Part shown: positions 1 through 64,000 of the stretch, one piece after another | Layout of the letters: each line of letters starts with the position of its first letter | Numbering within the stretch: the stretch's first letter is position 1 | Virus record (IMG/VR): IMGVR_UViG_3300008266_000002 | Direction: 5' to 3' (one strand) | Source of the DNA: a virus | DNA length: 64,000 nt | Position numbers and translations under genes: made by a program | Notes under the pieces: model-generated | Told to the model about the DNA's origin: nothing | What the model saw: the letters and a program-made list of their open reading frames with translations, nothing else | Databases searched by the model: none

Positions 1-1
1 G

Positions 2-229
2 GTGTATCATAAAGGTGTTGAGCAACCGGATCTTAAAGATACATTAACACCAACACCACTACAACCAAAAACGCCAAAGGTTAAAAAATCTAAAGTTCAG
101 AAAGCAAAGGAAAAAGCTGAGATAGCAAAACAATATGCCGATCTGAAAAAACAGTTACAGAAAGAGACTCGAAAGACAGTAATCCGTAAGATTGAGTCCC
201 AATTAAAAAAGTTACAAAAACACATCTAA
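2..229 (+). CDS. 5'-truncated Lys-rich hypothetical protein
   Basis: Open frame from window edge, ends 1 nt before the next ATG; basic, helical C-terminus; no family recognised. Confidence 0.6.
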   Translation: MYHKGVEQPDLKDTLTPTPLQPKTPKVKKSKVQKAKEKAEIAKQYADLKKQLQKETRKTVIRKIESQLKKLQKHI

Positions 230-230
230 T

Positions 231-989
231 ATGAATTACACAGCAGAATTATTGCAAGAAAACTATGACCAACTTTTAGGTTATATAGACAAGTACATTA
301 CAGGTATAAGAAAAGATCAACTCAAACAACTCTATGTAGATCATGCTGAGCGTATAATGCTTATGCCAGCCTCTAGTGTGGATCATCATCATAACGCTTT
401 TCCAGGTGGATATGTTGACCATATCAATCGTGTTATTGAGTGTGCTCTTCAACTCAAAGCTTTATGGGCTAATATGGGTGCTTATATTAACTATACTGAT
501 GAAGAGTTAGTATTTGCAGCTATGAATCACGACTTAGGTAAAATAGGTACAGAAGAAGCTGAACAATATATACCTAATGATTCAGAATGGCATAGAAAAA
601 ATCTCGGTAAGTTGTACAAATACAATGCAAGTAATCCTTTTATGCCAGTACCCGATAGAAGCTTGTTTTTATTGCAGCAAAGAGGTATTCGAGTTTCATT
701 CAATGAGTATGTAGCAATTAAGACTCACGATGGCTTGTATGATGAAAGTAACCGACCTTATTTTATATCATCCACAAAAGAATCTAAATTACGAACAAAT
801 CTACCCATCATACTTCACCATGCCGATCATATGGCATCTCGTATAGAGTTCGAGATGTGGGATCGTAACAATGGCAGTACCGAAAAACCTAAGCCAGTTG
901 AAAAACGTACAAAACCAACCATTCCAGCAGATCTTAGTCAGACAGAGAAAGATGATTTAATTAACGTGTTTAATAATTTATTCAAATGA
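231..989 (+). CDS. HD-domain phosphohydrolase/nuclease (YhaM/Cbf1-like)
   Basis: HHHNAFPGGYVDH, HDLGKIG, HDG, HHAD metal-binding motifs. Confidence 0.85.
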   Translation: MNYTAELLQENYDQLLGYIDKYITGIRKDQLKQLYVDHAERIMLMPASSVDHHHNAFPGGYVDHINRVIECALQLKALWANMGAYINYTDEELVFAAMNHDLGKIGTEEAEQYIPNDSEWHRKNLGKLYKYNASNPFMPVPDRSLFLLQQRGIRVSFNEYVAIKTHDGLYDESNRPYFISSTKESKLRTNLPIILHHADHMASRIEFEMWDRNNGSTEKPKPVEKRTKPTIPADLSQTEKDDLINVFNNLFK

Positions 990-1297
990 TTATAGTAGTT
1001 ATAATATTAGTATTGATAATAGCTTTCCTCAGCTATTTGTTGTATATTAACTTTAGAAGAGCAGAACGTGCAGAAGATTATTGCGAAGCTTATATTCGCT
1101 TTGTATCAGCTTTATTTTTCCGATTTCAATCTACTAGAGATCAAATGAAAGAGATTGATCGTTTAGGAGCATTTCAGGCTGATGATGAGGTAGGTTCTAT
1201 TTTTAAGGAGTTAGATAATTCAATTGAAGATCTTTATGAGTTTATTACAAGATATGTCAACACAGAAACCGAAGAAAACAAGAAAACCGAAAACTAA
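986..1297 (+). CDS. Small membrane-anchored hypothetical protein
   Basis: N-terminal hydrophobic helix MIIVVIILVLIIAFLSYLLY; ATGA overlap with HD gene. Confidence 0.7.
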   Translation: MIIVVIILVLIIAFLSYLLYINFRRAERAEDYCEAYIRFVSALFFRFQSTRDQMKEIDRLGAFQADDEVGSIFKELDNSIEDLYEFITRYVNTETEENKKTEN

Positions 1298-1979
1298 AAG
1301 AATGTACTTCGGTCCCGAAGTAGATTTGAGTATTGTAAAGTATAATGCTACAGATAGTGAAACAGAACGTAGTTTGATTTATCAACATGAAATTCGCCCA
1401 GCTTTTGAGAAGTTAGTTGAGAATATCATTCACACATTCAAATTTTACTACACAGACGGACAATCGTTTAAACAAGTACAACATGAGGTTGTAAGTTTTC
1501 TTGTTGAAAAACTACCTAAATTTAAACAGGATAATGGTAAGGCATTTAGTTACTTTAGTATTGTAGCAAAAAACTACTGTATATTAAAAAACAAAAACAA
1601 CTACAAAAAACTAACCTCTCACGATAGAGTTGATGTTATGGATGAGGTTAGTTTAGAATGTCCTGATAGTGTTGAGGAAGAAGTTATTAACCTTACAGAT
1701 TTTATTGATCGATATGTCATCTATTGGGATGATAATCTTGAAAACACCTTTACTAAAAAAGGAGATCGTGAATTGGCAGGTGCAATTATTGAACTCTTTA
1801 GAAAGCGAGAAAAAATTGAACTTTTTAATAAAAAAGCATTGTATATTTATATACGTGAAATGACTGATGCAAATACTCAGCAAATCACCAAGATGGTTAA
1901 AACCATGAAGGATAAATATCGTGCAATGTTTATGGATTATCTCAAGTATAATTGTATACCACCTAATAAAAAATATTAA
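1254..1979 (+). CDS. Phage late-transcription sigma factor, T4 gp55-like
   Basis: Sigma region-2-like segment FEKLVENIIHTFKFY...HEVVSFLVEKLPKF...KAFSYFSIVAKNY resembling gp55 (PFAYFT); start moved from TTG 1224 to ATG 1254 (1302 also possible). Confidence 0.7.
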   Translation: MSTQKPKKTRKPKTKRMYFGPEVDLSIVKYNATDSETERSLIYQHEIRPAFEKLVENIIHTFKFYYTDGQSFKQVQHEVVSFLVEKLPKFKQDNGKAFSYFSIVAKNYCILKNKNNYKKLTSHDRVDVMDEVSLECPDSVEEEVINLTDFIDRYVIYWDDNLENTFTKKGDRELAGAIIELFRKREKIELFNKKALYIYIREMTDANTQQITKMVKTMKDKYRAMFMDYLKYNCIPPNKKY

Positions 1980-2224
1980 TGTTAGTTTTATTCTCTAAAG
2001 AAAAGTTGCAGCAATTTTTACAAGAGGAGATAAAATGTTGGGAAAGCGTTGGTGGTGGTCCAAACCTCAACGCTTTTTCGTTTGATCCTAAAAACACTGA
2101 TCCAGCTGTATTACGTGAGCTTGGTTATTACGATAATAGAGACTCTTGGATTGCTGGAGCGCGTATAAAACAATTGGTTGAGCTTATTAACGAATTAGAA
2201 TCCCTTCCACAATATAAAAAATAA
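1979..2224 (+). CDS. Hypothetical protein (81 aa)
   Basis: TAATG coupling to the sigma gene; fills the gap to the next gene. Confidence 0.6.
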   Translation: MLVLFSKEKLQQFLQEEIKCWESVGGGPNLNAFSFDPKNTDPAVLRELGYYDNRDSWIAGARIKQLVELINELESLPQYKK

Positions 2225-2227
2225 CGT

Positions 2228-3898
2228 ATGAAACAAGTTTTACTATCTATTACACTATTCATCCTTACAACGACTTCTTACGCTCAGTCTTGTACATCAA
2301 CCACTTACTATGATAATATGGAAACCTATACTTGGTTTGGTGATTGGTGGTTGTATAACTTTTCTAATTATTATACGAACTTTTCAGTAAGTCCATCAGT
2401 GAGTGCTGTTCATTATGGTAGTGGTGCTAGTACGTCAGGAATAGAACAAGATTGGTATACTATGCCAGTAATTAACGGTCTTAATCCCAACTACACTTAC
2501 AAAGTGAAATTTCGTTTAGCTTCCTATACAATCACTTCACCTACAGCAACCACAAGAGGAGTTGATGCTGCTGATTATGTTCAAGTTCAGCTTAGTCGTA
2601 ATGGAGGAGCGTATGTTACTGAGATGACTATCTTTGGTTTTAGTAATCAAACTTGGACATATAATGCAACTGGTATTGCAGCAAAAACAGCTAACGGAAC
2701 AAATACGAACTATCAAATAGCAGTAGGTGGTGCAAGAACCGATGGGTTTTCAACTGTAGAATTAACCTTACAGCCCAATACAACTAGTGTAGCTATTGAT
2801 TTATATATGAGGTGTAATTCTGCAGGTGAGGAATTTTGGATAGATAATGTTGAATTGATTGAGACAATTCCAACTCCTTCAGTAACTATTAGCGGTACTA
2901 ATAGTGTATGCAGTGGTATATCGACAACCCTAACTGCCACCGGTGCTCAAACATATAGCTGGAGTGGTGGGATATCAAATGGGATTTCATTTACCCCTAC
3001 AACGACAGCTACCTATAATGTCACTGGTACTAATGTTGGTATGGTGAATGGTGTTGGTACTACAAACACATGCAGCTCTACTCAATCAACTACTGTAACT
3101 GTAAAACCTATACCTAACATACCCACTCTCTCAGCAGATACTACTTTATGTTATGGTGAGTTTGCAGTTCTTTTAGCTACTTCTAACATCGGCACTATAC
3201 AGTGGTATGATGCACTATCAGGAGGTAGCTTATTAGGTACTGGGACAAGTTACACAACAAATCCATTACTTACCAATGCTTCATTCTTTGCTCAATCAGA
3301 AGCTTTAGGCTGTGTGAGTTTGAGATCGCAAGTTGATATTATAATTGATGGATGTATATTACCAATTCAATTAAGATCGTTTACTGGAGAGAATGAAGGA
3401 AATACTAATACGTTATATTGGGTAACAGATAGTGAGCATAATAGCTCTCATTTTGATATTGAACGAAGTAAGAATGGTATTGACTTTAACTATATAGGTT
3501 CCATTATCGCTGATCAAAATAATCCATATATGTATGTTGACGAGACACCATATATTGGTACTAACTATTATAGACTAAAAATGGTTGATTTAGATTTTAC
3601 GTATGATTTTTCTAATATCATTGCAATAGATGTTGAACCTCTTTCAAATGATTTTAGATTATACCCCAATCCCTTTGGTGACATTATTACTTATGTTTAC
3701 TATGAGGAGGTACCGGAGGATTTGGATATTTTTATTATAAACGATATTGGACAAGAAGTATATTATAAAACTGTACCATGTCCAGGTTGTTACAATGTAG
3801 TGCATTTGGATACACATGATATTTTGCCAGGACATTACACATTGAAAATCTTACACAAGGCATCAAACATTACAAGACTTATAAAGATTGTCAAGTAA
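2228..3898 (+). CDS. Secreted protein with Ig-like domains and T9SS type A C-terminal sorting domain
   Basis: Signal peptide ending SYA|Q; Bacteroidota-type Ig-like repeats (VCSGISTTLTATGAQTYSW, IQWYDALSGG); LPIQLRSFTG...W.T.SE.N...F.IERS.NG pre-CTD domain; YPNP...G.Y.LKI...KIVK CTD. Confidence 0.88.
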   Translation: MKQVLLSITLFILTTTSYAQSCTSTTYYDNMETYTWFGDWWLYNFSNYYTNFSVSPSVSAVHYGSGASTSGIEQDWYTMPVINGLNPNYTYKVKFRLASYTITSPTATTRGVDAADYVQVQLSRNGGAYVTEMTIFGFSNQTWTYNATGIAAKTANGTNTNYQIAVGGARTDGFSTVELTLQPNTTSVAIDLYMRCNSAGEEFWIDNVELIETIPTPSVTISGTNSVCSGISTTLTATGAQTYSWSGGISNGISFTPTTTATYNVTGTNVGMVNGVGTTNTCSSTQSTTVTVKPIPNIPTLSADTTLCYGEFAVLLATSNIGTIQWYDALSGGSLLGTGTSYTTNPLLTNASFFAQSEALGCVSLRSQVDIIIDGCILPIQLRSFTGENEGNTNTLYWVTDSEHNSSHFDIERSKNGIDFNYIGSIIADQNNPYMYVDETPYIGTNYYRLKMVDLDFTYDFSNIIAIDVEPLSNDFRLYPNPFGDIITYVYYEEVPEDLDIFIINDIGQEVYYKTVPCPGCYNVVHLDTHDILPGHYTLKILHKASNITRLIKIVK

Positions 3899-3901
3899 GT
3901 T

Positions 3902-3933
3902 AGCCCCCACCTTGTGTGGGGGTTGTTTTTTTT
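3902..3933 (+). terminator. Intrinsic terminator
   Basis: AGCCCCCAC-CTTGT-GTGGGGGTT stem-loop followed by GTTTTTTTT, directly after the T9SS gene. Confidence 0.85.
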
Positions 3934-3940
3934 ACTTGTA

Positions 3941-3948
3941 TATTTATT
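3941..3948 (+). promoter_or_regulatory. Putative late promoter (TATTTATT variant)
   Basis: Recurrent motif, after a terminator and 14 nt before ATG 3963. Confidence 0.6.
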
Positions 3949-3962
3949 AGAAAACCTGTTAT

Positions 3963-4307
3963 ATGGATAAGGACTCATTACTCTTTGATGACAAATCGTT
4001 TAGTGATCTACTACGCGATGTATACGCAAACACTAAAAAAAAGGAAAATCAGATTAATGGTTTAATTGATCAACTTAAACCGTTAATAAGAAATATGACG
4101 GATGCTTCACTTATGGTACCATTAATTAAAGAGTATCTAGAAGTTTCCGTAAAGAATGATGATAATCTAGTGAGATTAACTGGAATTGTTCAACGATTAT
4201 TAATTGTGAGTTCAAAAACTCCTACCGAAGGGGAATTAGGTTTATCTGAAGCGGAAAGAAAGCAACTACTTGAAGAGGCAAATGCAATATTAGACAATAG
4301 CAAATGA
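3963..4307 (+). CDS. Helical hypothetical protein; possible terminase small subunit
   Basis: Size and two-helix pattern loosely like T4 gp16-type small terminases; first gene after a late motif; function is a guess. Confidence 0.35.
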   Translation: MDKDSLLFDDKSFSDLLRDVYANTKKKENQINGLIDQLKPLIRNMTDASLMVPLIKEYLEVSVKNDDNLVRLTGIVQRLLIVSSKTPTEGELGLSEAERKQLLEEANAILDNSK

Positions 4308-5275
4308 GTACATTATTTAAAGGCTTAGGTGATAATTACGGACCCCGATCGACTGGAGGGGGTGGTAGTCAACAGCAACCACCGTTAGTATTTCCTGCGC
4401 ATGTACTTGAGGTATGTACGGATACAAATTCACCACTTTTTGAAACAATAAGGGATATAGGAAAGATTCGATTTCGAGATTTGAATTACGATATCAATAT
4501 TCCAGAAAGCAAGCTTACTAGTGTCGCTTACCCATTAGATAGATCATTTATTAGATACCCATATCCTGGAGAGCAGGTTATGGTATTTTATGCGTTTAGT
4601 GAGACACTCGATCCAAGTAGTACTGTAATGCAAAATGCTTTCTTTTACTCTTTTGTTGTTAGTTCTTTCCATAATATATCCTACAACCAACATCCTTTTT
4701 TAGGTGTGGATGTGAAGCACTTGGATCCAGATAATCCTTTTGTTAGTTACGACAATGCAAAATCACGCTTCGATAAAAGAACAAGCGATGTTAATTCTGT
4801 TAAGGATGGATCTAATAGAATAAAGATTTATAAACAGCTTGAACCACAGGAAGGTGATTACATCATTCAGGGCCGATTTGGTACAAGTTTAAGGTTCAGT
4901 TCAACAACCCCATCAGCAGACGGTCAGACTCCATGGAATAGTAATAATCCATCAGGAGTGTCAGGAGATGGTATTATTGTTCTTCGAGCAGATCGTGATT
5001 TTACAACTGAAGAAAAATCAATGCTAACAAACGAGAACATTGATACAGATGACTCATCGATCTATATGTGTACGTCTCAAAAAGTCGAAATGTCTTTAGC
5101 ATGTTCTAAAAAATTACTCAGTTGGAGAGCTCGTTATGATTTACCTGATCAAGGAACTAGCGAAGCTGAGGGAATTGTGGGTACAACAAAGGATACATCA
5201 CAACTATGGCAAAAAGTTGTTGACTCTACACAACCGATTGCTAACTCTTATCAAAATCCATCAGGAGCACAATAA
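4304..5275 (+). CDS. Baseplate hub/spike protein, N-terminal part (gp5 OB-fold-like)
   Basis: IGKIRF...AYPL...YPYPGEQVMV resembles gp5/VgrG OB-fold P..GE.V motif; EGDYIIQGRFGTSLRF beta segment; position in baseplate cluster. Confidence 0.55.
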   Translation: MSTLFKGLGDNYGPRSTGGGGSQQQPPLVFPAHVLEVCTDTNSPLFETIRDIGKIRFRDLNYDINIPESKLTSVAYPLDRSFIRYPYPGEQVMVFYAFSETLDPSSTVMQNAFFYSFVVSSFHNISYNQHPFLGVDVKHLDPDNPFVSYDNAKSRFDKRTSDVNSVKDGSNRIKIYKQLEPQEGDYIIQGRFGTSLRFSSTTPSADGQTPWNSNNPSGVSGDGIIVLRADRDFTTEEKSMLTNENIDTDDSSIYMCTSQKVEMSLACSKKLLSWRARYDLPDQGTSEAEGIVGTTKDTSQLWQKVVDSTQPIANSYQNPSGAQ

Positions 5276-5281
5276 CCTTAT

Positions 5282-6211
5282 ATGTCATATACAACCCCAC
5301 CATCACTTAATCCCAGCTTAAAGCAAGATCTTGATACACTAGTATCAGTAGTTAAGGCTAATGTAACGGCTATTTCACAAAAGATGGTAGAGAGAGCTAT
5401 CACCTCTGCAGGAATTGTATCGGTACCAACAATAAGCATACCACCACTGACTAGACTTATAGAAAATATTATTATACCAACAACCCATTATTGGGAAGGA
5501 ACTTGGAGTGATCATCCTAGCGATTCTGGTGGTGCTACAATGAGAGGTGTAATTCTTGTAACGCTATGGTCAACATTTGACGATGTGCTAATCAATACTG
5601 GTATTCCTGCTGTTTCAAATGCAGCTATAAATTTCAATAATAGGCAGCCAACTTGGAAAAAAGATAAACAAGTTGGTAAACAAGTGTTATATGCACTACT
5701 CTCAGATGAGAAGATTGCTGGTTTATGGTTGTATAAATTTCTCTCAGACAAATACTGTAGATTTCCATTAGCCATAATGACTGAGGATCCCTTTTTAGGA
5801 TGGTTTATTTCAGAAGGAGTTTGGGGTTCTGGTGCTGGTTTATTTAGTAATGGTGGGTTTGATGAGGTGGCGAGGTCTTTTGGTTGGAATGGTAATATTG
5901 GTCAGTTTCCAACTTGGTGTATTAGTTTAGGAGATCGTACTCCGGAATTTGCTGTAAAGTTGATCGAAAGACGAGTTCAATATATATTAGATATAAGTAA
6001 GCCTGGCAGTAAAAATGCTGTTTTTCGAACTGGGTGGTTGAGGCGATTGGTGAATGATCCAAAGTATTCAAACGTAGCTACTTTAGTAAAAATAAATGAA
6101 ACTTTTTGTTTAAACTTGAAAGGTGAGTATCAATTATCACAAGCAGAATTACAGCATCTAAAAGTAAAAGCTGAGATATATAAAACTCTCTCAATTCAAA
6201 TACCTGGATAA
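5282..6211 (+). CDS. GH108-like muramidase
   Basis: EGTWSDHPSDSGGATMRGV matches GH108 E-G-x-x-x-D-x-P-x-D-x-G-G-x-T; C-terminal FRTGWLRR peptidoglycan-binding motif. Confidence 0.78.
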   Translation: MSYTTPPSLNPSLKQDLDTLVSVVKANVTAISQKMVERAITSAGIVSVPTISIPPLTRLIENIIIPTTHYWEGTWSDHPSDSGGATMRGVILVTLWSTFDDVLINTGIPAVSNAAINFNNRQPTWKKDKQVGKQVLYALLSDEKIAGLWLYKFLSDKYCRFPLAIMTEDPFLGWFISEGVWGSGAGLFSNGGFDEVARSFGWNGNIGQFPTWCISLGDRTPEFAVKLIERRVQYILDISKPGSKNAVFRTGWLRRLVNDPKYSNVATLVKINETFCLNLKGEYQLSQAELQHLKVKAEIYKTLSIQIPG

Positions 6212-7119
6212 TGGCAGAAATAAATTATGGTCAATATAAGCAAGCACTTGAATCTAATGGTGGTTTAGCGCAAGCACCAACTGATCAGGCTAATCCAGCT
6301 GGAACTCCAGTACAAGGTACCTTTGCTGGTAATGTAAACATAAGTGTACCACAATTACCTAAGATTGAGTTTCCTTTAGAGGATTTAACTTTTTCTACTA
6401 CCTTACCAGGAGCTAAACAGGATTTGAATGTATTGCTTAGTTTAAAAGATGGGAAGGGTGTTAAACAAAATAACTTTGGTGGTAGTCAGGTTTTAATTAA
6501 TTCTGATAGAATTATATTAAACTCACGTGCTGATTATTTAATGCTCTTTGGTGAATCAGGTATTGCTATTTCATCTCCTGGTAATGTGAATATTGATGCG
6601 GATGATGCTATAACAATATATGGTGATGATGGTTTGTTTTTAGGAGTGCCTGGAAAAGGTGCATCGACTGGTAATACGAAATCTCCAAGTACAAAGGCAG
6701 AAGCCACAATCGATAATGAATATGAACCTTTAGTATTAGGTACTAAGCTCGCTAATATACTCGAAGACTTGCTTGTGATTATAAAAAATGCAACAATACT
6801 GACTCCAGTTGGAAAGGCTTATTTTCGCGAAGATACTATGTATGAACTAGCTTGTCTTCAATCAAGAATACCAGAAATGCTTAGTACATATGGGTATGTA
6901 GATGGTATTAGTCACGAGGCTGTTGATCCACCACCAACACCACCTAAGATAGTAACTGAACCTCCAACCACTATTACCGGAACTGTGGCTGGTACGTTTA
7001 CTGGTACGGCTTCTGGTGATAATACTACAGGTAGCGGAGCATCAACTACAATCGCAAGTCCATTAGCTAATCAGCCGGACTTTTTTGAAACACAAACATT
7101 ATATAACGATACACTATAG
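6211..7119 (+). CDS. Baseplate spike protein, C-terminal part (gp5-C-like beta strands)
   Basis: QVLINSDRIILNSR...IAISSPGNVNIDA beta-strand repeats then EPLVLGTKL helix, typical of spike C-termini. Confidence 0.55.
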   Translation: MAEINYGQYKQALESNGGLAQAPTDQANPAGTPVQGTFAGNVNISVPQLPKIEFPLEDLTFSTTLPGAKQDLNVLLSLKDGKGVKQNNFGGSQVLINSDRIILNSRADYLMLFGESGIAISSPGNVNIDADDAITIYGDDGLFLGVPGKGASTGNTKSPSTKAEATIDNEYEPLVLGTKLANILEDLLVIIKNATILTPVGKAYFREDTMYELACLQSRIPEMLSTYGYVDGISHEAVDPPPTPPKIVTEPPTTITGTVAGTFTGTASGDNTTGSGASTTIASPLANQPDFFETQTLYNDTL

Positions 7120-7122
7120 GTT

Positions 7123-8490
7123 ATGGCAAGTATAAAAAACAGATGTGTACAAGTTGGACAAGCAGTTGTATTTGAAAATGCTCAACGAGATTTTGATCAA
7201 ATGGCTCGTGCTTTACAAAACGATAAAGGAGTATTGTTAACAATTAAAACTAGCTATTTTTCTAAATACGATGTAGCAGATGAGTTAAGAAAAATAGTAA
7301 AAGATAAAACAGAAAAACCACCAGTAGAGGTAAGAGGGTTATTAGATCCCTCTAAACCAATGGCCGATATTGTTAGTAGTACCGGTAGTTTTGATGAGCT
7401 GAAAAGATATTTAGATAGTTTATCAGATGCAGATTTTGAACCACCACTAATACCTCTTCCAACCATTTCACCCATTCCTGCTTTAGCAGCACTTCAGACT
7501 TGGCCTGGTAGAGTAATATCATACGATATACCAACTAAAATTGACACAGATCCTCGCAGAACTGGACGATTGATAATTCCAGACTCTGCAGAGGTATTTC
7601 GAAGTACTGAAGTTCAGAAATGGTTATTAAATAATAGTGTGAAGTATGGTTTTGTGATCTATTTAGATAAAGGCTTATACTATTTGGGTACAAATGAAGT
7701 TAGAAATCAAATAACATCAGCAGCTAATAAACAAGAGGAATTGAGAAAGATTGTTTCTCGACATCTCAAAGGTGCTTTAACGCTATCAAGTTTTAGTACG
7801 ACAGCGGAGCAAGTACTTGCGGTCACCCAACCAACTGTAAATAGCTCCTCTGATCGTGGTAACCTCGAAACTGTAATTGGTGCAAATAACATTCTTTCAA
7901 ATGATAGAAGGGTTCTCGATTTAGTTGTTGTTAATAGACAACCGGTGTGGAGACCAGTTGCACTTGCTTTTCTGGATATGAAAGATGAAGCAAGTAGACA
8001 AGGAATAAACTTAGTTGTAGTTTCTGGTTTTCGTCCTGCGTTTGGTCCAAATACTACTGCTCGTACTTCGGCTGGAAATACTATAACAATTGTTACACAA
8101 GAATCATTGCGTAGGGATAGGAGTCGATGGGTTGGTAGAACTACTTATGCCGGTACTGATGAGGACTTTATATTTAGAGCAGGAGCCAGCCAATATAATG
8201 CTGCAACAGCAGCACCAGGTACATCGAATCATGGTAGTGGTATTGCAATTGACTTAAACACTGGTAGTCGAAACACTCCAGGCTTTCCAGCCTTGAACTC
8301 GACAATATACTCATGGCTTATCAAAAACTCATATAAGTTTGGATTTATCCGTACGGTAAGATCTGAGGAGTGGCATTTTGAATACTTACCAGATAGAGCA
8401 AGAAATGGTCCGTATGCATCAATACAAGGTACAAATGCAAATAGATTTTATACAGATTTAGGTTTAGCACAAGGACAGTTTCCTATATAA
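7123..8490 (+). CDS. M15B (VanY-like) D-Ala-D-Ala carboxypeptidase domain protein
   Basis: SGFR, AAPGTSNHGSGIAID (SxHxxGxAxD), WL..N..KFGF, EEWHFEY (ExxH). Confidence 0.88.
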   Translation: MASIKNRCVQVGQAVVFENAQRDFDQMARALQNDKGVLLTIKTSYFSKYDVADELRKIVKDKTEKPPVEVRGLLDPSKPMADIVSSTGSFDELKRYLDSLSDADFEPPLIPLPTISPIPALAALQTWPGRVISYDIPTKIDTDPRRTGRLIIPDSAEVFRSTEVQKWLLNNSVKYGFVIYLDKGLYYLGTNEVRNQITSAANKQEELRKIVSRHLKGALTLSSFSTTAEQVLAVTQPTVNSSSDRGNLETVIGANNILSNDRRVLDLVVVNRQPVWRPVALAFLDMKDEASRQGINLVVVSGFRPAFGPNTTARTSAGNTITIVTQESLRRDRSRWVGRTTYAGTDEDFIFRAGASQYNAATAAPGTSNHGSGIAIDLNTGSRNTPGFPALNSTIYSWLIKNSYKFGFIRTVRSEEWHFEYLPDRARNGPYASIQGTNANRFYTDLGLAQGQFPI

Positions 8491-8491
8491 T

Positions 8492-11485
8492 ATGCCATAC
8501 AACTTTGAAAGCACATTTACTCAACCTCTCTTAACTCAGCTTGATAATGGACTTATCGATGGGGCAGATAGTTGGGCAGAAGCTATAACTGAAGCATATG
8601 TAAACACAATTAAAACAGGCTTACCACAAGGTGTTCCAGTTACACTCCCAGCACCAGGCCTCAATCCAACAGCACCGCCCCCTTTTCCAATTGGTGCTTC
8701 ATCTTTTAACACTGCAGATAGTAAAAAGCAAGTTATGTACAACATAATTAGAGCCTACTATCTAGCAAAAGAGTTTTCATTGGATAAAGCTTCGATTGAA
8801 GGTTTGATTGTAACTGTCAAGCAGCTTATTGAAAAGATCAAAGTAAGATATGGTCAAGTTAGAGCCCTAATTACACAAGTTCAACTCATCACCAAAGAAG
8901 TTGCTGAATTACCAAGACGTATTGCTGAAATTATAAAAGATATAGAGGATGAAATAAAAGAGCAAATAGAAAATGTAAAGGGTATCTTTCGTATAATTGA
9001 TGGCTATAAAGTTGAGTTTGGCGAACAAGAGTTTCGTACTATATTTGCAGAAGAGTTAAGATTGTTTGAGACTTTTAAAAATTTTAAGTTAACTAATGTT
9101 GCTGCTATTCGTGATCTAACTTTGTTTGTAGTACAACACGCACAACAAGTAGAGAGAAGGTTATCTGTAAATACTCCTCAACAGATTGCTAAAAAGTATC
9201 TTAGAGATCGCTTATTTGCTATAGCAAAGGAATTTTTAAAGTTTGCAGAAGCCGTTATTGATCCTACAAAAATTATCGATTTTTTGAAAGGGTTAGCTTC
9301 TGGAAGAGATAGGATAAAACGTGTTTATGAAAAAGTAAGACGATTTGATTTTTTTATACGATATATTCAACCTAAACTAAAACTATTAGAAAAACGCGTT
9401 AAAGATAAAATTAAAGAAATCCGTGATAAGTTACAAAAGAAACTCATAGATGTTCAGAAAAAGGTGCAAGATAAGATTGCAGAGTCTCTTAAAAAGAAAA
9501 AGGATAGTAAAGCGCAAAATCTATATAAGAACGCTAAAAAGAATATTGATGATTTAAAAAAACAGAACAAGGAAAAAATTAAAAAAGTCCAATCTAGTAT
9601 TCGTTTAGGTATTAAGGGTATACAGTTAACAACTACTATGGTTGGTAAAGTAACCTCTTTAGTAGAGGGAGCTAAGTTAGAATTCGAAACGATTAAGAAA
9701 GAAATTTTAGATTTCCAAAAATCTATTGAACAACAAATACAGACAATAAGTCAAGCTGGTCAAAATATTATCTCAAATGTGGCTGCTATACAACCACCTA
9801 CAGCACCATCAATCACCAACCTTCCAACCAGCTTACCTCAAAACATTAGTCAGTTTAATAGTATCTTAGGTCAGTTGGATGTAAAAAAATTAATTGCAGA
9901 AGTAAAAAAAGCAAAAGATTACTTTGAGCAATCTGGATTGGGAGAATTTGCAAACCTTGTAGCATTAGTAATGACGCAAGCTAAATGCACATTTCAAACC
10001 TTTAAGAAATTTTTTGAAGCAAAGAGAGATACTATTAAACAGTATGTAAAGGAGATTACTGACTTAGAGCGTGATTTTAAAAAAATTATTAATATAATAA
10101 AAGAGTTTCAAGATCCTGAAAAAAAGAATCAGTTGGATGTTGATAATACGCGTGTTGCTAATTGGCTATCAGATCGTGTTGATTCAGTATTTGAATTTTT
10201 AAAGTTTGTGATTAAATGGTTGAAACCAAAACTTAAAAAAGTTGAGAAGTGGTTTAAAAAGAAAGTAAAAGAGCTTAAAACTTTTATAACTGAAAAGTTG
10301 AAGAAATTTGGTAACGACTTGAAAATATTTGCACTCAATCTTATTCCACTAAAGAGTGATGTGCAAGATCCTAAAGACAAAGTTGCTGTAGCAGAAGATA
10401 AGTTAAATAAACTAAAAGATAAGATCGAGCAAGTAAAGAGTCTAATTACTAAGGTATCGTTTATAGTTAAGATGTCTGTTGGAGGTTTTGGCTTTGTATC
10501 TAATATTATAGCTGGAAGATATAAGTTTTCCGATAACCAATCAAGTATACAAAATTTTCTCGATGGTTATTATTCTTATAGATCAGATGGACAACCTCCA
10601 GCAGTGCAAGAGCAATTACAACAAGAAAAAGCTAAAGTTCGGGATGATCTTAATGGTTTAATAATAATTGAAACAGTAGCTTTTGGTGTTATAGAAACTT
10701 ATAAAGATTTTGAACAGAGTGATTTTTTAAAAGAACTAGAAGAGTTTGTTAATACCCTAGAACAAAATTATCCAGGTAAGCGTTCATGGGAAAGGATACT
10801 CAATATTTTCAAACAACCACCAACTAGTATTAAGCAAGTTGTTGATTTAGCAAATACACTCACTCTAGATTTATTGAATGATGTTAATATTTTAACTAAG
10901 TTAGTAGATTTAGAAACACGTTATCTTAGAAGAAGTAGAGAGGCAATTAAATCTCTATGTGATATAAAAAGACTTGAAGGTACAAAAACAGAAAAAGCTC
11001 TTCTAAAGATCAAGGACGTACTTGAGAAAAATCAATCCTTTATTTTGACTGGAATAAAATTGCTACAAGAACAATTAAAAAAATTATTTAGGTTTATTGG
11101 GTCAAAATTGAAAAAAATTACTGATAATATAAAAAAGAAGCTTCAGAAGAAAAGAGAGAAAGTTGAAGAGAGATCAAAATTAGAATTAGATAAAATTAAA
11201 GAAAAGAAAATTAATATCGAAGCTCCTATTATGACATTTACATTTGACTTAGCGGCAAGATTATTTTGGACTGGGGCTACTTGGACTGGGCAAACTGGAA
11301 CTCAACATGTTGTATTCACTATTGGTCCATTTACACCTATCAAAGCTAAATCAACTGATGGGGCATCCGCAATGATTCGTGAAATAGCAAAAGGTTTCGA
11401 AAACCAACTACCATCGATGACCGGATTATTAACTCCTCCGGCAAATACTGGAATACCTCCTATCCCATTTACCGGATACAATTAA
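8492..11485 (+). CDS. Large Lys-rich helical/coiled-coil protein in baseplate cluster
   Basis: 997 aa; Pro-rich termini; three internal repeats about 290 aa apart. Confidence 0.6.
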   Translation: MPYNFESTFTQPLLTQLDNGLIDGADSWAEAITEAYVNTIKTGLPQGVPVTLPAPGLNPTAPPPFPIGASSFNTADSKKQVMYNIIRAYYLAKEFSLDKASIEGLIVTVKQLIEKIKVRYGQVRALITQVQLITKEVAELPRRIAEIIKDIEDEIKEQIENVKGIFRIIDGYKVEFGEQEFRTIFAEELRLFETFKNFKLTNVAAIRDLTLFVVQHAQQVERRLSVNTPQQIAKKYLRDRLFAIAKEFLKFAEAVIDPTKIIDFLKGLASGRDRIKRVYEKVRRFDFFIRYIQPKLKLLEKRVKDKIKEIRDKLQKKLIDVQKKVQDKIAESLKKKKDSKAQNLYKNAKKNIDDLKKQNKEKIKKVQSSIRLGIKGIQLTTTMVGKVTSLVEGAKLEFETIKKEILDFQKSIEQQIQTISQAGQNIISNVAAIQPPTAPSITNLPTSLPQNISQFNSILGQLDVKKLIAEVKKAKDYFEQSGLGEFANLVALVMTQAKCTFQTFKKFFEAKRDTIKQYVKEITDLERDFKKIINIIKEFQDPEKKNQLDVDNTRVANWLSDRVDSVFEFLKFVIKWLKPKLKKVEKWFKKKVKELKTFITEKLKKFGNDLKIFALNLIPLKSDVQDPKDKVAVAEDKLNKLKDKIEQVKSLITKVSFIVKMSVGGFGFVSNIIAGRYKFSDNQSSIQNFLDGYYSYRSDGQPPAVQEQLQQEKAKVRDDLNGLIIIETVAFGVIETYKDFEQSDFLKELEEFVNTLEQNYPGKRSWERILNIFKQPPTSIKQVVDLANTLTLDLLNDVNILTKLVDLETRYLRRSREAIKSLCDIKRLEGTKTEKALLKIKDVLEKNQSFILTGIKLLQEQLKKLFRFIGSKLKKITDNIKKKLQKKREKVEERSKLELDKIKEKKINIEAPIMTFTFDLAARLFWTGATWTGQTGTQHVVFTIGPFTPIKAKSTDGASAMIREIAKGFENQLPSMTGLLTPPANTGIPPIPFTGYN

Positions 11486-11495
11486 TTTATTTAAC

Positions 11496-11503
11496 TATTT
11501 ATA
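11496..11503 (+). promoter_or_regulatory. Putative late promoter TATTTATA
   Basis: Intergenic, 13 nt before ATG 11517. Confidence 0.7.
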
Positions 11504-11516
11504 TATAAAACCGATT

Positions 11517-11975
11517 ATGAAGGCGACTGAATTTGTAAACATCATGCGTAAGGTTATTCGTGAGGAAGTTCGATCAATAATAAAAGAAGAACTAAAACCT
11601 CTGAAGCTTATGGTTGAAGGTAAAACTGCAACAACACAAATAAATACTGTAACTAAGCAGGCACCACAACCGGTCAAGAAGAAGGTTGTACCTCCACAAA
11701 TCAAAGGAATTAAAGGTCCATTAGCCGATATCCTAGCTGAGACCTATATGGCTATGCAACAAGAAGCTCCGTACGAAGATCCTGAAGCAGAATGGCCAAG
11801 TATGGACGAAATGTTTACATCAAAGCACGTTCCTCCCAGCTTTATGCCTCAGCAAACTATATCGCAAAACGAAGTTAGAGCTGCTATGACGGGAGATCCA
11901 ACTCAAGCGTTAATGAAGGATTATTCCAGCCTCTTAAAAAAGGCTGATGCAATTGCAAATAATACAAGAATTTAA
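11517..11975 (+). CDS. Hypothetical protein with RKVIREEVRSIIKEE helix motif
   Basis: N-terminal amphipathic motif shared with several head-module proteins. Confidence 0.65.
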   Translation: MKATEFVNIMRKVIREEVRSIIKEELKPLKLMVEGKTATTQINTVTKQAPQPVKKKVVPPQIKGIKGPLADILAETYMAMQQEAPYEDPEAEWPSMDEMFTSKHVPPSFMPQQTISQNEVRAAMTGDPTQALMKDYSSLLKKADAIANNTRI

Positions 11976-12400
11976 TGGCAATCGAAATTAAAATACATCC
12001 ATTAGATTTTGAACCTGATATAGCTATTGGTGTTGATCTACCAATGATGACTAGTACAGGGGCTGGATTTCAGCAAACGTATACTACAATCGATCAGGCA
12101 GTAGCAAATTCAAAAAACCTACTTTACACAAATAAAGGTGAGAGAATTATGCAGCCAGACTTTGGTTGTGATTTACGTTCGTTACTATTTGAAAATATTT
12201 CAGATGATCTACTTCCAAAGATAGAGGATACTATAAGAAGTAGCTTTGATTATTGGTTACCTTACATATTTATTAATGAGCTCACTATCACAACTGATCC
12301 AGATCGTAATCGAGTTTTTATAACAATGAGAATAAGCTTAGAAGGTAATAAATTCGATACTAGATCAATTCAGGTAGAGGTGATAAATAACGCAGCATAA
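11975..12400 (+). CDS. gp25: Baseplate wedge protein, gp25/GpW family
   Basis: NLLYTNKGERIMQPDFGCDL...LFE signature; 141 aa; adjacent to gp6-like gene. Confidence 0.9.
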   Translation: MAIEIKIHPLDFEPDIAIGVDLPMMTSTGAGFQQTYTTIDQAVANSKNLLYTNKGERIMQPDFGCDLRSLLFENISDDLLPKIEDTIRSSFDYWLPYIFINELTITTDPDRNRVFITMRISLEGNKFDTRSIQVEVINNAA

Positions 12401-12401
12401 C

Positions 12402-14294
12402 ATGGCCAATATTTCAAAAACAACATCTAAGGATATTAAGTATTTTGGTAGAGATTTTGATTCACTCAAAAAGGGTCTAATCGATTTTGCTAGAATATAC
12501 TATCCAAATACATACAACGACTTCAATGAAGCTTCCCCAGGAATGATGTTTGTTGAAATGGCTGCTTATGTTGGTGATGTTTTGAATTACTATATTGATT
12601 CTCAATTCAAAGAAAATTTATTACTACACGCTACTGAAAGACGGAGTGTTTTATCTATTGCAGCTGCAATGGGATATAAACCAAAAGTAAGCGTACCATC
12701 TATCGTAGATATCGATATTTTTCAACTACTACCACCATCTGGAAGTAGTACTGCGGTTGTACCTGACACAAGGTATGCGGTAAAAATTAATCCAGGAATG
12801 CGTGCTAGAAGCTCGGCAGGCAATATCGAATTCATAATACAGAATAAAGTAGATTTCTCTATTAATAATATTTTTGATCCAACAACCATCTCTGTATACA
12901 GCATTGATGGGAGTGGCGCACCAAATTATTTTTTAGCTAAAAAAACAGTAAAAGCTATCTCAGCTATTCCAGTTACAACTACGGTTGAGATTACTGGAGT
13001 TACTAAATTTTATAAGTTTTTAGTTGAAGCAGAAAATCTAATAGGAATCCAATCAATCATTGACTCTGACGGAAACACTTGGTATGAGGTACCATATTTA
13101 GCTCAGGATACTATATTTGAGCAGGTACAAAACACAGCTTTTAATGATCCGGATGCTGCTGTATATAGTAATGATACACCGTATCTTTTAAAATTAAAGA
13201 GAGTTCCAAGAAGGTTTATAACAAGAGTAACGGATAGGGGTATTGAGGTTCAGTTTGGATCTGGGATAAGTTCTAATGCTGATGAGGAGTTACTAGCCAC
13301 TCCAGAGAATATTGGATTATCATTACCAACTGGAAAAGATGATATTGATTGGTCTATTGATCCAGCTGCTCCAGTAATTACAGGTGCGTATGGTATTGTA
13401 CCAAGTAATACGACACTAACGGTAACGTATTTAGTAGGTGGTGGAATTTCAGCAAATGTACCAAGTAATACGATCACAGAAATTACAGCCATTGATACTA
13501 GTGCATCTAATTTACCAACTACAAATCCTGCACTTAATTCGACTATATTAAATTCAGTTGCAGTAAACAATCCTACATCGGCAACTGGAGGTAGAGGGTC
13601 GGAAACATTAGAAGAAATTCGTCAAAATGCAATTGCACAACTTGCATCGCAAAATAGAGCGGTAACAAGAGAAGATTATATAGTAAGAGCATATGGCATG
13701 CCAAATGTATTTGGTAGCGTAGCAAAGGTGTTTATTACTCCCGATGAACAAAATAATATTGGTACATCTGAGGTGAATGATACTGTTGCAAACCCATTAG
13801 CATTAAACATGTATTTGTTAGGTTATGATAATAATAAAAACCTAACCACCGTTAATAGAGCTGTAAAGGAAAATTTAAAAAATTACCTTAGTCAGTATAG
13901 AATGTTGACGGATAGTATTAATTTAAGAGATGCTTATGTTGTTAATATTGGAGTTGATTTTGATATTGTAACTTTACCAAACTTCAATGCAAATGAGGTG
14001 TTATTAAATTGCATTAACTCCCTTAAAAGCTTTTTCGATAATGATAAGTGGCAAATTAACCAACCAATTATCTACAGTGATATAATTAATACAATCTTAA
14101 CAATCAAAGGAGTTCAGACGGTTGTAGATGTGCAAGTTAAAAATCTTAATGATGAATTAGCTGGTTATAGTAATATAGCTTATAGCATTAGTGAGGCAAC
14201 AAGAAATGGCATTGTATATCCTAGCTTGGATCCAGCAATGTTTGAAGTCAAATACCCTAACAACGATATTAAAGGTCGTGTAGTAACATTCTAA
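12402..14294 (+). CDS. gp6: Baseplate wedge protein, T4 gp6-like
   Basis: DFDSLK, YNDFNEASPG, FGSG, Y.VGGG...N, ATGG...ETLEEIR, QNRAVT.EDY. Confidence 0.88.
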   Translation: MANISKTTSKDIKYFGRDFDSLKKGLIDFARIYYPNTYNDFNEASPGMMFVEMAAYVGDVLNYYIDSQFKENLLLHATERRSVLSIAAAMGYKPKVSVPSIVDIDIFQLLPPSGSSTAVVPDTRYAVKINPGMRARSSAGNIEFIIQNKVDFSINNIFDPTTISVYSIDGSGAPNYFLAKKTVKAISAIPVTTTVEITGVTKFYKFLVEAENLIGIQSIIDSDGNTWYEVPYLAQDTIFEQVQNTAFNDPDAAVYSNDTPYLLKLKRVPRRFITRVTDRGIEVQFGSGISSNADEELLATPENIGLSLPTGKDDIDWSIDPAAPVITGAYGIVPSNTTLTVTYLVGGGISANVPSNTITEITAIDTSASNLPTTNPALNSTILNSVAVNNPTSATGGRGSETLEEIRQNAIAQLASQNRAVTREDYIVRAYGMPNVFGSVAKVFITPDEQNNIGTSEVNDTVANPLALNMYLLGYDNNKNLTTVNRAVKENLKNYLSQYRMLTDSINLRDAYVVNIGVDFDIVTLPNFNANEVLLNCINSLKSFFDNDKWQINQPIIYSDIINTILTIKGVQTVVDVQVKNLNDELAGYSNIAYSISEATRNGIVYPSLDPAMFEVKYPNNDIKGRVVTF

Positions 14295-14296
14295 CT

Positions 14297-15406
14297 ATGA
14301 TATTAAAATTCTATCCTACAAGAGACGCTACAATTTATGAACAGTATCCAAATAGAAATACTGGGTTGGATGCTATTCTAGAAATTAGCAAAAATATCAT
14401 TGCTACTGGTAGTGCTGCATCGGGTAGTTATAATTCTAGAGTCTTATTGGATTTTGATTATACGGCAATATCATCAAGTATTGTGAGCTTAGGATATAAT
14501 CCTAATAGCTTCAAGTATAATTTAAAAATGTATGTGGCAGAAGCGAAAGAGGTTCCTGTCAATTATACACTCTATGCATATCCAATTAGTGGTAGTTGGA
14601 ATATGGGAATTGGTCGCTATGGTAATATTCCACAAACAACTGCAGGAGTGAGTTGGAGATATAGAGAATCACTTGACGATCTAAACTCAGCATGGCCTAC
14701 TAGTTCACATGCAGCAACAGTCACAGCGTCATGGTCAACAACAGCAGGTGGTGGTACATGGTTTACATCAAGTGTAGCCAGCCAGTCCTTTAATTATACC
14801 ACATCCGATGTGGATATGGATATCACACCAATTGTTAATCTAGTGCAATCTGGGTCTATAAGCTTCAATGGTATTATAATTAAAAAATCAGATGCTGACG
14901 AGTCATCAACAAACGTATTCAATAGTCTTAAATTTTTTAGTAAGGATACCCATACCGTCTATCTACCAGTTATAGAAGCTAAATACGATGATAGTATATC
15001 AACTGCTACACTAACCCAAATTAATACAGAAGATGATTTTAACTTGGTGTTTACAAATTTAAAATCTTCTTATAGTGAGAGCTCAACACCAAAAATTCGC
15101 ATAGCACCAAGATATAGATATCCTACTCCAGTTTTTCAAACCTCGTCACTCTATCTAACATCATACAGACTACCAACTGGATCACAGTATGCTGTTTATA
15201 GTGCTCATAATGATGATATAATAATCAACTTTAGTGATTATACTAAGATTAGTGATGATGGAACAAGTAACTACGTGAAACTTCATTTGGATAGTTTTCA
15301 ACCTGAAAGATATTATAGAATGTTGATTAGAGTACCAAATTCTGGATCAGTGAATACTTATCAGGTATATGACGATAAATGGATTTTCAAAGTTACTAGA
15401 AGCTAA
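14297..15406 (+). CDS. Virion structural protein (DNRLRE-like beta domain)
   Basis: DATIYE..P..NTG, SRVLL.FD, MDITPIV patterns; located after gp6. Confidence 0.55.
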   Translation: MILKFYPTRDATIYEQYPNRNTGLDAILEISKNIIATGSAASGSYNSRVLLDFDYTAISSSIVSLGYNPNSFKYNLKMYVAEAKEVPVNYTLYAYPISGSWNMGIGRYGNIPQTTAGVSWRYRESLDDLNSAWPTSSHAATVTASWSTTAGGGTWFTSSVASQSFNYTTSDVDMDITPIVNLVQSGSISFNGIIIKKSDADESSTNVFNSLKFFSKDTHTVYLPVIEAKYDDSISTATLTQINTEDDFNLVFTNLKSSYSESSTPKIRIAPRYRYPTPVFQTSSLYLTSYRLPTGSQYAVYSAHNDDIIINFSDYTKISDDGTSNYVKLHLDSFQPERYYRMLIRVPNSGSVNTYQVYDDKWIFKVTRS

Positions 15407-18400
15407 TGAGATTTCCCGATCAATCCTTAATAGGCGATTTAAACGACAACACAACACCAAGAATAACTACTGGTGTATTTCCGTCTATACCTACATCAAC
15501 AACAGACGAAAATGATACAGTTTATGATCTACTACCCGTAATCATAAATCGACCACCAGTCATTACTAAACCAATAACAGAAGCTTCAACACCACAGATA
15601 AAACCTTACTCAACTGCTAATGCAACTGGAGACTTTATGTACCTCTTTCCGGATGGTACAGTGAAAGTTAATATAGGTTCAACTTTTAAAATTGCTATTG
15701 AAGCCGAGCAACCAAATATACTAAATGTAGAAAATGGTATTTTAAAACTCATACCACCAAGCTCTAGTTTAACATTTATCTGGAGGAAAGATAGTGAAAT
15801 TTTAAACTCATCAACAAGCGACTCACTACAATCATCAGTAGTTGTGAGTGGTAGTGTAATTGAATTCAATAGTGTACAACCATCTTCTGCAGGAACATAC
15901 TTATGTGAAATTTCAAATGATATAGGTACAACAATAAGTGAGACAATTACCTTAGAAATACTTAATCTAGATTTTGATACGTTATTCTATAGAAATCTTG
16001 TTAAAAATCCAACAGGAGCTGATGGAGTAAACGAATGGAATGCAAATAATTCTGATTTTATATCGAAACCATTTTCAAAAATACCATCACAAGATTTTAT
16101 ACGACCTAATAGAGTAGATTTATTTGGATATACAATGGATATGATGCATCCAAGACCTTATCAAATTGATATGGGTGCTATTCAAAATTTTGATATGACT
16201 CAAACGTATCTCAATAATCCTTACTATTTTACTCGCACGAGATATAAATTTGATCGTAAGGGTGGTACATTCCAAGTAAGAGCATATCAAGATATTGACC
16301 TTACGGACATTATACCTTTGATAAAAGGAGGTATATATGGTGTCGAAGGTGTTAGGGCATTGTTTAGTTGCTACATTGGTAATGGTTTATCCCAATATAT
16401 TCCGGTAGAAGAATTAGTTGATCCAAGACGCAGATTAGATCCATTAAGCTACTATCAATCGTATGCAAGGTTAAGTTTAGTAAACTTCCTTACAGCAGGT
16501 CCTGCAGATAAAGTTGTAGAAAAAGCATATGTAACAATTGAAGAATTTGATAATGAAACGAGAGTGCCAACAACTCTGTTAGTTAGTAATCAAGGCGCCA
16601 CCCAAACATATAATTCACGTATTACTCTCTCAGATCCATGGCAAAAACGTATATACGACCCAGCTTTTCAAGTAAGCGTGTATCCTATCGATATATATGG
16701 ACTTCAAGAAACATCGCCAAACGACCCTAGAGACCTGATATTAAATGTAGCGAATAATTTGTATCCAGATCAGCGATATCGATACACATATGGACAGTAT
16801 GTGGAATTTAATAAACAAATTATTGAGAGACTTAATCCAAAGACAACTAAGGTTCGAATTTCGTTAAATTTTGATTCTACTGACTGGAGAATTTTTGAAA
16901 CGTATACGGACTTAGTAAATGATGCGGATGAAATTTTTGAAGTATTGAGTTGGGAGACACCGTACAAAAAAAATAAATTTAGTAAGCCACCACTTAGTCC
17001 AACATATAAACCAATATATCAACGTATAAAGGAGTATTCTGGAAGTCTAGATAAGACGCCTTCAGAATTTTTCCCTACTGCACAAGATCCACGAGTGATG
17101 GTGACTGGATTAAACTTGGCTCTATTACCAATATTAACACAACAAAACCAAGTCACAGACTATTATACTGGAATATCTTTAGTAAGAAATCTAACTCCGA
17201 CTTCATCGTTCCCTTCTGGATTAACTGGCACTCGAATATATGATCCATTAGGAACACTCTCAAAAGCATTAACGGTGACATTCAAATATTATAGTGAAGG
17301 AGTACCAACACTAGATAATCTAGGTTACTTACAAACACGAGATAGGATAGAGTTACGATTAAAATTATCAAGTCAGCCAGGATCACCAAATACACAAAAT
17401 GCATCGTCATTTGTAGACTATCAAATCACCAATGGCGCATTATTTCCATTTGTGCAAAACTCAGTTATTTCCTATGAAGGAGCTATAGAAAATGCTATTA
17501 CTCCAAACGATATACAATCATTTACACCATTTTTTGATTATGTTAGATATAGGTTATTAGATCCATATCAATCAGATAGAAATTCACGTACACCTAATTT
17601 TAGCACAACTGCAAATACTTTAGCTGATAATGGTTATGTAGTTTGGGGAATGAGTGGTAGCATATCACCATCACAATATCCAGAGATAGAAAGACCATGG
17701 ATAAATAAAGCAAGGTATATAATAACTTTTGGGATAGTAAATGCTTCCAATCCATCAACCCCTCCTGGTACACAAACAAGATTAACCACTAGTCAAATAG
17801 GAGGGTCTCAAAATGATACACAAGCCATCCAGTCGTATTATTTAGACTTTGATTTTACAAATCCAGCAGATACAAAGGTAACATTGGCTAGACCAGCTAG
17901 TTTTATTTCACAATCTATCAATGTAGGTAATTTATTTTCTACTTCCGTAGTAGCAGGATCTTCTGGTAGTAAGTATATTGGTAAGGGTACTACAACCAAT
18001 CCAATTGAATTAGAACACTCAATTGATCCATATGGTGTATTACAATCCACAATACCGGCTGAGTTTAAGTTTACCTCTATGAATAATGGTGGCTTTGGAT
18101 TGGGTGGCTATCAATATCAGTTTGAAGTTAGAGAAAGATCCCTTATTAAATTAATTACAGCTTTACATGTTAATCTTGGTAATTACACAAGAGTATCTTT
18201 ACGAGCTAATCGATACTATCAAAGTAGAGTTGAGCAAGCGTTATCTTTTTACGATAGTGAAATTCAATTTGCACAAAATAATCCAACTTTAAACGTATAT
18301 ACACTAAACGGGGTAACTGTTAATGACTTGCAAGATTTTCGTCAACAGTTGGTGGATTATGCATACGATATTCAAGAGGTGCCAAATCAAACTCAATATG

Positions 18401-18894
18401 CTACAATTCTAAGAATATTTGAAAATAATCAAGCAGGTATATCTAGATTCTCCATTAACATTTTCAATCCAGCTTTCTACCCGTCACAGGCTGATTTAAG
18501 TAATCCACAAACACAACTTCGTGTTATTGATCAATATATTCGAGATACGGTTGGAGGATCATTAGGAACTCCTCAATATCAAACTCTCAATTCTAGAATA
18601 TTCAACGACGCACAAGTTACTGATTATACTAATACAACTTTAGGATTGCAGATTGCAGGCGGTACTGTATTTCCATCAAACTTAAATTTATTTAGAGAAG
18701 TACCACCACATCTCTTGAATATGAGGACATCAATACAAAAAATCGAATTATTATCAATTAGACCCTCAGATATTAACTTTGGTCCTGGATCTCCAGCTGC
18801 TGGTTCTACAGCGGATGGTACAAATTATAAAATATATTATACACCACTACAAGACACAAACGAAGGTAATTATATTCCAAGTTCACAAGACTAG
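15406..18894 (+). CDS. Large virion protein with Ig (I-set-like) and FBA/galactose-binding-like domains
   Basis: WRKD...AGTYLCEISNDIG Ig motif; NLVKNPTGADGVNEW, YQDIDL; paralog of next gene. Confidence 0.6.
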   Translation: MRFPDQSLIGDLNDNTTPRITTGVFPSIPTSTTDENDTVYDLLPVIINRPPVITKPITEASTPQIKPYSTANATGDFMYLFPDGTVKVNIGSTFKIAIEAEQPNILNVENGILKLIPPSSSLTFIWRKDSEILNSSTSDSLQSSVVVSGSVIEFNSVQPSSAGTYLCEISNDIGTTISETITLEILNLDFDTLFYRNLVKNPTGADGVNEWNANNSDFISKPFSKIPSQDFIRPNRVDLFGYTMDMMHPRPYQIDMGAIQNFDMTQTYLNNPYYFTRTRYKFDRKGGTFQVRAYQDIDLTDIIPLIKGGIYGVEGVRALFSCYIGNGLSQYIPVEELVDPRRRLDPLSYYQSYARLSLVNFLTAGPADKVVEKAYVTIEEFDNETRVPTTLLVSNQGATQTYNSRITLSDPWQKRIYDPAFQVSVYPIDIYGLQETSPNDPRDLILNVANNLYPDQRYRYTYGQYVEFNKQIIERLNPKTTKVRISLNFDSTDWRIFETYTDLVNDADEIFEVLSWETPYKKNKFSKPPLSPTYKPIYQRIKEYSGSLDKTPSEFFPTAQDPRVMVTGLNLALLPILTQQNQVTDYYTGISLVRNLTPTSSFPSGLTGTRIYDPLGTLSKALTVTFKYYSEGVPTLDNLGYLQTRDRIELRLKLSSQPGSPNTQNASSFVDYQITNGALFPFVQNSVISYEGAIENAITPNDIQSFTPFFDYVRYRLLDPYQSDRNSRTPNFSTTANTLADNGYVVWGMSGSISPSQYPEIERPWINKARYIITFGIVNASNPSTPPGTQTRLTTSQIGGSQNDTQAIQSYYLDFDFTNPADTKVTLARPASFISQSINVGNLFSTSVVAGSSGSKYIGKGTTTNPIELEHSIDPYGVLQSTIPAEFKFTSMNNGGFGLGGYQYQFEVRERSLIKLITALHVNLGNYTRVSLRANRYYQSRVEQALSFYDSEIQFAQNNPTLNVYTLNGVTVNDLQDFRQQLVDYAYDIQEVPNQTQYATILRIFENNQAGISRFSINIFNPAFYPSQADLSNPQTQLRVIDQYIRDTVGGSLGTPQYQTLNSRIFNDAQVTDYTNTTLGLQIAGGTVFPSNLNLFREVPPHLLNMRTSIQKIELLSIRPSDINFGPGSPAAGSTADGTNYKIYYTPLQDTNEGNYIPSSQD

Positions 18895-18908
18895 TATATT
18901 TAAAATAA

Positions 18909-21398
18909 ATGGCACGTAGAAGTATACGATTATCATCATCCGCACAGGATACAGCTATAAGAGCAGGAGAGTTTCAATTACTACCATCTCCTCCTGCCCT
19001 ACCATTTATTGCATCACAACCAATTAATAACTTTGTTCAGTATAGTTGGATTATAGGTTTTGATAATGGATTACCATTATATCAAGAAATCAAACCAAAG
19101 TTTAATGTTGTTCGTGCATTACAAAATACTGCGTTTAGCTTTGAGGTAAGGGTGACAGATCCATCTAATGTTAACGACCGTAACAGTTTAGATAATATAT
19201 CATTTGTATGGAAAAAAGATGGTGCTACGGTTTATTCTCTAAACAGATTAAATGGGGGAGTTGGAGTATCTGGATTGTCAGTGTCACAGCAAAATAGTAG
19301 ACCAGATCTTAGTGGTGTTTATACTTGTGAAGTTTCAAATAATTTTGGAACCACTACTACTCAACCGCTAGAGTTAGAAATTGTAGATCCTCTGCAACAT
19401 CCAAAAATGTTTAAGAATCTTATCTTAAATGGAGATGGTGAGGGTGGTTTAGATAACTGGATAGGAGATGGTCAGATTGTTGTAGACACCTTCCAAATGG
19501 ATATTACAACTAGTCGAAAATTTGGTAGTTTCAATTTAGGTAGGTTTAATACAGCAGATTATAACGAAGCTTTTCAAGAAGCTGTATTACCGCAATTCCG
19601 GTTTAGCGCAGCTGGACAACAAGGGGCTTTTTACTTGTGGTATCGAGAGAGATCTAGATTAGAAGGCACTAATTTTACTGATATAAACACCAAATCAATT
19701 CCAAATACATCTTTTCCAGAATGGGTAGCCTATAATACACAACCGCATCTAGTACCAAACGAGGATTTTTATGCAAATGGAGGTCCGTATGATATTCAAA
19801 ATAAACTACCAGCAGCCTTTTTTCCAGGTGTTAGATGGATGGATTTATATAACCAAAATACTGGATCGGCTTTAATAGGTCTTCGAGCAGAGATTGAAAA
19901 TCAGACTCCAAACTATTTTACGAGAAGAAAAATTAAATTTGAAAAATTTGGTGGTAGAGAAATAACGTCAATGAATCAAACAATCGATTTGAATGATGTT
20001 GCTGATTACGTTGATGGTTATGTGTATGGAGTAAAGTATATGACATCTCAATTCTTTGCTTATGTTGGAATTGGTATTACCGATTATAAAATAAAGTGCC
20101 AAACAACCGAAGGTGAAAAAACCTTCAATTATTTTATAAAAGATAGTGAAGAGGTGTATGATAGCATTGTGAGAAAAAGTAATGAGTACTTTCCTGATGT
20201 ACGAGCTGAACAGCGAGGAGATTCAAAATACACACTTTTACCAAATACCGATATTGAAATCATACCTCAATGTAACGACTTAACAAATATAACAATTTCA
20301 TATCTTGATTCTCTTAGTAAAACACTAAAAGAAGAGGTTATTCCAGGACCTACTGTTGAGGATATTTGGGCATTAAAGGAAAAGGTTTATTTTGTATTAA
20401 CATTATATGCTGTTTATGAATACCTTATTCCAAACGGAAATAATGCAATAAAAGTATTTGGACAGAAGTTTACAGACACAAATGCAATGCAAGCGTTCTT
20501 TGCAGCTGGATCCGGATTATTTGGAAGAGAGTATTATAGAACACAAAATGCTTTACCAGCAAATTTAACAGACGTTACTGCAAAACATTTTTTAAACAAA
20601 TATAGATACACACCAATTACTGGAAGTGATGATGATTGGCGAAAAGGAACTGTATATCCAGGTTATATATGGTATGGAGAAAAGTCCCGTTCAGATGCAG
20701 TTCCGCCAGTAAACAATCCGTATTGGTATTACAAAGCTTTGCCTGATTACGGAGGAGCTGCAATGATTGGGGTAGGAAAGGATATCATCATACCATCACA
20801 AACACGATCTGTTAGAATAAAAGTTGATTTTATTCATACGTCCCAAGTCATAAAGGATGTTGATAGTAGATTAAAGGGTTGGACAAGTCAAGAAATATAC
20901 AGCGATATATATGGCAATACATCAAACACTAGTGCAAGAGTAGTTGAATATGGTAATCCTAGATGTGGAATAACTAAGATGAAGTTTATTCTAGCTCCAA
21001 ATAATATACAGATATCGGATCAGTATGTTACTTATAATATACCACCATTAGCATCAACTGTATTAGGATGGCAAAAAGCTAGACTGCAATTGCGTGATGA
21101 ATTTAACACTGCTAATCAACAATCCTTTAGATATACACTTGTGAATCCATATATAAGTGTTCCACAACCGCCTCAAGTGGCAAGTCCATTCCTATCTTTA
21201 CAGGATCTATCAGCGTATGAAGCACAGCAACAAAACCTACTTAACCAAGCTAACGTAGATGTACCACCTGATGCACAAGAGACACTAAATATGCCAGGAA
21301 ATAATACAATCACAGAAACCGAAGATAGAAGCTTTGTTGCAGGAGAATTAAACAATTCGCTAGGAATAACAAGCCAGCAGGCAGAGAGATATCAATAA
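18909..21398 (+). CDS. Virion protein with Ig (I-set-like) and FBA/galactose-binding-like domains
   Basis: WKKDG...SGVYTCEVSNNFG; NLILNGDGEGGLDNW, NQTIDL; paralog of previous gene. Confidence 0.6.
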   Translation: MARRSIRLSSSAQDTAIRAGEFQLLPSPPALPFIASQPINNFVQYSWIIGFDNGLPLYQEIKPKFNVVRALQNTAFSFEVRVTDPSNVNDRNSLDNISFVWKKDGATVYSLNRLNGGVGVSGLSVSQQNSRPDLSGVYTCEVSNNFGTTTTQPLELEIVDPLQHPKMFKNLILNGDGEGGLDNWIGDGQIVVDTFQMDITTSRKFGSFNLGRFNTADYNEAFQEAVLPQFRFSAAGQQGAFYLWYRERSRLEGTNFTDINTKSIPNTSFPEWVAYNTQPHLVPNEDFYANGGPYDIQNKLPAAFFPGVRWMDLYNQNTGSALIGLRAEIENQTPNYFTRRKIKFEKFGGREITSMNQTIDLNDVADYVDGYVYGVKYMTSQFFAYVGIGITDYKIKCQTTEGEKTFNYFIKDSEEVYDSIVRKSNEYFPDVRAEQRGDSKYTLLPNTDIEIIPQCNDLTNITISYLDSLSKTLKEEVIPGPTVEDIWALKEKVYFVLTLYAVYEYLIPNGNNAIKVFGQKFTDTNAMQAFFAAGSGLFGREYYRTQNALPANLTDVTAKHFLNKYRYTPITGSDDDWRKGTVYPGYIWYGEKSRSDAVPPVNNPYWYYKALPDYGGAAMIGVGKDIIIPSQTRSVRIKVDFIHTSQVIKDVDSRLKGWTSQEIYSDIYGNTSNTSARVVEYGNPRCGITKMKFILAPNNIQISDQYVTYNIPPLASTVLGWQKARLQLRDEFNTANQQSFRYTLVNPYISVPQPPQVASPFLSLQDLSAYEAQQQNLLNQANVDVPPDAQETLNMPGNNTITETEDRSFVAGELNNSLGITSQQAERYQ

Positions 21399-21413
21399 GA
21401 AGTTTTTTTAATA

Positions 21414-21421
21414 TATTTATA
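21414..21421 (+). promoter_or_regulatory. Putative late promoter TATTTATA
   Basis: Intergenic, 10 nt before GTG 21432. Confidence 0.7.
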
Positions 21422-21431
21422 TTAAAAATAG

Positions 21432-24400
21432 GTGCCTAATAGAAATATACTTAACGTCAATAACACAAACCTTAGTAATGGACCACAAAGTACATTACCG
21501 GAAGCTGTTGAGAGAGGTGCTACTACTGGCATAGTACGAGAGACACTACAAACAGTGTTAACTCAAGCAACCCAGCAATCACTCGTTACCCCATGGGGAT
21601 TATATAACAACACGATTGCTAACTATCCAAATGATGTAGTTCGTTTGGATGTAATTAATGCCAATAATCAATATCTTGAATCTAACTACAGAGTAACTAC
21701 TTTTGAACAAGTCTTAACGAGAGTTACTGTAGATCCAGAAAGAGACCTTTTTAACTTAGGTTATATTTCCGGAAAATATAGAGTTGTTTATAAATTTCAC
21801 AGAAACTACCTTGGATCAGGTGATGGCCATAAATTACAAATTCAAGAAATTAGTGCAGATGGTCTTGAAATAAGAGTTATACCTGCTGTTTCTACAACAC
21901 TTGATAATACTAGTTTTTTACAAAACTTTGGAGAAAGCTTTTTTGCAATTCCTAAATCGCAAGTGTTATCTAATCTTGTTTTGTTTAAGGATGCAAATAC
22001 TGCAATGCGAGTATTTGATTATGTACAAGATAAGTTTACTTTTCCAACAACTCCATATAGCATAATTTTTAAGTTATCTGCACCAGCACCTGATGGAGTT
22101 ATACTGGGGGACTTTTTATGGTTAGCACAGCAAGTAAGTGATGATCTAGTTGATACTATAACCATAGTACCACCAAAAAGAAGAGCAAGAACAAGAGCAA
22201 TTGCAGGACCAAACTGGGATGCTATAAACAAAGAGCAAACTGCATTTGCAACACAGTATAGAGATTGGGAAGACTTACTATCAACCAACACACAAACATC
22301 ACAAGACATTGTAAACTCACTATTGAGTAGTTCTTTCTTAGAAGGTGTCCCATTAAACATAGATTATAAAGAGTTTAAGAATTTTATCAACTTTAGCTCA
22401 GCATATGAGCGATTGTTGAATTTTAAATACAAGATGCAATTGTTAGAGGGTTATAATGCACGTATTGCAACTCTAACGACAAACTTAAATGGGTTACCAA
22501 GTAGTAGTGTTTCTAGTAGTGTCTATTTTCTAAATAATGTAAATGACGCTACAACAAAAAAAGCAGCACTTATAGGATCGCTGGATGGATATGAGAAATA
22601 TCTCTACTATGAATCTAGTAGTTATGTGACAAATAGCTTTGGTGAGTTCTATCCATCAACTTGGCCAAAATCAACATCCACATTACCATACGTTAATTAC
22701 TCGTATACATCATCGCAAGTAGAAACTTGGTTTGATGGAATATTGACATCTGCAAGTTTGTATGACCAAAATAATGAGAAGGCTTTATACAAGCTGATCC
22801 CAGCACACGTACAAGAAAACGACGCAAATGAAGGATATGTGCTCTTCACACATATGATTGGACACTACTTCGATTTGGTGTTTGCTTATGTGAAAGCAAT
22901 GAGTGATATTAATAATAGAGATCAGTCATTACTTGAAGGATTTAGTAAAGAGCTTGTGTTTCATGTTGCACAAAACTTAGGTGTTGATTTTGAAAATGGT
23001 ACGTCCTTAGAGGAATTATGGAATTATGCATTGGGGACTGATGTGACTGGATCGCTTTCATCAACATATGGAATAACAACTCAAGACAAAACACGAGAGA
23101 CTTGGAAACGTATTATTAATAATCTTCCATATCTACTGAAAACAAAAGGAACGGAGCGTGGTGTTCGAGCATTAATTAATTGCTTTGGTATTCCACAAAC
23201 AATATTACGTATTCGTGAATTTGGAGGTGCAGAACCAGACTTTGATACAAAGACTGATTATGTACATGAAAGGTTTTTCTATGCAACTAGAGTAGGGCGA
23301 ATAACAGGATCAGCATTTCAATATCTATCTACACCATGGGAAAGTTTACCACAAAATTCTCTTAAACCAATGACCATTGAGGTAAGAGCTAAGATGGCTA
23401 AAAACCAGACTGGTGATAAAGTGTTAATGGGAGTAAAAGATCAGTGGTTAATTAAAGCATTTCAAAGCGGTAGTGGTGATCATTTAGGATTTTTTCTAAA
23501 ACAGAGTGGTAGTAGTGTGTGGGTAACTTCAAGTTTTAGTTGCTCAGTGTATGATGGTAACTGGTACCATATTGCATTACAAAGAGAAAATAAAACTGAT
23601 GTAGCAACTCAGAATCAAGTTTATAAGTTGGTTGCAAAGCGTGTTAACTACGAAAAGGTAGTAGCTACCTACTCAGCATCGTTCACAGTTACGGGATCGA
23701 CACCTGCAGGTGTTGCATATAATAGAAGCTTTTTGAGTGGATCATCTCATAATGCTGGTATAAGATTAGTAACAACCGATCCAACGGGTTTTCCAACAAC
23801 TTTCTATCCAAGTTCATCATGGACAGGTAGCATTCAAGAAATAAAGTTCTGGTCAGAGACGCTGAATAATAGCATATTAGACAATCATGCTCTAGCACCT
23901 ACAAGCTTCCAAGGTAATACAGATGGTGTTTTTACTGGAAGTACTTCTAGCTTCTATACCTTAGGTGCCAGATTTACTTTAGGAAGTGATAACATAAGAC
24001 AAAACTATAATATATCGTCTAGCATACAATCAAGACATCCTGATCAAAGTAAGCGCTTATACACTGGTAGTTTTCCAATCAGTGCATCTATTTTGCAAAG
24101 TGGTAGTTTATCAAATTATAGTGGAAGTTTGTCGTTGTTCTTTGAGCCAGTAACAGAAATACACTCTTTAGAATGGCCAGATCTTGGAGCAAATAGAAGT
24201 ATAAGTAATAAAATACGTATTGATGAGACCTTCTTAGCGGGACAAAACCAATTACGTAGAGATAGTAGTGTAGTACGATCATCAACAGATAATTATCCAC
24301 CAGAGAGTTCAAGATTGGGTATTTACCTATCCCCAACAAACGAAGTCAATCAGGACATCGCTGAGCAGTTTGGTGGTATTAGTATTGATGATTATATTGG

Positions 24401-25949
24401 AGATCCATCAGCGTTATCACTAGATCATTATCCAGACCTGCATGAGCTCCAATATGAATACTTTAAAAAATTCACAACTGGAAGAAGAACACCTCAAAAT
24501 TATATAAGGTTATTAAGACACTACGATTCAGCACTATTCAAGTTAATTAAGAAGTTTGTACCATATCGTGCAAACACTCAAGTTGGTCTAGTTATTGAAC
24601 CACACCTATTAACAAGAGCTAAGTTACCAGTCAAGTTACCAACTTTTGAGGATTTACAATATTCATCGTCTATAGATTTAAGACCTGCTATGGAATATAT
24701 TATGCCAGGTGGGTTTGTTCAAGATGGAGATGGTGAGCCTTTCAGAAATGGACCAGATTACGTTGATGAGGGGGTGGTTAATGCAACCTATTTGATTGGC
24801 ATCCAAAGCGAACCACAGCAAATCATACAACCAACGCAAGATACTAGCGTAAACATAAACATTACACCAACTATTCCAACACAATCATATAATATGGTTG
24901 TGATAGATGGTACTGCATTAAATGGTAGCGCTACCTCTTTATTAGATAGTTACGCTAACGAATTTAACAGAACGGGCATTGACGATAATCCATCAACTAG
25001 TGGTAGCATGGCTGCTCAACTGGATTTAGGCATAACAGCATACGGTAGGGATGTGAGAGTTGATGGATCTCAATATATATTCTACAGCTACTATCAAAGC
25101 GGTAGTCAATGGTTAGGTTATACTAGTAGCCGTTATGATTATCACGAAGCTATCAATCCAGTTATCTTAGATAATTCCAGAAGCGCTATTAGTAATAATG
25201 GATTGTCAACATACGATAGTGATATTTTCTTTAATAAAGCGTTTGCAAATTATTTTACGGCATCATACGATGTTGCTTTAACTGGGTCTGGTGTTATAGG
25301 TGATCCATGGTTAGAATATTATGGATTAAGATTGCTTACATCTAGTTATACTAACGCTTACTGGAAAATGTCAAATACAAATGGACTGATGTTATACTGG
25401 ACAGGAAGTGGTATAGCTGGTTCTGCTCTACAACAGAGAGCATTACTTAATGCATTCTTTTACGATGTTGACGAACCATGGACACAAAACTTACTATATG
25501 AAGTGAAGGTGGTTGCAAAACGAGATTCTACTACAATGGAGGCTGACTCGTATTTTAAACTTGCGTTCGGAGGATTATCATTATCATCTACAGAAGATTT
25601 ATCAAGTATAGGCACCACTTACCAAACTTATACGTATACGGTACAACCAAACGGACCACATCTAATAATAAGTGGTGGAATAGATTCATCTTTATCGAGT
25701 AATTTTTACGCAATAAAAAATTTATCAATTAAGTGCTTAAACTATAGAGCGCAAATACAAGATTTTCATTTGCATGATAGTTATGGTATGAGGAATGCTC
25801 GATACGATGGATGCAAGCTTACTTCGGCAGATTGGAATGTACCAAGTACAGACACAGTTGATAATGGCCCAGTAGTTGAAGTAACAATAGGAGGTGGATT
25901 ACAAGTAAATGTTAGTCCAAATTCAGGAGGAAATTTACAAGTATTATAA
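21432..25949 (+). CDS. Large baseplate wedge protein (gp7/P2 gpI-like motif plus LamG-like domain)
   Basis: LPYLLKTKGTERGVRALINCFGI (KGT motif of gp7/gpI-like proteins); DGNWYHIALQR and GSIQEIKFW LamG-like motifs; GTG start. Confidence 0.65.
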   Translation: MPNRNILNVNNTNLSNGPQSTLPEAVERGATTGIVRETLQTVLTQATQQSLVTPWGLYNNTIANYPNDVVRLDVINANNQYLESNYRVTTFEQVLTRVTVDPERDLFNLGYISGKYRVVYKFHRNYLGSGDGHKLQIQEISADGLEIRVIPAVSTTLDNTSFLQNFGESFFAIPKSQVLSNLVLFKDANTAMRVFDYVQDKFTFPTTPYSIIFKLSAPAPDGVILGDFLWLAQQVSDDLVDTITIVPPKRRARTRAIAGPNWDAINKEQTAFATQYRDWEDLLSTNTQTSQDIVNSLLSSSFLEGVPLNIDYKEFKNFINFSSAYERLLNFKYKMQLLEGYNARIATLTTNLNGLPSSSVSSSVYFLNNVNDATTKKAALIGSLDGYEKYLYYESSSYVTNSFGEFYPSTWPKSTSTLPYVNYSYTSSQVETWFDGILTSASLYDQNNEKALYKLIPAHVQENDANEGYVLFTHMIGHYFDLVFAYVKAMSDINNRDQSLLEGFSKELVFHVAQNLGVDFENGTSLEELWNYALGTDVTGSLSSTYGITTQDKTRETWKRIINNLPYLLKTKGTERGVRALINCFGIPQTILRIREFGGAEPDFDTKTDYVHERFFYATRVGRITGSAFQYLSTPWESLPQNSLKPMTIEVRAKMAKNQTGDKVLMGVKDQWLIKAFQSGSGDHLGFFLKQSGSSVWVTSSFSCSVYDGNWYHIALQRENKTDVATQNQVYKLVAKRVNYEKVVATYSASFTVTGSTPAGVAYNRSFLSGSSHNAGIRLVTTDPTGFPTTFYPSSSWTGSIQEIKFWSETLNNSILDNHALAPTSFQGNTDGVFTGSTSSFYTLGARFTLGSDNIRQNYNISSSIQSRHPDQSKRLYTGSFPISASILQSGSLSNYSGSLSLFFEPVTEIHSLEWPDLGANRSISNKIRIDETFLAGQNQLRRDSSVVRSSTDNYPPESSRLGIYLSPTNEVNQDIAEQFGGISIDDYIGDPSALSLDHYPDLHELQYEYFKKFTTGRRTPQNYIRLLRHYDSALFKLIKKFVPYRANTQVGLVIEPHLLTRAKLPVKLPTFEDLQYSSSIDLRPAMEYIMPGGFVQDGDGEPFRNGPDYVDEGVVNATYLIGIQSEPQQIIQPTQDTSVNINITPTIPTQSYNMVVIDGTALNGSATSLLDSYANEFNRTGIDDNPSTSGSMAAQLDLGITAYGRDVRVDGSQYIFYSYYQSGSQWLGYTSSRYDYHEAINPVILDNSRSAISNNGLSTYDSDIFFNKAFANYFTASYDVALTGSGVIGDPWLEYYGLRLLTSSYTNAYWKMSNTNGLMLYWTGSGIAGSALQQRALLNAFFYDVDEPWTQNLLYEVKVVAKRDSTTMEADSYFKLAFGGLSLSSTEDLSSIGTTYQTYTYTVQPNGPHLIISGGIDSSLSSNFYAIKNLSIKCLNYRAQIQDFHLHDSYGMRNARYDGCKLTSADWNVPSTDTVDNGPVVEVTIGGGLQVNVSPNSGGNLQVL

Positions 25950-25967
25950 TATTTACTAAACACGATA

Positions 25968-25975
25968 TATTTATA
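25968..25975 (+). promoter_or_regulatory. Putative late promoter TATTTATA
   Basis: Intergenic, 15 nt before ATG 25991. Confidence 0.7.
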
Positions 25976-25990
25976 TAAAACAATCAATCC

Positions 25991-26764
25991 ATGGGATATT
26001 TAGACAATTCAACCGTCACAGTAGATGCAATTCTTACTAACAAAGGTCGTGAGATCCTTGCAGCTGGTGGCAGATTAAACATTACAAAATTTGCTTTAAG
26101 CGATGATGAGATCGATTATGATCTTTGGAATCCAGCACACACCTTAGGAACAAACTACTATGGTGCTGTAATTGAAAACATGCCAGTATTAGAAGCATTA
26201 CCAGATGAAACTCAGATGCTTCGCTACAAGCTAGTAACATTACCAAAAGATGTTATTGGTATCCCAGTAATAAGTGTGGCGCCAGCATCAGTGTCGCTAA
26301 CCTCATTAACACAAACCGTAACTATAACACCATCTACATTAAATTTACAAGGTGGTAATAGTGGTTTAGGTTATACAGCGGTTCTTTCAGATGATACAGT
26401 AGCCACTTTAGAGGTAGCTCCAGATGGTGCTGTTGCAATCACATCACAAGGAGCTCTTGCAACACAAAATGCAGCGGCAGTTGTAGAAGCTGCAAACGTA
26501 GGTGGTGTAACTGGATTCTTGGATGATGAGGTAACAAGTGTAACAACAGCTGGTAGAACAGTGGTAAGAATTGGCACTAAGTTTACAATAAGAGCAAGAC
26601 CACAAGCAAACTTAACAACTATAAGACGTGCATTGTTGACTATTATAGGTAATGAAACGGGTGGATTTAAGACAGTATCTATCACAGTTGATCCAAGTCA
26701 ATTTAATACATTAGACGTTCAAACTGGCGCAACTGGTTTAGGTGGTTCTGCAACAGCATCATAA
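25991..26764 (+). CDS. Baseplate/tail structural protein
   Basis: ILTNKGREILA...ITKFALSDD resembles the N-terminus of tail-collar/fibre-attachment (DUF3751-like) domains. Confidence 0.55.
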   Translation: MGYLDNSTVTVDAILTNKGREILAAGGRLNITKFALSDDEIDYDLWNPAHTLGTNYYGAVIENMPVLEALPDETQMLRYKLVTLPKDVIGIPVISVAPASVSLTSLTQTVTITPSTLNLQGGNSGLGYTAVLSDDTVATLEVAPDGAVAITSQGALATQNAAAVVEAANVGGVTGFLDDEVTSVTTAGRTVVRIGTKFTIRARPQANLTTIRRALLTIIGNETGGFKTVSITVDPSQFNTLDVQTGATGLGGSATAS

Positions 26765-26784
26765 AATAAAAACTTAAAATAAAA

Positions 26785-27834
26785 ATGGCTGAAATTTATA
26801 AACTCTTTACACCTGATGATATAGTTCAAGGGGACGTACAAACGATATCTCAACCAATTTGGTCAGAGAATCTTAACCCACTATCATCATCTATATCTGG
26901 AGTTGGGTACTTTACATCATCTGCGCAAGCATCGCAATCAGGAGATTATTACCTAAATATATACCATAGGAATCCATCAACAGCAACCAATGCAGCAATT
27001 CAATTTGCGCTTGCATATGGTCATCGTTTAGGTAGTGGATCTTATGGTGATGCTAACACAGTTGGAAACAATGCTAACGATACACCAACAAGAGCAATCT
27101 ATTCACAATATAGAAACATGTTACTTCCGCCAACAGATCAAGTGTTTACGTTTGGAGGTACTAATTCAGATGAAATTATTGTAATAAATGTAGCTCGTTC
27201 AAGATTCCGTCAAAAAATAGATCCAGGAAACTGGGAATTGCGAATTGGTAGTGGATCTACGGGAGGTAGTACAGCAGCCTACTCAAGCTTTATTGATGCA
27301 AGTGGTGCTGGTGTCAATCCATCAATTAACGAAGCAGGTCGTATATTTGGAATTTATTCTGGTTCTGGTGGTGTAACTGCATCTTCAACACAATATGGAT
27401 TATTTTATCCAGACCAAGGAGTGTTTGTATTCCATGCTGGCTTATTGAGATCAAACTTAGGTATTCCATTTAATAGTGCATCTGCAACAACTTTATCATC
27501 AGCAGGAACACAACCAAGAAACCATGTAACAATGTCTCGCCACATTTCTGCTTCAGGATATTTTGCAGCTAGAAGTGAAGAAAAAGTGACATCAACACAC
27601 TACTTTGTTCGTGTAACAAATAGACAATTTAACTTCTCAAATAACCCAACCTTTGTAACTGGTAGTACTGGAACATTCTTACACTCAAGTATGCTTCGTA
27701 ATCCAAGTGTTTACATTACCACAATTGGATTATTCGATGATAGAAATCGTCTAGTGGCAGTTGCAAAACTTAGCAAGCCGTTATTAAAGTCATTTAATCG
27801 CGAAGCGTTGATAAAAGTTAAGTTAGATTATTAA
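26785..27834 (+). CDS. Baseplate/tail structural protein (paralog of 29292..30941)
   Basis: C-terminal YITTIGLFDDRNRLVAVAKLSKP; several blocks shared with 29292..30941. Confidence 0.6.
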   Translation: MAEIYKLFTPDDIVQGDVQTISQPIWSENLNPLSSSISGVGYFTSSAQASQSGDYYLNIYHRNPSTATNAAIQFALAYGHRLGSGSYGDANTVGNNANDTPTRAIYSQYRNMLLPPTDQVFTFGGTNSDEIIVINVARSRFRQKIDPGNWELRIGSGSTGGSTAAYSSFIDASGAGVNPSINEAGRIFGIYSGSGGVTASSTQYGLFYPDQGVFVFHAGLLRSNLGIPFNSASATTLSSAGTQPRNHVTMSRHISASGYFAARSEEKVTSTHYFVRVTNRQFNFSNNPTFVTGSTGTFLHSSMLRNPSVYITTIGLFDDRNRLVAVAKLSKPLLKSFNREALIKVKLDY

Positions 27835-27861
27835 CATCCCTTTAGATAGTATCTATAGACC

Positions 27862-27894
27862 GACCCTCTATTTATTATAGAGGGTTTCTTTTTT
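27862..27894 (+). terminator. Intrinsic terminator with TATTTATT across its loop
   Basis: GACCCTCTA-TTTATTA-TAGAGGGTT followed by TCTTTTTT. Confidence 0.8.
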
Positions 27895-27899
27895 GGTGA

Positions 27900-27907
27900 T
27901 AATTATA
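27900..27907 (+). promoter_or_regulatory. Putative late promoter variant TAATTATA
   Basis: Context GGTGATAATTATATTCATATGGCA nearly identical to GGTGATATTTATATCATATGGCA at 35477-35499. Confidence 0.55.
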
Positions 27908-27912
27908 TTCAT

Positions 27913-29292
27913 ATGGCAGGAGTATTTAAAAGTTTAGACAAATCTGATATTAGAGTAGTTCCATTTCGTGCGCACAAACAGTGGGTGAATGATCTTAGTT
28001 ATACGTTAACACCGACACCAACAGCATCGGTTACTCTTAGTGGGAATAATTTAAAGTTTTTACAAACAAACTTTTCCCAGAGTATTAACTTAAAAAACAA
28101 CTATTATTACTATCAAGGAGAAGGTAATAATATTAATCTGGTAGATGGTAACGATAGTTTTGCATTATTAGCTCAAACTACAAATGCACCGAGTCTTAAT
28201 CAAATACCTTTCCTTAGCTCAGCAGGACCCAACCAAAATTACATAATGTATTACGAAGGTAATTCATCAACCATGAATGCTCAGAATGCGAGTGATTTAA
28301 GTGATGAGGATGTTGGTACATTTTCGGTCGGTAGTACAACTTATACACACCTATCATGGATTCCAGGTGCAAACATGTTGTTGCTTTCAGGTCTAGAGTC
28401 GTCACCAACACTTGGTTTAACTAGTATTTTATGGGACGTTGCACAGACAAAATTTGATTCTAGTAGTTTTATGAATACAGATCCAGATACAAACTACTTA
28501 GGAACTACGTTTGCAGTAAGAAGTGGTAGTAGCTCTAATTTTTTTGCTGCTCTTACAAGCACAGCTACAACAGACACAGTATATTTTGAATATAAAAATC
28601 AGAGTGGTTCGCGCATAGGTGACGCATCATCGCAATCTCAACTAGCATACAGCCCAACTGCTGTAAAGGATTTTGTAAGTAATGGAAAAGCGAGAAACTT
28701 GAATGCTTTTGCGACCATGAAAGGTGGTACAGGTTTATGGATAATTAGCGGTAGTAGCACACTACAGTATACAAAGTATGAATATGACGTTGTCCGATTA
28801 TTGCAAGACAAGGATTTATATAGAAATGGAACATATAGTACAGCAAGAACATTTGCAGTGTTACGAAATGGAATAGTGTTAGTGGATTTATATGCTGATG
28901 ATAGAGGTTATGGTTGGGAAGATGTAATTGATGCTCAAAGATGGGTAGGAAGTGGTCAAGTCATTGCAGCAACCATTAATAAAAATGTTGATTTATTATC
29001 CTCAACAGAACCTTTGACAATAACTATGTATGCAACAACAAATTTAACATACAAGGCACCTATTGTTGTGTTTCATATTAACCTCAATACGCAGGAGATA
29101 TCAGATCCAATACACTTAGGTTGTCATAGTACAGAGGCTGCTTCACCCTACTTAGGAGATGATGGAAATCGCTCGGTTAATTTTATTGGAGATAATAGTG
29201 TTAATAAGGTTGTGGGTTTAATGTATCAAACAGATAACACCGAGATTATTAGTGGAAATGTTTATAGTCAAATTTACACATTCAATACATAA
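27913..29292 (+). CDS. Beta-rich virion protein
   Basis: N-terminus VFKSLDKSDIR resembles IYKLFTPDDIV of 26785 gene; TAATG overlap with the next gene. Confidence 0.55.
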   Translation: MAGVFKSLDKSDIRVVPFRAHKQWVNDLSYTLTPTPTASVTLSGNNLKFLQTNFSQSINLKNNYYYYQGEGNNINLVDGNDSFALLAQTTNAPSLNQIPFLSSAGPNQNYIMYYEGNSSTMNAQNASDLSDEDVGTFSVGSTTYTHLSWIPGANMLLLSGLESSPTLGLTSILWDVAQTKFDSSSFMNTDPDTNYLGTTFAVRSGSSSNFFAALTSTATTDTVYFEYKNQSGSRIGDASSQSQLAYSPTAVKDFVSNGKARNLNAFATMKGGTGLWIISGSSTLQYTKYEYDVVRLLQDKDLYRNGTYSTARTFAVLRNGIVLVDLYADDRGYGWEDVIDAQRWVGSGQVIAATINKNVDLLSSTEPLTITMYATTNLTYKAPIVVFHINLNTQEISDPIHLGCHSTEAASPYLGDDGNRSVNFIGDNSVNKVVGLMYQTDNTEIISGNVYSQIYTFNT

Positions 29293-30941
29293 TGAGTACG
29301 TACACAATATATAAAGCCGACTATAATCCAATATCTAGTTTACCAACCTCAAACCCACTTCAAGTGAGTTTTGATCAAGGTAATGATGCACTCACCTCAA
29401 CAGAGTTGCTAACTGCAAACGGGAAATATCAACGTATTGTGCATAGATCAGTTGATCACCTCTACTACCGTGATTTTCTAAGTAATAACAAAGCTTCTTT
29501 TGGAAGTGGTAATATTAATAGCCAAGAAAGATGGTTAGAAGATCAGGCTTATATTATAAGCGTACCACAATCCAAATTTGGTGAAGCGTTAATGCCTGAG
29601 TCAGTAATCATATCAATGAGTTATACTATGGCTCCAGCATCTGGTACCTATACTGGTACCTATGCTGTAGGAACTTGGACAGTAGAAGATGATGGTTTAG
29701 GTAATTTGTTTATAACAGGAAGTTCTTTCTATTCGCCTTATGGTCAGTTTGTTGGCGGAGCTTTTACAAACTACTCATCATCTGTAGATAAAACTCTTGT
29801 AGGTATGTGGCCACAAGATGATCTATATCGATACACAAACGCATCATATGTAAATATTACACAAAGTTTTAATAAGGGTTTGTGGCAAATGGAATCGTTA
29901 TATAGTAACGTAGCCGCTACATACCAGAGTGGTTCTAATTATACACTAGAGGAGAAAGACTTTCTTGGAGCTACCTGGAATTTTACAGCATCTTTGAGTT
30001 CAAGTCTTAGAATTAAACCAAATGTCAGTAAGGATTATAATCAAAAGTATAACTTCCAAAATGATAACTTTTCAATAAACATGGTGGTGATACCATCACA
30101 GGAACCAACCCACCCATCCGGATCAATACTTTTGTCTAAACAAGGACCAGTTGAGGAAGTGAGAATTGACTTAAATGGTAATCCATATACATACGATATA
30201 CCTAACAAAACGCCATATAGATTAAGCTATATGTCGGGAAGTTTAAAAATAAAATTTGAAAAAGACAATGGAGCAGAGCAGTTTGTATTAACTAGTAGTG
30301 CAGTTGCATATGTTGATACAGTAAGCCATGTTACACTAACACGTTCCGGATCACAATACTCTCTACACGTGTTTAACTATGCAGATTCATCGGTCAATTC
30401 AGGATCATCGCTATTATCGGACAACTTGTGTGCGAATTTATCTGACATATATATTGGTAATTCTTATGATGGAGTTCGAGGTTTTAGTGGAGTTATTGAT
30501 AACATAAAAATATACAAAGACACTCTTACAGCCAACGATATAAACATCCTCCGACACACAATGGGTGTTGGAAATTTGCATATTGGAAATGTATTTTATA
30601 ATCATGGTATGATGGTATTATCGTCCATTCCATCGAAGTTTGGCGAGATATTATCAGTGACCTCTAGAGGAACTCATACAATCTGGGAAACGGAGATAAG
30701 TTGTACAGTTGGTCCTGGTGAGTTTGGAATGAGTTGTAATCCAACATTGCAGGAATATGATCCAATCTATAACGATTTTGTTTACAGATCCTTTGTTACG
30801 AGCTCCTACTTCAAACCATATGTAACGTCAGTTGGATTGTATGATGATTATGGTAACCTCTTAGCAATCGGAAAACTTAACACACCAATCCAAACACCAA
30901 ATAACGTTGATACAACATTTATAGTTCGTTTTGATAGATAA
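29292..30941 (+). CDS. Baseplate/tail protein with LamG-like insertion
   Basis: HVTLTR...IYIG...FSGVIDNIKIY LamG motifs; C-terminal YVTSVGLYDDYGNLLAIGKL. Confidence 0.65.
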   Translation: MSTYTIYKADYNPISSLPTSNPLQVSFDQGNDALTSTELLTANGKYQRIVHRSVDHLYYRDFLSNNKASFGSGNINSQERWLEDQAYIISVPQSKFGEALMPESVIISMSYTMAPASGTYTGTYAVGTWTVEDDGLGNLFITGSSFYSPYGQFVGGAFTNYSSSVDKTLVGMWPQDDLYRYTNASYVNITQSFNKGLWQMESLYSNVAATYQSGSNYTLEEKDFLGATWNFTASLSSSLRIKPNVSKDYNQKYNFQNDNFSINMVVIPSQEPTHPSGSILLSKQGPVEEVRIDLNGNPYTYDIPNKTPYRLSYMSGSLKIKFEKDNGAEQFVLTSSAVAYVDTVSHVTLTRSGSQYSLHVFNYADSSVNSGSSLLSDNLCANLSDIYIGNSYDGVRGFSGVIDNIKIYKDTLTANDINILRHTMGVGNLHIGNVFYNHGMMVLSSIPSKFGEILSVTSRGTHTIWETEISCTVGPGEFGMSCNPTLQEYDPIYNDFVYRSFVTSSYFKPYVTSVGLYDDYGNLLAIGKLNTPIQTPNNVDTTFIVRFDR

Positions 30942-30942
30942 T

Positions 30943-31344
30943 ATGGCAAAAGCAAGGTTTACAAAAAGACAGGCAGCTGTCAAACATGGTTATAGAAGTG
31001 GCTTAGAGGAACAACTGGATAGTACGCTAAAGACTCATGGAGTTGATGGTCAGTATGAACAACATACAATCAAGTACATTATACCAGCTTCGGAGCATAC
31101 TTACACTCCTGATTTTAAACTACCAAATGGAATTTATATAGAAACTAAAGGTAGGTTTGTGTTAGAGGATAGAAAAAAACATATCCTAATCAGAGAGCAA
31201 CATCCACAACTAGATATTAGATTTATTTTTCAAAACTCAAAAGGCAAACTTCGTAAAGGGTCAAAGACAACTTATGCTGATTGGTGTGTAAAACATGGAT
31301 TTTTATATGCCGATAAGACTATTCCACAAGAGTGGCTAAAATAG
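30943..31344 (+). CDS. T7 endonuclease I-like Holliday junction resolvase
   Basis: YRSGLEE, YTPDF, IETKGRF, DIRFIFQ, TTYADWC; start moved to ATG 30943. Confidence 0.92.
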   Translation: MAKARFTKRQAAVKHGYRSGLEEQLDSTLKTHGVDGQYEQHTIKYIIPASEHTYTPDFKLPNGIYIETKGRFVLEDRKKHILIREQHPQLDIRFIFQNSKGKLRKGSKTTYADWCVKHGFLYADKTIPQEWLK

Positions 31345-31356
31345 AAAAATAAGTTG

Positions 31357-31364
31357 TATATTTG
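31357..31364 (+). promoter_or_regulatory. Bacteroidota housekeeping-sigma -7 element (TAnnTTTG)
   Basis: TATATTTG 4 nt upstream of primase ATG 31369; no clear -33 TTTG. Confidence 0.6.
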
Positions 31365-31368
31365 CAGT

Positions 31369-32295
31369 ATGAGTACAAACATACAACAAGCTAAACACAT
31401 TTTGGATGAACATTTAGGCTCAAGTGTTCAACATAGAAAGGATGGTGAGATCAGTTATCACTGTCCATTTTGCAACCATTATAAGCCAAAACTGCAAGTC
31501 AATCTTAACACACAAAAGTGGCATTGTTGGGTTTGCGATAGCAAGGGACAAACTCTATTATCGCTACTCAAGAAAAGTAATGCGCCAGTTCCCGTCTTTT
31601 CAAAGATTAGAGAAATATATGGTGAAACGCGGTTCAATTCTGCTCCAGAGTATGGACGAGAGTTGGTTGGATTACCTGAAGGCTATAAACCACTCTACAT
31701 ACAACAAAACACTCCAGATTATCGTAATGCCCTCCATTATGTGTTGAATACAAGAAAGCTAACTCCTATTGATATACTACGTTATCAGGTGGGTTATTGT
31801 GAGGAAGGACCTTATGCTGGGATGGTTATTATACCAAGCTACAACGAAGATAATTCAATCAACTATTATGTAGGTAGAAGTTATTATAGTAATGCACAAA
31901 TAAAACACAAGAACCCACCAGTCTCTAAAGATGTTGTTGGTTTTGAGAATCAAATCAATTGGAATGAACCAATTATAATTGTGGAAGGTGCTTTTGATGC
32001 AATTGCAACAAAAAGGAATGCCATACCATTATTTGGAAAAAAAATTCTTAGTAACCTTAGGAGCAAGATATTAACATCAAAAGTTGAAAAGCTATATTTA
32101 GCGTTAGATAGAGATGCTTTTAGGGATTCTATCAAAGAAGTTGAATATTTTATGAATAATGGTGTACAAGTGTATATAATTGATCTCCCAGGCAAAGATC
32201 CGAGTGATATTGGCTATGTTTCTATGGTAGAAGCTATTAACACAGCCAAGCAAGTAGACTTTTTTGATCTGGTGAAATACAAAATAATGTTATGA
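31369..32295 (+). CDS. DNA primase (Zn finger + TOPRIM)
   Basis: CPFCNH...WHCWVC zinc finger; IVEGAFDA, LDRDA, KDP TOPRIM motifs; start moved to ATG 31369. Confidence 0.88.
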   Translation: MSTNIQQAKHILDEHLGSSVQHRKDGEISYHCPFCNHYKPKLQVNLNTQKWHCWVCDSKGQTLLSLLKKSNAPVPVFSKIREIYGETRFNSAPEYGRELVGLPEGYKPLYIQQNTPDYRNALHYVLNTRKLTPIDILRYQVGYCEEGPYAGMVIIPSYNEDNSINYYVGRSYYSNAQIKHKNPPVSKDVVGFENQINWNEPIIIVEGAFDAIATKRNAIPLFGKKILSNLRSKILTSKVEKLYLALDRDAFRDSIKEVEYFMNNGVQVYIIDLPGKDPSDIGYVSMVEAINTAKQVDFFDLVKYKIML

Positions 32296-35200
32296 TAAAC
32301 AAACTAAACTGTAAAGTAGAAAGAGTTGAAAAAATTCTACACATTGCTGATATTCATTTACGTAATTGGAAAAGACATAAGGAGTTTAAGGATGTGTTTG
32401 AAAAACTGTTTTTAGCAGTTGATCAGCTACCTGAGGAGAGTATTGTTACGATTGGTGGTGATATTGTTCATGCCAAAACGGATATGAGTCCAGAACTTAT
32501 AAAAATGGTCTCCTACTTGTTTACTGAGTTAGCAGATAGAGTACCTACAATCGTAATCACTGGCAATCATGATGCAAATTTAAACAATAATAATCGATTA
32601 GATGCACTTACACCCATTGTTGAAGCAATTAATCATCCAAATTTATATTACCTACGTAATTCGGGTTTGTATGAGGTAGGTGATGTAGCAATCAGTGTAA
32701 TGTCATTATTGGATGCAAAAGAAGATTATATTACTTTTGATAAGATTCCAAATAAAAAAACCTATAGGCATACGATAGCAATGTATCATGGTACAATAGC
32801 TAACAGTGAAGTTGATAGTGGATTAACTTTATCTCATGGATTGGATTGGGATACGTTTGCTGGCTACGATCTTGTATTGTTAGGTGACATACATAAACGT
32901 CAAGTACTATCAAAAGAAGATCCAATTATATTCTATCCTGGATCGTTAGTTCAACAAAACTTTGGAGAAGCGTTTGATGGTCATGGATATGCGTTAGTTG
33001 ATCTAGGAGAGAAGGGAGACATAAAGTATGAATTTAAGGATATAGATAACGATTATGGCTTTTATACTCTTGATATTATAGATGGAGTGTTGCCAAATAA
33101 ACTACCCATAACACAACATACTAATGTCAGACTAAGAACACGAAACACATCACCAGCTGACCTTAAACGAGTATTAGCAACTATCAGAAAACAGTACAGA
33201 AATAACGATGTAATAGTACAAAAGTTAGATAAAAGTGTAGGTTTAGATGATAGTAGGTTGTTTGGTGAGTCTTTGCATCAAGGTGATGTGAGAAACCTAC
33301 AATATCAAAACCAACTCATTACAGAGTATTTACAAAATGAGGGATTAGATGAAGATACTTTGCAAGCTGTTTTGGGTATAAATGCCTCATTAAACCAGTC
33401 TTTGAACTTAGGAGAGACAGCTCGTAATGTTATATGGAAACCAAAGAAGTTTGAGTTTTCAAACATGTTTAGCTATGGTGAGGATAACGTAGTAAGCTTT
33501 GATACCTTTGAAGGTACTTGTGGATTATTTGCACCAAATCATGCAGGAAAGTCAGCAATACTTGATGCATTGTGTTTTTGTTTATTTGATCAATCATTCA
33601 GAGCAAGTAAGGCAGAGCAAGTCCTTAATAGAAAGAAAGATGAGTTTTGGTGTAAGTTTAATTTTGAATTAGGTGGCTTGGATTATTATGTTGAGAAGAA
33701 GGCTTATCGTTATAAGAGTGGGGCTCTGAAGGGAAAGTTGAGAGTTGATGTGGATTTCTGGATGATTAATAGTGATGGTGAGAGAGTGTCTTTGAATGGA
33801 GAGCAACGTAGAGATACTAATTACTGCATACAATCGTATGTTGGTACGTTTGATGATTTTATATTAACAGCACTGTCTCTTCAACAAAATAACTCAAACT
33901 TTATTGATAAGACACAAGGTGAGCGTAAAGATCTACTAGCTAACTTTTTAGATCTAAAAATATTCGATGCATTACATGACTCAGCAAATAAGGAAAATAG
34001 AGCTGCAGTTGTAGTATTAGAAGAATATCAAAAACAAGATTTCGAAACAAGACTTGGAGATGCTGAAAGATTAAAAGAGCTTAACGAAGATAAACATGAG
34101 CAAGCTCAGATTGATGTTGATAGAGTTGAGGATGAGCTACAACAACTAACAAACAATCTGGTTGGGTTTAATAAACAGTTGCAACCATGTAATGCAGACG
34201 GTCTTGATATCAATAAGCTACAAAAGGATCTACAAACATCGATTAATCGTCAAAGTGAATTGGTTGATTTAATACAACAAGCACAAAGAAATTTGCAAGA
34301 TACCGAAAACAATCTACAACATATAACACAAGAACTTACTCAACATAAAAGTACATTCGATGCTGAATTATATAAAACCTATACAACTAAGATACAAGAG
34401 AAAACGCAGCTTGATAGTACACTATCTACACTCAAGGTCACTATCAAAAATAAACTTGAGAAGCTGGAAAAACTTCAGCAACATGAATATGACCCTAATT
34501 GTAAATACTGCGTATCAAACGTGTTTGTTAAGGACGCCATTGATACAAAATCCCAATTGGAAGACGATAAAAAAACAGTACACGACTTCTTACAAAAGTT
34601 AAAAGGTGTGAGTGATTTTATTGAACAAAATAATTTTATTCAAGTTCAAGCGGATGAGATACAAGCTCTATTAAAACAACTCCAAAATGCTAAAAATGAT
34701 GTAGAAAGAGCGCAGAGTGTATGTGATCGTTACTCTAGAGATAGAGACATAGAACAACATAAGATTGATAGAATTGAGAAAGATATTATTACATATAACG
34801 ATAATGTAACAATCTTAGAAAACAACAAAAAAATACACACCCAGATAAAAGAAATAGATGTTAAGATTGGTCATAAGAAAATAGAATTATCAAAACTAAA
34901 CAACGTTGTAAAGGATCTTCATGGAAAGATCAAGGTGGCAGAGCAAACTATAAACGATTGTAACAAATCAATCCAACATATGCAACAACTTGCTGATAAG
35001 CAAGTAGCGTATGATCTCTATTGCAAAGCTATGTGTAAGGATGGAATTCCATATGTGTTGATTAGTAAGGCTGTTCCATATATCCAACAATATGTTAATA
35101 ATATACTCAATCAAATTATCGACTTTACAGTTGATCTAGAGACGGATGGAAAGAATATAAATGTGTTTATTTGCTATGATGACAATAGATGGCCATTAGA

Positions 35201-35477
35201 ATTGAGTTCGGGAATGGAAAGGTTTTTATCATCGTTAGCAATTCGTATTGCGCTAATAAAAATAACAAATTTACCTAAACCAGATTTCATTGCAATTGAT
35301 GAAGGATTAGGAGTATTAGACTCATCTAACTTAAACTCAATGCACACTTTATTTAACTACATGAAAGATATATTTAGGTTTTCGTTGGTCATTTCGCACA
35401 TTGATGTGGTAAGAGATATGGTTGATAACATATTAACAATAGACAGAAAGGATGATTTAAGCTACATAAATTGTTAG
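32292..35477 (+). CDS. Fused Mre11/SbcD nuclease - Rad50/SbcC ATPase (gp47-gp46 equivalent)
   Basis: DIH, GDIVH, GNHD, GDIH phosphoesterase motifs; Walker A APNHAGKS; coiled coil with CKYC hook; LSSGME signature; IAIDEG Walker B; ISH. Confidence 0.92.
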   Translation: MINKLNCKVERVEKILHIADIHLRNWKRHKEFKDVFEKLFLAVDQLPEESIVTIGGDIVHAKTDMSPELIKMVSYLFTELADRVPTIVITGNHDANLNNNNRLDALTPIVEAINHPNLYYLRNSGLYEVGDVAISVMSLLDAKEDYITFDKIPNKKTYRHTIAMYHGTIANSEVDSGLTLSHGLDWDTFAGYDLVLLGDIHKRQVLSKEDPIIFYPGSLVQQNFGEAFDGHGYALVDLGEKGDIKYEFKDIDNDYGFYTLDIIDGVLPNKLPITQHTNVRLRTRNTSPADLKRVLATIRKQYRNNDVIVQKLDKSVGLDDSRLFGESLHQGDVRNLQYQNQLITEYLQNEGLDEDTLQAVLGINASLNQSLNLGETARNVIWKPKKFEFSNMFSYGEDNVVSFDTFEGTCGLFAPNHAGKSAILDALCFCLFDQSFRASKAEQVLNRKKDEFWCKFNFELGGLDYYVEKKAYRYKSGALKGKLRVDVDFWMINSDGERVSLNGEQRRDTNYCIQSYVGTFDDFILTALSLQQNNSNFIDKTQGERKDLLANFLDLKIFDALHDSANKENRAAVVVLEEYQKQDFETRLGDAERLKELNEDKHEQAQIDVDRVEDELQQLTNNLVGFNKQLQPCNADGLDINKLQKDLQTSINRQSELVDLIQQAQRNLQDTENNLQHITQELTQHKSTFDAELYKTYTTKIQEKTQLDSTLSTLKVTIKNKLEKLEKLQQHEYDPNCKYCVSNVFVKDAIDTKSQLEDDKKTVHDFLQKLKGVSDFIEQNNFIQVQADEIQALLKQLQNAKNDVERAQSVCDRYSRDRDIEQHKIDRIEKDIITYNDNVTILENNKKIHTQIKEIDVKIGHKKIELSKLNNVVKDLHGKIKVAEQTINDCNKSIQHMQQLADKQVAYDLYCKAMCKDGIPYVLISKAVPYIQQYVNNILNQIIDFTVDLETDGKNINVFICYDDNRWPLELSSGMERFLSSLAIRIALIKITNLPKPDFIAIDEGLGVLDSSNLNSMHTLFNYMKDIFRFSLVISHIDVVRDMVDNILTIDRKDDLSYINC

Positions 35478-35481
35478 GTGA

Positions 35482-35489
35482 TATTTATA
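35482..35489 (+). promoter_or_regulatory. Putative late promoter TATTTATA
   Basis: 4 nt before ATG 35494, where structural genes resume after the replication islet. Confidence 0.7.
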
Positions 35490-35493
35490 TCAT

Positions 35494-37638
35494 ATGGCAA
35501 CATCACAATCATCGTACAAAATACCTCAACCAAGAGGTTATGCTAATCGGACATTCTATATTGAGGATACGTCCGCTACATCCCCATTTTATTTTGATAT
35601 ACAAGACTTTCCTCTAGTGGTTGGAGGTGGAAAGCATGTAGTACGATTTAAAGGTAATGGTCTTAATATGAGACTTAACTCTTCCTTTGATGTTGAATTT
35701 ATTGATGCAGATGGTCAGCGTATCTATACAGAAGTATTAAATTACATCGATCGATTTAACAACTACTACATAGCTTTTGAAATTTATGATGTAACAGCTA
35801 GAGGGGTTGCAACAGCCCATTTTGTTGGAGAAGCTTTATATGATCAGAAAGGAACTCCAGTACCATCTCAGTATCGGGACACCTATAATGTTAGATGGAC
35901 AAAGCAATTTAGTGTACAGCCATTTGAACGAAACAACGCTGAGTTGATTTTCGATAATCCACCTCAAGTCAGCATTGATCAAACGATCATTCCAGCAAGG
36001 ATCGTAACAAACAACTCTGGTAGTGGTTTTCGATTTCAAGTCGTAACAGGAAGCCGTACTCAATTTACTATACAAGATACAAGTTTTCGAGGTTATGATA
36101 GGGATTTTGCTTCGAGTACTGATATTATAGATACACGATTGCAGTCAATCAAAGTGGATCCTTTTTCAAATCCGAGAACAACAAACACAGTACCAACACA
36201 AATTCGAAAAAGGGATACTGATATTCAAAATGGTTTTTTTACAACATTTGCTGATCGATACACTACAATAATACAAGCAACATCGTCTTTTTTTACTAAG
36301 CAGTTTTTAGGAGCATTGTTTGAATTTTATGATCAAAATAGTACACCAAGCTACCTTTATCCTTCGCCTCCATCAAATGTCAGTGTATCAGGTAGTGCTA
36401 CAAGTCAATTAGTCTCATACAAAGCGACAGTTGTAGAGGTAATTAATGCACGACAAGCTGTTTTGGATACTCCTCTAGAGGTAAAGGCGTTTGATAATAG
36501 TGGTTTAGGTAGTAGAGAAATAAAACATAAATATTATCAAGCTGGATTATTTACTGGCAGTTTGACTTATATACCAACTGAGTTTACCTATACGACAAGT
36601 TCAGCAGTAAGTGAATCGTATGTTCAGTTTACGTTTACGGATTTAAAGCCTATTAGTGGAGAAGTTTATAGAATTAGAACATCGACGAAGTTTGGAGACA
36701 CCGTTGGAGATTATAAGCTTTTAAATGATCAAGTAGTTAAGCCCGTAGAGTATTTAACAGATGCGGAATATCCAAACGGAATTGCACATACTATGCACGA
36801 TTCTGATTATCGTATGATTGGGCATTTCGTAACTCAGTCAATATTAGAGACATATTGGAACTTTTATTCTGAAATACCAAACGAAGTAGACCTAGTTTCA
36901 GGATCTCTGGGAAACCTAATACAATCGGACTCAGCTTTATTAAACACAAGCTACACACAATCAAAAGTATTTACAACTGCATACGATCAAAACTACAACG
37001 AGAATCAGAAATATACGTTAAGTGCGTACATATCACTAGCACCATATACGGAGTTGGAATTTTATATGATCAGCGATCCACTTAATCTTCATGTGATAAC
37101 ACCATCAATTTTTCCAAAAGCGTTTTTGAAGAGTCCTAATAATGAGAGGACTAGATATGGTGGGGATTATAGCAGGTTTGGAAAATATATTGGAAAAATT
37201 ACAAATGATAGACCAACTCATAAGTACTATGGAAGAGTTCTGTTTGATTTTGAAGCTGATAGTGACGGACTTGGAAGTCCGCTTTTCAGAGCGAAAATCG
37301 TGGATGAGATGAATATTACTGGAAGCGCGTATGTAAGCGATATTAGTATAAAACCATACACCCTGAATGGATTTACCCCAACAATTGTTCAATATGCAGT
37401 ACCTCTTCCAACTGAATTAGTACTAGCTTCACAAGTATCGCAATCAATCGATTTTAAGATTGAATACTTAGACTACACAGGACGGCAATCGGAATACACA
37501 ACCTATGTGGATGATGTTTTATTGAATTTTAGGGTACAAATTGCATCAAACACATGCCAAGACGATAAGCTGTTTTTTGCGTATGATGCATCTTACTTTA
37601 GTATACCAACTCAACCTAAATCATTACCTAGAACATAA
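35494..37638 (+). CDS. Putative tail/baseplate structural protein
   Basis: Beta-rich, 714 aa, late motif upstream, many [ST]xS motifs. Confidence 0.55.
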   Translation: MATSQSSYKIPQPRGYANRTFYIEDTSATSPFYFDIQDFPLVVGGGKHVVRFKGNGLNMRLNSSFDVEFIDADGQRIYTEVLNYIDRFNNYYIAFEIYDVTARGVATAHFVGEALYDQKGTPVPSQYRDTYNVRWTKQFSVQPFERNNAELIFDNPPQVSIDQTIIPARIVTNNSGSGFRFQVVTGSRTQFTIQDTSFRGYDRDFASSTDIIDTRLQSIKVDPFSNPRTTNTVPTQIRKRDTDIQNGFFTTFADRYTTIIQATSSFFTKQFLGALFEFYDQNSTPSYLYPSPPSNVSVSGSATSQLVSYKATVVEVINARQAVLDTPLEVKAFDNSGLGSREIKHKYYQAGLFTGSLTYIPTEFTYTTSSAVSESYVQFTFTDLKPISGEVYRIRTSTKFGDTVGDYKLLNDQVVKPVEYLTDAEYPNGIAHTMHDSDYRMIGHFVTQSILETYWNFYSEIPNEVDLVSGSLGNLIQSDSALLNTSYTQSKVFTTAYDQNYNENQKYTLSAYISLAPYTELEFYMISDPLNLHVITPSIFPKAFLKSPNNERTRYGGDYSRFGKYIGKITNDRPTHKYYGRVLFDFEADSDGLGSPLFRAKIVDEMNITGSAYVSDISIKPYTLNGFTPTIVQYAVPLPTELVLASQVSQSIDFKIEYLDYTGRQSEYTTYVDDVLLNFRVQIASNTCQDDKLFFAYDASYFSIPTQPKSLPRT

Positions 37639-37639
37639 T

Positions 37640-39043
37640 ATGGGCGCTATAACCAGAGTTTTTGATTTATTTTATAAAAGATTCCAAACAGGTTCTACTG
37701 GAACTAATAATAATGATGGTTGGATAGGAAATCTTTCAGAACTGTGGTGGGATATTGATAGTACCACACCACTAATATCAAGTTCTTTCCTAAATTACCC
37801 AAAAGATCCATCCATATCGTCATCATACCTTACAACGAGAGATTCAGGTAGCAATCAATTTTATCGTGCTATACCATGGGGTTCTGCTGCTTGTGATTAT
37901 TTGTGGAATTGTAATGTGCCATCGTGGTCTTATCATGACTCGTCATCAACAGTGGAAAAACCAGGAGGTGGTGGATCGCGAGCAATTGTGGATCGTTTTT
38001 GGACTATAAACACCTTAACAACTGGAAGTTTCTTCAGATATTATCCTCCAGGAGTTAATAACAGCTTCGGAGTTGCAGGATATCCAGTTACATCTAGTTG
38101 GCGCGTATTAGATTTAAAATTTTTTGCAAGTATGAGTGGTAACACAACATCATCCTTTAGATACTTGCATCAGGCTCAGGGAGAGACAGTATATCCAACA
38201 TTTGTAGGAAGCCAATACATAGCTTTTGTGTCACAATCGGAGAGAAGTCAAGAAATAGCATATGATATCACATGGCCTGCTATTACAAGTTTATCGACAG
38301 CGTCTGTTGACGGTGGTTATTTTGATCTAGGGGGTGCTGTAGGAATTACAAGAAGTGCTATTAGTCGCTCTCTCGTAACAATGTCAGTTTATAACTCGGA
38401 TGTCACAGCTACAGGCATACGAAACATGACAGAAGCTCTCAAATCACGAAGACTATTTTTTCCAGTACCAGTTAGCGGAAGTGGAACAACTTTAGGTACA
38501 GACTATTGGTTTAAACAAAATACTGGATACAATGCAACAGAGGTATTTGATACTAACGGAGGAATTTACAATGTGCAATTTTCATTAAAAAAAGCAAGTG
38601 GTTCATATGACATGTATCCTGATAATGATATGTTTATGACTGTTTTTATTCACGATGTGCAATCCAATGTACCAGTATTATCAGAACGAGTACCGGGAGC
38701 GGCAGGATGGTATCCTCCCGAGAATAATATAGTTGTAATAGGTAATGGTTATGGATTAACTCCACAGATGACTTTTGTGGATCAACAATCAGGTTTACAA
38801 ATTGAACGATTTAATTTCAACGTTATTCAATATGGATATCCAGCTCAATTCTGTATTGAAGTAAGTGGTTCTTTGAGTAGCGATAAGTACTTTGGAGTGT
38901 TAGTAGATGATTTTCAAATATGTAAAGTGGGAGTGACGACCGATCCACAATTCATAAAACAACAATCAGTAGCACAAACAACTGTGATATTTACAGGACA
39001 GGGTACCGTCGCACCACCATCATTCCCAGCAGAAGAGTCTTAA
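37640..39043 (+). CDS. Putative virion structural protein
   Basis: Start moved to ATG 37640 (1 nt after the upstream stop); aromatic/Ser-rich, about 13 [ST]xS motifs. Confidence 0.55.
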   Translation: MGAITRVFDLFYKRFQTGSTGTNNNDGWIGNLSELWWDIDSTTPLISSSFLNYPKDPSISSSYLTTRDSGSNQFYRAIPWGSAACDYLWNCNVPSWSYHDSSSTVEKPGGGGSRAIVDRFWTINTLTTGSFFRYYPPGVNNSFGVAGYPVTSSWRVLDLKFFASMSGNTTSSFRYLHQAQGETVYPTFVGSQYIAFVSQSERSQEIAYDITWPAITSLSTASVDGGYFDLGGAVGITRSAISRSLVTMSVYNSDVTATGIRNMTEALKSRRLFFPVPVSGSGTTLGTDYWFKQNTGYNATEVFDTNGGIYNVQFSLKKASGSYDMYPDNDMFMTVFIHDVQSNVPVLSERVPGAAGWYPPENNIVVIGNGYGLTPQMTFVDQQSGLQIERFNFNVIQYGYPAQFCIEVSGSLSSDKYFGVLVDDFQICKVGVTTDPQFIKQQSVAQTTVIFTGQGTVAPPSFPAEES

Positions 39044-39044
39044 T

Positions 39045-39596
39045 ATGATAGCAAACAAGACAATCCAAAATGTGACTAAACCTTTCCCAATTGTGCAAGC
39101 ACTAAGAAATGAGCATGCACTAGGAAAAATATTAATTAAAAATGTCTATCAGCAGTGGAAAGGTGAGAGTATTCAGCAAGTGAAACAATTGCATGAGAAT
39201 AACCCCTATTCATTAAGAATTGGAATGCCAAAAATAGATGATGAATTGAGAGGAGATGCAATGTATTTTATCTTGCACTACTTATCATACAATCCAATTA
39301 CAAAGGATATTGAAAAACGTGAATTAATTCCATATCGTAATATGGAAAAATTATATATTGGTCAATCTATTCAAGAAAAGGAGTATAGTGATTATCGATT
39401 GTTTGTTGATGGGAAGGCCGTTATGCAAGATCTACACTTAACAAACATAGATCAAAACCAATCGATTACCCAGCTAATAGTAAACCTAACGAATAAAGTT
39501 GAAAAACTACAAGCTGAAGTAATAAATTTACGTCGTCAACTTAATTCGAGCCATATTTATACACAAGGTACCGTTAACAATGAATTTACTATCTAA
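39045..39596 (+). CDS. Hypothetical protein with C-terminal coiled coil
   Basis: RLFVDGK...LTNKVEKLQAEVINLRRQL resembles trimerising ends of fibre proteins. Confidence 0.5.
   Translation: MIANKTIQNVTKPFPIVQALRNEHALGKILIKNVYQQWKGESIQQVKQLHENNPYSLRIGMPKIDDELRGDAMYFILHYLSYNPITKDIEKRELIPYRNMEKLYIGQSIQEKEYSDYRLFVDGKAVMQDLHLTNIDQNQSITQLIVNLTNKVEKLQAEVINLRRQLNSSHIYTQGTVNNEFTI
39554..39561 (+). promoter_or_regulatory. Putative late promoter TATTTATA (within upstream CDS)
   Basis: 18 nt before ATG 39580. Confidence 0.6.
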
Positions 39597-41463
39597 ATAT
39601 TTAGTCGAAAGTATTATAAAGGAGCTGCAATCGAGTGTTGTAGTTTTATTGCCTGGAGGATTTAAGCCACCACATGCAGGACATTTAGAGCTAGCCAAAA
39701 GATATGCGAGTCAAGCAAATGTTTCGGAAGTAAGAGTGCTAATTGGTCCAAAAGAGAGAGATGGAATAACTAGAGATCAAAGTGTTGCAGTGTGGAAGTT
39801 ATTACTTGGCAACACACCAAATATTGTCGTAGAAAGTGTAGCTGATGACAACCCAATGAGAGCAGCTTACAAATATATTGAAACGGCAGAACCTGGAACA
39901 TATGCATTGGGTGCTAGTTCAAAAGGAGAGGATTATGCAAGAGTAAAAGGCTTTGTTGATGGACATGCTTTAGGTACAAAATATCATAGACCTGGAGTTG
40001 AAGTAATTGAGTTATCTGTAGACACAGCTCCAATATATTATAAGGGAAGAACAGATGGTACAAACGGTAAGGGAATAAGTGCATCAACACTCAGAGCAGA
40101 CTTAGCTGCGAACGATTATACTAACTTCAAGACAAACTACCCAAACATACCTGAATCCGTAACGAAAGCAATTTTTAACATATTGACAAAAAAGACCCTC
40201 AGTGAAAGGACAATATTGACGGAAGGTGGTGCTGCTGGTCATATGACACATCCGTACGAAGATTACGATATGTCCTTCAAAGATATGGAAAGTATGATTG
40301 ATGCAGCTCTAAGTGGAAAAGTAGAATTTGCTCAAGAAAAGTTGGATGGTCAAAATTTAATGGTCACTTATAAGGATGGAAAAGTAAGAGCAGCAAGAAA
40401 CAAAGGACATCTAAAGAATGCTGGGGAAACTTCATTAACACTGAAGCAAATAGAGGATATGTATGCGGACAGAGGACCAATCCAAACAGCATTTACTGAA
40501 GCAATGAGGGATATGGAAACTGCAATTAATAGACTGACTCCACAACAAAAACAAGAATTTTTTGGTAACGGCACTAAATTTGTAAACTTTGAAATTTTAT
40601 ATCCGGCAACAGCAAATGTAGTTCCTTATGGAGCAGCTCAACTAAGACTACATAATATAACAGAATATGACGAAAGTGGTAATGTTGTTAATACGGATAC
40701 AAATTTAGTAAAGCAATTGGATAGTGCTATACGTCAGGTAGAAGCACAAAATCAAAAAACATATGAAATTCGTGTTACTGATCCAATAACACTGAATAAA
40801 ACCAAGGACTACGAAAAACAAAAACAAGAACTCATTAAGGCTGTTCAGGATATTAAGGCAAAATTCAATTTAAAGGACTCAGACACTTTAGCAACTTATA
40901 TTAGACGTTGGTGGGAGCGTTTCTTAAAGGCTAGTGCAAAAGCATATGGTTATGAAATTACACCACAGAATATAGAACAGCTAACTAATCGTTGGGCATT
41001 TTCTGACAAGAGTACAAACATCAAAGCCGTACGTGATGCCGTAACGAATGATGATTTTAAAAACTGGATAGTGTCATTTGATAAATCTGATTTTGCTACA
41101 CAAAAGAAAATAGCAATTAAACCATTTGAATCTGTTTTCCTTAGATTAGGAGTCAGTGTTCTTAAAAACATATCCCAATTAGTATCACTGAATCCAGATC
41201 AAAGTGTCAGACAAATAAGAAAGGATTTAGATAATGCAATTACACAAATTAAACAAGCAGCCACCACGAGAGATATGGGGGATGATGACGCATCATTAAA
41301 ATTCCTTAAACGTGAACTTGAGAAATTAAAGGATATTGGAGGATTTGATGCCATTGTACCGCTAGAAGGTGTTGTGTTTAAGTATGGGGGTAAGCTATAT
41401 AAATTAACGGGAGCATTTGCACCAATCAATCAAATCATAGGGTATTTAAAATTTGGAAGATAA
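39580..41463 (+). CDS. Fusion of HxGH nucleotidyltransferase (cytidyltransferase-like) and ATP-dependent ligase-like domain
   Basis: GGFKPPHAGH and GISASTLR in the N-domain; EKLDG, ARNKG, NFEI, EGVVFK, YKLTG ligase-type motifs in the C-domain. Confidence 0.75.
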   Translation: MNLLSKYLVESIIKELQSSVVVLLPGGFKPPHAGHLELAKRYASQANVSEVRVLIGPKERDGITRDQSVAVWKLLLGNTPNIVVESVADDNPMRAAYKYIETAEPGTYALGASSKGEDYARVKGFVDGHALGTKYHRPGVEVIELSVDTAPIYYKGRTDGTNGKGISASTLRADLAANDYTNFKTNYPNIPESVTKAIFNILTKKTLSERTILTEGGAAGHMTHPYEDYDMSFKDMESMIDAALSGKVEFAQEKLDGQNLMVTYKDGKVRAARNKGHLKNAGETSLTLKQIEDMYADRGPIQTAFTEAMRDMETAINRLTPQQKQEFFGNGTKFVNFEILYPATANVVPYGAAQLRLHNITEYDESGNVVNTDTNLVKQLDSAIRQVEAQNQKTYEIRVTDPITLNKTKDYEKQKQELIKAVQDIKAKFNLKDSDTLATYIRRWWERFLKASAKAYGYEITPQNIEQLTNRWAFSDKSTNIKAVRDAVTNDDFKNWIVSFDKSDFATQKKIAIKPFESVFLRLGVSVLKNISQLVSLNPDQSVRQIRKDLDNAITQIKQAATTRDMGDDDASLKFLKRELEKLKDIGGFDAIVPLEGVVFKYGGKLYKLTGAFAPINQIIGYLKFGR

Positions 41464-41464
41464 T

Positions 41465-41761
41465 ATGAAACTAAAAAAACTATTGGAAAAAAAAGAGGCC
41501 ATTGCCACATCACCAAGCACAAATATGACTCTTCATTACGACTCAGGATTTGATAGTGTTGGTGAAGATGGAACACCAGAATTTAACTTTACCATAAGTG
41601 TATCATCAACTGGAGGAAAAGAATTCTTTAGAGGTGTAGCTGATAGTGAAGAAAGTGCAAAAATGGCTGAGGGTGTAAGATTAGAGCTTAGAAGAGCCTT
41701 GCGTAGATTTGACAAAAATGTTCAACAAATTATCGAAAAATATCACTTACAAGCAAGATGA
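41465..41761 (+). CDS. Small protein, probable head-packaged (MKLKKLLE leader)
   Basis: ATG 41465; basic leader ending L-L-E. Confidence 0.6.
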   Translation: MKLKKLLEKKEAIATSPSTNMTLHYDSGFDSVGEDGTPEFNFTISVSSTGGKEFFRGVADSEESAKMAEGVRLELRRALRRFDKNVQQIIEKYHLQAR

Positions 41762-42264
41762 AAAATTTACATGTTACGACTGGAAAAATTACTACTAAAC
41801 GTGTTGAAGGAGATGAATGGGAAGAAGGTGGTAAGTTATGGACTATTAAGAATGGTATAAAGAGAACGGTTACAAAAATGGATCATGCACGAAAAGAGTT
41901 TTTAACTCCATTAGCATGTCCAGAATGTGGATCCCCAATGAAGCATCATTTAGATGAGAAAATGTGGGCAATACATAAAAGATGTTTCAACTGTGTTATT
42001 GATATGGAGCATGAGATTATGAAAGCAGGAAATTGGGAAGAGTATGAGAAGGGCAAAATATTAGCAAACGCAAATAGTTTTATAAAAGATTTAGAGGAAT
42101 ATGTGCAAGAATTTGTACAAGATCAAACATCCAAATCACATGTTACAGAGGATGGTTTAATTGAGAAGTGGAAGGATGCTGATCAAAGTTATTTAAAACA
42201 AATTGGTGAAACTGTAATAACTGAAGTAAAACAAAACGTTGAAAATTTTGCAAATAATGATTGA
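41758..42264 (+). CDS. Zinc-finger hypothetical protein
   Basis: CPEC...CFNC. Confidence 0.65.
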   Translation: MKNLHVTTGKITTKRVEGDEWEEGGKLWTIKNGIKRTVTKMDHARKEFLTPLACPECGSPMKHHLDEKMWAIHKRCFNCVIDMEHEIMKAGNWEEYEKGKILANANSFIKDLEEYVQEFVQDQTSKSHVTEDGLIEKWKDADQSYLKQIGETVITEVKQNVENFANND

Positions 42265-42868
42265 TACTGGAATAGTTGTAGCAATAATTACGAGCATTCT
42301 TGGGCCCGTAATCGTAGTATTATTGAATACAAGATTAAACAAGAAAAAGAAAGGTGGTGATATGGTTGCAGACGCATTAGCAGTCAGCGATAAGATTATG
42401 CACAAACTAGATTACATTAAGGATGAGTTTAAAGCTGATCGAGTTTGGTTAGCTCAATTCCATAACGGTGGTCATTTTTATCCTACTGGAAAATCAATTG
42501 CTAAGTTTAGTATGGTGTATGAGATCGTTGAATCAACAACCAAATCAATCCAAAGCAATTTTCAAAACATCCCAGTGAGTTTATTTAGTAAGCCAATTAA
42601 TCATCTACTAGAAAAAGAAGTTATTGAGATACCTGATTATAGAGATGAAACGGTTGCAACTTATGGATTAAAATATATTGCTGAAGATGCCGGATCAAAG
42701 TCAACATACATGTTTGCAATTAAAACAATCGACAATAAGTTTATTGGTGTATTAGCCATAGACTTTACAAGAAAGAGAGTGCAATTAGATCACGATCAAA
42801 TTAACATTATCCATAATCATGCCACTGCAATAGGTGGTGTACTGAATACCCACTTACACAAAAACTAA
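42257..42868 (+). CDS. Putative holin, T4 gpT-like (one TM helix + GAF-like domain)
   Basis: N-terminal TM; RVWLAQFHNGG, FIGVLAIDF GAF-like strands; start moved to ATG 42257. Confidence 0.6.
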   Translation: MIDTGIVVAIITSILGPVIVVLLNTRLNKKKKGGDMVADALAVSDKIMHKLDYIKDEFKADRVWLAQFHNGGHFYPTGKSIAKFSMVYEIVESTTKSIQSNFQNIPVSLFSKPINHLLEKEVIEIPDYRDETVATYGLKYIAEDAGSKSTYMFAIKTIDNKFIGVLAIDFTRKRVQLDHDQINIIHNHATAIGGVLNTHLHKN

Positions 42869-42869
42869 T

Positions 42870-43352
42870 ATGAACGAAGAATCAAAAGGCCTTTGGCATA
42901 ATATTAGAGCAAAAAGAGCAAGAGGTGAGAAGCCAGCTCGTAAGGGATCTGAAGCTTATAAAAAGGCAGTGACAGCTGCAAAAAAGATTAATGAGGCTAA
43001 TGAAGAGGTGACTCTGTGTGAGGTATGTGCATTAGCCTTATTAGAAGATATCGTAGCTGGCAAGTATATGCTCTCAGAAGCTGAGTACAAAGGTCGTGAA
43101 GTTAAGTTGGGTAAGCCAATGAAGGGTGACGTAAAAAAGTATAAAGTTTATGTCAAGAATGATGCTGGTAATGTAGTAAAGGTGAATTTTGGCGATAAAG
43201 GACTTTCTATTAAGAGAGATGATCCAGAACGTAGAAGATCGTTCAGAGCACGTCACAAATGTTCACAGAAGAAAGATAGAACCTCTGCAGGATATTGGAG
43301 TTGTAGAATGTGGTCTAGTAAGCCGGTTAGTCAAATATTAAAAGGAAAGTAA
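42870..43352 (+). CDS. Conserved basic phage protein
   Basis: VKVNFGDK...PERRRSFRARHKC...AGYWSC motif; several x-x-E sites (INE, LLE, LSE). Confidence 0.65.
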   Translation: MNEESKGLWHNIRAKRARGEKPARKGSEAYKKAVTAAKKINEANEEVTLCEVCALALLEDIVAGKYMLSEAEYKGREVKLGKPMKGDVKKYKVYVKNDAGNVVKVNFGDKGLSIKRDDPERRRSFRARHKCSQKKDRTSAGYWSCRMWSSKPVSQILKGK

Positions 43353-43353
43353 T

Positions 43354-43557
43354 ATGCCATACACTCATAAAAAGGTAGGGGATAAATATTGTGTTTATAA
43401 AAAGGACACAGGAAAAAAAGTTGGATGTACTGATGGAAACAAAGAGGCCTTGCGAAAGTATTTAGCTGCTCTACATATTCAAGCAAATGAAAATTTACAA
43501 CCAACCTTGCGTGAAATACTTCGTCAAGAAATCCGCAAAATAATAAAATCCTTATGA
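43354..43557 (+). CDS. Small protein with C-terminal LREILRQEIRKII motif
   Basis: Same helix motif as the N-termini of other small proteins. Confidence 0.6.
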   Translation: MPYTHKKVGDKYCVYKKDTGKKVGCTDGNKEALRKYLAALHIQANENLQPTLREILRQEIRKIIKSL

Positions 43558-43967
43558 TAAAATTAGTTGATATATTATTGGAAGCTGAGAAAGGAAAATG
43601 CCCACCAGCTACACAAGATATTAGTTTAAATCTTAAAAATAGACAGAAGGCTATTGAGGAATATGGTTATGGTCCATTGAATCCTAACGAACCAAATGAA
43701 AAATTTTGGAATAAGAAAGTTGAAATGTGGCAGTTGGATTCGGTTGAGGAAGCTAAGGAGGCTTTATGTGGAAACTGTGCTGCATTTGATATTACTAAAA
43801 AAACATTAAATTGTATTGCAATGGGGATTGGTGATGACGAAGGTAGTGAAGATCCATTCGATGTAATAGAGGCTGGTCAATTGGGTTATTGTAGATTCTT
43901 AAAGTTTAAGTGCGCAGCTAAGAGAACTTGTGATGCTTGGGTAGTTGGAGGACCAATTAAAGATTAA
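43554..43967 (+). CDS. Cys-rich (metal-binding) small protein
   Basis: MIKLVDILLE leader; CGNC...C...GYC...FKC...RTC. Confidence 0.65.
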   Translation: MIKLVDILLEAEKGKCPPATQDISLNLKNRQKAIEEYGYGPLNPNEPNEKFWNKKVEMWQLDSVEEAKEALCGNCAAFDITKKTLNCIAMGIGDDEGSEDPFDVIEAGQLGYCRFLKFKCAAKRTCDAWVVGGPIKD

Positions 43968-43973
43968 TGTGTA

Positions 43974-43981
43974 TATTTATA
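43974..43981 (+). promoter_or_regulatory. Putative late promoter TATTTATA
   Basis: Intergenic, 13 nt before ATG 43995. Confidence 0.7.
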
Positions 43982-43994
43982 TAAAATAACAAAA

Positions 43995-44411
43995 ATGAAA
44001 CTTATAAACCTCATACCACTAAAAGAGCTTGCAGTTGAAGATGTATCGGCAACAGAGCCAGAAATGATCGCAACTCCATACTTTCGTGAATTCCAGACCG
44101 TTCATGGATATAGACCAGTGTTTAAATATATTGGTAATAAAGGTGACCAAATGATCTTTGTTGCTGACGTAAATGATTTCGGCATGTTGGATATGATTAT
44201 TACAGATGCAAAATTATTTGCCAAAGTAACAGAAAAAGAAGCTACTTTTGGTATAGTTTACACTTTATCGGGTCTTGAGCAGTTTGATGCCACGGTATGT
44301 AAGATGAAACAAAAAAACGGTCAAATTGAGCGTTTAATGTTTGACAATAAAGATAAGAAAAATTTTGATGCTAAAACAACTAATTTCGTTGACTTATTAG
44401 ATAAACAATAA
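43995..44411 (+). CDS. Hypothetical protein (MKLINLIPLKE leader)
   Basis: Leader ending L-K-E; late motif upstream. Confidence 0.6.
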   Translation: MKLINLIPLKELAVEDVSATEPEMIATPYFREFQTVHGYRPVFKYIGNKGDQMIFVADVNDFGMLDMIITDAKLFAKVTEKEATFGIVYTLSGLEQFDATVCKMKQKNGQIERLMFDNKDKKNFDAKTTNFVDLLDKQ

Positions 44412-44728
44412 TGAAAAAGAACACTGCAAAAAAATCCTTAATGGAAAATAGTTTACGTCAATTGATTAGAAAAGAAATATATAGATTGATGGAAGCTGAA
44501 GAAACTGAAGAGGTGCCTCAAGAAGAGCCTCAACCAGAAGAAGAGGGAATGAGTGCTGATTTTGAGGAAGCACTTAACTATTTTATCAGAAAGCTGAGAA
44601 GTAGTACTGATAATGTGGGTGATGATGATCTAGTAGAAATGCTTAGTACCATTATAGACACTTTTACATCATCAAACGAGTCAAAATTAAATATACTTAA
44701 GCAGGTAAGAAACAACACTGTACGATAA
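44411..44728 (+). CDS. Acidic hypothetical protein (LRQLIRKEIYRLME motif)
   Basis: Shared helix motif followed by a Glu-rich linker. Confidence 0.6.
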   Translation: MKKNTAKKSLMENSLRQLIRKEIYRLMEAEETEEVPQEEPQPEEEGMSADFEEALNYFIRKLRSSTDNVGDDDLVEMLSTIIDTFTSSNESKLNILKQVRNNTVR

Positions 44729-44907
44729 TGAAAACATCACATATCATTAAACGACTAAAAGAAGATACAGAGTATCAGGAGTTTTTTAAAAAAGCAATGA
44801 AAAAATTTGATATTTCGTCACCAGCTGAATTAAGTGGTGAAAAGAAAAAGGATTTTTTTAACTACGTAGATACAAACTACAAAGCTAAAACTGAAACACG
44901 ATTCTAA
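44728..44907 (+). CDS. 59-aa protein missing from the ORF track
   Basis: MKTSHIIKRLKEDTEYQEFFKKAMKKFDISSPAELSGEKKKDFFNYVDTNYKAKTETRF; TAATG overlaps at both ends; L-K-E leader. Confidence 0.8.
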   Translation: MKTSHIIKRLKEDTEYQEFFKKAMKKFDISSPAELSGEKKKDFFNYVDTNYKAKTETRF

Positions 44908-45260
44908 TGAAATTGGAACGAGTTATAATTGTTATACTTGCATCAATCATAGTTGGTTTGTCTGTGTATGTAATATTTTTTGATAAAGGTAAAAATGATT
45001 ACGTAGACAAATATAAAGACGATAAGGATAAAATTGACAGCCTTACTGCAAAGATAAGTGATTTACGTAAAGTGCAATTAAAGCAAGATTCCTTGATAAA
45101 TACTTACGAAAGTCGTATAGTCTATTATAAATCAGAAATAAACAAAGTTGATAAAAAGATTGCAACAATACGCAAAGAGTATGAAGATAGGATTAAAGAC
45201 GCTTATAATTACACTCCTTCTCAACTCGACAGCTTTTTCGCAAACCGTTACACAAGATAG
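44907..45260 (+). CDS. Putative inner-membrane spanin-like protein
   Basis: N-terminal TM helix plus coiled coil; overlapped at its 3' end by a second exported protein. Confidence 0.5.
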   Translation: MKLERVIIVILASIIVGLSVYVIFFDKGKNDYVDKYKDDKDKIDSLTAKISDLRKVQLKQDSLINTYESRIVYYKSEINKVDKKIATIRKEYEDRIKDAYNYTPSQLDSFFANRYTR

Positions 45261-45597
45261 TTGCGAAACACGCTTGCCGTGTGATATCTCAAGAAGAGTT
45301 GTAGTAGACCTTCTTGAAGGAGATTTAGCAAAAAAGGAATTGGAGCTCTTCCAAGAAAAGCTGCGTCTAACAGACCAAATAGTAAGCTCTCAAAACGACA
45401 TCATTACTTCCCACAGAATCAAAGTTCAGGCCTATAATGAGCAAATACGTATGTATGAGCAAAAAGAGGCATTATACAATAGTATTGTTCTTGGATTAGA
45501 AAAAGATAAAAAAACTTTAAAGAGAACAGTCAAGTTTTTAGGAATTTCGGTTGGTGTTGTTACGATCACAACCATAGTTGGATTCTTATTACGCTAA
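45181..45597 (+). CDS. Exported coiled-coil protein with C-terminal hydrophobic segment (spanin partner candidate)
   Basis: Signal peptide MKIGLKTLIITLLLNSTAFS|Q; coiled coil; FLGISVGVVTITTIVGFLL; start moved to ATG 45181. Confidence 0.5.
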   Translation: MKIGLKTLIITLLLNSTAFSQTVTQDSCETRLPCDISRRVVVDLLEGDLAKKELELFQEKLRLTDQIVSSQNDIITSHRIKVQAYNEQIRMYEQKEALYNSIVLGLEKDKKTLKRTVKFLGISVGVVTITTIVGFLLR

Positions 45598-45607
45598 AAG
45601 GTTACAT

Positions 45608-47179
45608 ATGCAAGAGAAAAGCTTAAAAGACATTATTCGTGAGGAATATGTAAAATGTGCTAAATCAGCATCATACTTTATGAAAAAATATTGTATGATT
45701 CAGCACCCAACGAAAGGAAAAATCCCTTTCCACTTATACCCATATCAAGAAGATACTTTGTTTGAGTTTCAAGAAAACGACAGGGTAATTATTTTAAAAT
45801 CTAGACAGTTAGGTATCTCAACTTTGATAGCAGGATATGCATTGTGGATGATACTTTTCCAAAATGATAAAAACTGCTTAGTTGTAGCGATTGATCAAAA
45901 CACGTCTAAAAACCTTGTGACAAAGGTTAAGGTAATGTTTGAACACTTACCGAGTTGGCTAAAGATAAAAGCTGTGGAGAGCAATAAACTCTCCATTCGT
46001 CTGTCAAATGGATCACAAATTAAAGCTGTATCAAGTACTGGAACATCAGGACGTTCGGAAGCATTATCACTAGTCATTATAGACGAGGCTGCATTCGTAG
46101 ATGGAGCTGAAGAATTATGGGCATCACTACAACAAACGTTGTCTACTGGGGGTCAAGGTATATTATTATCAACACCAAATGGTACTGGTAACTTTTTTCA
46201 TAAAATGTGGACAAAGGCAGAAGGAGGTGAAAACAAGTTTAAAACTTTAAGACTTCCATGGCAAGTACATCCAGAACGTAATCAAGAATGGAGAGATAGG
46301 CAAGATGCCGAATTGGGGCTTAGATTAGCAGCACAAGAGTGTGACTGTGATTTTAGTACTTCTGGTAATACAGTTGTTTCTCCAGAATTAGTAGCATATT
46401 ATAGTCAAACATTCGTACAAGAGCCTTTAGAAAAAAGAGGGTTTGATAATAATTTGTGGATTTGGGAAGTTCCCGACTACACTAAGAACTATATACTAAC
46501 AGCGGACGTTGCAAGAGGTGATGGAAGCGATTATTCGGCATTTCATGTAATGGAAGTTGAGTCGTGTAGACAAGTGGCCGAATATAAAGGTCAGCTAACG
46601 ACAAAGGATTTTGGTAATTTGCTTGTGGCAGTAGCAACAGAATATAACGATGCACTACTTGTACCAGAGAATGCTAATGTGGGTTGGGCAACAATACAAC
46701 AGATAATCGATAGGGGTTATTCAAACCTATATTACACGTACAAGAATGATGTACTTGACTCCGATAAGTTTTTAACAAAGGGATATGATCTCACAAGCAA
46801 AACCGATATGGTTGCAGGATTTACAATGAGCCATAAAACTAGACCGTTAGTTATATCTAAGATGGAGTTGTATATACGTGAAAAAAGCTGTACTATTAGG
46901 AGTAAGCGATTACTAGACGAACTTTTTGTATTCATTTGGAAAAACGGTAGGGCAGAAGCAGCACAAGGGTATAATGACGACTTGGTAATGAGTTTTGCTC
47001 AAGGTTTGTGGGTTAGAGATACGGCTTTAAAACTTCGACAGGCAGGAATTGAAATCAACAGAGCTGCCTTATCAGGAATTAAATCGTCAGCAACAATCTA
47101 TAAACCAAGAATGGATAATAATCCATGGCAGATGCAAGATCAAAAGGGTAATAGTGAGGACCTTAACTGGCTTATATAA
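45608..47179 (+). CDS. terL: Terminase large subunit (T4 gp17-like)
   Basis: LYPYQ, KSRQLGIST Walker A, VIIDEAAF Walker B, STPNG, ADVARG.G.DYS nuclease, NDDLVM; start moved to ATG 45608. Confidence 0.95.
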   Translation: MQEKSLKDIIREEYVKCAKSASYFMKKYCMIQHPTKGKIPFHLYPYQEDTLFEFQENDRVIILKSRQLGISTLIAGYALWMILFQNDKNCLVVAIDQNTSKNLVTKVKVMFEHLPSWLKIKAVESNKLSIRLSNGSQIKAVSSTGTSGRSEALSLVIIDEAAFVDGAEELWASLQQTLSTGGQGILLSTPNGTGNFFHKMWTKAEGGENKFKTLRLPWQVHPERNQEWRDRQDAELGLRLAAQECDCDFSTSGNTVVSPELVAYYSQTFVQEPLEKRGFDNNLWIWEVPDYTKNYILTADVARGDGSDYSAFHVMEVESCRQVAEYKGQLTTKDFGNLLVAVATEYNDALLVPENANVGWATIQQIIDRGYSNLYYTYKNDVLDSDKFLTKGYDLTSKTDMVAGFTMSHKTRPLVISKMELYIREKSCTIRSKRLLDELFVFIWKNGRAEAAQGYNDDLVMSFAQGLWVRDTALKLRQAGIEINRAALSGIKSSATIYKPRMDNNPWQMQDQKGNSEDLNWLI

Positions 47180-47190
47180 ACTTTCAAGAC

Positions 47191-47202
47191 TATTTATAAA
47201 TA
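47191..47202. promoter_or_regulatory. Palindromic late motif TATTTATAAATA
   Basis: Perfect 12-bp palindrome with TATTTATA on both strands, between terminase and portal. Confidence 0.65.
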
Positions 47203-47209
47203 AACACTA

Positions 47210-49057
47210 ATGGCCGAAAATAAGACACTTTTTAGCAGATTGAGAAAACTATTCAGTACGGATGTTATTATTCGTAATGTGGGTGGTAATCAACTAAAGG
47301 TCATAGACACAGCAAGAATCCAATCAGACGGCAACATCGTCACAAATAGAAGAATAGATAGATTCTCAAGATTATTTTCTTCTATTCCAGGCTACTCATA
47401 CCATGCAGGTCAATTACAACTATACACTCGTTTGGAGTTGTTTAGAGATTATGAGGCAATGGATACAGATAGTATCATCTCCTCAGCATTAGATATATAT
47501 GCTGACGAATGTACTGCAAAGAATGAGTTTGGCGATATGCTAACAATCAACTCTGGAAATGCAAAAGTACAGCAGGTGTTACATAACTTATTTTACGATA
47601 TAATGAATATCGAATTTAACTTATGGCCTTGGATTAGAAACACAATTAAGTATGGAGATTTTTTCTTACATCTTGACATTGCAGAAGGATTTGGGATCAT
47701 TAACGTAGATCCAATCTCACCATATGAGATGATTCGTGAAGAAAACTTCGATCCAGAAAATCCACATCGAGTTAGGTTTAGAAGAGATTATTCAGCCTTG
47801 TCTTCACTTACACACGTAGCCGCAAGTACCGAAAAGGCACCAACATACGATAATTATGAGATTGCACATTTCCGCTTATTGACGGATACAAACTTCTTGC
47901 CTTATGGACGTTCTATTATAGAACCAACTAGAAAGGTTTGGAAACAAATAACTCTCATGGAAGATGCGATGTTAATACATCGTATTATGCGTGCTCCAGA
48001 TAAACGCGTTTTCAAAATTGATATTGGAAACATACCACCAAGTGAAGTGGATGCGTTTATGGAGGGTATGATTAATAAAATGAAAAAGGTACCTTATGTT
48101 GATCCTGAGACTGGTCAATATAATCTCAAATACAACATGCAAAACCTACTCGAAGATTTTTATCTTCCGGTGCGTGGCGGAGAAAGTGGCACTACAATCG
48201 AGCCACTAGCAGGGATCCAGTTTGACAGTATTCAGGATATTGAGTATCTTAGAAATAGACTTTTAGGATCTTTAAAAATTCCAAAAGCGTATTTAGGGTA
48301 TGAAGAAGATACTACTGGTAAAGCTACATTAGCCTCTCAAGATTTTCGTTTTGCAAGAACAATCGAACGTGTACAAAAAATTATAACTTCGGAATTATAT
48401 AAAGTAGCCATTGTACACCTTTACTCTCAAGGGTTTACGGACGAAGATTTAGTGGATTTTAATTTAAGTTTAACAGCTCCATCTTCAGTATATGAAAAGG
48501 AAAAAGTAGAATTATGGACAAGTAAAGTATCGCTTGCTGGAGAGATGGTTGATAAAAAATTATTTAGTCGTGCTTGGGTGTATGAAAACTTGTTTGGTAT
48601 GGCAGAGAACGACTATTTATATGAGCAGAATAGAATCATTCAAGATACCAAAGAGCAATTCCGTATTGAACAAATAAAAAATGAAGGAAATGATCCAGTC
48701 AAAACAGGACAGTCTTTTGGTACTCCACATGATTTAGCACAGTTATACAAGGGTGATAAAGGTGTTCCAAAAGGGTATGATGAAAGAACTTCGGAAATGC
48801 CTCCAGGAGGTTGGCCAGGAGCAGGACGTCCTGAAGAGCCAGGAACACATGGAACGCACGAACATCCACTTGGTTGGGATCCATTAGGAAATAAAGCTAT
48901 ACGTAAGGTTTATGAAGGTTCTAAGAAAAAAGTGTTATCGGAAAATTTGGTAAAGGAGATTGATAGAAAAAGAGCAGCAATTAAGGAAACTTTTACATCT
49001 GCAGATAGTGAGGATTTTAATTTATTAGACGAGCGTAACATTTTGCAAGAGGAATAA
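47210..49057 (+). CDS. gp20: Portal protein (T4 gp20-like)
   Basis: MEDAMLIHRIMRAPDKRVFKIDIGN, LEDFYLPVRGG, DIEYL...LKIPK. Confidence 0.95.
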   Translation: MAENKTLFSRLRKLFSTDVIIRNVGGNQLKVIDTARIQSDGNIVTNRRIDRFSRLFSSIPGYSYHAGQLQLYTRLELFRDYEAMDTDSIISSALDIYADECTAKNEFGDMLTINSGNAKVQQVLHNLFYDIMNIEFNLWPWIRNTIKYGDFFLHLDIAEGFGIINVDPISPYEMIREENFDPENPHRVRFRRDYSALSSLTHVAASTEKAPTYDNYEIAHFRLLTDTNFLPYGRSIIEPTRKVWKQITLMEDAMLIHRIMRAPDKRVFKIDIGNIPPSEVDAFMEGMINKMKKVPYVDPETGQYNLKYNMQNLLEDFYLPVRGGESGTTIEPLAGIQFDSIQDIEYLRNRLLGSLKIPKAYLGYEEDTTGKATLASQDFRFARTIERVQKIITSELYKVAIVHLYSQGFTDEDLVDFNLSLTAPSSVYEKEKVELWTSKVSLAGEMVDKKLFSRAWVYENLFGMAENDYLYEQNRIIQDTKEQFRIEQIKNEGNDPVKTGQSFGTPHDLAQLYKGDKGVPKGYDERTSEMPPGGWPGAGRPEEPGTHGTHEHPLGWDPLGNKAIRKVYEGSKKKVLSENLVKEIDRKRAAIKETFTSADSEDFNLLDERNILQEE

Positions 49058-49069
49058 CTTAAACCGACA

Positions 49070-49077
49070 TATTTATT
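49070..49077 (+). promoter_or_regulatory. Putative late promoter (TATTTATT variant)
   Basis: Intergenic, 5 nt before ATG 49083. Confidence 0.6.
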
Positions 49078-49082
49078 ATTAA

Positions 49083-49940
49083 ATGAAGAAATCAACACAC
49101 TCAAAAATCAAGAACACAGCAATTCTTTTTGAATTGTTAACCCGCCAAGTTGCAGCGGACACGATAAAGGGTGTCGAGAAGTCTCCAGCTTTGCTCATTA
49201 TTAAGGAGTATTTTAAAGCGGATTCTATTCTCGCAAGGGAACTTGTCCTATATCAAACACTAATAAACGAAAGATACAACACATCCCAAAAAGCTGAATA
49301 CTTACTTAACACAATTGTTAAGTTGCGTAAAAAGCTCAATATCCCACAACTTAGAGATCAAAAATATAAACTCATAAGTGAAGTAAAAAAGCACTACGAT
49401 CTCAAAGATTTTTTTAAGACAAATTTATCGGAGTATAAATTATATGCTTCAATTTATCGTGTTTTTGAAGGTGTGAGTGTATCTAAAGTGTCGGAAACTG
49501 TACAAAGTCGCTTTACTATTATTGAACACCTTAATCGCAAAAGCAATAATAGACTAACTGAGAGCGCATCTAATTACTCGCAGGATTATTTAAAACAAGA
49601 TGAAGAGATAAGATTGTTAGCTTACAAACTTATGATCGATAAGTTTAATGAGAAGTATGCAAATCTATCAGATAAACAAAAGAGTATTTTAAAAGAATAT
49701 ATCAACAATATATCAAATACAAATACATTAAGAGAGTTTGTAGTAGCTGAGAGTAGATCAATTAACAACGCTATTAAAAAACACATACCCAACGTCAATG
49801 ACCAAGTAACAGCTATCAAGTTAAATGAGGTCTGTAATTTAGTTGGTAAGTTAGAAAAAATTAAAACAGTAAAAGAGGATCATGTGCTCTCGCTACTACT
49901 TTACCATGAATTGCTAAAGGAGCTAAAATATGCAAAATAA
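49083..49940 (+). CDS. Putative prohead core/assembly protein
   Basis: Helical protein between portal and protease genes. Confidence 0.5.
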   Translation: MKKSTHSKIKNTAILFELLTRQVAADTIKGVEKSPALLIIKEYFKADSILARELVLYQTLINERYNTSQKAEYLLNTIVKLRKKLNIPQLRDQKYKLISEVKKHYDLKDFFKTNLSEYKLYASIYRVFEGVSVSKVSETVQSRFTIIEHLNRKSNNRLTESASNYSQDYLKQDEEIRLLAYKLMIDKFNEKYANLSDKQKSILKEYINNISNTNTLREFVVAESRSINNAIKKHIPNVNDQVTAIKLNEVCNLVGKLEKIKTVKEDHVLSLLLYHELLKELKYAK

Positions 49941-50682
49941 AAAGCTAACAAAAAAAGAACTCGCTGAGTTAAAACTCTATGTGAGAGAGCAGTCAAAAAA
50001 GCTCAAAAATGAAGGCAGTACGACTGCTGGAGTTCCTGGCTATCAAACACCAGCTGCATTCACTGGAAAGGAAGGTGGCGAAGGAGCTGAGAGCTTTGAT
50101 TATGAGGATGATCAATTTGCGTATTCAGAGAAAGCTCCAAAAACACATAAGCATTCGATAAAGCTGCATGAAGTGAGTTATAAAGCCTTTAAGCAAGATA
50201 ATACAGTAAACGAGATACAAAAAGTTAATAAAAAGATTCTTGAGGTAAACAAAATGCTTCGTGAAATCTCAAGATCATTAGATCATAGCATAAAATTAAA
50301 ACAAGAATCGGCTTTAGATAATTCGGTATACTGGAAACGTACAAACGAGGCTATTTTAAAAATAAACAATAGATTGGCAGAAGTTAGTAAAAAAGCACGT
50401 AAACTTGCAAACCTAAAAGAACTTGCTGCATCAAGTGTGAAAGCTAAATTAGAGCAACTTTTCAAAAAAGCTGGAATACAAGTAACGCCACAGGACATAG
50501 AATACAATCAAGTGGGTACTGAGCATTATGAGTTTGACGTTTATCTAAACGGAGAGCCATACGCTATAGACTATCAAAATGGTGACCTTACGTTTCAGGA
50601 TTATGATCAAGAGGTGGTTTTAGGTAATTTTAATCAGGAAGCTGATCTAATCAAAAACATAGCACAAACTTTTAAACAATGA
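49930..50682 (+). CDS. Putative prohead core/internal protein
   Basis: Between portal and protease; LKLYVREQSKKLKNE motif, LHE and LKE sites. Confidence 0.5.
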   Translation: MQNKKLTKKELAELKLYVREQSKKLKNEGSTTAGVPGYQTPAAFTGKEGGEGAESFDYEDDQFAYSEKAPKTHKHSIKLHEVSYKAFKQDNTVNEIQKVNKKILEVNKMLREISRSLDHSIKLKQESALDNSVYWKRTNEAILKINNRLAEVSKKARKLANLKELAASSVKAKLEQLFKKAGIQVTPQDIEYNQVGTEHYEFDVYLNGEPYAIDYQNGDLTFQDYDQEVVLGNFNQEADLIKNIAQTFKQ

Positions 50683-51296
50683 ATAAGCAAGTAATAGTTG
50701 ACTACATTGGCTCAATCCAATTCACACCTGAGCAAATTAATGAATCTATCTCAACAAATGGTGGTAAGTTGATTGTTAGTGGAATTATGCAAAGAGGTAG
50801 TACTGGGAATGAAAAAAACTTTAACCAAAATGGAAGAAGTTATCCACTACCAATTCTTAGACGTGAGGCGGATAAATATAAAAAAGTTTTTGTAGCTGAA
50901 CGTAGAGCATTAGGTGAGTTAGATCACCCAGAATCTTCAGTAGTAAATTTATCTAACGTGTCCCACAATATTGTTGATCTTTGGTGGGATGGTACTGACC
51001 TAATGGGTAAGATTGAAATACTAGCAACGCCTTCAGGAAACATTGCCAAAGAGCTTTTGAGAGCTGGTATTCGTTTAGGTATTAGTTCTAGAGGTATGGG
51101 ATCTGTGAGAGAGTTAGGAGAAGGAAAGGTTGAAGTGCAAGATGATTTTGAAATCGTATGTTGGGACTTAGTGTCAAATCCATCAACACAAGGTGCTTTT
51201 ATGGATAACTTAAATGAGTCTAAGCAAGGATTGATAGTTAATAGTAGATACACAAGAGTGAATGCCCTTATTAATGATATAATTTCAATAATGTAA
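50679..51296 (+). CDS. gp21: Prohead protease (T4 gp21-like)
   Basis: NQNGRSY, ALGELDHP, VSH, GISSRGMGS, WDLVSNPST. Confidence 0.93.
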   Translation: MNKQVIVDYIGSIQFTPEQINESISTNGGKLIVSGIMQRGSTGNEKNFNQNGRSYPLPILRREADKYKKVFVAERRALGELDHPESSVVNLSNVSHNIVDLWWDGTDLMGKIEILATPSGNIAKELLRAGIRLGISSRGMGSVRELGEGKVEVQDDFEIVCWDLVSNPSTQGAFMDNLNESKQGLIVNSRYTRVNALINDIISIM

Positions 51297-51297
51297 T

Positions 51298-51657
51298 ATG
51301 AAACTTAAAAGAATAAAAGAAAGCATTGATCAAAAAGCAAACTTAAACGAAAAGGCTGCTTTTCTTCAAGAGGTATCTAAGTTTAATGAGTATGGAAATC
51401 AAATCTATCGTACAGAGAATCTACGTGAAGCTGCTAAAGCAATCAGTCAGATTGTAGAGAATGCGGAAAGAATAGCTCTACAAGAAACTGAAGAATGGTT
51501 TGATGAAATCACAGTAAAGCGTAACATGAAGACGTTAAAGTCCAATAATGAAGCTTTTATGAAAACTGTGAAAGAAGTTACTAAATTACAACAAAGATTA
51601 GAATCACTTTACGAAGAAATGGGACATACCTTATCTCGCTACTATGAAATCAAATAA
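51298..51657 (+). CDS. Coiled-coil head-module protein (MKLKRIKE leader)
   Basis: Between protease and scaffold; I-K-E and L-N-E sites. Confidence 0.6.
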   Translation: MKLKRIKESIDQKANLNEKAAFLQEVSKFNEYGNQIYRTENLREAAKAISQIVENAERIALQETEEWFDEITVKRNMKTLKSNNEAFMKTVKEVTKLQQRLESLYEEMGHTLSRYYEIK

Positions 51658-52090
51658 GACACTCTTAAAAGAATATATTCGCAAAATCGTAGGCAAATAT
51701 CTTCGTGAAGCTGAAGAAGAAAAGGCTGATGATGCAGGTGGAGAAGAGAAAGCTGATACAAATCCGTTTGCAGCTGGTGGGGCTGAGGAAGGTGATGACA
51801 AAGCTGCTGAGGAGGAAGGAGATGCAGCTGCAGAAGATGAGGGTGCTGAGAGTGAAGAAAAGGACACAGAAAAAAAAGCTAAACCAGAGGAGCCAAAAGG
51901 AATACCAATTAAATTTGATATAAGTGGTGTAAAAAAATACAACAAAGCTGGGTTTACAAGTGATAAGGGAATAGTTAAAAGCATAAGTAAGAAGGGGATT
52001 ATAGTAACAACTCAACCAGATGGAGTTGATATATTAGTAAACTTTGATGATATTACAGAACAAGCTACTAAATTTTTTAAAAGAAAATGA
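51644..52090 (+). CDS. Acidic head-module protein
   Basis: LKEYIRKIVGKYLRE leader, Glu/Ala/Asp-rich linker, small C-terminal beta domain. Confidence 0.6.
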   Translation: MKSNKTLLKEYIRKIVGKYLREAEEEKADDAGGEEKADTNPFAAGGAEEGDDKAAEEEGDAAAEDEGAESEEKDTEKKAKPEEPKGIPIKFDISGVKKYNKAGFTSDKGIVKSISKKGIIVTTQPDGVDILVNFDDITEQATKFFKRK

Positions 52091-52869
52091 GAAGAAGAGA
52101 TACAATATTGCTTAGCGAGATTGCTAAAAAAGTAATTACTACGAAAAAGAGTAGAAGGTTATTTGAGAATGTGCAGGGATTAGCTTCAAATGTTCAGAAC
52201 AAAGTAATGGAACTTGGTAAAGAGGTAAAAGCTGCTGGTGAAGATATTACAGACGAAGAAGTGCAAGCAGCAATGCTTATGGCAGCATTAGAGGATAATG
52301 GAAACTTAGATAAAGTTGATGCACAAGATGTAGAAACCATTGCACAACAAATTAAAGAAGCTCGTGGATATAGATTAAAAGAAGCTGGAGGAGGAGGATT
52401 ATTGCAGACTGTTGAGCTAGTAGGTGCTGCATTGGGTAACGTAGCATTACTTAATGTGATAGCAAGCACAATGAAAGAGTTAACTGGAAAGGAAATCAAT
52501 CCAGACCAAATATCTCAAAAAATAAACAAGGCAATGGGTCCGTTAAAGAAACTAACTGGATTACCTGCAAAAGCAATGGAGAAGTTTTTTGAGTTTGTTA
52601 CAAAAAAACTAGGTGGTGGAAAAGCTTCACAAAAAATAGCTGGATACAGCGGTACAATCGTTATTGTTACAATCTTATTAGCTCTAGGATTATTATTCTT
52701 CCCAGTACTAGGTGCATCACCACTAATGGTATTTTTATCTTTAACTGGAGTGATTGGAAAGGGCTTTGAGTTAGCAACTTTATGGAAGCATTTAATTGAG
52801 GCAATCAAAGATTACAAACAGGAAGGTGGTGAAGGTGCTGAAACACTTCCAAACCTACAACCAGCGTAA
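52087..52869 (+). CDS. Head-module protein with C-terminal hydrophobic hairpin
   Basis: LSE/LFE/IKE/LKE sites; GTIVIVTILLALGLLFFPVLGASPLMVFLSLTGVIG. Confidence 0.6.
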   Translation: MRRRDTILLSEIAKKVITTKKSRRLFENVQGLASNVQNKVMELGKEVKAAGEDITDEEVQAAMLMAALEDNGNLDKVDAQDVETIAQQIKEARGYRLKEAGGGGLLQTVELVGAALGNVALLNVIASTMKELTGKEINPDQISQKINKAMGPLKKLTGLPAKAMEKFFEFVTKKLGGGKASQKIAGYSGTIVIVTILLALGLLFFPVLGASPLMVFLSLTGVIGKGFELATLWKHLIEAIKDYKQEGGEGAETLPNLQPA

Positions 52870-52900
52870 ATTAACAAAAATTTAAAACTTTTTTATACTT

Positions 52901-52924
52901 AACCCGTCCTAAAAAACGGGTTTT
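52901..52924 (+). terminator. Probable intrinsic terminator
   Basis: AACCCGT-CCTAAAAA-ACGGGTT then TT; short U-tract. Confidence 0.6.
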
Positions 52925-52938
52925 GGTATTTGATGTAA

Positions 52939-53043
52939 TATGTATAACTAAATACACTATCCAACCTATTATAGTGTCCGTAAATATTTTAAATATTATA
53001 GCTCCCTAATAGCTGTAGGACGTTCAAAAATAAGGAAAACAAA
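52939..53043 (+). promoter_or_regulatory. Late motif variant TATGTATA plus structured ~100-nt leader of the scaffold-capsid operon
   Basis: Hairpins ACACTAT/ATAGTGT (52954-52977), AATATT/AATATT (52983-52997), TATAGCT/AGCTGTA (52997-53017); TAAGGA 7 nt before ATG. Confidence 0.5.
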
Positions 53044-54003
53044 ATGAACAAATTACTTAAAGATGCAATCGCAGATGCAAAGGCAGTGCGTGAAACCGCT
53101 CTAGCAAATGCAAAAGCAGCTCTTGAAGAGGCGTTCGCTCCAAAACTACAATCCATGCTTTCCCACAAAATTAAGGAAGAAATGGAAGGTGACGAAGAGG
53201 AAGTTGAAACGACTCCAGAAGAGCCAACCGATGAGGTTAAAAAGATGAAGAAAATGGCTGGCGTAATGTCTGAAGAAGATGAAGACGACGACATGGGTTC
53301 TGAAGAAGATTACTCAGATGAGGACATGGGTTCAGAGGAAGATTATTCTGATGAAGACATGGGTTCTGATGAGGATTATTCTGACGAAGAAGAGGTTTCT
53401 GATGAAGATCTTGAAGAAATTCTAAGAGAACTTGAAGGCGAAGAAATGGACACAGATGAGTCTGAAGATCCTGAAATGTACGACATTATGGAAATGGAAG
53501 ACGAAGATGAAGATGAGGACCTGATGGAAATGGAAGACGAAGATGAGGAAGAAGTTGACATCAACGAAATCATCAAAGCTCTAAGAGAAGAAGAAGGTGA
53601 AGATGAAGATTCATCTGAAGCTGAAGAAAGAGCTGAGAAAGCTGAAGAAGAACTTGAAGAAGCTTACAAAGTTGTTAAATTCTTACGTTCCAAATTGAAT
53701 GAAGTAAACTTACTTAACGCTAAACTTTTGTTTGTAAACAAATTGTTCAGAAAAGGTCAGCTTACTGAAACTCAAAAAGTTAAGATCATTGAAACTTTCG
53801 ATCGTGCTAAAAATGTACGTGAAGCTAAATTGATCTATGCTACATTATCTGAATCAGTTAACAAAACTGCTTCTAAACCAGTTGCTAAAAAAACAAAAAT
53901 GATGGAAGGTTTTGCTTCCGCTCCACAGAAGAAAACTCAAATCATTTCTGAAAGTAACAATGTATTCAATCGTTTCAAAACCCTTGTGGATTATAACAAA
54001 TAA
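53044..54003 (+). CDS. Prohead scaffolding protein (gp22 position)
   Basis: Very acidic, coiled-coil ends, many [LIM]-x-E sites, directly upstream of the capsid gene. Confidence 0.8.
   Translation: MNKLLKDAIADAKAVRETALANAKAALEEAFAPKLQSMLSHKIKEEMEGDEEEVETTPEEPTDEVKKMKKMAGVMSEEDEDDDMGSEEDYSDEDMGSEEDYSDEDMGSDEDYSDEEEVSDEDLEEILRELEGEEMDTDESEDPEMYDIMEMEDEDEDEDLMEMEDEDEEEVDINEIIKALREEEGEDEDSSEAEERAEKAEEELEEAYKVVKFLRSKLNEVNLLNAKLLFVNKLFRKGQLTETQKVKIIETFDRAKNVREAKLIYATLSESVNKTASKPVAKKTKMMEGFASAPQKKTQIISESNNVFNRFKTLVDYNK
53290..53388 (+). repeat. 3 x 33-nt coding tandem repeat (DMGS[E/D]EDYSDE)
   Basis: Units start at 53290, 53323, 53356; also a 23-nt exact repeat at 53488-53510 and 53524-53546 (MEMEDEDE). 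Confidence 0.9.
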
Positions 54004-54029
54004 TTAAAAAACAAAAAAACCTTTAGAAA

Positions 54030-55652
54030 ATGAACTTATTCGAAAACATCAAGGAGACCAACAGGGGTGCGGAAGTAAGACCTCTGATTAACAAATGGTC
54101 TAAAACTGGTCTTTTGGAAGGTCTTAAAGGCAACAATGAAAAATCAACTGTTGCTATCCTTCTTGAAAACCAAGCAAAACAATTACTAAAAGAGGGATCT
54201 GTATCTTCTGCAGGTACTGGCGCAGCTGGATACGAGCAGTATCACGGTGTAGCTCTTCCTCTTGTACGCAGGATCTTTGCTGAGATCGCAGCTAAAGAAT
54301 TCGTTTCTGTACAACCAATGAACCTTCCTTCTGGTCTAGTATTCTACTTAGACTTCAAGTATGGTACAAACAAACAACCATTTGGTTATTCTCCAACTGG
54401 TAGAAACCAGGTAGGTACTCTTCAAGGGATAACTACTGGAAGTGGTTCTCCTAAAGACGGTCTTTATGGTGCTGGTAGATTTGGTTACTCTATGAACCTC
54501 GTTGCTACTGGTAGCCAAACATTCACAACCGGTTCTGCAACTGCAGCATCTGTAAACTATGATGGCGACTTCACTGGTTCCCTTTCAAACTACAGAACGC
54601 TTACAATTTCTAACTTCTTCGTGAACGCTGGTGCAAATGCCGATCCATATGCAGTGCGTTCTTTTATTCCACAATCAGCTTCTTTTGCATTAACAGCGGG
54701 TACAGACTACTTCCCAGCGTTCACACAAAAATCAGGCAACGACCTTATTTTCTTAGTATCGGCTTCAGCTGCAGGTTCTGGTTCAACAATGGCGAGCTCC
54801 GCTGTAAGTTTCTCAATTCAACCAACTAATGATGGTCGTTCAGATTTTGAAAGCACTGGAGTAACAGCAAACAACCGTTCACTTGATACAAACCTTAACA
54901 TCCCTGAAATTGAATTACAAATGCGTTCAATTCCAGTAACTGCTAAGACTCGTAAGTTGAAAGCAAGCTGGACACCTGAATTTGCACAAGACCTTAACGC
55001 ATACCACTCTGTAGATGCTGAGGCAGAATTAACAGCTATGTTGTCTGAGTATGTTTCAATGGAAATTGACCTTGAAATTTTAGACATGCTGATTTCTGCA
55101 GCTGACACTACTGAATACTGGTCTGCAAAGGTTGGTCAAGAGTGGAATCCTGGTACAAGTACGTTTGTTGCTTCTCAGTTCACTGGTCAAGCATACATCC
55201 AAGGTACGTGGTTTGCAACTCTTGGTACTAAGCTTCAAAAAGTGAGTAACCAAATCCATGCCAAGACTCTTAGAGGTGGTGCTAACTTCTTAGTATGTTC
55301 TCCAACAGTTTCTACAATCCTTGAGTCAATCCCAGGATATGCAGCTGACGGTGATGGTACTAAGATGAAATATGCAATGGGTGTACAAAAAGTAGGTGCT
55401 ATGACTAGCCGCTACGAAGTATACAAAAACCCTTACATGCAAGAAAACACAGTATTAATGGGATTCCGTGGTAACCAATTCCTTGAGACAGGTGCGGTTT
55501 ATGCTCCATATATTCCATTGATGCTTACTCCTCTTGTATACGATCCTAACAACTTCATTCCAAGACGTGGTGTAATGACCCGTTACGCGAAAGTTGTAAC
55601 TCGTCCTGAGTTCTACGGTAAAGTATACGTAGGTGATTTAGGTGTAGTGTAA
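54030..55652 (+). CDS. gp23: Major capsid protein (T4 gp23-like)
   Basis: LLENQ, LVRR, VQPM..PSGLVF, VTAKTRKLKASWT.E.AQDL.A.H..DAE.EL, YAPYIPL, GVMTRY. Confidence 0.96.
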   Translation: MNLFENIKETNRGAEVRPLINKWSKTGLLEGLKGNNEKSTVAILLENQAKQLLKEGSVSSAGTGAAGYEQYHGVALPLVRRIFAEIAAKEFVSVQPMNLPSGLVFYLDFKYGTNKQPFGYSPTGRNQVGTLQGITTGSGSPKDGLYGAGRFGYSMNLVATGSQTFTTGSATAASVNYDGDFTGSLSNYRTLTISNFFVNAGANADPYAVRSFIPQSASFALTAGTDYFPAFTQKSGNDLIFLVSASAAGSGSTMASSAVSFSIQPTNDGRSDFESTGVTANNRSLDTNLNIPEIELQMRSIPVTAKTRKLKASWTPEFAQDLNAYHSVDAEAELTAMLSEYVSMEIDLEILDMLISAADTTEYWSAKVGQEWNPGTSTFVASQFTGQAYIQGTWFATLGTKLQKVSNQIHAKTLRGGANFLVCSPTVSTILESIPGYAADGDGTKMKYAMGVQKVGAMTSRYEVYKNPYMQENTVLMGFRGNQFLETGAVYAPYIPLMLTPLVYDPNNFIPRRGVMTRYAKVVTRPEFYGKVYVGDLGVV

Positions 55653-55671
55653 TTTGAATAAACACTAAATC

Positions 55672-55704
55672 AAAGGCCCTCCTCTCTGAGGGGGGTTTTT
55701 TTTT
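55672..55704 (+). terminator. Intrinsic terminator after capsid gene
   Basis: GGCCCTCCTC-TCT-GAGGGGGGTT stem and long T-tract. Confidence 0.85.
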
Positions 55705-55737
55705 AATATCTGTTGCAAGTTTAAAATAATAGTCGGA

Positions 55738-55745
55738 TATTTATA
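55738..55745 (+). promoter_or_regulatory. Putative late promoter TATTTATA
   Basis: After terminator, 21 nt before ATG 55767. Confidence 0.7.
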
Positions 55746-55766
55746 TAAAATTAAAATTCATAAAAA

Positions 55767-56198
55767 ATGAAAAGTAACGAATTAAGAAAATTAATCAGAC
55801 AAGAAGTAAAATCCTTATTAAAGGAAGAGATTACTCCACAGTCATCTCCACAAGAAATATTGGATTATGCTAACGATATGAAAGCAAAAATAGCAGCGAA
55901 GATTGATGCTGCTGTCAAGACACTCAAATTGCAAGTAAAGGCCAAAAAAGAGGATTGGTTTGCCGGAAGTCCTAAGACATTAACTATTAACGGACAAAAA
56001 GTGCAAACTATGCCAGGAGAGGAATTGCAACTACATAGAGTAGGAGGGGTGGGTCAACTAAAACAGTTAATGAAGACATACAAAGTCTTTCCAGAGTATG
56101 TAAATCGAATACTCATAGCCATGTCAGAGGGTGATCAGGAAAACGTAGAATACTTCTACGACATGTTGATGAACGCAATGAAGCGAGTGGGACTCTAA
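55767..56198 (+). CDS. Stand-alone probable internal head protein (LRKLIRQEVKSLLKEE leader)
   Basis: Own late motif and terminator; shared leader motif. Confidence 0.6.
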   Translation: MKSNELRKLIRQEVKSLLKEEITPQSSPQEILDYANDMKAKIAAKIDAAVKTLKLQVKAKKEDWFAGSPKTLTINGQKVQTMPGEELQLHRVGGVGQLKQLMKTYKVFPEYVNRILIAMSEGDQENVEYFYDMLMNAMKRVGL

Positions 56199-56230
56199 CA
56201 CAAAAACAAAAAAGCTGGCTTTTAAAATTT

Positions 56231-56260
56231 AAACCCTCCTTAGTGAGGGTTTTTCTTTTT
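56231..56260 (+). terminator. Intrinsic terminator
   Basis: AAACCCTC-CTTAGT-GAGGGTTT followed by TTCTTTTT. Confidence 0.85.
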
Positions 56261-56266
56261 AGACTC

Positions 56267-56274
56267 TATTTATA
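56267..56274 (+). promoter_or_regulatory. Putative late promoter TATTTATA
   Basis: After terminator, 23 nt before phoH ATG. Confidence 0.7.
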
Positions 56275-56297
56275 GGAAACAAACCAGTTATTAGTTT

Positions 56298-56981
56298 ATG
56301 GACCAACCTCAACGAGTAAGTAATCTCGAAAAAAGAAAACCCAAAGCTCCTATCAAGTATAAGATTGATCTTAATGAAGAGCAAAAAATTGCAAAAGCAA
56401 CAATCTACAACAATCCGGTAGTATTATTGAAAGGAATGGCTGGGAGTGGTAAAACATTAGTAGCTTGTCAAACAGCTCTCGATATGTTTCATAAGAGGGA
56501 GATTGAAAAAATTATTATCACACGACCTACAGTAGCAAAAGAGGATATTGGATTTTTACCAGGCGACTTAAAAGAAAAAATGGATCCATGGTTGGCACCA
56601 ATTTATGCTAACCTATATATGCTCTATAATAAACAATCCATAGATAAACTGGTTGAAGATGGATTGATAGAGATTGTTCCTTTTGCCTTTATGAGAGGTC
56701 GTACGTTTCCAAACATGTTTGTGTTAGTGGATGAGTGTCAAAATATCACACATGGTCAAACAGAAATGATGATTGGTCGTTTAGGTAAGGGTGGCAAGAT
56801 GGTATTCTGTGGAGATTTAGCCCAAATAGATCTCAAGAATAAGAAAGACTCAGGTATTGGTTTTTTTGTGAGATTAGAGGAGCAGGTGAAGGGTGTGAAG
56901 ATAGTATCACTAAAAACAAACCATAGACATGAGATCGTCGAAGAGGTTCTAAAAGTATATTCGGACTACAGAGACCTCTAA
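56298..56981 (+). CDS. phoH: PhoH-family ATPase
   Basis: GMAGSGKT, TRP, GFLPGDLKEK, MRGRTF, DECQN, GRLGKG, GDLAQID, HRH. Confidence 0.95.
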   Translation: MDQPQRVSNLEKRKPKAPIKYKIDLNEEQKIAKATIYNNPVVLLKGMAGSGKTLVACQTALDMFHKREIEKIIITRPTVAKEDIGFLPGDLKEKMDPWLAPIYANLYMLYNKQSIDKLVEDGLIEIVPFAFMRGRTFPNMFVLVDECQNITHGQTEMMIGRLGKGGKMVFCGDLAQIDLKNKKDSGIGFFVRLEEQVKGVKIVSLKTNHRHEIVEEVLKVYSDYRDL

Positions 56982-57006
56982 TTGAATTTTAATTGGTAAA
57001 GCCTAC

Positions 57007-57014
57007 TATTTATA
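57007..57014 (+). promoter_or_regulatory. Putative late promoter TATTTATA
   Basis: Intergenic, 20 nt before ATG 57035. Confidence 0.7.
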
Positions 57015-57034
57015 TGTAAACAACTACGTAGAAT

Positions 57035-58216
57035 ATGGCTAACATACCAATCTGGCCTGGATCCAGTTCATTTACTACATTATCAGCATCCTTCTACACA
57101 GGATCAACTACAACTAGACCAACTCCATTTGGATACTACGATGGTGATGCTACGTTTAAATTAGAAGCGGATAAGGTAGCTGATTGGTGTGCTAGAAGAT
57201 TGGGTTACCCAATCATGGATGTAGAATTACAAGACATTAACTTTTTTGCAGCATTTGAGGAAGCAGTAACAGAATTTAGTACTCAAGTTAACATGAACAA
57301 TGCAAAGGACTACATGTTAACATTAATTGGTACTCCAGTCACAAATCAACTTAGTCAAAAACCCGTAACACCTAATCTTGGTCGTACAATTACTATGGCT
57401 AAAGGTTATGGTAGTGAAGCTGGTAGTGGTGGTACAGTAGACTGGAAAAAAGGATATGTGGATCTAGTGCCAGGATCACAAAGCTATGATTTGGATGCAT
57501 TGTGGGCTAATGTTAGTGAGTCTGGAAAAGAGATAGAGATCAAGAGAGTTTATCACGACTTTACTCCAGCTATTGTAAGATACTTTGACCCTTATGTTGG
57601 AACTGGTGCTGGTACTCAGCAATTATTAGATAGCTTTGGATGGGGATCTTATTCACCAGCTGTATCGTTCCTAGTAATGCCACTATATGCAGACTTATTA
57701 AGAATGCAGGCTATCGAATTAAATGATACTATAAGAAAATCAAATTACTCATTTGAGCTTAGAAATAATAAACTTAATTTGTTTCCAATTCCAACTCTAC
57801 CATACAAGATGTGGTTTGAGTATATTGTTGTGGATGATAGAAATGCACCAGTTTCAGGAAGCTCTACTGGATCAATCAGCGATTTAAGTAACGTACCTTA
57901 TAGTAGAATTCAGTTTGGCAGCATAAAGGATATAGGCATTCAGTGGATATATAAATACACACTAGCGCTTGTGAAAGAAATGCTGGGTTTAGTTCGTAGC
58001 AAGTATTCAGTTGTTCCTATTCCAGGTGCAGAAACAACATTAAATGGAACAGACCTAATGTCACAAGGGAGAGAAGATAAGACAGCATTAATAACAGAGT
58101 TGCAGACATTACTACAAGGTATGACACGTCAAGGTCAGATGGAGCAAGAGGTGGCAGTTGCAACAGCACTACAAACACAATTATCAAAAGTACCTCTTTA
58201 CATATACGTTAAATAA
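57035..58216 (+). CDS. Neck/head-tail adaptor protein (T4 gp13-like)
   Basis: RRLGYPIMDVEL, WIYKYTLALVKEMLG.VRSKY..PIPG...TLNG. Confidence 0.8.
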   Translation: MANIPIWPGSSSFTTLSASFYTGSTTTRPTPFGYYDGDATFKLEADKVADWCARRLGYPIMDVELQDINFFAAFEEAVTEFSTQVNMNNAKDYMLTLIGTPVTNQLSQKPVTPNLGRTITMAKGYGSEAGSGGTVDWKKGYVDLVPGSQSYDLDALWANVSESGKEIEIKRVYHDFTPAIVRYFDPYVGTGAGTQQLLDSFGWGSYSPAVSFLVMPLYADLLRMQAIELNDTIRKSNYSFELRNNKLNLFPIPTLPYKMWFEYIVVDDRNAPVSGSSTGSISDLSNVPYSRIQFGSIKDIGIQWIYKYTLALVKEMLGLVRSKYSVVPIPGAETTLNGTDLMSQGREDKTALITELQTLLQGMTRQGQMEQEVAVATALQTQLSKVPLYIYVK

Positions 58217-58719
58217 TGGCACTATTTGGATCATCGAGGGATATTAGCTTTATCAAAAAGATAAACAACGAGTTGTTGGATGATATTATTCAACAAGAGG
58301 TTGATTACTATGAATATGCACTGAAGCATACTAAATCAAAAGATACGCCTAATCTATATGGAGAGGCATCTGCACAGAAAACATACTATGCTCCAGTTCG
58401 AGTAACTTGTTTATTGGAGAGAGGTGATCAAACATATATACAAGATGATCAGTTTGGTATTGATGTAACCCAAACATACACATTCAGATTTCTTAAACCA
58501 AAACTTAGAGAGGTGGGTTTAGTGCCACAGGGTGGTGATATTATTGAAGTTAGAGGGTCTTATTATGAAATTGATCAAGTAAACGAAAATCAATTTGTGT
58601 TAGGAAGAGATAATGATTATGGAAAAAATGTAGGTTCAGAGTTTGGAGAGAGTTTAAGTATTATTTGCATAGCACACTACACAAGAGTTTCAAGACTACA
58701 AATAGAAAGATCTAGATAA
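58216..58719 (+). CDS. Head closure/neck protein (T4 gp14-like)
   Basis: NLYGE, FGID, P..GDII...YEI; follows gp13-like gene. Confidence 0.7.
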   Translation: MALFGSSRDISFIKKINNELLDDIIQQEVDYYEYALKHTKSKDTPNLYGEASAQKTYYAPVRVTCLLERGDQTYIQDDQFGIDVTQTYTFRFLKPKLREVGLVPQGGDIIEVRGSYYEIDQVNENQFVLGRDNDYGKNVGSEFGESLSIICIAHYTRVSRLQIERSR

Positions 58720-59909
58720 TGTACACAAGAAAACGACTACCAAAATCACAATACGAACTAAGTCAAGGTGATATTAACCGAGACTTTGAGCGTGATAATG
58801 ATGTCCGCAGAGATGATGATACTCTGAAGGAATTGTCAGTGGGTTTGTACGATATTGATTATGCAATCAAATACTATTTTGAGGAAGTGATCAAACCAGA
58901 GGTAGAGGAGTTTGGCAATAAAATTAAAGTACCGGTAATGTATGGGTCACCAGAAAAATGGAAAAACATACAAGGAGATGGGTACTTTAGAGATAAGAAT
59001 GGAAAAATACTATCACCACTTATCTCTTATAGAAGAACAAACATAACTAAAAATAGAAATCTATCAAGTAAGGTAGATGCAAACTTCCCACAAATATATT
59101 ACAATCAGGAAGTTAAGTATACACAGATAAACAAATACGATCAGTTTAGTAAATTAACAAATTCTAAACCGATCAAGACTTATATCAACACAGTTGTTCC
59201 AGATTATATTGATGTTTCCTATGAGGTAGTGATTTGGACTGATTACATAGAGCAAATGAACGGTCTTGTGGAATCGCTAATCTATACAGAAGGAGCTTAT
59301 TGGGGAGATACGGAAAGTTTCAAATTCAGAACAAAGATAGACAACTGGACAAATACAACTGACCTACTACAAGATGCAGATCGTATTGTAAGAACAAATT
59401 TTGAACTTACTATTTTTGGACATATTGTACCAGATGTTTTAGTTAAACAACTTAGCAAAAAACAATCTAACAAAACATTCGATACACGTCAGGTTGTGTT
59501 TGAGATTACTCCAGATGCAGATCCATCCGTATTTCAAGAAAAGGATCAAGCTGTGGTGGGAGGAGCGATATTTACAACTCCAACCGTTACAACATCAATT
59601 AATCCACTATCGCTTGTTAATGCATCAACTGTGGTATACCTAAACACAAACAAAGCAATACAAGCTACTACAGTGACGGTACCAAATACAGCATATTTTA
59701 ATGGATCATTCTTAGCAGCTCCAAGCGGGTTACCAACTACTAGCATAAATAATTTCAGTTTCTTTGTTAATGGTCAATATATAGAACCTTCTGCATTAGT
59801 AAGTTTCACAGAGAGTGCTGGGGTATGTACTTTAGTTATTGATCCAGCGCAATTAGGTTTCACACTAGCATTAACGGATGAAATTGTAGCAATAGGAAAA
59901 TTCGCATAA
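58719..59909 (+). CDS. Tail terminator/sheath stabiliser (T4 gp15-like) with extra C-terminal domain
   Basis: KVPVMYGSPEKW, P.IS, P.Y....Y; follows gp14-like gene. Confidence 0.65.
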   Translation: MYTRKRLPKSQYELSQGDINRDFERDNDVRRDDDTLKELSVGLYDIDYAIKYYFEEVIKPEVEEFGNKIKVPVMYGSPEKWKNIQGDGYFRDKNGKILSPLISYRRTNITKNRNLSSKVDANFPQIYYNQEVKYTQINKYDQFSKLTNSKPIKTYINTVVPDYIDVSYEVVIWTDYIEQMNGLVESLIYTEGAYWGDTESFKFRTKIDNWTNTTDLLQDADRIVRTNFELTIFGHIVPDVLVKQLSKKQSNKTFDTRQVVFEITPDADPSVFQEKDQAVVGGAIFTTPTVTTSINPLSLVNASTVVYLNTNKAIQATTVTVPNTAYFNGSFLAAPSGLPTTSINNFSFFVNGQYIEPSALVSFTESAGVCTLVIDPAQLGFTLALTDEIVAIGKFA

Positions 59910-59910
59910 A

Positions 59911-60549
59911 ATGGCTTTATTTAGAGGTGATCAAATATCGGGTAGTGTTGCATCAGCGAGTTTGGCTAATACAGCATCGTATGTCCAAACAGCTCAAACT
60001 GCAAGTTATGCATTAAATGCAGTGAGTAGTAGTTTTTCTTCTACAGCATCGTTTGCTGTAACAGCTTCCTACTCACTAAATGCAGGAACTACTATAGATA
60101 CGGGTTCCTTTGTGCTTACCTCTTCTTTTACAAATTACACTGGCTCAACAACAAGTCAATTTGCAGGAACTGCATCATTTGCTAGTACTGCGTCTTTTGT
60201 AAGAGTAGCCCAAACAGCTTCGTATGTGTTAAATGCAGTGAGTGCTTCTTTTGCAACAACATCATCGTATGCATTTACGTCTGTGAGTAGTAGCTTTGCA
60301 ACAACAGCCAGCTATGCTCCTCCAACATTTCCATTTACAGGAAGTGCTATAGTTTCTGGATCGTTAGTGGTAACTGGTTCAACAAACATAGCTGGAAATT
60401 CTGGTACGACTTTGTTTTCAAGTAATGCAGATACGTTAATCATAACTGGATCGCTTTTATTGACGGGATCGATGAATGTAGTTGGTCTAATCACTGGAAC
60501 AGCATCATTCGCAATAAGTGCGAGCTATATAGATGGAGGTTTTTACTAA
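59911..60549 (+). CDS. Short fibre-like protein with A-x-T-A-S-[YF] repeats
   Basis: Many TASY/TASF/SASF units; C-terminal IDGG. Confidence 0.6.
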   Translation: MALFRGDQISGSVASASLANTASYVQTAQTASYALNAVSSSFSSTASFAVTASYSLNAGTTIDTGSFVLTSSFTNYTGSTTSQFAGTASFASTASFVRVAQTASYVLNAVSASFATTSSYAFTSVSSSFATTASYAPPTFPFTGSAIVSGSLVVTGSTNIAGNSGTTLFSSNADTLIITGSLLLTGSMNVVGLITGTASFAISASYIDGGFY

Positions 60550-61442
60550 TGCCTATATCATTAATCAATATAAACAATCAAGGAAGAATAAATCTTCAGA
60601 ATAATGGAACTGGTCAAATCTACGCATTAGTTTCATCAACACCATCTGTAGCGGTAACGGGATCTCCATGGCAGCAAATAGATACTATCACATCATACTT
60701 ACGTAACTACGTTTCTGATTTTAGAAATCCGCAATTTTACATATATCGATTGGATGGTAATCAATATCAAATTAATGATGCCGGAAATGATATGTTTGAT
60801 GGTGGAAACTACACAATTCCTGCATTACGAAACGGAACACAATACACAGCGTCATCAACGGTAGCAATACCCCCAGCACTTTCATATCTATCTCAGTCCG
60901 CTACACTGACTGATACAAATTATTATTTTGCGTCTTTTGGTTATTCACAATCGGCTGGGCCACTGACAACAAGTCCGCAAAGCCCTATTTATCATCCACT
61001 AACAATGATTGGAGCACGTAGTGGATCAGGACCAATAGGATGGCAGAAAGCTGGTAATATTGGAGCAGATGGAGCAGGTAGTATAGCAACAGGCAGTGTG
61101 TATACTGGTTCTACTGTTAATGGATTTACCACATACGCGTATTATAGACAAACGTATGGAGAAGGCTCAGATCCAAATATTTGTGATGTATATATGTTAT
61201 TTGGACATCCAAATTGGAACTCTGATTTTGGAAATGTTGTATGGTCAGTAAACCTAAATAGAGGACTTCAAGGCGCAGCTTTGTACTCAACTGGATCAGC
61301 ATCAAATCTATTAGCAGTAACAACCTTATTAAGTAGAACGGGAAGTACAGCTAATTCACCAAGTTTACCAATAAGCGCAAGTGATATTACAAACGTTGTT
61401 AACAATTTCACACTTCGTATTAAGGAAGCGTTATCCTTTTAA
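60549..61442 (+). CDS. Putative virion (fibre-associated) protein
   Basis: Beta-rich, [ST]xS-rich, between fibre genes; DAGNDMFDGGN acidic loop. Confidence 0.5.
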   Translation: MPISLININNQGRINLQNNGTGQIYALVSSTPSVAVTGSPWQQIDTITSYLRNYVSDFRNPQFYIYRLDGNQYQINDAGNDMFDGGNYTIPALRNGTQYTASSTVAIPPALSYLSQSATLTDTNYYFASFGYSQSAGPLTTSPQSPIYHPLTMIGARSGSGPIGWQKAGNIGADGAGSIATGSVYTGSTVNGFTTYAYYRQTYGEGSDPNICDVYMLFGHPNWNSDFGNVVWSVNLNRGLQGAALYSTGSASNLLAVTTLLSRTGSTANSPSLPISASDITNVVNNFTLRIKEALSF

Positions 61443-61450
61443 CTTGAAGA

Positions 61451-61458
61451 TATTTATA
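61451..61458 (+). promoter_or_regulatory. Putative late promoter TATTTATA
   Basis: 4 nt before ATG 61463. Confidence 0.7.
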
Positions 61459-61462
61459 GTAA

Positions 61463-63400
61463 ATGCCAGATAGAATATTACATAAGAGAAACCTAACATC
61501 GGGAAATATTCCTACCACAGCATCGCTGGAGGTGGGGGAGTTAGCTATAAATGTGGCTGATGGAAAGGTTCATCTACGAAGATCGGGTAGTGGAAATAAT
61601 GACATAGTGTCGCTAGTCACTGCCAATACAGTAACTACTGGATCAATAACAGCCACATCATTTACTGGAAGCTTATTTGGAACAAGTAGTTGGGCCAGCA
61701 GCGCAACGACTTCATCTTACGCTATACAAGCTCTCAGTAGTTCATATGCAATAGTAGCTTTGAGTAGTAGTATAGCTAATACAGCATCTTACGCAGTATT
61801 AGCTCAGAGTGCGACATCAAGTTCCTATGCAGCAACCTCATCTTATGTTAATACACTAAATCAGGATGTTACTATTTCGGGATCTTTGGCGGTTATTGGC
61901 AACTCCGTATTTTATGGATCCTCATCGTTTTTATACATAACTGCATCGCAATTAGCAATAAGCTCATCATTTATATCAGTAAACATATTTGAACCGCTTG
62001 AAAGATTTGGTGGTTTGAAGGTATACGATTCTGGATCATCTAATGCGACTGCATCGTTAGCTTGGGATTCGCAGCATAATCACTGGGTATACCAAAATGT
62101 GAGTGGATCTACTTACACTGGTGGCATGTTACTTTCAGGTCCAAGAAACACTGGATCTTTGGGAGATGAGCCAAATTTAACAAAATGGTTTATACCAAGA
62201 AGCGATGGAGGAGATCACTTAGACGATTCTCAAATTTTTACTAGTGGATCCACAACAATCGTAACTGGATCATTAACAGTCACTCAGGGGATAACTGGAA
62301 GCTTATATGGAACAAGTAGTTGGGCTCTCAATGCACAAACAGCTTCCTATGTAGAGTCAGCTCAAACAGCATCATACATACTTAATGCGGTCTCAGCATC
62401 TTTTGCACAAACAGCTTCGTATCTTTTAGGGTATATTTCACCATTCCCATTTAGTGGTAGTGCGCAAATAACTGGAAGTTTAGGAGTAACTGGATCATTT
62501 ATTATTGCAGACGGATCAAACATAGTAATTGATTCGGTAAATAGAGTACTAAAAGATTCTAGTGGCATTAATTCAATAAGCTGGAATAGTAGAAGACTAG
62601 CAGACACAAATGCCACCACTTCAATTGACTGGGATCAGAAAAAACTTAATGATGGTAGTGATGTAACATCCATCAACTGGGAATCTAGAAGACAAAACGA
62701 TAATACGGGAGTATCAGCAGTCGATTGGGGTCAGCGACAATTAACAGATGCAGTTGGATCAATATCAACCGACTGGTCATCAAGGATTCACTACGATAGT
62801 ACCACAATAGGTAGTATTAATTGGGAAGCAAGACAGTTACTAGACTCTACTGAAACATTGGTGCTGGATTGGAATAACAAAACATTGACTGCTAGTTTAC
62901 ATGGAACTGCAAGCTGGGCAGAAAGTGTTACTACATCATCATACGCTCTAACAGCGTCCTTTGTGAATTTACTCAACCAGAGTGTAATAATCACAGGCAG
63001 TCTTACCGTTGGATCAGGATCAATTGGTGTAGGTGAAAATACACTGGTAATAGGACCAGCACCCAATGGAGGTATAGGAGAAGGAGGTCAGATATTATTG
63101 TCTGCAGTAGGTGGTACCTACACATCTGCTTCAATGATAGACAACTATCAAAACAGATTTAGAATACTAAGAGGTACGAACGCAGGTAGCGATGCTGAGA
63201 TAGCTAGTTTGAATATGAGTACAGGTCAGTTAATATTAAATAAATACACAGGGTCTGGCGCATTTCCAGGCACGGCAGCTGCCAATTTAGCAGTAGATAC
63301 TAGCGGTAATGTTATTACAGTAACACCTGGAGCGTCAAGCACCGCTACTTTCAATTACGGATTATCATATGCAATAGCAAATTCACAACAATTATTTTAA
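61463..63400 (+). CDS. Tail fibre protein
   Basis: N-terminal KR....IP....L..GELAIN.ADGK fibre anchor motif; TASY/SSSY repeats; 16-aa Trp repeats. Confidence 0.8.
   Translation: MPDRILHKRNLTSGNIPTTASLEVGELAINVADGKVHLRRSGSGNNDIVSLVTANTVTTGSITATSFTGSLFGTSSWASSATTSSYAIQALSSSYAIVALSSSIANTASYAVLAQSATSSSYAATSSYVNTLNQDVTISGSLAVIGNSVFYGSSSFLYITASQLAISSSFISVNIFEPLERFGGLKVYDSGSSNATASLAWDSQHNHWVYQNVSGSTYTGGMLLSGPRNTGSLGDEPNLTKWFIPRSDGGDHLDDSQIFTSGSTTIVTGSLTVTQGITGSLYGTSSWALNAQTASYVESAQTASYILNAVSASFAQTASYLLGYISPFPFSGSAQITGSLGVTGSFIIADGSNIVIDSVNRVLKDSSGINSISWNSRRLADTNATTSIDWDQKKLNDGSDVTSINWESRRQNDNTGVSAVDWGQRQLTDAVGSISTDWSSRIHYDSTTIGSINWEARQLLDSTETLVLDWNNKTLTASLHGTASWAESVTTSSYALTASFVNLLNQSVIITGSLTVGSGSIGVGENTLVIGPAPNGGIGEGGQILLSAVGGTYTSASMIDNYQNRFRILRGTNAGSDAEIASLNMSTGQLILNKYTGSGAFPGTAAANLAVDTSGNVITVTPGASSTATFNYGLSYAIANSQQLF
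61664..62325 (+). repeat. 32-nt direct repeat pair inside the fibre gene
   Basis: ACTGGAAGCTTAT[T/A]TGGAACAAGTAGTTGGGC at 61664-61695 and 62294-62325 (31/32 identical). Confidence 0.85.
62525..62890 (+). repeat. About 8 x 16-aa protein repeat S-I-[DN]-W-x-x-R-x-L-x-D
   Basis: Seven Trp residues exactly 16 aa apart plus one degenerate upstream unit. Confidence 0.85.
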
Positions 63401-63411
63401 AAATATAAATT

Positions 63412-63825
63412 ATGGCAGCGAATACAGCACCAATTTTTACAGCAACACCAAGTATTCAATGGACAGACTCCATGTCAATTGCAAATACAACAAAGGACAT
63501 GACAACTGGCTCAGCATATCTTACCTTTACAGCTGGTGTAAGTGGCAGCTTTGTTCAAAGACTAAGATTTCGTACATTAGGAACAAATGTAGCGTCAGTT
63601 GCAAGAGTATGGATCAATAATGGACAAAGTACTGCATCCTTTACTAATAATACATTATGGGACGAATTATCACTTCCAGCTACAACGGTAACAGAAACAG
63701 CAGCACAATCAAATTATGAATTACCATTGAATTTTGCATTACCAAGCAACTACAGACTATACATCACTTTAGGTACTGGAGTAGCAGCTGGTTGGGATGC
63801 AATTGCGGTTGGTGGAGATTACTAA
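63412..63825 (+). CDS. Small virion protein downstream of fibre
   Basis: Beta-rich 137 aa ending GGDY; carries TGS/SGS/TAS motifs. Confidence 0.6.
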   Translation: MAANTAPIFTATPSIQWTDSMSIANTTKDMTTGSAYLTFTAGVSGSFVQRLRFRTLGTNVASVARVWINNGQSTASFTNNTLWDELSLPATTVTETAAQSNYELPLNFALPSNYRLYITLGTGVAAGWDAIAVGGDY

Positions 63826-63837
63826 AACAATAATAAA

Positions 63838-64000
63838 ATGTATACATACAACTTGTGTGAATTTGAATATGGGTATACGGGTCAATTCTATCAACGAAGT
63901 GATTTGTATGGAAATCCAAGCTATGTTGATTTAGACGGTAACGAAATACAATTAACGGGTATTTATGGATATCGTATTATTGGATCAAATGTAACACCAT
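63838..64000 (+). CDS. 3'-truncated hypothetical protein
   Basis: ATG 63838 after A-rich spacer; open to window end (MYTYNLCEFEYGYTGQFYQRSD...). Confidence 0.55.
   Translation, partial: MYTYNLCEFEYGYTGQFYQRSDLYGNPSYVDLDGNEIQLTGIYGYRIIGSNVTP

Follow-up and report, generated by a model that had tools for sequence, protein, structure and literature searches.

The outer virion proteins of this phage are enriched about 7-fold over chance in an ordered Ser/Thr-small-Ser-hydrophobic motif, which, judged from the sequence, is probably the attachment signal for a sugar coat. The stretch analysed here (the window, 64,000 nucleotides) belongs to the contig of an aquatic, T4-like phage with a genome of 164,316 bp (~164 kb). 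The gene set is that of a gp23-type myovirus, with matches to Pfam Gp23 (E 3e-74) and Portal_T4 (E 4e-67), and with Phage_T4_gp13, GPW_gp25, Phage_sheath_1 and T4_baseplate annotated on the record (gp13 neck, gp25/gp6 baseplate and sheath). The host probably belongs to the Bacteroidota. We found no published description of the motif in the literature. That it serves as an O-glycosylation signal on the virion proteins, as an earlier note on this DNA had proposed, is a reading that we would put in the balance, with about as much for it as against it.

Expected counts were derived for each protein from 1000 composition shuffles, and local shuffles were confined to windows of 10, 20 or 40 residues, preserving local composition. 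The full motif, [ST][GASQE]S, occurred 222 times in the window against 93 expected, and in a set of nine non-fibre virion proteins 116 times against 43.8 ± 6.2 under local shuffling. For the strictly ordered core motif, [ST]-G-S, the nine proteins held 55 copies against 8 expected, or 10.5 ± 3.1 after shuffling within 10-residue windows, where the highest shuffle reached 21; the excess survived each window size, with z scores above 10 for global and local shuffles. When all tripeptides of this set were scanned, SGS (32 vs 4.4 expected) and TGS (23 vs 3.5) lay far above the rest, and the Thr-ending SGT (2 vs 3.5) and TGT (3 vs 2.9) were at expectation. Among the 8000 tripeptides, SGS takes first place and TGS second genome-wide in this phage. 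A mirror test, which is independent of any composition model, gave 23 TGS against 2 SGT in the non-fibre proteins (p = 2e-5) and 21 against 1 in the fibres, where TAS likewise exceeded its mirror SAT (21 vs 3). The shuffles and the mirror test thus bear out the earlier statement that composition alone does not explain the motif, and repeats and paralogy are insufficient as well.

The four-residue form [ST]-[GASQ]-S-hydrophobic was found 116 times against 17.2 ± 4.1 expected (6.75x), whereas the same form with Thr at position 3 was found 14 times against 13.6 (1.03x). Glycine at position 2 was enriched 5.9x, Val and Ile at position −1 2.7x and 2.0x, and Phe and Tyr at position +4 3.3x and 2.4x. 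Variants with A, S or Q in the middle showed a modest excess of ~2-3x in the non-fibre proteins, with no significant mirror asymmetry, and are supported by interchanging with G at homologous columns; E in the middle accounted for 3 of 193 motifs. The sequon first put forward therefore keeps its ordered S/T-small-S form but in a narrower definition: only Ser is accepted at position 3, a hydrophobic or aromatic residue follows at position 4, and a middle E lacks support. Motif serines are encoded by both Ser codon families, so the signal lies at the level of protein, not DNA.

The hand counts of the earlier note, for the proteins at 14297 and 37640, the neck and the other dense proteins, were all reproduced. 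All genes named with coordinates here lie on the + strand. The distal baseplate protein of 369 aa (14297..15406), built of two CBM-like beta-sandwich domains with a chondroitin-sulfate-binding CBM as best fold match (8wab, E 2e-6), carries 13 full motifs against 3.3 expected and 6 core motifs against 0.54. The adjoining 1162-aa protein with an Ig-like domain (15406..18894), for which the Ig matches are weak, is borderline (full 7 vs 5.0; core 4 vs 1.06). A tail or baseplate protein of 1505 aa (21432..25949) has 32 full motifs against 9.2, including 15 of the core, clustered at residues 299-900 and 1078-1324. Excesses were also found in virion proteins of 349 aa (26785..27834; 10 vs 3.1) and 459 aa (27913..29292; 8 vs 3.3, p = 0.015) and in the 549-aa protein with a LamG/ConA-like lectin domain (29292..30941; 12 vs 4.1; Pfam Laminin_G_3, E 1.6e-10), whose C-terminus is distantly resembled by that of the 349-aa protein. 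Two further virion proteins each hold 13 full motifs: one of 714 aa (35494..37638; 3.5 expected) and one of 467 aa (37640..39043; 3.6 expected), which would be 500 aa from a TTG at 37541 and has all 13 motifs 3' of the ATG at 37640. In the gp23-type major capsid protein (54030..55652), all 8 motifs fall within residues 136-252 of 540, that is, in the insertion domain (~54435-54788). The gp13-like neck protein (57035..58216; PHROG head-tail adaptor Ad2) has 7 against 1.6. Among the last genes, a 212-aa fibre-like protein (59911..60549) has 24 motifs in periodic T-A-S-[YF]-A repeats with 6- and 9-residue spacing, a virion protein of 297 aa (60549..61442) has 11 against 2.6, and the 645-aa fibre protein (61463..63400), homologous to the 212-aa one, has 39 full motifs and 16 of the core (2.8 expected), arranged as TAS/TSS repeats and [IV]-T-G-S-L runs. 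The 137-aa protein that follows is weak (63412..63825; 3 vs 1.0, p = 0.06).

The control counts held equally well. No motif occurs in the portal (47210..49057), an internal control, or in the fused Mre11-Rad50 (32292..35477; Pfam Metallophos and AAA_23/SMC_N), a non-virion control; the terminase has 1. The composition control, a Ser/Thr-rich Ig-like protein with a T9SS sorting tail (2228..3898; Pfam Ig_7 and Por_Secre_tail on the record), has 1 against 3.1 expected and no core motif. Over the whole 164-kb genome the core motif was observed 120 times against 39.8 expected, and the entire excess is accounted for by the proteins of the distal baseplate, fibres and neck, together with the insertion domain of the capsid protein and the N-terminal third of the sheath protein. 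Core motifs are absent from the portal, terminase, protease and tape-measure-like protein (window 8492) and from each of the 874-, 814- and 684-aa proteins 3' of the sheath; the inner wedge gp6-like protein has 1 and the hub-region protein at 7123 has 2, neither significant, and the 162-aa protein after the sheath, at the place of the tail tube in relatives, has fewer than 2. None of the replication and sugar enzymes of the genome shows a motif excess, and the non-virion phage proteins together have ~21 against ~24 expected; the motif is thus not avoided there, a point against the O-glycosylation reading. The motif is thus limited to outer proteins and outer domains, in keeping with the outward-facing location first suggested. 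For the most part, no paralogy is detectable among the enriched proteins, and outside the fibres the motifs are dispersed and internal rather than arrayed.

The motif is also limited to one clade, in which all relatives tested share the excess. The Ser form stands at 1.9-4.2x and the Thr form at 0.6-1.2x in this phage, in the related genomes G001-G005 and in the cultured relative immuto (MW353176), whereas T4, Vibrio phage R11Z and Synechococcus phage S-H9-2 have 0.4-0.9x and 1.2-1.8x, respectively. In the virion and fibre proteins of T4, core and full motifs numbered 7 against 11.3 and 41 against 44. Genome-wide, SGS and TGS hold ranks 1 and 2 in G001, the top two places in reversed order in G003, and ranks 1 and 3 in immuto. 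Over 80 related loci the motif was found 1268 times against 408 expected and [ST]GT 425 times against 366. In immuto the Thr-ending [ST]GT is somewhat raised too (1.6x), which counts against the O-glycosylation reading. Across 80 capsid homologues the motifs gather at reference positions 150-250, with columns at 167 (66 of 80), 216 (58 of 80), 182 (50 of 80) and 244 (40 of 80), at which aligned relatives swap TGS, TAS, SSS and SQS; these columns hold no motif in the 484-kb relative LR756508 or in T4.

A structural role for the unmodified motif must be weighed against modification: it could be a lineage-specific element of strand edges, short hairpins and bulges in beta-sandwich or beta-helical modules, spread via module exchange and convergent drift. 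The hydrophobic flanks at −1 and +4 and the glycine at position 2 fit strand-edge or turn geometry too and so count against the sequon reading; several motifs are placed where a strand ends or in a hairpin loop of two residues (e.g. 37-39 in the 14297 protein, 160-162 in the capsid protein), the fibres carry the motif within a periodically repeated unit, and some motif columns are highly conserved. Nevertheless, position 3 excludes Thr, which forms strands better than Ser, and equally good turn dipeptides are not enriched (GT 1.07, GN 1.12 and GD 0.95, against 1.95x for GS). In the AF2 model of the 14297 protein (pLDDT 86.6), 3 of the 13 motifs are predicted in strands, 1 in a helix and 9 in loops or at strand ends, suggesting that the motif has no single structural context; this agrees with the earlier claim that it crosses unrelated folds, which the non-homologous proteins and mixed secondary-structure contexts support. 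Among 61 homologues of this protein, conservation reaches 0.72 at position 1 and 0.78 at position 3, compared with 0.58 for Ser/Thr elsewhere; an aromatic or hydrophobic residue is conserved at position 4, and position 2 changes freely between G, A, S and Q. Glycines within the motif are conserved less (43%) than those outside it (59%), and homologues in T4, LR756508 and elsewhere fold without the motif. Positions, moreover, turn over at constant density in proteins that are not detectable paralogues: orthologues keep their motif totals (295 vs 269), yet only 48% share a column. Of the 38 motifs in the G001 orthologue of the 21432 protein (55% identical), 21 occupy columns that also hold a motif here, and the G002 orthologue of the 35494 protein has 21 with one shared column, so that in the latter pair density is kept while positions turn over. 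On this evidence a purely structural origin is possible, though unlikely. If the position-4 aromatic is buried, part of the motif may be inaccessible to an enzyme once the protein has folded.

A candidate writer for the sugar coat was found by walking along the contig beyond the window, in which the earlier note had seen no glycosyltransferase. A ~17-kb glycan island lies 40-57 kb upstream on the same contig and encodes six soluble glycosyltransferases, assigned by Pfam as GT4-like (499 and 436 aa), GT2 (a small one of 207 aa and a larger one of 432 aa), GT11 and GT15, together with aminotransferases, dehydratases, an acetyltransferase, an aldolase and a ThDP enzyme. Hydropathy analysis over the island proteins gave no membrane-spanning segment in the glycosyltransferases and no membrane protein, and the recorded annotation of the island contains no flippase, polymerase, priming transferase or lipid-carrier machinery. 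The two GT4-like genes are adjacent and paralogous (24% identity over 221 residues, E 3e-8), and both products have the EX7E motif; they score 23.4 bits (499 aa) and 20.2 bits (436 aa) with PF00534, below its gathering cut-off of 26.4. Their nearest clusters are ~100% viral, and 31-95% of the members carry PF00534. G002, G003, G004 and immuto keep the pair; it occurs in all three complete relatives and in 4 of the 28 fragmentary relatives searched, and among 50,697 phage records only in immuto and Mel-JY01, both with motif excess. LC-MS of immuto DNA found dA, dC, dT and formyl-preQ1 replacing dG, with no sugar adduct (bioRxiv 10.1101/2023.04.13.536721). The DNA of immuto, a phage in which motif excess and enzyme block occur together, is thus not glycosylated, and the island is not for DNA.

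We infer that the island acts on proteins, with the motif as its acceptor and a motif serine as the modified residue; any role of the coat is likewise inferred. [ST]-[G>A,S,Q]-S-hydrophobic would be a linear acceptor signal read in the host cytoplasm by a phage-encoded factor, most likely the phage's own soluble glycosylation machinery. The conserved core of the island (the GT4-like pair and the two GT2 enzymes) would put the first sugar on a motif serine, the variable remainder (GT11, GT15 and the sugar-making enzymes) would make and add further sugars, and the outcome would be a glycan coat over the outward-facing capsid, neck, sheath, distal baseplate and fibres. Of the O-glycosylation proposal, then, the statistics, the outer location and the presence of a candidate writer speak in favour, and the motif-enzyme link is circumstantial because motif and glycosyltransferase block, both common to one clade, represent essentially one evolutionary event. 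No complete relative lacks the block, so cause and co-inheritance are not separable in these data. RM378 does not fit the link: tblastn found no GT4-like pair in it, and its 24-kb sample has 11 motifs against 4.1, a small number.

The signal is specific to clade, order and Ser, which argues for some reader, and co-occurrence alone ties that reader to the transferases. The reader could be a different clade-specific one, either an enzyme that modifies serine by phosphorylation, acylation or nucleotidylation or a chaperone or assembly factor of the phage that recognises the outer proteins of the virion, with the island serving another soluble or host acceptor; soluble glycan islands of aquatic phages could have acceptors other than virion proteins. 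The genome does encode GroES, GroEL, Hsp20 and a truncated class-II aminoacyl-tRNA-synthetase-like protein. GroEL-type chaperones are not known as readers of short polar motifs, and the Pfam annotation of the contig shows neither a protein kinase nor another enzyme that might modify serine. With six soluble glycosyltransferases, no lipid-carrier pathway and no DNA target, the abundant virion proteins are the obvious acceptor, and a reader of another kind seems rather doubtful. Still less probable is an unmodified adhesive surface, whose exposed Ser/Thr hydroxyls would bind host or environmental polysaccharides directly: the motifs are on outward-facing proteins and the 14297 and 29292 proteins have carbohydrate-binding-type folds, but capsid, sheath and neck, for which one common ligand is unlikely, are filled as well, the motifs are dispersed outside the fibres, and strict Ser over Thr in a fixed order is unexpected for a hydroxyl-rich surface. 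An artefact of composition, low complexity, internal repeats or multiple testing, to which Ser/Thr/Gly-rich proteins and motif-multiplying tandem fibre repeats might lend themselves, is refuted by the shuffles, the composition-free mirror test, the tripeptide ranks and the replication in 80 related loci, with equally Ser/Thr-rich proteins of window and genome lacking the motif, and its probability is negligible.

Glycosylation of the virion by the phage's own enzymes would have a parallel in mycobacteriophages, whose virions are extensively glycosylated according to Freeman et al. (2023, Cell Host Microbe 31:1216), as cited in PMC12582341. Common to both would be phage-encoded soluble glycosyltransferases, structural proteins as presumed acceptors in the host cytoplasm and an expected sugar-coated particle. 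The enzymes here, by contrast, are unrelated, virus-specific GT4-like, GT2, GT11 and GT15 transferases, and the candidate sites form a defined four-residue motif dispersed over many outer proteins of a T4-like myovirus. The mycobacteriophage glycosylation, in siphoviruses of Actinobacteria, has reportedly been shown chemically, on C-terminal stretches of capsid and tail-tube subunits; the motifs of the present phage are internal and dispersed, as in the capsid. The Ser preference and the multi-site pattern have a match in TibC, a soluble enzyme that glycosylates a beta-rich surface protein at many serines but at no threonine (PMC4358343). By analogy, the phage system could resemble the pairs TibC-TibA and Aah-AIDA-I of the bacterial autotransporter heptosyltransferases (BAHT), in which a soluble cytoplasmic GT-B enzyme acts at many sites on Ser only, before the acceptor is exported. 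TibC, however, belongs to the GT9-like heptosyltransferases, carries an iron-finger motif and assembles into a dodecameric ring, whereas the phage pair matches only GT1/GT4 profiles: a Pfam scan of the phage glycosyltransferases to E 1 gave only GT1 and GT2 family matches, and TibC was not among their PDB profile-search matches. The TibA sites (N-S-G-G, T-S-A-A) are also unlike the phage motif, and BAHT acceptors are autotransporters, not virions.

GtfA and GtfB are adjacent paralogous GT4-type GT-B proteins, of which GtfB is non-catalytic; they prime cytoplasmic O-GlcNAc on S-x-S type sequences of serine-rich repeat adhesins, with DUF1975 and an accessory Sec system, and later glycosyltransferases elaborate the glycan. 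The phage's 499/436-aa pair, adjacent GT4-like paralogues followed by more transferases, is similarly organised, but both of its members have EX7E and its acceptors would be globular virion proteins, not long serine-rich repeats; neither DUF1975 in the pair (Pfam scan) nor SecA2/SecY2 on the contig was found. General O-glycosylation in the Bacteroidota, the probable host phylum, likewise involves O-linkage to Ser/Thr in a three-residue motif, D-[ST]-[ALVIMT], and takes place in the periplasm from a lipid-linked glycan, a compartment that virion proteins are not known to enter before lysis. Its motif is not enriched in the proteins studied here (20 vs 26.3 ± 4.7, 0.76x), consistent with the distinction drawn in the earlier note, and the phage island is without flippase or oligosaccharyltransferase. 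Chloroviruses carry N-linked glycans at unusual sites on a double-jelly-roll capsid protein, a different linkage and acceptor from those considered for this phage. The profile of the 436-aa glycosyltransferase has as its best solved-structure match, a weak one (E 0.007, ~65 residues), B736L of PBCV NY-2A (PDB 3oy2), a viral GT4-type enzyme; the viruses that encode it glycosylate their own capsid.

All long ORFs of the window lie on the plus strand, and exact-protein matches showed that the window spans 64001-128000 of a 164,316-bp JGI metagenome contig; the complete circular genome was rebuilt by walking this contig together with a circularly permuted twin. A T4-type virion module is present in the window, with gp25- and gp6-like baseplate proteins, a putative large terminase (45578), the gp20 portal, a prohead protease, the gp23 capsid protein (Pfam, 3e-74) and a gp13-like neck protein, and the same strand also encodes a primase and a fused Mre11-Rad50. 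Among named phages, the closest are Flavobacterium phage immuto and Microcystis phage Mel-JY01, whose capsid proteins each share ~53% identity with the one encoded here. The plus-strand gene at 2228-3898 specifies a Ser/Thr-rich, Ig-like product of 556 aa with a C-terminal type IX secretion (T9SS) sorting domain, for which Pfam Ig_7 and a weak Por_Secre_tail match are on record. The phage seems to send this product of its own through the host type IX secretion system, pointing to a Bacteroidota host.

An earlier note had proposed from hand counts that the outward-facing proteins share a Ser/Thr-x-Ser sequon. Those counts were all reproduced, negative controls included, and the motif was enriched against per-protein composition shuffles, with 222 copies in the window against 93 expected. 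When nine enriched non-fibre proteins were scanned for all tripeptides without prior choice, SGS (32 observed, 4.4 expected) and TGS (23 observed, 3.5 expected) stood far above every other tripeptide, and SGT (2 observed, 3.5 expected) and TGT (3 observed, 2.9 expected) were at expectation. The top tripeptides of the fibres were TGS (21 observed, 2.1 expected) and TAS (21 observed, 2.5 expected), the latter belonging to periodic T-A-S-[YF]-A repeats. The core motif, [ST]-G-S, occurred 55 times compared with 10.5±3.1 after shuffling inside 10-residue windows, and the mirror comparison of TGS with SGT, which does not require a composition model, gave 23:2 in the non-fibre proteins and 21:1 in the fibres. 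Global shuffles, shuffles within windows of 10-40 residues and the mirror tripeptides rule out composition and local composition as explanations. A DNA-level motif is ruled out because the two families of Ser codons are used together with every Gly and Thr codon, and the mixed Ser codons indicate that selection works at the protein level. Hidden paralogy was rejected: the enriched proteins are mostly not recognisable as paralogues, with only three weak pairs by BLAST. An artefactual origin of the excess is excluded. The motif extends beyond three residues, with a strong hydrophobic or aromatic bias at position 4 and V or I favoured at position -1. The pattern [ST]-[GASQ]-S-hydrophobic was observed 116 times against 17.2±4.1, and its form with Thr at position 3 14 times against 13.6. 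No enrichment was found for the Bacteroidota host-type motif D-[ST]-[ALVIMT], and literature searches returned no published description of the present motif.

Across the whole genome the core motif occurred 120 times against 39.8 expected, and the whole excess was confined to the 369-aa distal baseplate protein at 14297, the proteins at 21432, 26785, 27913, 29292, 35494 and 37640, the capsid and neck proteins, the fibres (59911-63825) and the sheath. The sheath gene lies just outside the window (6 motifs versus 1.1, mainly in the N-terminal third of the protein), and all eight motifs of the capsid protein fall within residues 136-252, its insertion domain. Core motifs were absent from the portal, terminase, protease, a tape-measure-like protein, three large proteins downstream of the sheath and the equally Ser/Thr-rich T9SS-tailed protein; the gp6-like wedge protein has one and the hub-region protein at 7123 has two. 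None of the replication and sugar enzymes across the genome showed an excess. The fibre genes at 59911-60549 and 61463-63400 (plus strand) contain repeats whose spacing alternates between 6 and 9 residues and whose unit is approximately [ST]-[AS]-S-[YF]-A-x; their products share these repeats (48% identity over 116 residues); Pfam and PHROG gave no family for the former and none assigning a function to the latter. Just past the window end, three tandem genes of ~300 aa (L092 12563-15312, a piece of the same genome), two of them with Pfam Gly_rich_2, separate the fibre genes from the sheath. This Gly/Ser-rich trio has no motif excess (0, 2 and 1 versus 1.0-2.0 expected).

Among 61 homologues of the 14297 protein, motif positions 1 and 3 were conserved at 0.72 and 0.78, compared with 0.58 for other Ser/Thr residues, and position 4 was conserved as W, F, Y or I. 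Residues G, A, S and Q exchanged freely at position 2, which supports the degenerate middle position of the proposed sequon; capsid columns behaved alike. At larger distances the motif glycine was conserved in 43% of cases, versus 59% for ordinary glycines. Orthologues had similar motif totals (295 vs 269), yet only 48% lay in the same column, and one pair with 12 and 21 motifs had a single column in common. Judged from these alignments, motif density is kept while positions turn over. Site-by-site conservation was not above background in pairwise orthologues and was above background in the closer 61-member family.

In 80 related IMG/VR loci, [ST]GS was counted 1268 times versus 408 and [ST]GT 425 times versus 366. 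SGS and TGS held the top two genome-wide tripeptide ranks in the phage and in the relatives G001 and G003, with the order swapped in G003; in immuto they ranked first and third, and its tail-spike protein immuto_169 has 26 core motifs and its protein immuto_214 has 12. The virion and fibre proteins of T4 showed no excess (7 vs 11.3). A preference for the Thr form over the Ser form is normal for beta-rich proteins, and in T4, the Vibrio T4-like phage R11Z and the cyanophage Synechococcus S-H9-2 the four-residue Ser form was rarer than expected (0.4-0.9x) and the Thr form commoner than expected (1.2-1.8x). This usual preference is reversed in the clade. The motif excess is clade-specific, and these three phages rule out a general trait of T4-like virions or fibres.

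No glycosyltransferase had been noticed in the window, and a search elsewhere in the genome found a glycan island ~40-57 kb upstream of it (L105 1-16222 and L106 8500-9999, pieces of the same genome). The island glycosyltransferases were confirmed by Pfam scan; the remaining entries are Pfam matches on record. The gene order begins with two neighbouring paralogues of the GT4-like GT-B type (499 and 436 aa, both scoring under the Pfam cut-off, with EX7E in both and 24% mutual identity). Next come a zinc-ribbon protein, a GT2 of 207 aa, two ORFs for DegT-type aminotransferases and a hexapeptide acyltransferase. They are followed by a GT15-like enzyme, a GT11, several dehydratases or epimerases, an HpcH/HpaI-type aldolase, a DHQ-synthase-like enzyme, a ThDP-dependent enzyme and finally a GT2 of 432 aa. 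The aldolase, DHQ-synthase-like and ThDP enzymes are an unusual trio, lie between epimerase genes and suggest a branched or higher-carbon sugar. Hydropathy analysis gave no membrane-spanning segment in the glycosyltransferases and identified none of the island products as a membrane protein; the annotations on record there include no flippase, polymerase or priming enzyme. The lack of a membrane protein rules out a pathway for a lipid-linked surface glycan. Only formyl-preQ1 in place of dG was found in immuto DNA by LC-MS (bioRxiv 10.1101/2023.04.13.536721), which indicates that the homologous island does not glycosylate DNA and makes a role of the island in DNA modification unlikely.

The GT4-like pair and both the small and the large GT2 are kept in the relatives G002, G003 and G004 and in immuto, and the sugar-nucleotide genes vary. 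The pair corresponds to immuto_89 and immuto_90 in immuto. The pair was found in all three complete relatives; the incomplete contig of a further relative, G005, is without the whole syntenic region. The nearest clusters of the 499-aa and 436-aa proteins are ~100% viral. At least 8000 metagenomic relatives of the 436-aa transferase and 4332 of the 14297 protein were found, and a scan aimed at distantly related carriers of the pair yielded only relatives at 50-57% identity, thus not reaching independent lineages. The 484-kb uncultured phage LR756508 is a useful outgroup, with a capsid protein 52% identical, as close as those of immuto and Mel-JY01. The motif is missing from that protein at every capsid column where it is conserved in the clade, no excess occurs in 41 kb around its gene (LR756508.1 151973-193517), and tblastn did not find the GT4-like pair.

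An order-, Ser- and clade-specific signal over unrelated outer proteins points to a clade-specific reader, and the soluble glycan island, for which no different acceptor is apparent, is the strongest candidate for it. On sequence evidence we give phage-encoded O-glycosylation of the virion surface roughly an even chance. The fuller proposal, covering thousands of metagenomic relatives and the cultured immuto and Mel-JY01, is held slightly more tentatively: a large aquatic T4-like clade may use [ST]-[G/A/S/Q]-S-hydrophobic as an O-glycosylation signal, which the virus-specific soluble GT4-like pair would read, the variable island would elaborate the sugar, and the whole outward-facing particle surface would become sugar-coated.

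Motif and enzymes are co-inherited in one clade and therefore not separable in these data, and the motif could instead be a lineage-specific structural feature, which we consider unlikely. In the AF2 model of the 14297 protein (pLDDT 86.6), which consists of two CBM-like beta-sandwiches, three of the 13 motifs lie in strands, one in a helix and nine in loops or strand ends. One shared structural context is thereby ruled out, and the earlier note's argument against a single structural role holds; apart from its insertion domain, the capsid protein was poorly modelled by AF2 (pLDDT 57). Even a purely structural motif would be unusual, with the whole clade reversing the normal preference of beta-rich proteins for Thr over Ser. 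Another reader, or another modification of the motif, is less probable still. Phage RM378 is without the pair by tblastn, yet has 11 motifs versus 4.1 in a 24-kb sample, and this small sample is discordant with the motif-enzyme link; the only carriers of the pair among 50,697 phage records, immuto and Mel-JY01, both have the motif excess. Against an order- and Ser-specific signal, an unmodified adhesive surface is very improbable.

To our knowledge, mycobacteriophages are the only phages known to encode glycosylation of their virions, and we know of no acceptor rule for it. If O-glycosylation at the motif is true, it would give phages their first known protein glycosylation code defined by sequence, and glycosylated sites would become predictable from sequence in a very abundant environmental phage group. 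It would also explain the large glycan islands without membrane machinery in these phages, matter for how stable and sticky the virions are, how they recognise hosts and how they escape proteases or grazers, and offer a compact tag and enzyme pair for protein glycoengineering in the bacterial cytoplasm. The idea is directly testable in immuto, in full vB_FspM_immuto, which is cultured, grows on Flavobacterium sp. LMO8 and has both motif and enzymes. Among published systems, the closest are the glycosylation of mycobacteriophage virions, cited in PMC12582341, and the action of TibC, which glycosylates serine only (PMC4358343).

An A or C often stands before the 8-mer TATTTATA ([AC]TATTTATA), which occurs 20-30 nt upstream of many virion genes, for example at 21414, 25968, 35482, 47191 and 57007, and 23 of its 33 copies in the whole genome are intergenic; the element resembles a T4-type late promoter. 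[AC]TATTTATA also precedes the amidase gene leading into the glycan island, which weakly suggests that island and virion genes are expressed together. A different element, AACTGTTG(TC), lies ~60 nt upstream of small ORFs outside the window, in what is presumably an early region. A 627-aa protein encoded amid the virion genes (39580-41463, plus strand) has a weak N-terminal cytidylyltransferase-type match, and immuto has a gene annotated as NadR-type NMN adenylyltransferase upstream of its terminase. Downstream of the window in the same genome, genes for QueD, a QueE-like radical SAM protein and FolE (L102 12777-17035) make up a 7-deazaguanine DNA modification pathway resembling the route for which experiments in immuto demonstrated formyl-preQ1 DNA. 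Hsp20, GroES and GroEL genes are consecutive in the same genome (L106 2280-4662) and adjoin a family-A DNA polymerase. A truncated class-II aminoacyl-tRNA-synthetase-like gene (288 aa, Pfam tRNA-synt_2; L103 2370-3576) is directly followed by a gene for a 112-aa cupin of the mannose-6-phosphate isomerase type.

What the first reader, a model, noticed from the sequence alone, without database searches (positions are those of the whole stretch)
39580..41463. HxGH nucleotidyltransferase fused to a ligase-like domain, with a likely protease-cleavable linker
Seen: N-domain with PPHAGH and ISAS motifs (NMNAT/PPAT/cytidyltransferase class); C-domain with ligase-type covalent nucleotidyltransferase motifs EKLDG (I), ARNK (Ia), FEI (III), EGVV (IV), YKL (V) and no obvious OB domain, as in RNA ligases. 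The join TLSERTILTE|GGAAGHM (~40195-40245) holds two L-x-E sites, the N-terminus has a type-1 leader, and a late motif lies upstream. Inference: a packaged two-enzyme polyprotein split during head maturation and injected, perhaps for RNA/tRNA repair or NAD/nucleotide restoration against host defences. Substrates cannot be read from sequence.
Basis: partly seen in the sequence, partly recalled or inferred. Interest (0 to 1): 0.72.

Follow-up and report, generated by a model that had tools for sequence, protein, structure and literature searches.

The report
Phage adenylyltransferase fused to RNA-ligase-like enzyme
A T4-like phage encodes, just upstream of its DNA-packaging genes, one late protein that joins an NMNAT/PPAT-type adenylyltransferase to an unnamed enzyme with the fold and catalytic motifs of RNA ligases; its leader and linker look like cutting sites of the phage head protease, so it is probably an RNA-repair kit carried in the virion, though activity, packaging and cutting are untested.

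Summary
Window 39580-41463 (+) is a 627-aa ORF. Residues ~18-205 are an HxGH adenylyltransferase (PPHAGH, ISASTLR; structural neighbours NadD, PPAT, NadM). Residues 216-627 model confidently (pLDDT 94) as an RNA-ligase nucleotidyltransferase with motifs I (K254), Ia, III, IV and V, no OB domain, and a ~185-aa helical insert between motifs IIIa and IV.

The C-domain has no Pfam family and is phage-only, with at least 1850 clusters at 50% identity. By profile it is closest to T4 Rnl1. In relatives the HxGH+ligase pair is constant, and extra domains include a Pnk-like kinase, a 2H esterase and a CCA-adding enzyme, which together look like a tRNA-repair kit.

A parallel pairing, HxGH plus DUF6267, is a core gene pair of T4-like cyanophages. 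Their HxGH protein has been detected in virions by mass spectrometry.

The leader (MNLLSKYLVE) and linker (LSE, LTE|GGAAGH) fit T4-type capsid targeting and gp21 cleavage, are conserved, and are modelled as disordered. Packaging and cutting are therefore plausible (~0.5) but unproven. The N-domain substrate is unknown.

The scan found this protein type before on other DNA, and my tests agree with those reports. It is a new variant of a known kind; interest 0.6.

The parts
39554..39561 (+). Promoter-like motif TATTTATA, 26 nt before the start codon, inside the 3' end of the upstream gene
   Evidence: There are 13 + strand copies against 2 on the - strand. Ten lie 12-31 nt before an ATG, including portal (47210) and adaptor (57035). 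Function is inferred, not tested.
39580..41463 (+). Whole ORF, 627 aa plus stop: HxGH adenylyltransferase fused to an RNA-ligase-like nucleotidyltransferase
   Evidence: Homologues of 55-94% identity over the full length. Full-length model pLDDT 87.5, pTM 0.62.
39580..39624 (+). N-terminal leader MNLLSKYLVE|SIIKE| (residues 1-15) with two (L/I)xE sites; candidate capsid-targeting sequence
   Evidence: Conserved as MNxLxK(Y/F)L(V/I)E. pLDDT 54-58, and below 50 for residues 10-17. Absent from about 18 of 76 HxGH-first relatives, so it is not part of the fold. A similar leader sits on relatives whose first domain differs. It resembles the T4 CTS MKTYQEFIAE (PMC8442874).
39631..40194 (+). HxGH (HIGH-class) adenylyltransferase domain, residues ~18-205; PPHAGH at 39667-39684, ISASTLR at 40075-40095
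   Evidence: PF01467 E 0.0027, below the cut-off. Relatives match down to 1.7e-10. Foldseek hits NadD, PPAT, ATP sulfurylase and NadM at E ~1e-4, prob 1.00. hhalign to cyanophage cytidyltransferases gives Prob 96.9%, E 1.8e-10.
40195..40239 (+). Flexible linker, residues 206-220 (TLSERTILTEGGAAG), with LSE (40198-40206) and LTE (40216-40224); proposed cut after E215, between nt 40224 and 40225
   Evidence: pLDDT below 50 for residues 206-220. In 129 cluster representatives P3 is L/I in 126 and P1 is E in 101, followed by GG. The MCP of this phage has LLKE|GS where T4 gp23 is cut. Cleavage is not shown.
40225..41460 (+). RNA-ligase-like covalent nucleotidyltransferase domain, residues 216-627
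   Evidence: AF2 pLDDT 94.2, pTM 0.90. The top 11 of 48,161 PDB representatives are all RNA ligases, Z 7.2-9.3, ~185 aa aligned.
40240..40263 (+). Pre-motif HMTHPYED (residues 221-228), near-invariant
   Evidence: H221, H224 and P225 are at least 90% conserved. Aligns with the (R)PFxKFFN element of Rnl1-family ligases. The same HMTH(A)ED motif occurs in DUF6267.
40336..40356 (+). Motif I EKLDGQN; K254 (40339-40341) is the predicted AMP-accepting lysine
   Evidence: K254, D256 and G257 are invariant. Aligned to motif I of Rnl1-family ligases.
40393..40404 (+). Motif Ia ARNK (residues 272-275)
   Evidence: A272, R273 and K275 are invariant in A4. Aligned to the T(R/K)GS element of the Rnl1 family.
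40588..40605 (+). Motif III FEILYP (E338), followed by NVVPY
   Evidence: E338, N346 and Y350 are invariant. Aligns with FEIIYPxNRIVVDY of Rnl1-like ligases.
40810..41352 (+). All-alpha insertion (residues ~411-591, seven helices) between motif IIIa and motif IV
   Evidence: Secondary structure of the model. Fold matches skip it, aligning ~185 of 415 residues across 5..409. Removing it raises the hhalign match to Rnl1 from Prob 41% to 79%.
41365..41379 (+). Motif IV EGVVF (E596, G597)
   Evidence: G597 is invariant and E596 at least 90% conserved. Aligned to EGYVA of Rnl1-like ligases.
41389..41412 (+). Motif V GKLYKLTG (K605, K608)
   Evidence: K608, T610 and G611 are invariant. K608 aligns with the first lysine of the Rnl1 KxK.
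50679..51296 (+). T4 gp21-type head maturation protease, the enzyme proposed to cut the leader and linker
   Evidence: phrog_207 E 2.5e-52. It lies between portal (47210) and MCP (54030).

Best explanation
The gene encodes a late, two-enzyme protein of a T4-like phage.

SHOWN BY COMPUTATION
- Residues ~18-205 are an HxGH adenylyltransferase of the NMNAT/NadD/PPAT type.
- Residues 216-627 are a covalent nucleotidyltransferase with the RNA-ligase fold and all catalytic motifs: K254 in EKLDGQN, Ia ARNK, III E338, IV E596, V K608.
- By profile the C-domain is closest to the T4 Rnl1/Trl1 branch. It has a ~185-aa helical module inserted between motifs IIIa and IV, instead of a C-terminal domain, and no OB domain.
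- The family is unnamed, phage-only and large. The HxGH+ligase pair is its constant core. Relatives add a Pnk-like P-loop kinase, a 2H esterase, a CCA-adding enzyme and, by eye, a DxDxT phosphatase.

INFERRED MECHANISM
- K254 takes AMP from ATP and passes it to a 5'-phosphate RNA end. The enzyme then seals broken tRNA/RNA left by host anticodon nucleases, with the helical insert holding the RNA as the Rnl1 C-domain does.
- The HxGH domain makes an adenylylated small molecule, most likely NAD+ from NMN, or possibly adenylylates an RNA phosphate end. This is the weakest step.

INFERRED DELIVERY
- The N-terminal leader loads the protein into the prohead. The gp21-type protease then removes the leader (after E10/E15) and cuts the linker (after E209/E215).
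- Two free enzymes are left, the second starting GGAAGHMTHP, and both enter the cell with the DNA.
For: FOLD AND MOTIFS
- C-domain model: pLDDT 94.
- Foldseek PDB top hits: T4 Rnl1, Rnl3, Trl1, Rnl2 and NgrRnl.
- VIA-align: Z 9.8 NgrRnl, 8.8 Trl1 and REL1, 8.7 T4 Rnl1.
- In the search that does not use Foldseek, the top 11 of 48,161 chains are all RNA ligases. DNA ligases score Z 5.4-7.7 and capping enzymes 5.4-5.5.
- Catalytic residues are invariant.
- hhalign against 10 Rnl1-family sequences: E 2.9e-4. With the insert removed: E 1.6e-5, Prob 79%, motifs I, Ia, III, IV and V in register. Controls: Rnl2 E 0.07, reversed query E 0.1.

RNA-REPAIR CONTEXT
- Pfam census of 49 long relatives: CTP_transf_like 27, Zeta_toxin/AAA_33 kinase 5/4, PolyA_pol (CCA-adding) 1, 2_5_RNA_ligase2 1.
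- All 8 locus proteins scanned have CTP_transf_like upstream of the ligase domain.
- A 98%-complete relative genome has no canonical PF09414 or PF09511 ligase.

PARALLEL PAIRING
- HxGH and DUF6267 (another KxDG protein) occur as adjacent genes, as ~627-aa fusions, and in reverse order in S-PM2.

DELIVERY
- gp21-type protease in the window.
- The gene sits next to TerL, portal and protease in every relative with enough flank.
- It has a late-type motif shared with the portal gene.
- The leader is conserved, dispensable for the fold, and portable between first domains.
- 18 of 59 window genes carry such a leader, against 10% of internal segments (p 2e-5).
- The linker is disordered.
- P3 is L/I in 126 of 129 and P1 is E in 101 of 129 representatives.
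- Stand-alone C-domain proteins have only a 7-29-aa leader ending in LxE before GGAxGH.
- DUF6267 proteins have an (L/I/M/V)xE site 8-9 residues before HMTH in 48 of 85 distinct sequences.
- The MCP has LLKE|GS at the place of the T4 gp23 cut.
- The N-domain is homologous to cyanophage 'cytidyltransferase' T4-GC 190 (Prob 96.9%). That protein has virion proteomic data (PMC3037559 supplement). It was detected in S-SCSM1 and other virions (PMC9602691) and in S-CREM2 (PMC10665884).
- T4 CTS and Glu-specific cleavage: PMC8442874, PMC3012670, PMC5694885.
Against: - No biochemical, proteomic or expression data exist for this protein or for any member of its C-domain family.
- Sequence profiles of known ligase families do not reach their thresholds (PF09414 E 0.15; PF09511 not listed). 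The best Rnl1 profile match needed the insert to be cut out.
- Fold Z-scores of 8-10 are only moderately above background.
- 28 of 129 family representatives have C, M or A at P1, so cutting at that site cannot be universal or essential.
- GGAxGH is too conserved to be a mere spacer and could be an active-site loop.
- About 18 of 76 HxGH-first relatives lack a leader.
- The virion proteomics concern distant HxGH homologues (25% identity), not the ligase-like domain. T4-GC 71 (DUF6267) has no proteomic flag in PMC3037559.
- The substrate of the N-domain cannot be read: NadD, PPAT, ATP sulfurylase and NadM score alike, and all NCBIfam equivalogs are far below their cut-offs.
Confidence: 0.55

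Rival explanations
1. The same two enzymes act in the cytoplasm and are not packaged. The protein works uncut as a bifunctional enzyme during infection. LxE-GGAxGH is then a structural or active-site element of the ligase-like domain, and the N-terminal helix is only a cap of the HxGH domain.
For: - GGAxGH is near-invariant, which a spacer need not be.
- P1 is C, M or A in 28 of 129 representatives.
- A forced global hhalign puts LxEGGA opposite the ExRG strand of Rnl1 ligases, at low confidence.
- Some relatives have no leader.
- (L/I)xE is a common tripeptide: 10% of internal 17-mers contain one.
- The authors of PMC9602691 themselves allow that abundant proteins may co-purify with virions.
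Against: - The segment is modelled as disordered in two independent models.
- E can be replaced, so it is not catalytic.
- Stand-alone proteins carry 7-13-aa N-terminal peptides very like the T4 CTS, e.g. MRNIGPYLIE|GG and MITFRQYISE|GG.
- The same grammar appears in DUF6267, whose profile does not match this family.
- The gene sits in the head-gene block with a late-type motif.
Confidence: 0.27
2. The C-domain is not an RNA-repair ligase. It could be a DNA nick-sealing ligase, a capping-type guanylyltransferase, or an enzyme that only adenylylates (AMPylates) a nucleic-acid end or a protein.
For: - The fold is shared by DNA ligases (Z 5.4-7.7) and capping enzymes (Z 5.4-5.5).
- The second lysine of motif V (KxK) is an invariant Thr here (K608-L-T610).
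- The helical insert has no characterised counterpart.
- Tox-ART and zinc-finger/HNH partners are not repair functions.
Against: - RNA ligases outrank all DNA ligases and capping enzymes in three searches.
- There is no OB domain, which DNA ligases and capping enzymes need.
- The profile affinity is to Rnl1, not to others tested.
- The partner domains are RNA end-healing and tRNA enzymes.
Confidence: 0.1
3. The pair is an NAD-centred device. One version: the ligase-like domain takes AMP from NAD+ and the HxGH domain regenerates NAD+ from the released NMN. Another version: the pair makes or uses NAD-capped or otherwise adenylylated RNA ends. The aim would be to resist NAD+-depleting defences rather than tRNA cleavage.
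For: - The HxGH domain always accompanies a KxDG domain in three arrangements.
- Close structural neighbours are NaMN/NMN adenylyltransferases.
- Phage NAD+ reconstitution against defence is known (cited in PMC12801897; PMC9503650).
Against: - No NadV/Nampt, Nudix or KptA partner appeared in the domain census.
- The C-domain lacks the Ia domain of NAD+-dependent ligases, and the only LigA hit is noise (PF01653 E 0.094 in 1 of 24).
- PPAT and ATP sulfurylase score as well as NMNATs.
Confidence: 0.08

Closest known systems
T4 RNA ligase 1 (gp63) / fungal tRNA ligase Trl1-LIG family (Pfam PF09511, Rnl1 branch)
   Same: - Covalent nucleotidyltransferase fold: Z 8.2-8.8, 181-202 residues aligned.
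- Motifs I, Ia, III, IV and V and the pre-motif (HP-F/Y vs RPF) align in register.
- The motif III context FEI(L/I)YPxxxNV(V)xY is nearly the same.
- No OB domain, and an all-helical accessory module.
- Phage-encoded, and in relatives joined to kinase and phosphatase-type healing domains.
   Different: - No PF09511 hit.
- The helical module is inserted between motifs IIIa and IV instead of following motif V.
- The second motif V lysine is Thr.
- Unique GGAxGH-x-HP N-terminal motif.
- Always paired with an HxGH adenylyltransferase.
- Carries a leader and LxE sites.
Naegleria NgrRnl / Deinococcus DraRnl (Rnl5), Trypanosoma REL1 and T4 Rnl2 nucleotidyltransferase domains (PF09414)
   Same: Best structural scores: Z 9.3-9.8 NgrRnl, 8.7-8.8 REL1, 8.0 Rnl2. 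KxDGxN-type motif I.
   Different: - PF09414 E 0.15, below the cut-off.
- hhalign to two Rnl2-like sequences E 0.07.
- None of the characteristic accessory domains: no N-terminal OB-like domain of Rnl5 and no Rnl2 C-domain.
- 13-15% identity.
Pfam DUF6267 (PF19782) with CTP_transf_like: the 'cytitidyltransferase' gene pair T4-GC 71/190 of T4-like cyanophages (e.g. S-PM2 p141/p142)
   Same: - Same layout read by eye: leader-LxE, HMTH(A/P)xED, KxDG, helical middle, EG-motif and K at the C-terminal end.
- Same partner (HxGH domain), same sizes (~415 aa alone, ~627 aa fused), same kind of phage.
- Nearest ESM-Atlas clusters are 24% DUF6267.
- Foldseek matches the S-PM2 protein at E 5e-5.
- The HxGH partner was detected in virions.
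   Different: - The DUF6267 HMM does not match this protein or 24 relatives.
- Profile-profile E 0.06-0.2.
- DUF6267 is itself uncharacterised, so the comparison transfers no function.
NMN/NaMN adenylyltransferases (NadD, NadM, NadR) and phosphopantetheine adenylyltransferase (CoaD)
   Same: HxGH and ISxxxxR motifs. Rossmann-like fold: Foldseek E 1e-4 to 1e-3, prob 1.00, TM to target up to 0.69. G-x-F-x-P-x-H-x-G-H as in archaeal/NadM-type NMNATs (general knowledge).
   Different: All NCBIfam equivalog scores are far below their cut-offs (23 bits against 103-341). The substrate pocket was not analysed. It is fused to a ligase-like enzyme, which none of these are.
T4 internal proteins IPI-III and Alt: capsid-targeting sequence removed by prohead protease gp21
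   Same: A ~10-residue N-terminal leader ending in aromatic-(L/I)-x-E (MNLLSKYLVE against MKTYQEFIAE). A gp21-type protease is encoded nearby. Late gene beside the head genes. Several tandem sites, as in T4 and phiKZ-like propeptides (PMC5694885).
   Different: Packaging and cleavage are untested here. There is an internal site between two enzymes, giving a polyprotein-like design. The cargo would be nucleic-acid/nucleotide enzymes rather than restriction inhibitors or an ADP-ribosyltransferase.
RNA healing-and-sealing systems (T4 Pnkp + Rnl1; bacterial Pnkp/Hen1) and phage polyvalent proteins (Iyer et al. 2017, PMC5512222)
   Same: Relatives join kinase, phosphoesterase and ligase-type domains in one polypeptide. 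They are multi-domain late proteins next to virion genes.
   Different: This protein itself has no kinase or phosphatase. No metallopeptidase or ArdC hub domain was found in it. The polyvalent-protein paper does not list this ligase-like domain.

Membership tests
Covalent nucleotidyltransferase superfamily (ATP-dependent RNA/DNA ligases, capping enzymes) | Motif I KxDG with the nucleotide-accepting lysine | tested here: met
   EKLDGQN at 253-259. K254, D256 and G257 are invariant in 57-75 homologues.
Covalent nucleotidyltransferase superfamily (ATP-dependent RNA/DNA ligases, capping enzymes) | Motifs III, IV and V in that order after motif I | tested here: met
   FEILYP (E338), EGVVF (E596) and GKLYKLTG (K608) are conserved and aligned to those of Rnl1-family ligases. 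The spacing between III and IV is unusual (258 aa).
Covalent nucleotidyltransferase superfamily (ATP-dependent RNA/DNA ligases, capping enzymes) | Nucleotidyltransferase fold | tested here: met
   Model pLDDT 94. The top 11 of 48,161 PDB representatives are RNA ligases, Z 7.2-9.3, ~185 aa aligned, rmsd 3.9-5.2.
Covalent nucleotidyltransferase superfamily (ATP-dependent RNA/DNA ligases, capping enzymes) | Formation of a covalent lysyl-NMP intermediate | not testable with these tools
   Needs labelling of purified protein with [alpha-32P]ATP, plus K254A as a control.
Rnl1 family (T4 RNA ligase 1, PF09511) | Match to the family profile above the curated threshold | tested here: not met
   PF09511 is not among the Pfam hits at E <= 1. 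phrog_562 E 0.07.
Rnl1 family (T4 RNA ligase 1, PF09511) | Profile-profile homology over the nucleotidyltransferase domain | tested here: inconclusive
   hhalign E 2.9e-4, Prob 41% as is. With the insert deleted: E 1.6e-5, Prob 79%. Controls E 0.07-0.1.
Rnl1 family (T4 RNA ligase 1, PF09511) | All-helical domain C-terminal to motif V | tested here: not met
   The protein ends 16 residues after motif V. A helical module lies between motifs IIIa and IV instead.
Rnl2/Rnl5-type RNA ligases (PF09414) | Match to the family profile above the curated threshold | tested here: not met
   PF09414 E 0.15, 12.6 bits against a cut-off of 27, motif I region only. hhalign to Rnl2-like sequences E 0.07.
DUF6267 (PF19782) | Match to the family profile | tested here: not met
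   No hit for this protein or 24 relatives, nor for homologues in 5 records. True DUF6267 proteins score E 1e-70.
DUF6267 (PF19782) | Remote homology (profile-profile) and shared layout | tested here: inconclusive
   hhalign E 0.06-0.2 against 83 DUF6267 sequences. The HMTHxED, KxDG and C-terminal EG/K motifs and the HxGH partner are shared. Atlas score 0.96-0.97. Foldseek E 5e-5 to the S-PM2 protein.
HxGH (HIGH) nucleotidyltransferases, CTP_transf_like PF01467 | HxGH motif and ISxxxxR motif in a Rossmann-like fold | tested here: met
   PPHAGH at 30-35 and ISASTLR at 166-172. Foldseek prob 1.00 to NadD, PPAT and NadM.
HxGH (HIGH) nucleotidyltransferases, CTP_transf_like PF01467 | Pfam gathering score | tested here: inconclusive
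   This protein scores 18.4 bits against a cut-off of 21. Homologous domains of relatives pass: 27 of 49 with best E 1.7e-10, and 8 of 8 loci at E <= 0.01.
NMN/NaMN adenylyltransferase (NadD, NadM, NadR equivalogs) | Equivalog-level profile score and NMN-binding residues | tested here: not met
   Best NCBIfam scores are 13-23 bits against cut-offs of 103-449. Substrate residues were not analysed, and enzymatic activity is not testable here.
T4-type capsid-targeted, protease-processed internal proteins | Short N-terminal leader ending in (L/I)xE, with a gp21-type protease in the genome | tested here: met
   MNLLSKYLVE. Protease phrog_207 E 2.5e-52. Leaders are enriched in the window: 18 of 59 against 10%, p 2e-5.
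T4-type capsid-targeted, protease-processed internal proteins | Presence in virions and removal of the leader | not testable with these tools
   Only indirect support: distant HxGH homologues were detected in cyanophage virions.

The most novel reading that the evidence does not exclude
T4-like phages of aquatic bacteria pre-load their capsids with a protease-released RNA-repair kit. It would consist of a new branch of RNA ligase (helical module inserted in the catalytic domain) and an HxGH enzyme. The HxGH enzyme would act not on NMN but on RNA phosphate ends, adenylylating a 5'-P or 3'-P. Broken tRNAs could then be resealed from the first seconds of infection, before any phage gene is expressed. 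This would be the first injected RNA-repair system and a new chemistry for the HIGH-class nucleotidyltransferases.
Probability: 0.15. Interest if true: 0.85.

Novelty: new variant of a known kind. Interest (0 to 1): 0.6.

Why it matters
RNA ligases of phages are the classic counter to host anticodon nucleases, but only a few families are known and none is known to travel in the virion.

This family is large: at least 1850 clusters at 50% identity. It is phage-only, has no Pfam family, and has an unusual build. It is locked to an HxGH adenylyltransferase. The same pairing, with DUF6267 in place of this ligase-like domain, is a core and still unexplained gene pair of marine T4-like cyanophages.

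If the enzymes are packaged and cut as their conserved leaders and linkers suggest, this would extend the T4 internal-protein idea from restriction inhibitors to nucleic-acid repair or cofactor enzymes. It would also give a testable function to proteins repeatedly seen in cyanophage virion proteomes.

A compact new RNA ligase may also be useful as a laboratory tool.

Tried and rejected
SEARCHES THAT GAVE NOTHING
- Sequence-level searches of the C-domain: Pfam and NCBIfam found only noise, and a PDB search with a 24-sequence profile found only noise.
- Megablast of 20 kb of the window against phage records found no match.
- The window's whole genome is not held, so other repair genes of this phage could not be sought.
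- Mel-JY01 has no paper in the library.
- The polyvalent-protein paper (PMC5512222) and the viral NAD-ADPr paper (PMC9503650) do not describe this domain or this fusion.

HOMOLOGY TESTS THAT FAILED
- DUF6267: the HMM does not match, and hhalign with 3 or 83 sequences is not significant. I therefore did not file the protein there.
- Rnl2-type affinity is not supported, although that control alignment had only two sequences.

IDEAS DROPPED
- That the zinc-finger/HNH inserts of relatives are inteins: they lack the Cys1 and His-Asn ends, read. One unrelated relative does carry a true intein.
- That the family is cellular: only 12 loci in 185,579 species' genomes, all on MAG contigs, and those with enough flank carry TerL, portal and protease. 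That scan used a single peptide pattern, so its sensitivity is limited.
- S-PM2 p143 and P-SSM2 gp195, next to the cyanophage cytidyltransferases, are not ligase-like.
- The P-SSM2 'tRNA ligase' nearby looks, by eye, like an aminoacyl-tRNA-synthetase-type protein rather than an RNA ligase. This was not tested.

NOT ACHIEVABLE
- The substrate of the N-domain could not be narrowed: NadD, PPAT, ATP sulfurylase and NadM are tied.

Full report
THE OBJECT

Window 39580-41463 (+) is one 627-aa ORF with an ATG start.
- PPHAGH, residues 30-35
- ISASTLR, 166-172
- LSE, 207-209
- LTE|GG, 213-217
- EKLDGQN, 253-259
- ARNK, 272-275
- FEILYP, 337-342
- EGVVF, 596-600
- GKLYKLTG, 604-611

The protein ends 16 residues after motif V.

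PHAGE CONTEXT

The window is a T4-like myovirus. It encodes baseplate wedge and tape-measure proteins, a fused SbcD-SbcC, TerL (45578), portal (47210), a gp21-type head protease (50679, phrog_207 E 2.5e-52) and the MCP (54030). Its MCP is 53-54% identical to those of Flavobacterium phage immuto and Microcystis phage Mel-JY01. There is no near-identical record among cultured phages.

The gene has its own copy of 5'-TATTTATA-3', 26 nt before the ATG. Ten of the 13 + strand copies of this word lie 12-31 nt before a start codon, among them the portal and head-tail adaptor genes.

N-DOMAIN (RESIDUES ~18-205)

Alone, the N-domain is just under the Pfam threshold for CTP_transf_like (18.4 against 21 bits). 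The homologous domain of relatives passes, in 27 of 49 with best E 1.7e-10.

In the full-length model (pLDDT 87.5) its structural neighbours are all adenylyltransferases, at E about 1e-4 and probability 1.00: NadD, PPAT, ATP sulfurylase and NadM. No NCBIfam equivalog comes near its cut-off. The class is therefore certain and the substrate is open.

A profile of the domain matches the 'cytitidyltransferase' of T4-like cyanophages (P-SSM2 gp194, S-PM2 p142) at Prob 96.9%, E 1.8e-10 (tblastn E 2e-4).

C-DOMAIN (RESIDUES 216-627)

Sequence-level evidence:
- There is no significant hit in Pfam, NCBIfam or PDB sequences, even with a profile.
- The family is huge. There are 1949 hits among the 8000 candidates scored. 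There are 1850 representatives at 50% identity, 654 of them at E <= 1e-30. Members are ~415-aa stand-alone proteins or the C-terminal domain of proteins of 500-2000 aa.

Structural evidence:
- The AlphaFold model built on 75 sequences is very confident (pLDDT 94.2, pTM 0.90).
- Foldseek ranks T4 Rnl1, archaeal Rnl3, Trl1, T4 Rnl2 and NgrRnl first.
- VIA-align gives Z 9.8 (NgrRnl), 8.8 (Trl1, REL1) and 8.7 (T4 Rnl1), with about 185 residues aligned across model residues 5-409.
- In the search that does not depend on Foldseek, the first 11 of 48,161 representatives are all RNA ligases. DNA ligases follow at Z 5.4-7.7 and capping enzymes at 5.4-5.5.
- These Z values are moderate. The uniform identity of the top hits and the invariant catalytic residues make the assignment safe.

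Architecture:
- About 185 residues (411-591, seven helices) are inserted between motif IIIa and motif IV.

Profile comparison with known ligases:
- Against ten Rnl1-family ligases fetched from phage records: E 2.9e-4 as is.
- With the insert removed: E 1.6e-5, Prob 79%. The pre-motif (HP-Y/F against RPF) and motifs I, Ia, III, IV and V are in register.
- Controls: a reversed query gave E 0.1 and two Rnl2-like sequences gave E 0.07.

I read the domain as a divergent Rnl1-like ligase whose helical accessory module has moved inside the catalytic domain.

WHAT IT IS FOR

Distribution and synteny:
- The family is viral. Only 12 loci were found in one genome per 185,579 prokaryote species, all on MAG contigs. 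This was a single-pattern scan.
- The contigs with enough flank carry TerL, portal and the gp21-type protease in the same order as the window: NT-ligase gene, a zinc-ribbon gene like window 41758, TerL, portal, protease.

Partner domains:
- All eight locus proteins scanned have a CTP_transf_like domain upstream of the ligase-like domain.
- The consensus of 49 long relatives starts with a GRFQPF...H nucleotidyltransferase.
- Further partners are Zeta-toxin/AAA_33 P-loop kinases, a CCA-adding enzyme (PolyA_pol E 2e-30), a 2H phosphoesterase, ROS/MucR zinc fingers and one ART.
- By eye there is also a DxDxT (HAD) module and a hydrophobic hairpin between the two core domains.
- Kinase, phosphoesterase, CCA-adding enzyme and ligase together make the inventory of tRNA healing and sealing.

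A 98%-complete relative genome has no canonical Rnl1- or Rnl2-type ligase, whereas Mel-JY01 has an Rnl1-like gene as well.

I therefore commit to ATP-dependent RNA (tRNA) sealing through K254-AMP as the most likely activity. This is inferred, at about 0.6.

A PARALLEL SYSTEM

In three viral contigs the N-domain homologue (44-53% identical) is a separate gene, and the next gene is a 416-aa DUF6267 protein (PF19782, E 2e-70).

DUF6267 shows the same layout by eye: leader ending in LNE, HMTHAED, KFDG, a helical middle, and DEGFAV plus K at the C-terminal end. Other arrangements of the same pairing:
- About 30 of its 120 closest relatives are ~627-aa HxGH-DUF6267 fusions.
- In cyanophage S-PM2, p141 and p142 together are DUF6267 followed by CTP_transf_like, the reverse order.
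- In the table of Sullivan et al. 2010, T4-GC 71 and T4-GC 190 are adjacent in most cyanomyoviruses.

Evidence on whether the two families are related:
- The ESM Atlas puts my C-domain next to clusters that are 24% DUF6267.
- Foldseek matches the S-PM2 protein at E 5e-5.
- Against this, the DUF6267 HMM and profile-profile comparison do not connect the two families.

A KxDG enzyme with an internal helical module paired with an HxGH adenylyltransferase is thus a recurrent, unexplained design of T4-like phages, and the window shows its unnamed version.

PACKAGING AND CLEAVAGE

T4 loads internal proteins through a ~10-residue CTS (MKTYQEFIAE), which gp21 removes by cutting after Glu (PMC8442874, PMC3012670, PMC5694885).

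The leader:
- MNLLSKYLVE is conserved in homologues and modelled with low confidence.
- It is missing from about 18 of 76 HxGH-first relatives whose first strand starts at residue 3-5.
- A similar leader (MxKLTEWLxKPxLE) sits on relatives whose first domain is different.

The linker:
- Residues 206-220 have pLDDT below 50.
- In 129 cluster representatives the residue three before GGAxGH is L/I in 126. The residue just before is E in 101, C in 15, M in 11 and A in 2.
- Stand-alone C-domain proteins have only 7-29 residues before this site, and these look like the T4 CTS: MRNIGPYLIE|GG, MITFRQYISE|GG, MALDLLLE|GG.

Supporting context:
- DUF6267 proteins have an (L/I/M/V)xE site 8-9 residues before HMTH in 48 of 85 distinct sequences, both as the end of an N-terminal leader and as a linker after the HxGH domain.
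- The window's MCP has LLKE|GS where T4 gp23 is cut.
- 18 of 59 window genes have such a leader, against 10% of internal segments (p 2e-5).
- The cyanophage HxGH homologue has virion proteomic data (PMC3037559 supplement). It was detected in virions of S-SCSM1 and, as cited there, of S-CBWM1 and another Synechococcus phage (PMC9602691). A cytidylyltransferase was also found in S-CREM2 virions (PMC10665884). P-SSM2 gp194 starts MKSFSQFLTE.

Against:
- Nothing is known for this protein or for any ligase-like domain.
- 22% of clusters cannot be cut after Glu at that site.
- The near-invariant GGAxGH may be an active-site loop.
- Co-purification with virions is possible.

I put packaging plus cleavage at about 0.5.

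VERDICT

The enzymatic reading is supported and sharpened to an Rnl1-like RNA ligase fold with an internal helical insert, paired with an HxGH adenylyltransferase. The delivery story is plausible and now testable, but not shown.

Earlier follow-ups of this scan on other genomes (e1-5726116, e1-5938797) reached the same general reading. My tests agree with them and add four things: the Rnl1 profile link, the partner census, the DUF6267/cyanophage parallel, and the published virion proteomics.

This is a new variant of a known kind (RNA ligases; capsid-targeted phage proteins). Interest 0.6.

Noticed in passing
relatives P0033, P0104, P0138, P0130, P0143 (junction corresponding to window 40216-40239): A ROS/MucR zinc finger plus HNH-like module is inserted in frame exactly inside the junction motif (…LLNEGG-[insert]-LLLC-GGAAGH…). 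P1 then becomes Cys. It looks like a homing-endonuclease gene that landed in the most conserved DNA of the gene. It has no intein ends.
   Followed up: partly
window 41758-42264 (+): A 168-aa zinc-ribbon protein (CPECG…CFNC) follows the NT-ligase gene and precedes TerL in 11 related loci, even where the ligase domain is only 35-40% identical. It may be the small terminase subunit or a partner of the enzyme.
   Followed up: partly
window, 13 + strand sites, e.g. 11496, 25968, 35482, 39554, 43974, 47191, 55738, 56267, 57007, 61451: 5'-TATTTATA-3' lies 12-31 nt before ten start codons, including portal and head-tail adaptor. Only 2 copies are on the other strand. It is a candidate late promoter of this phage, and is the reverse complement of the T4 late word TATAAATA.
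   Followed up: partly
window 41465-44907 (+): A run of small genes between this gene and TerL starts with leaders ending in (L/I)xE: MKLKKLLE, MIKLVDILLE, MKLINLIPLKE, MKTSHIIKRLKE. Across the window, 18 of 59 genes have such a leader, against 10% expected.
   Followed up: partly
window 54030-54200 (+), MCP N-terminus: LLKE|GS lies about 29 residues before LVRR, at the place where T4 gp23 is cut (LTE|AEIGG). There are two more LLE sites upstream. This is the probable MCP propeptide and an indication of the protease's preference for (L)xE|G.
   Followed up: no
L038 (Synechococcus phage S-PM2, NC_006820 103025-104804): The annotated genes p141 and p142 are the two halves of one DUF6267 domain (profile positions 1-157 and 194-376), followed by CTP_transf_like. 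The split is a frame change in the old record, and a 591-aa version exists in BFVD.
   Followed up: yes
L037 (Flavobacterium phage immuto gp088, 907 aa, annotated NadR): The nearest cultured relative carries the HxGH domain inside a larger protein that also has a pol-beta-type GDLD motif and two HExxH motifs. This is the look of the 'polyvalent' injected proteins of Iyer et al. 2017. Read by eye only.
   Followed up: no
window 32292-35477 (+): SbcD-like (Mre11) and SbcC-like (Rad50) parts are fused in one 1061-aa ORF (phrog_100 on residues 4-353, phrog_77 on residues 320-1059).
   Followed up: no
window 37541-39043 (+): The listed TTG start overlaps the preceding gene by ~100 nt. The real start is probably the ATG at about 37640 (MGAITRV…).
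   Followed up: no
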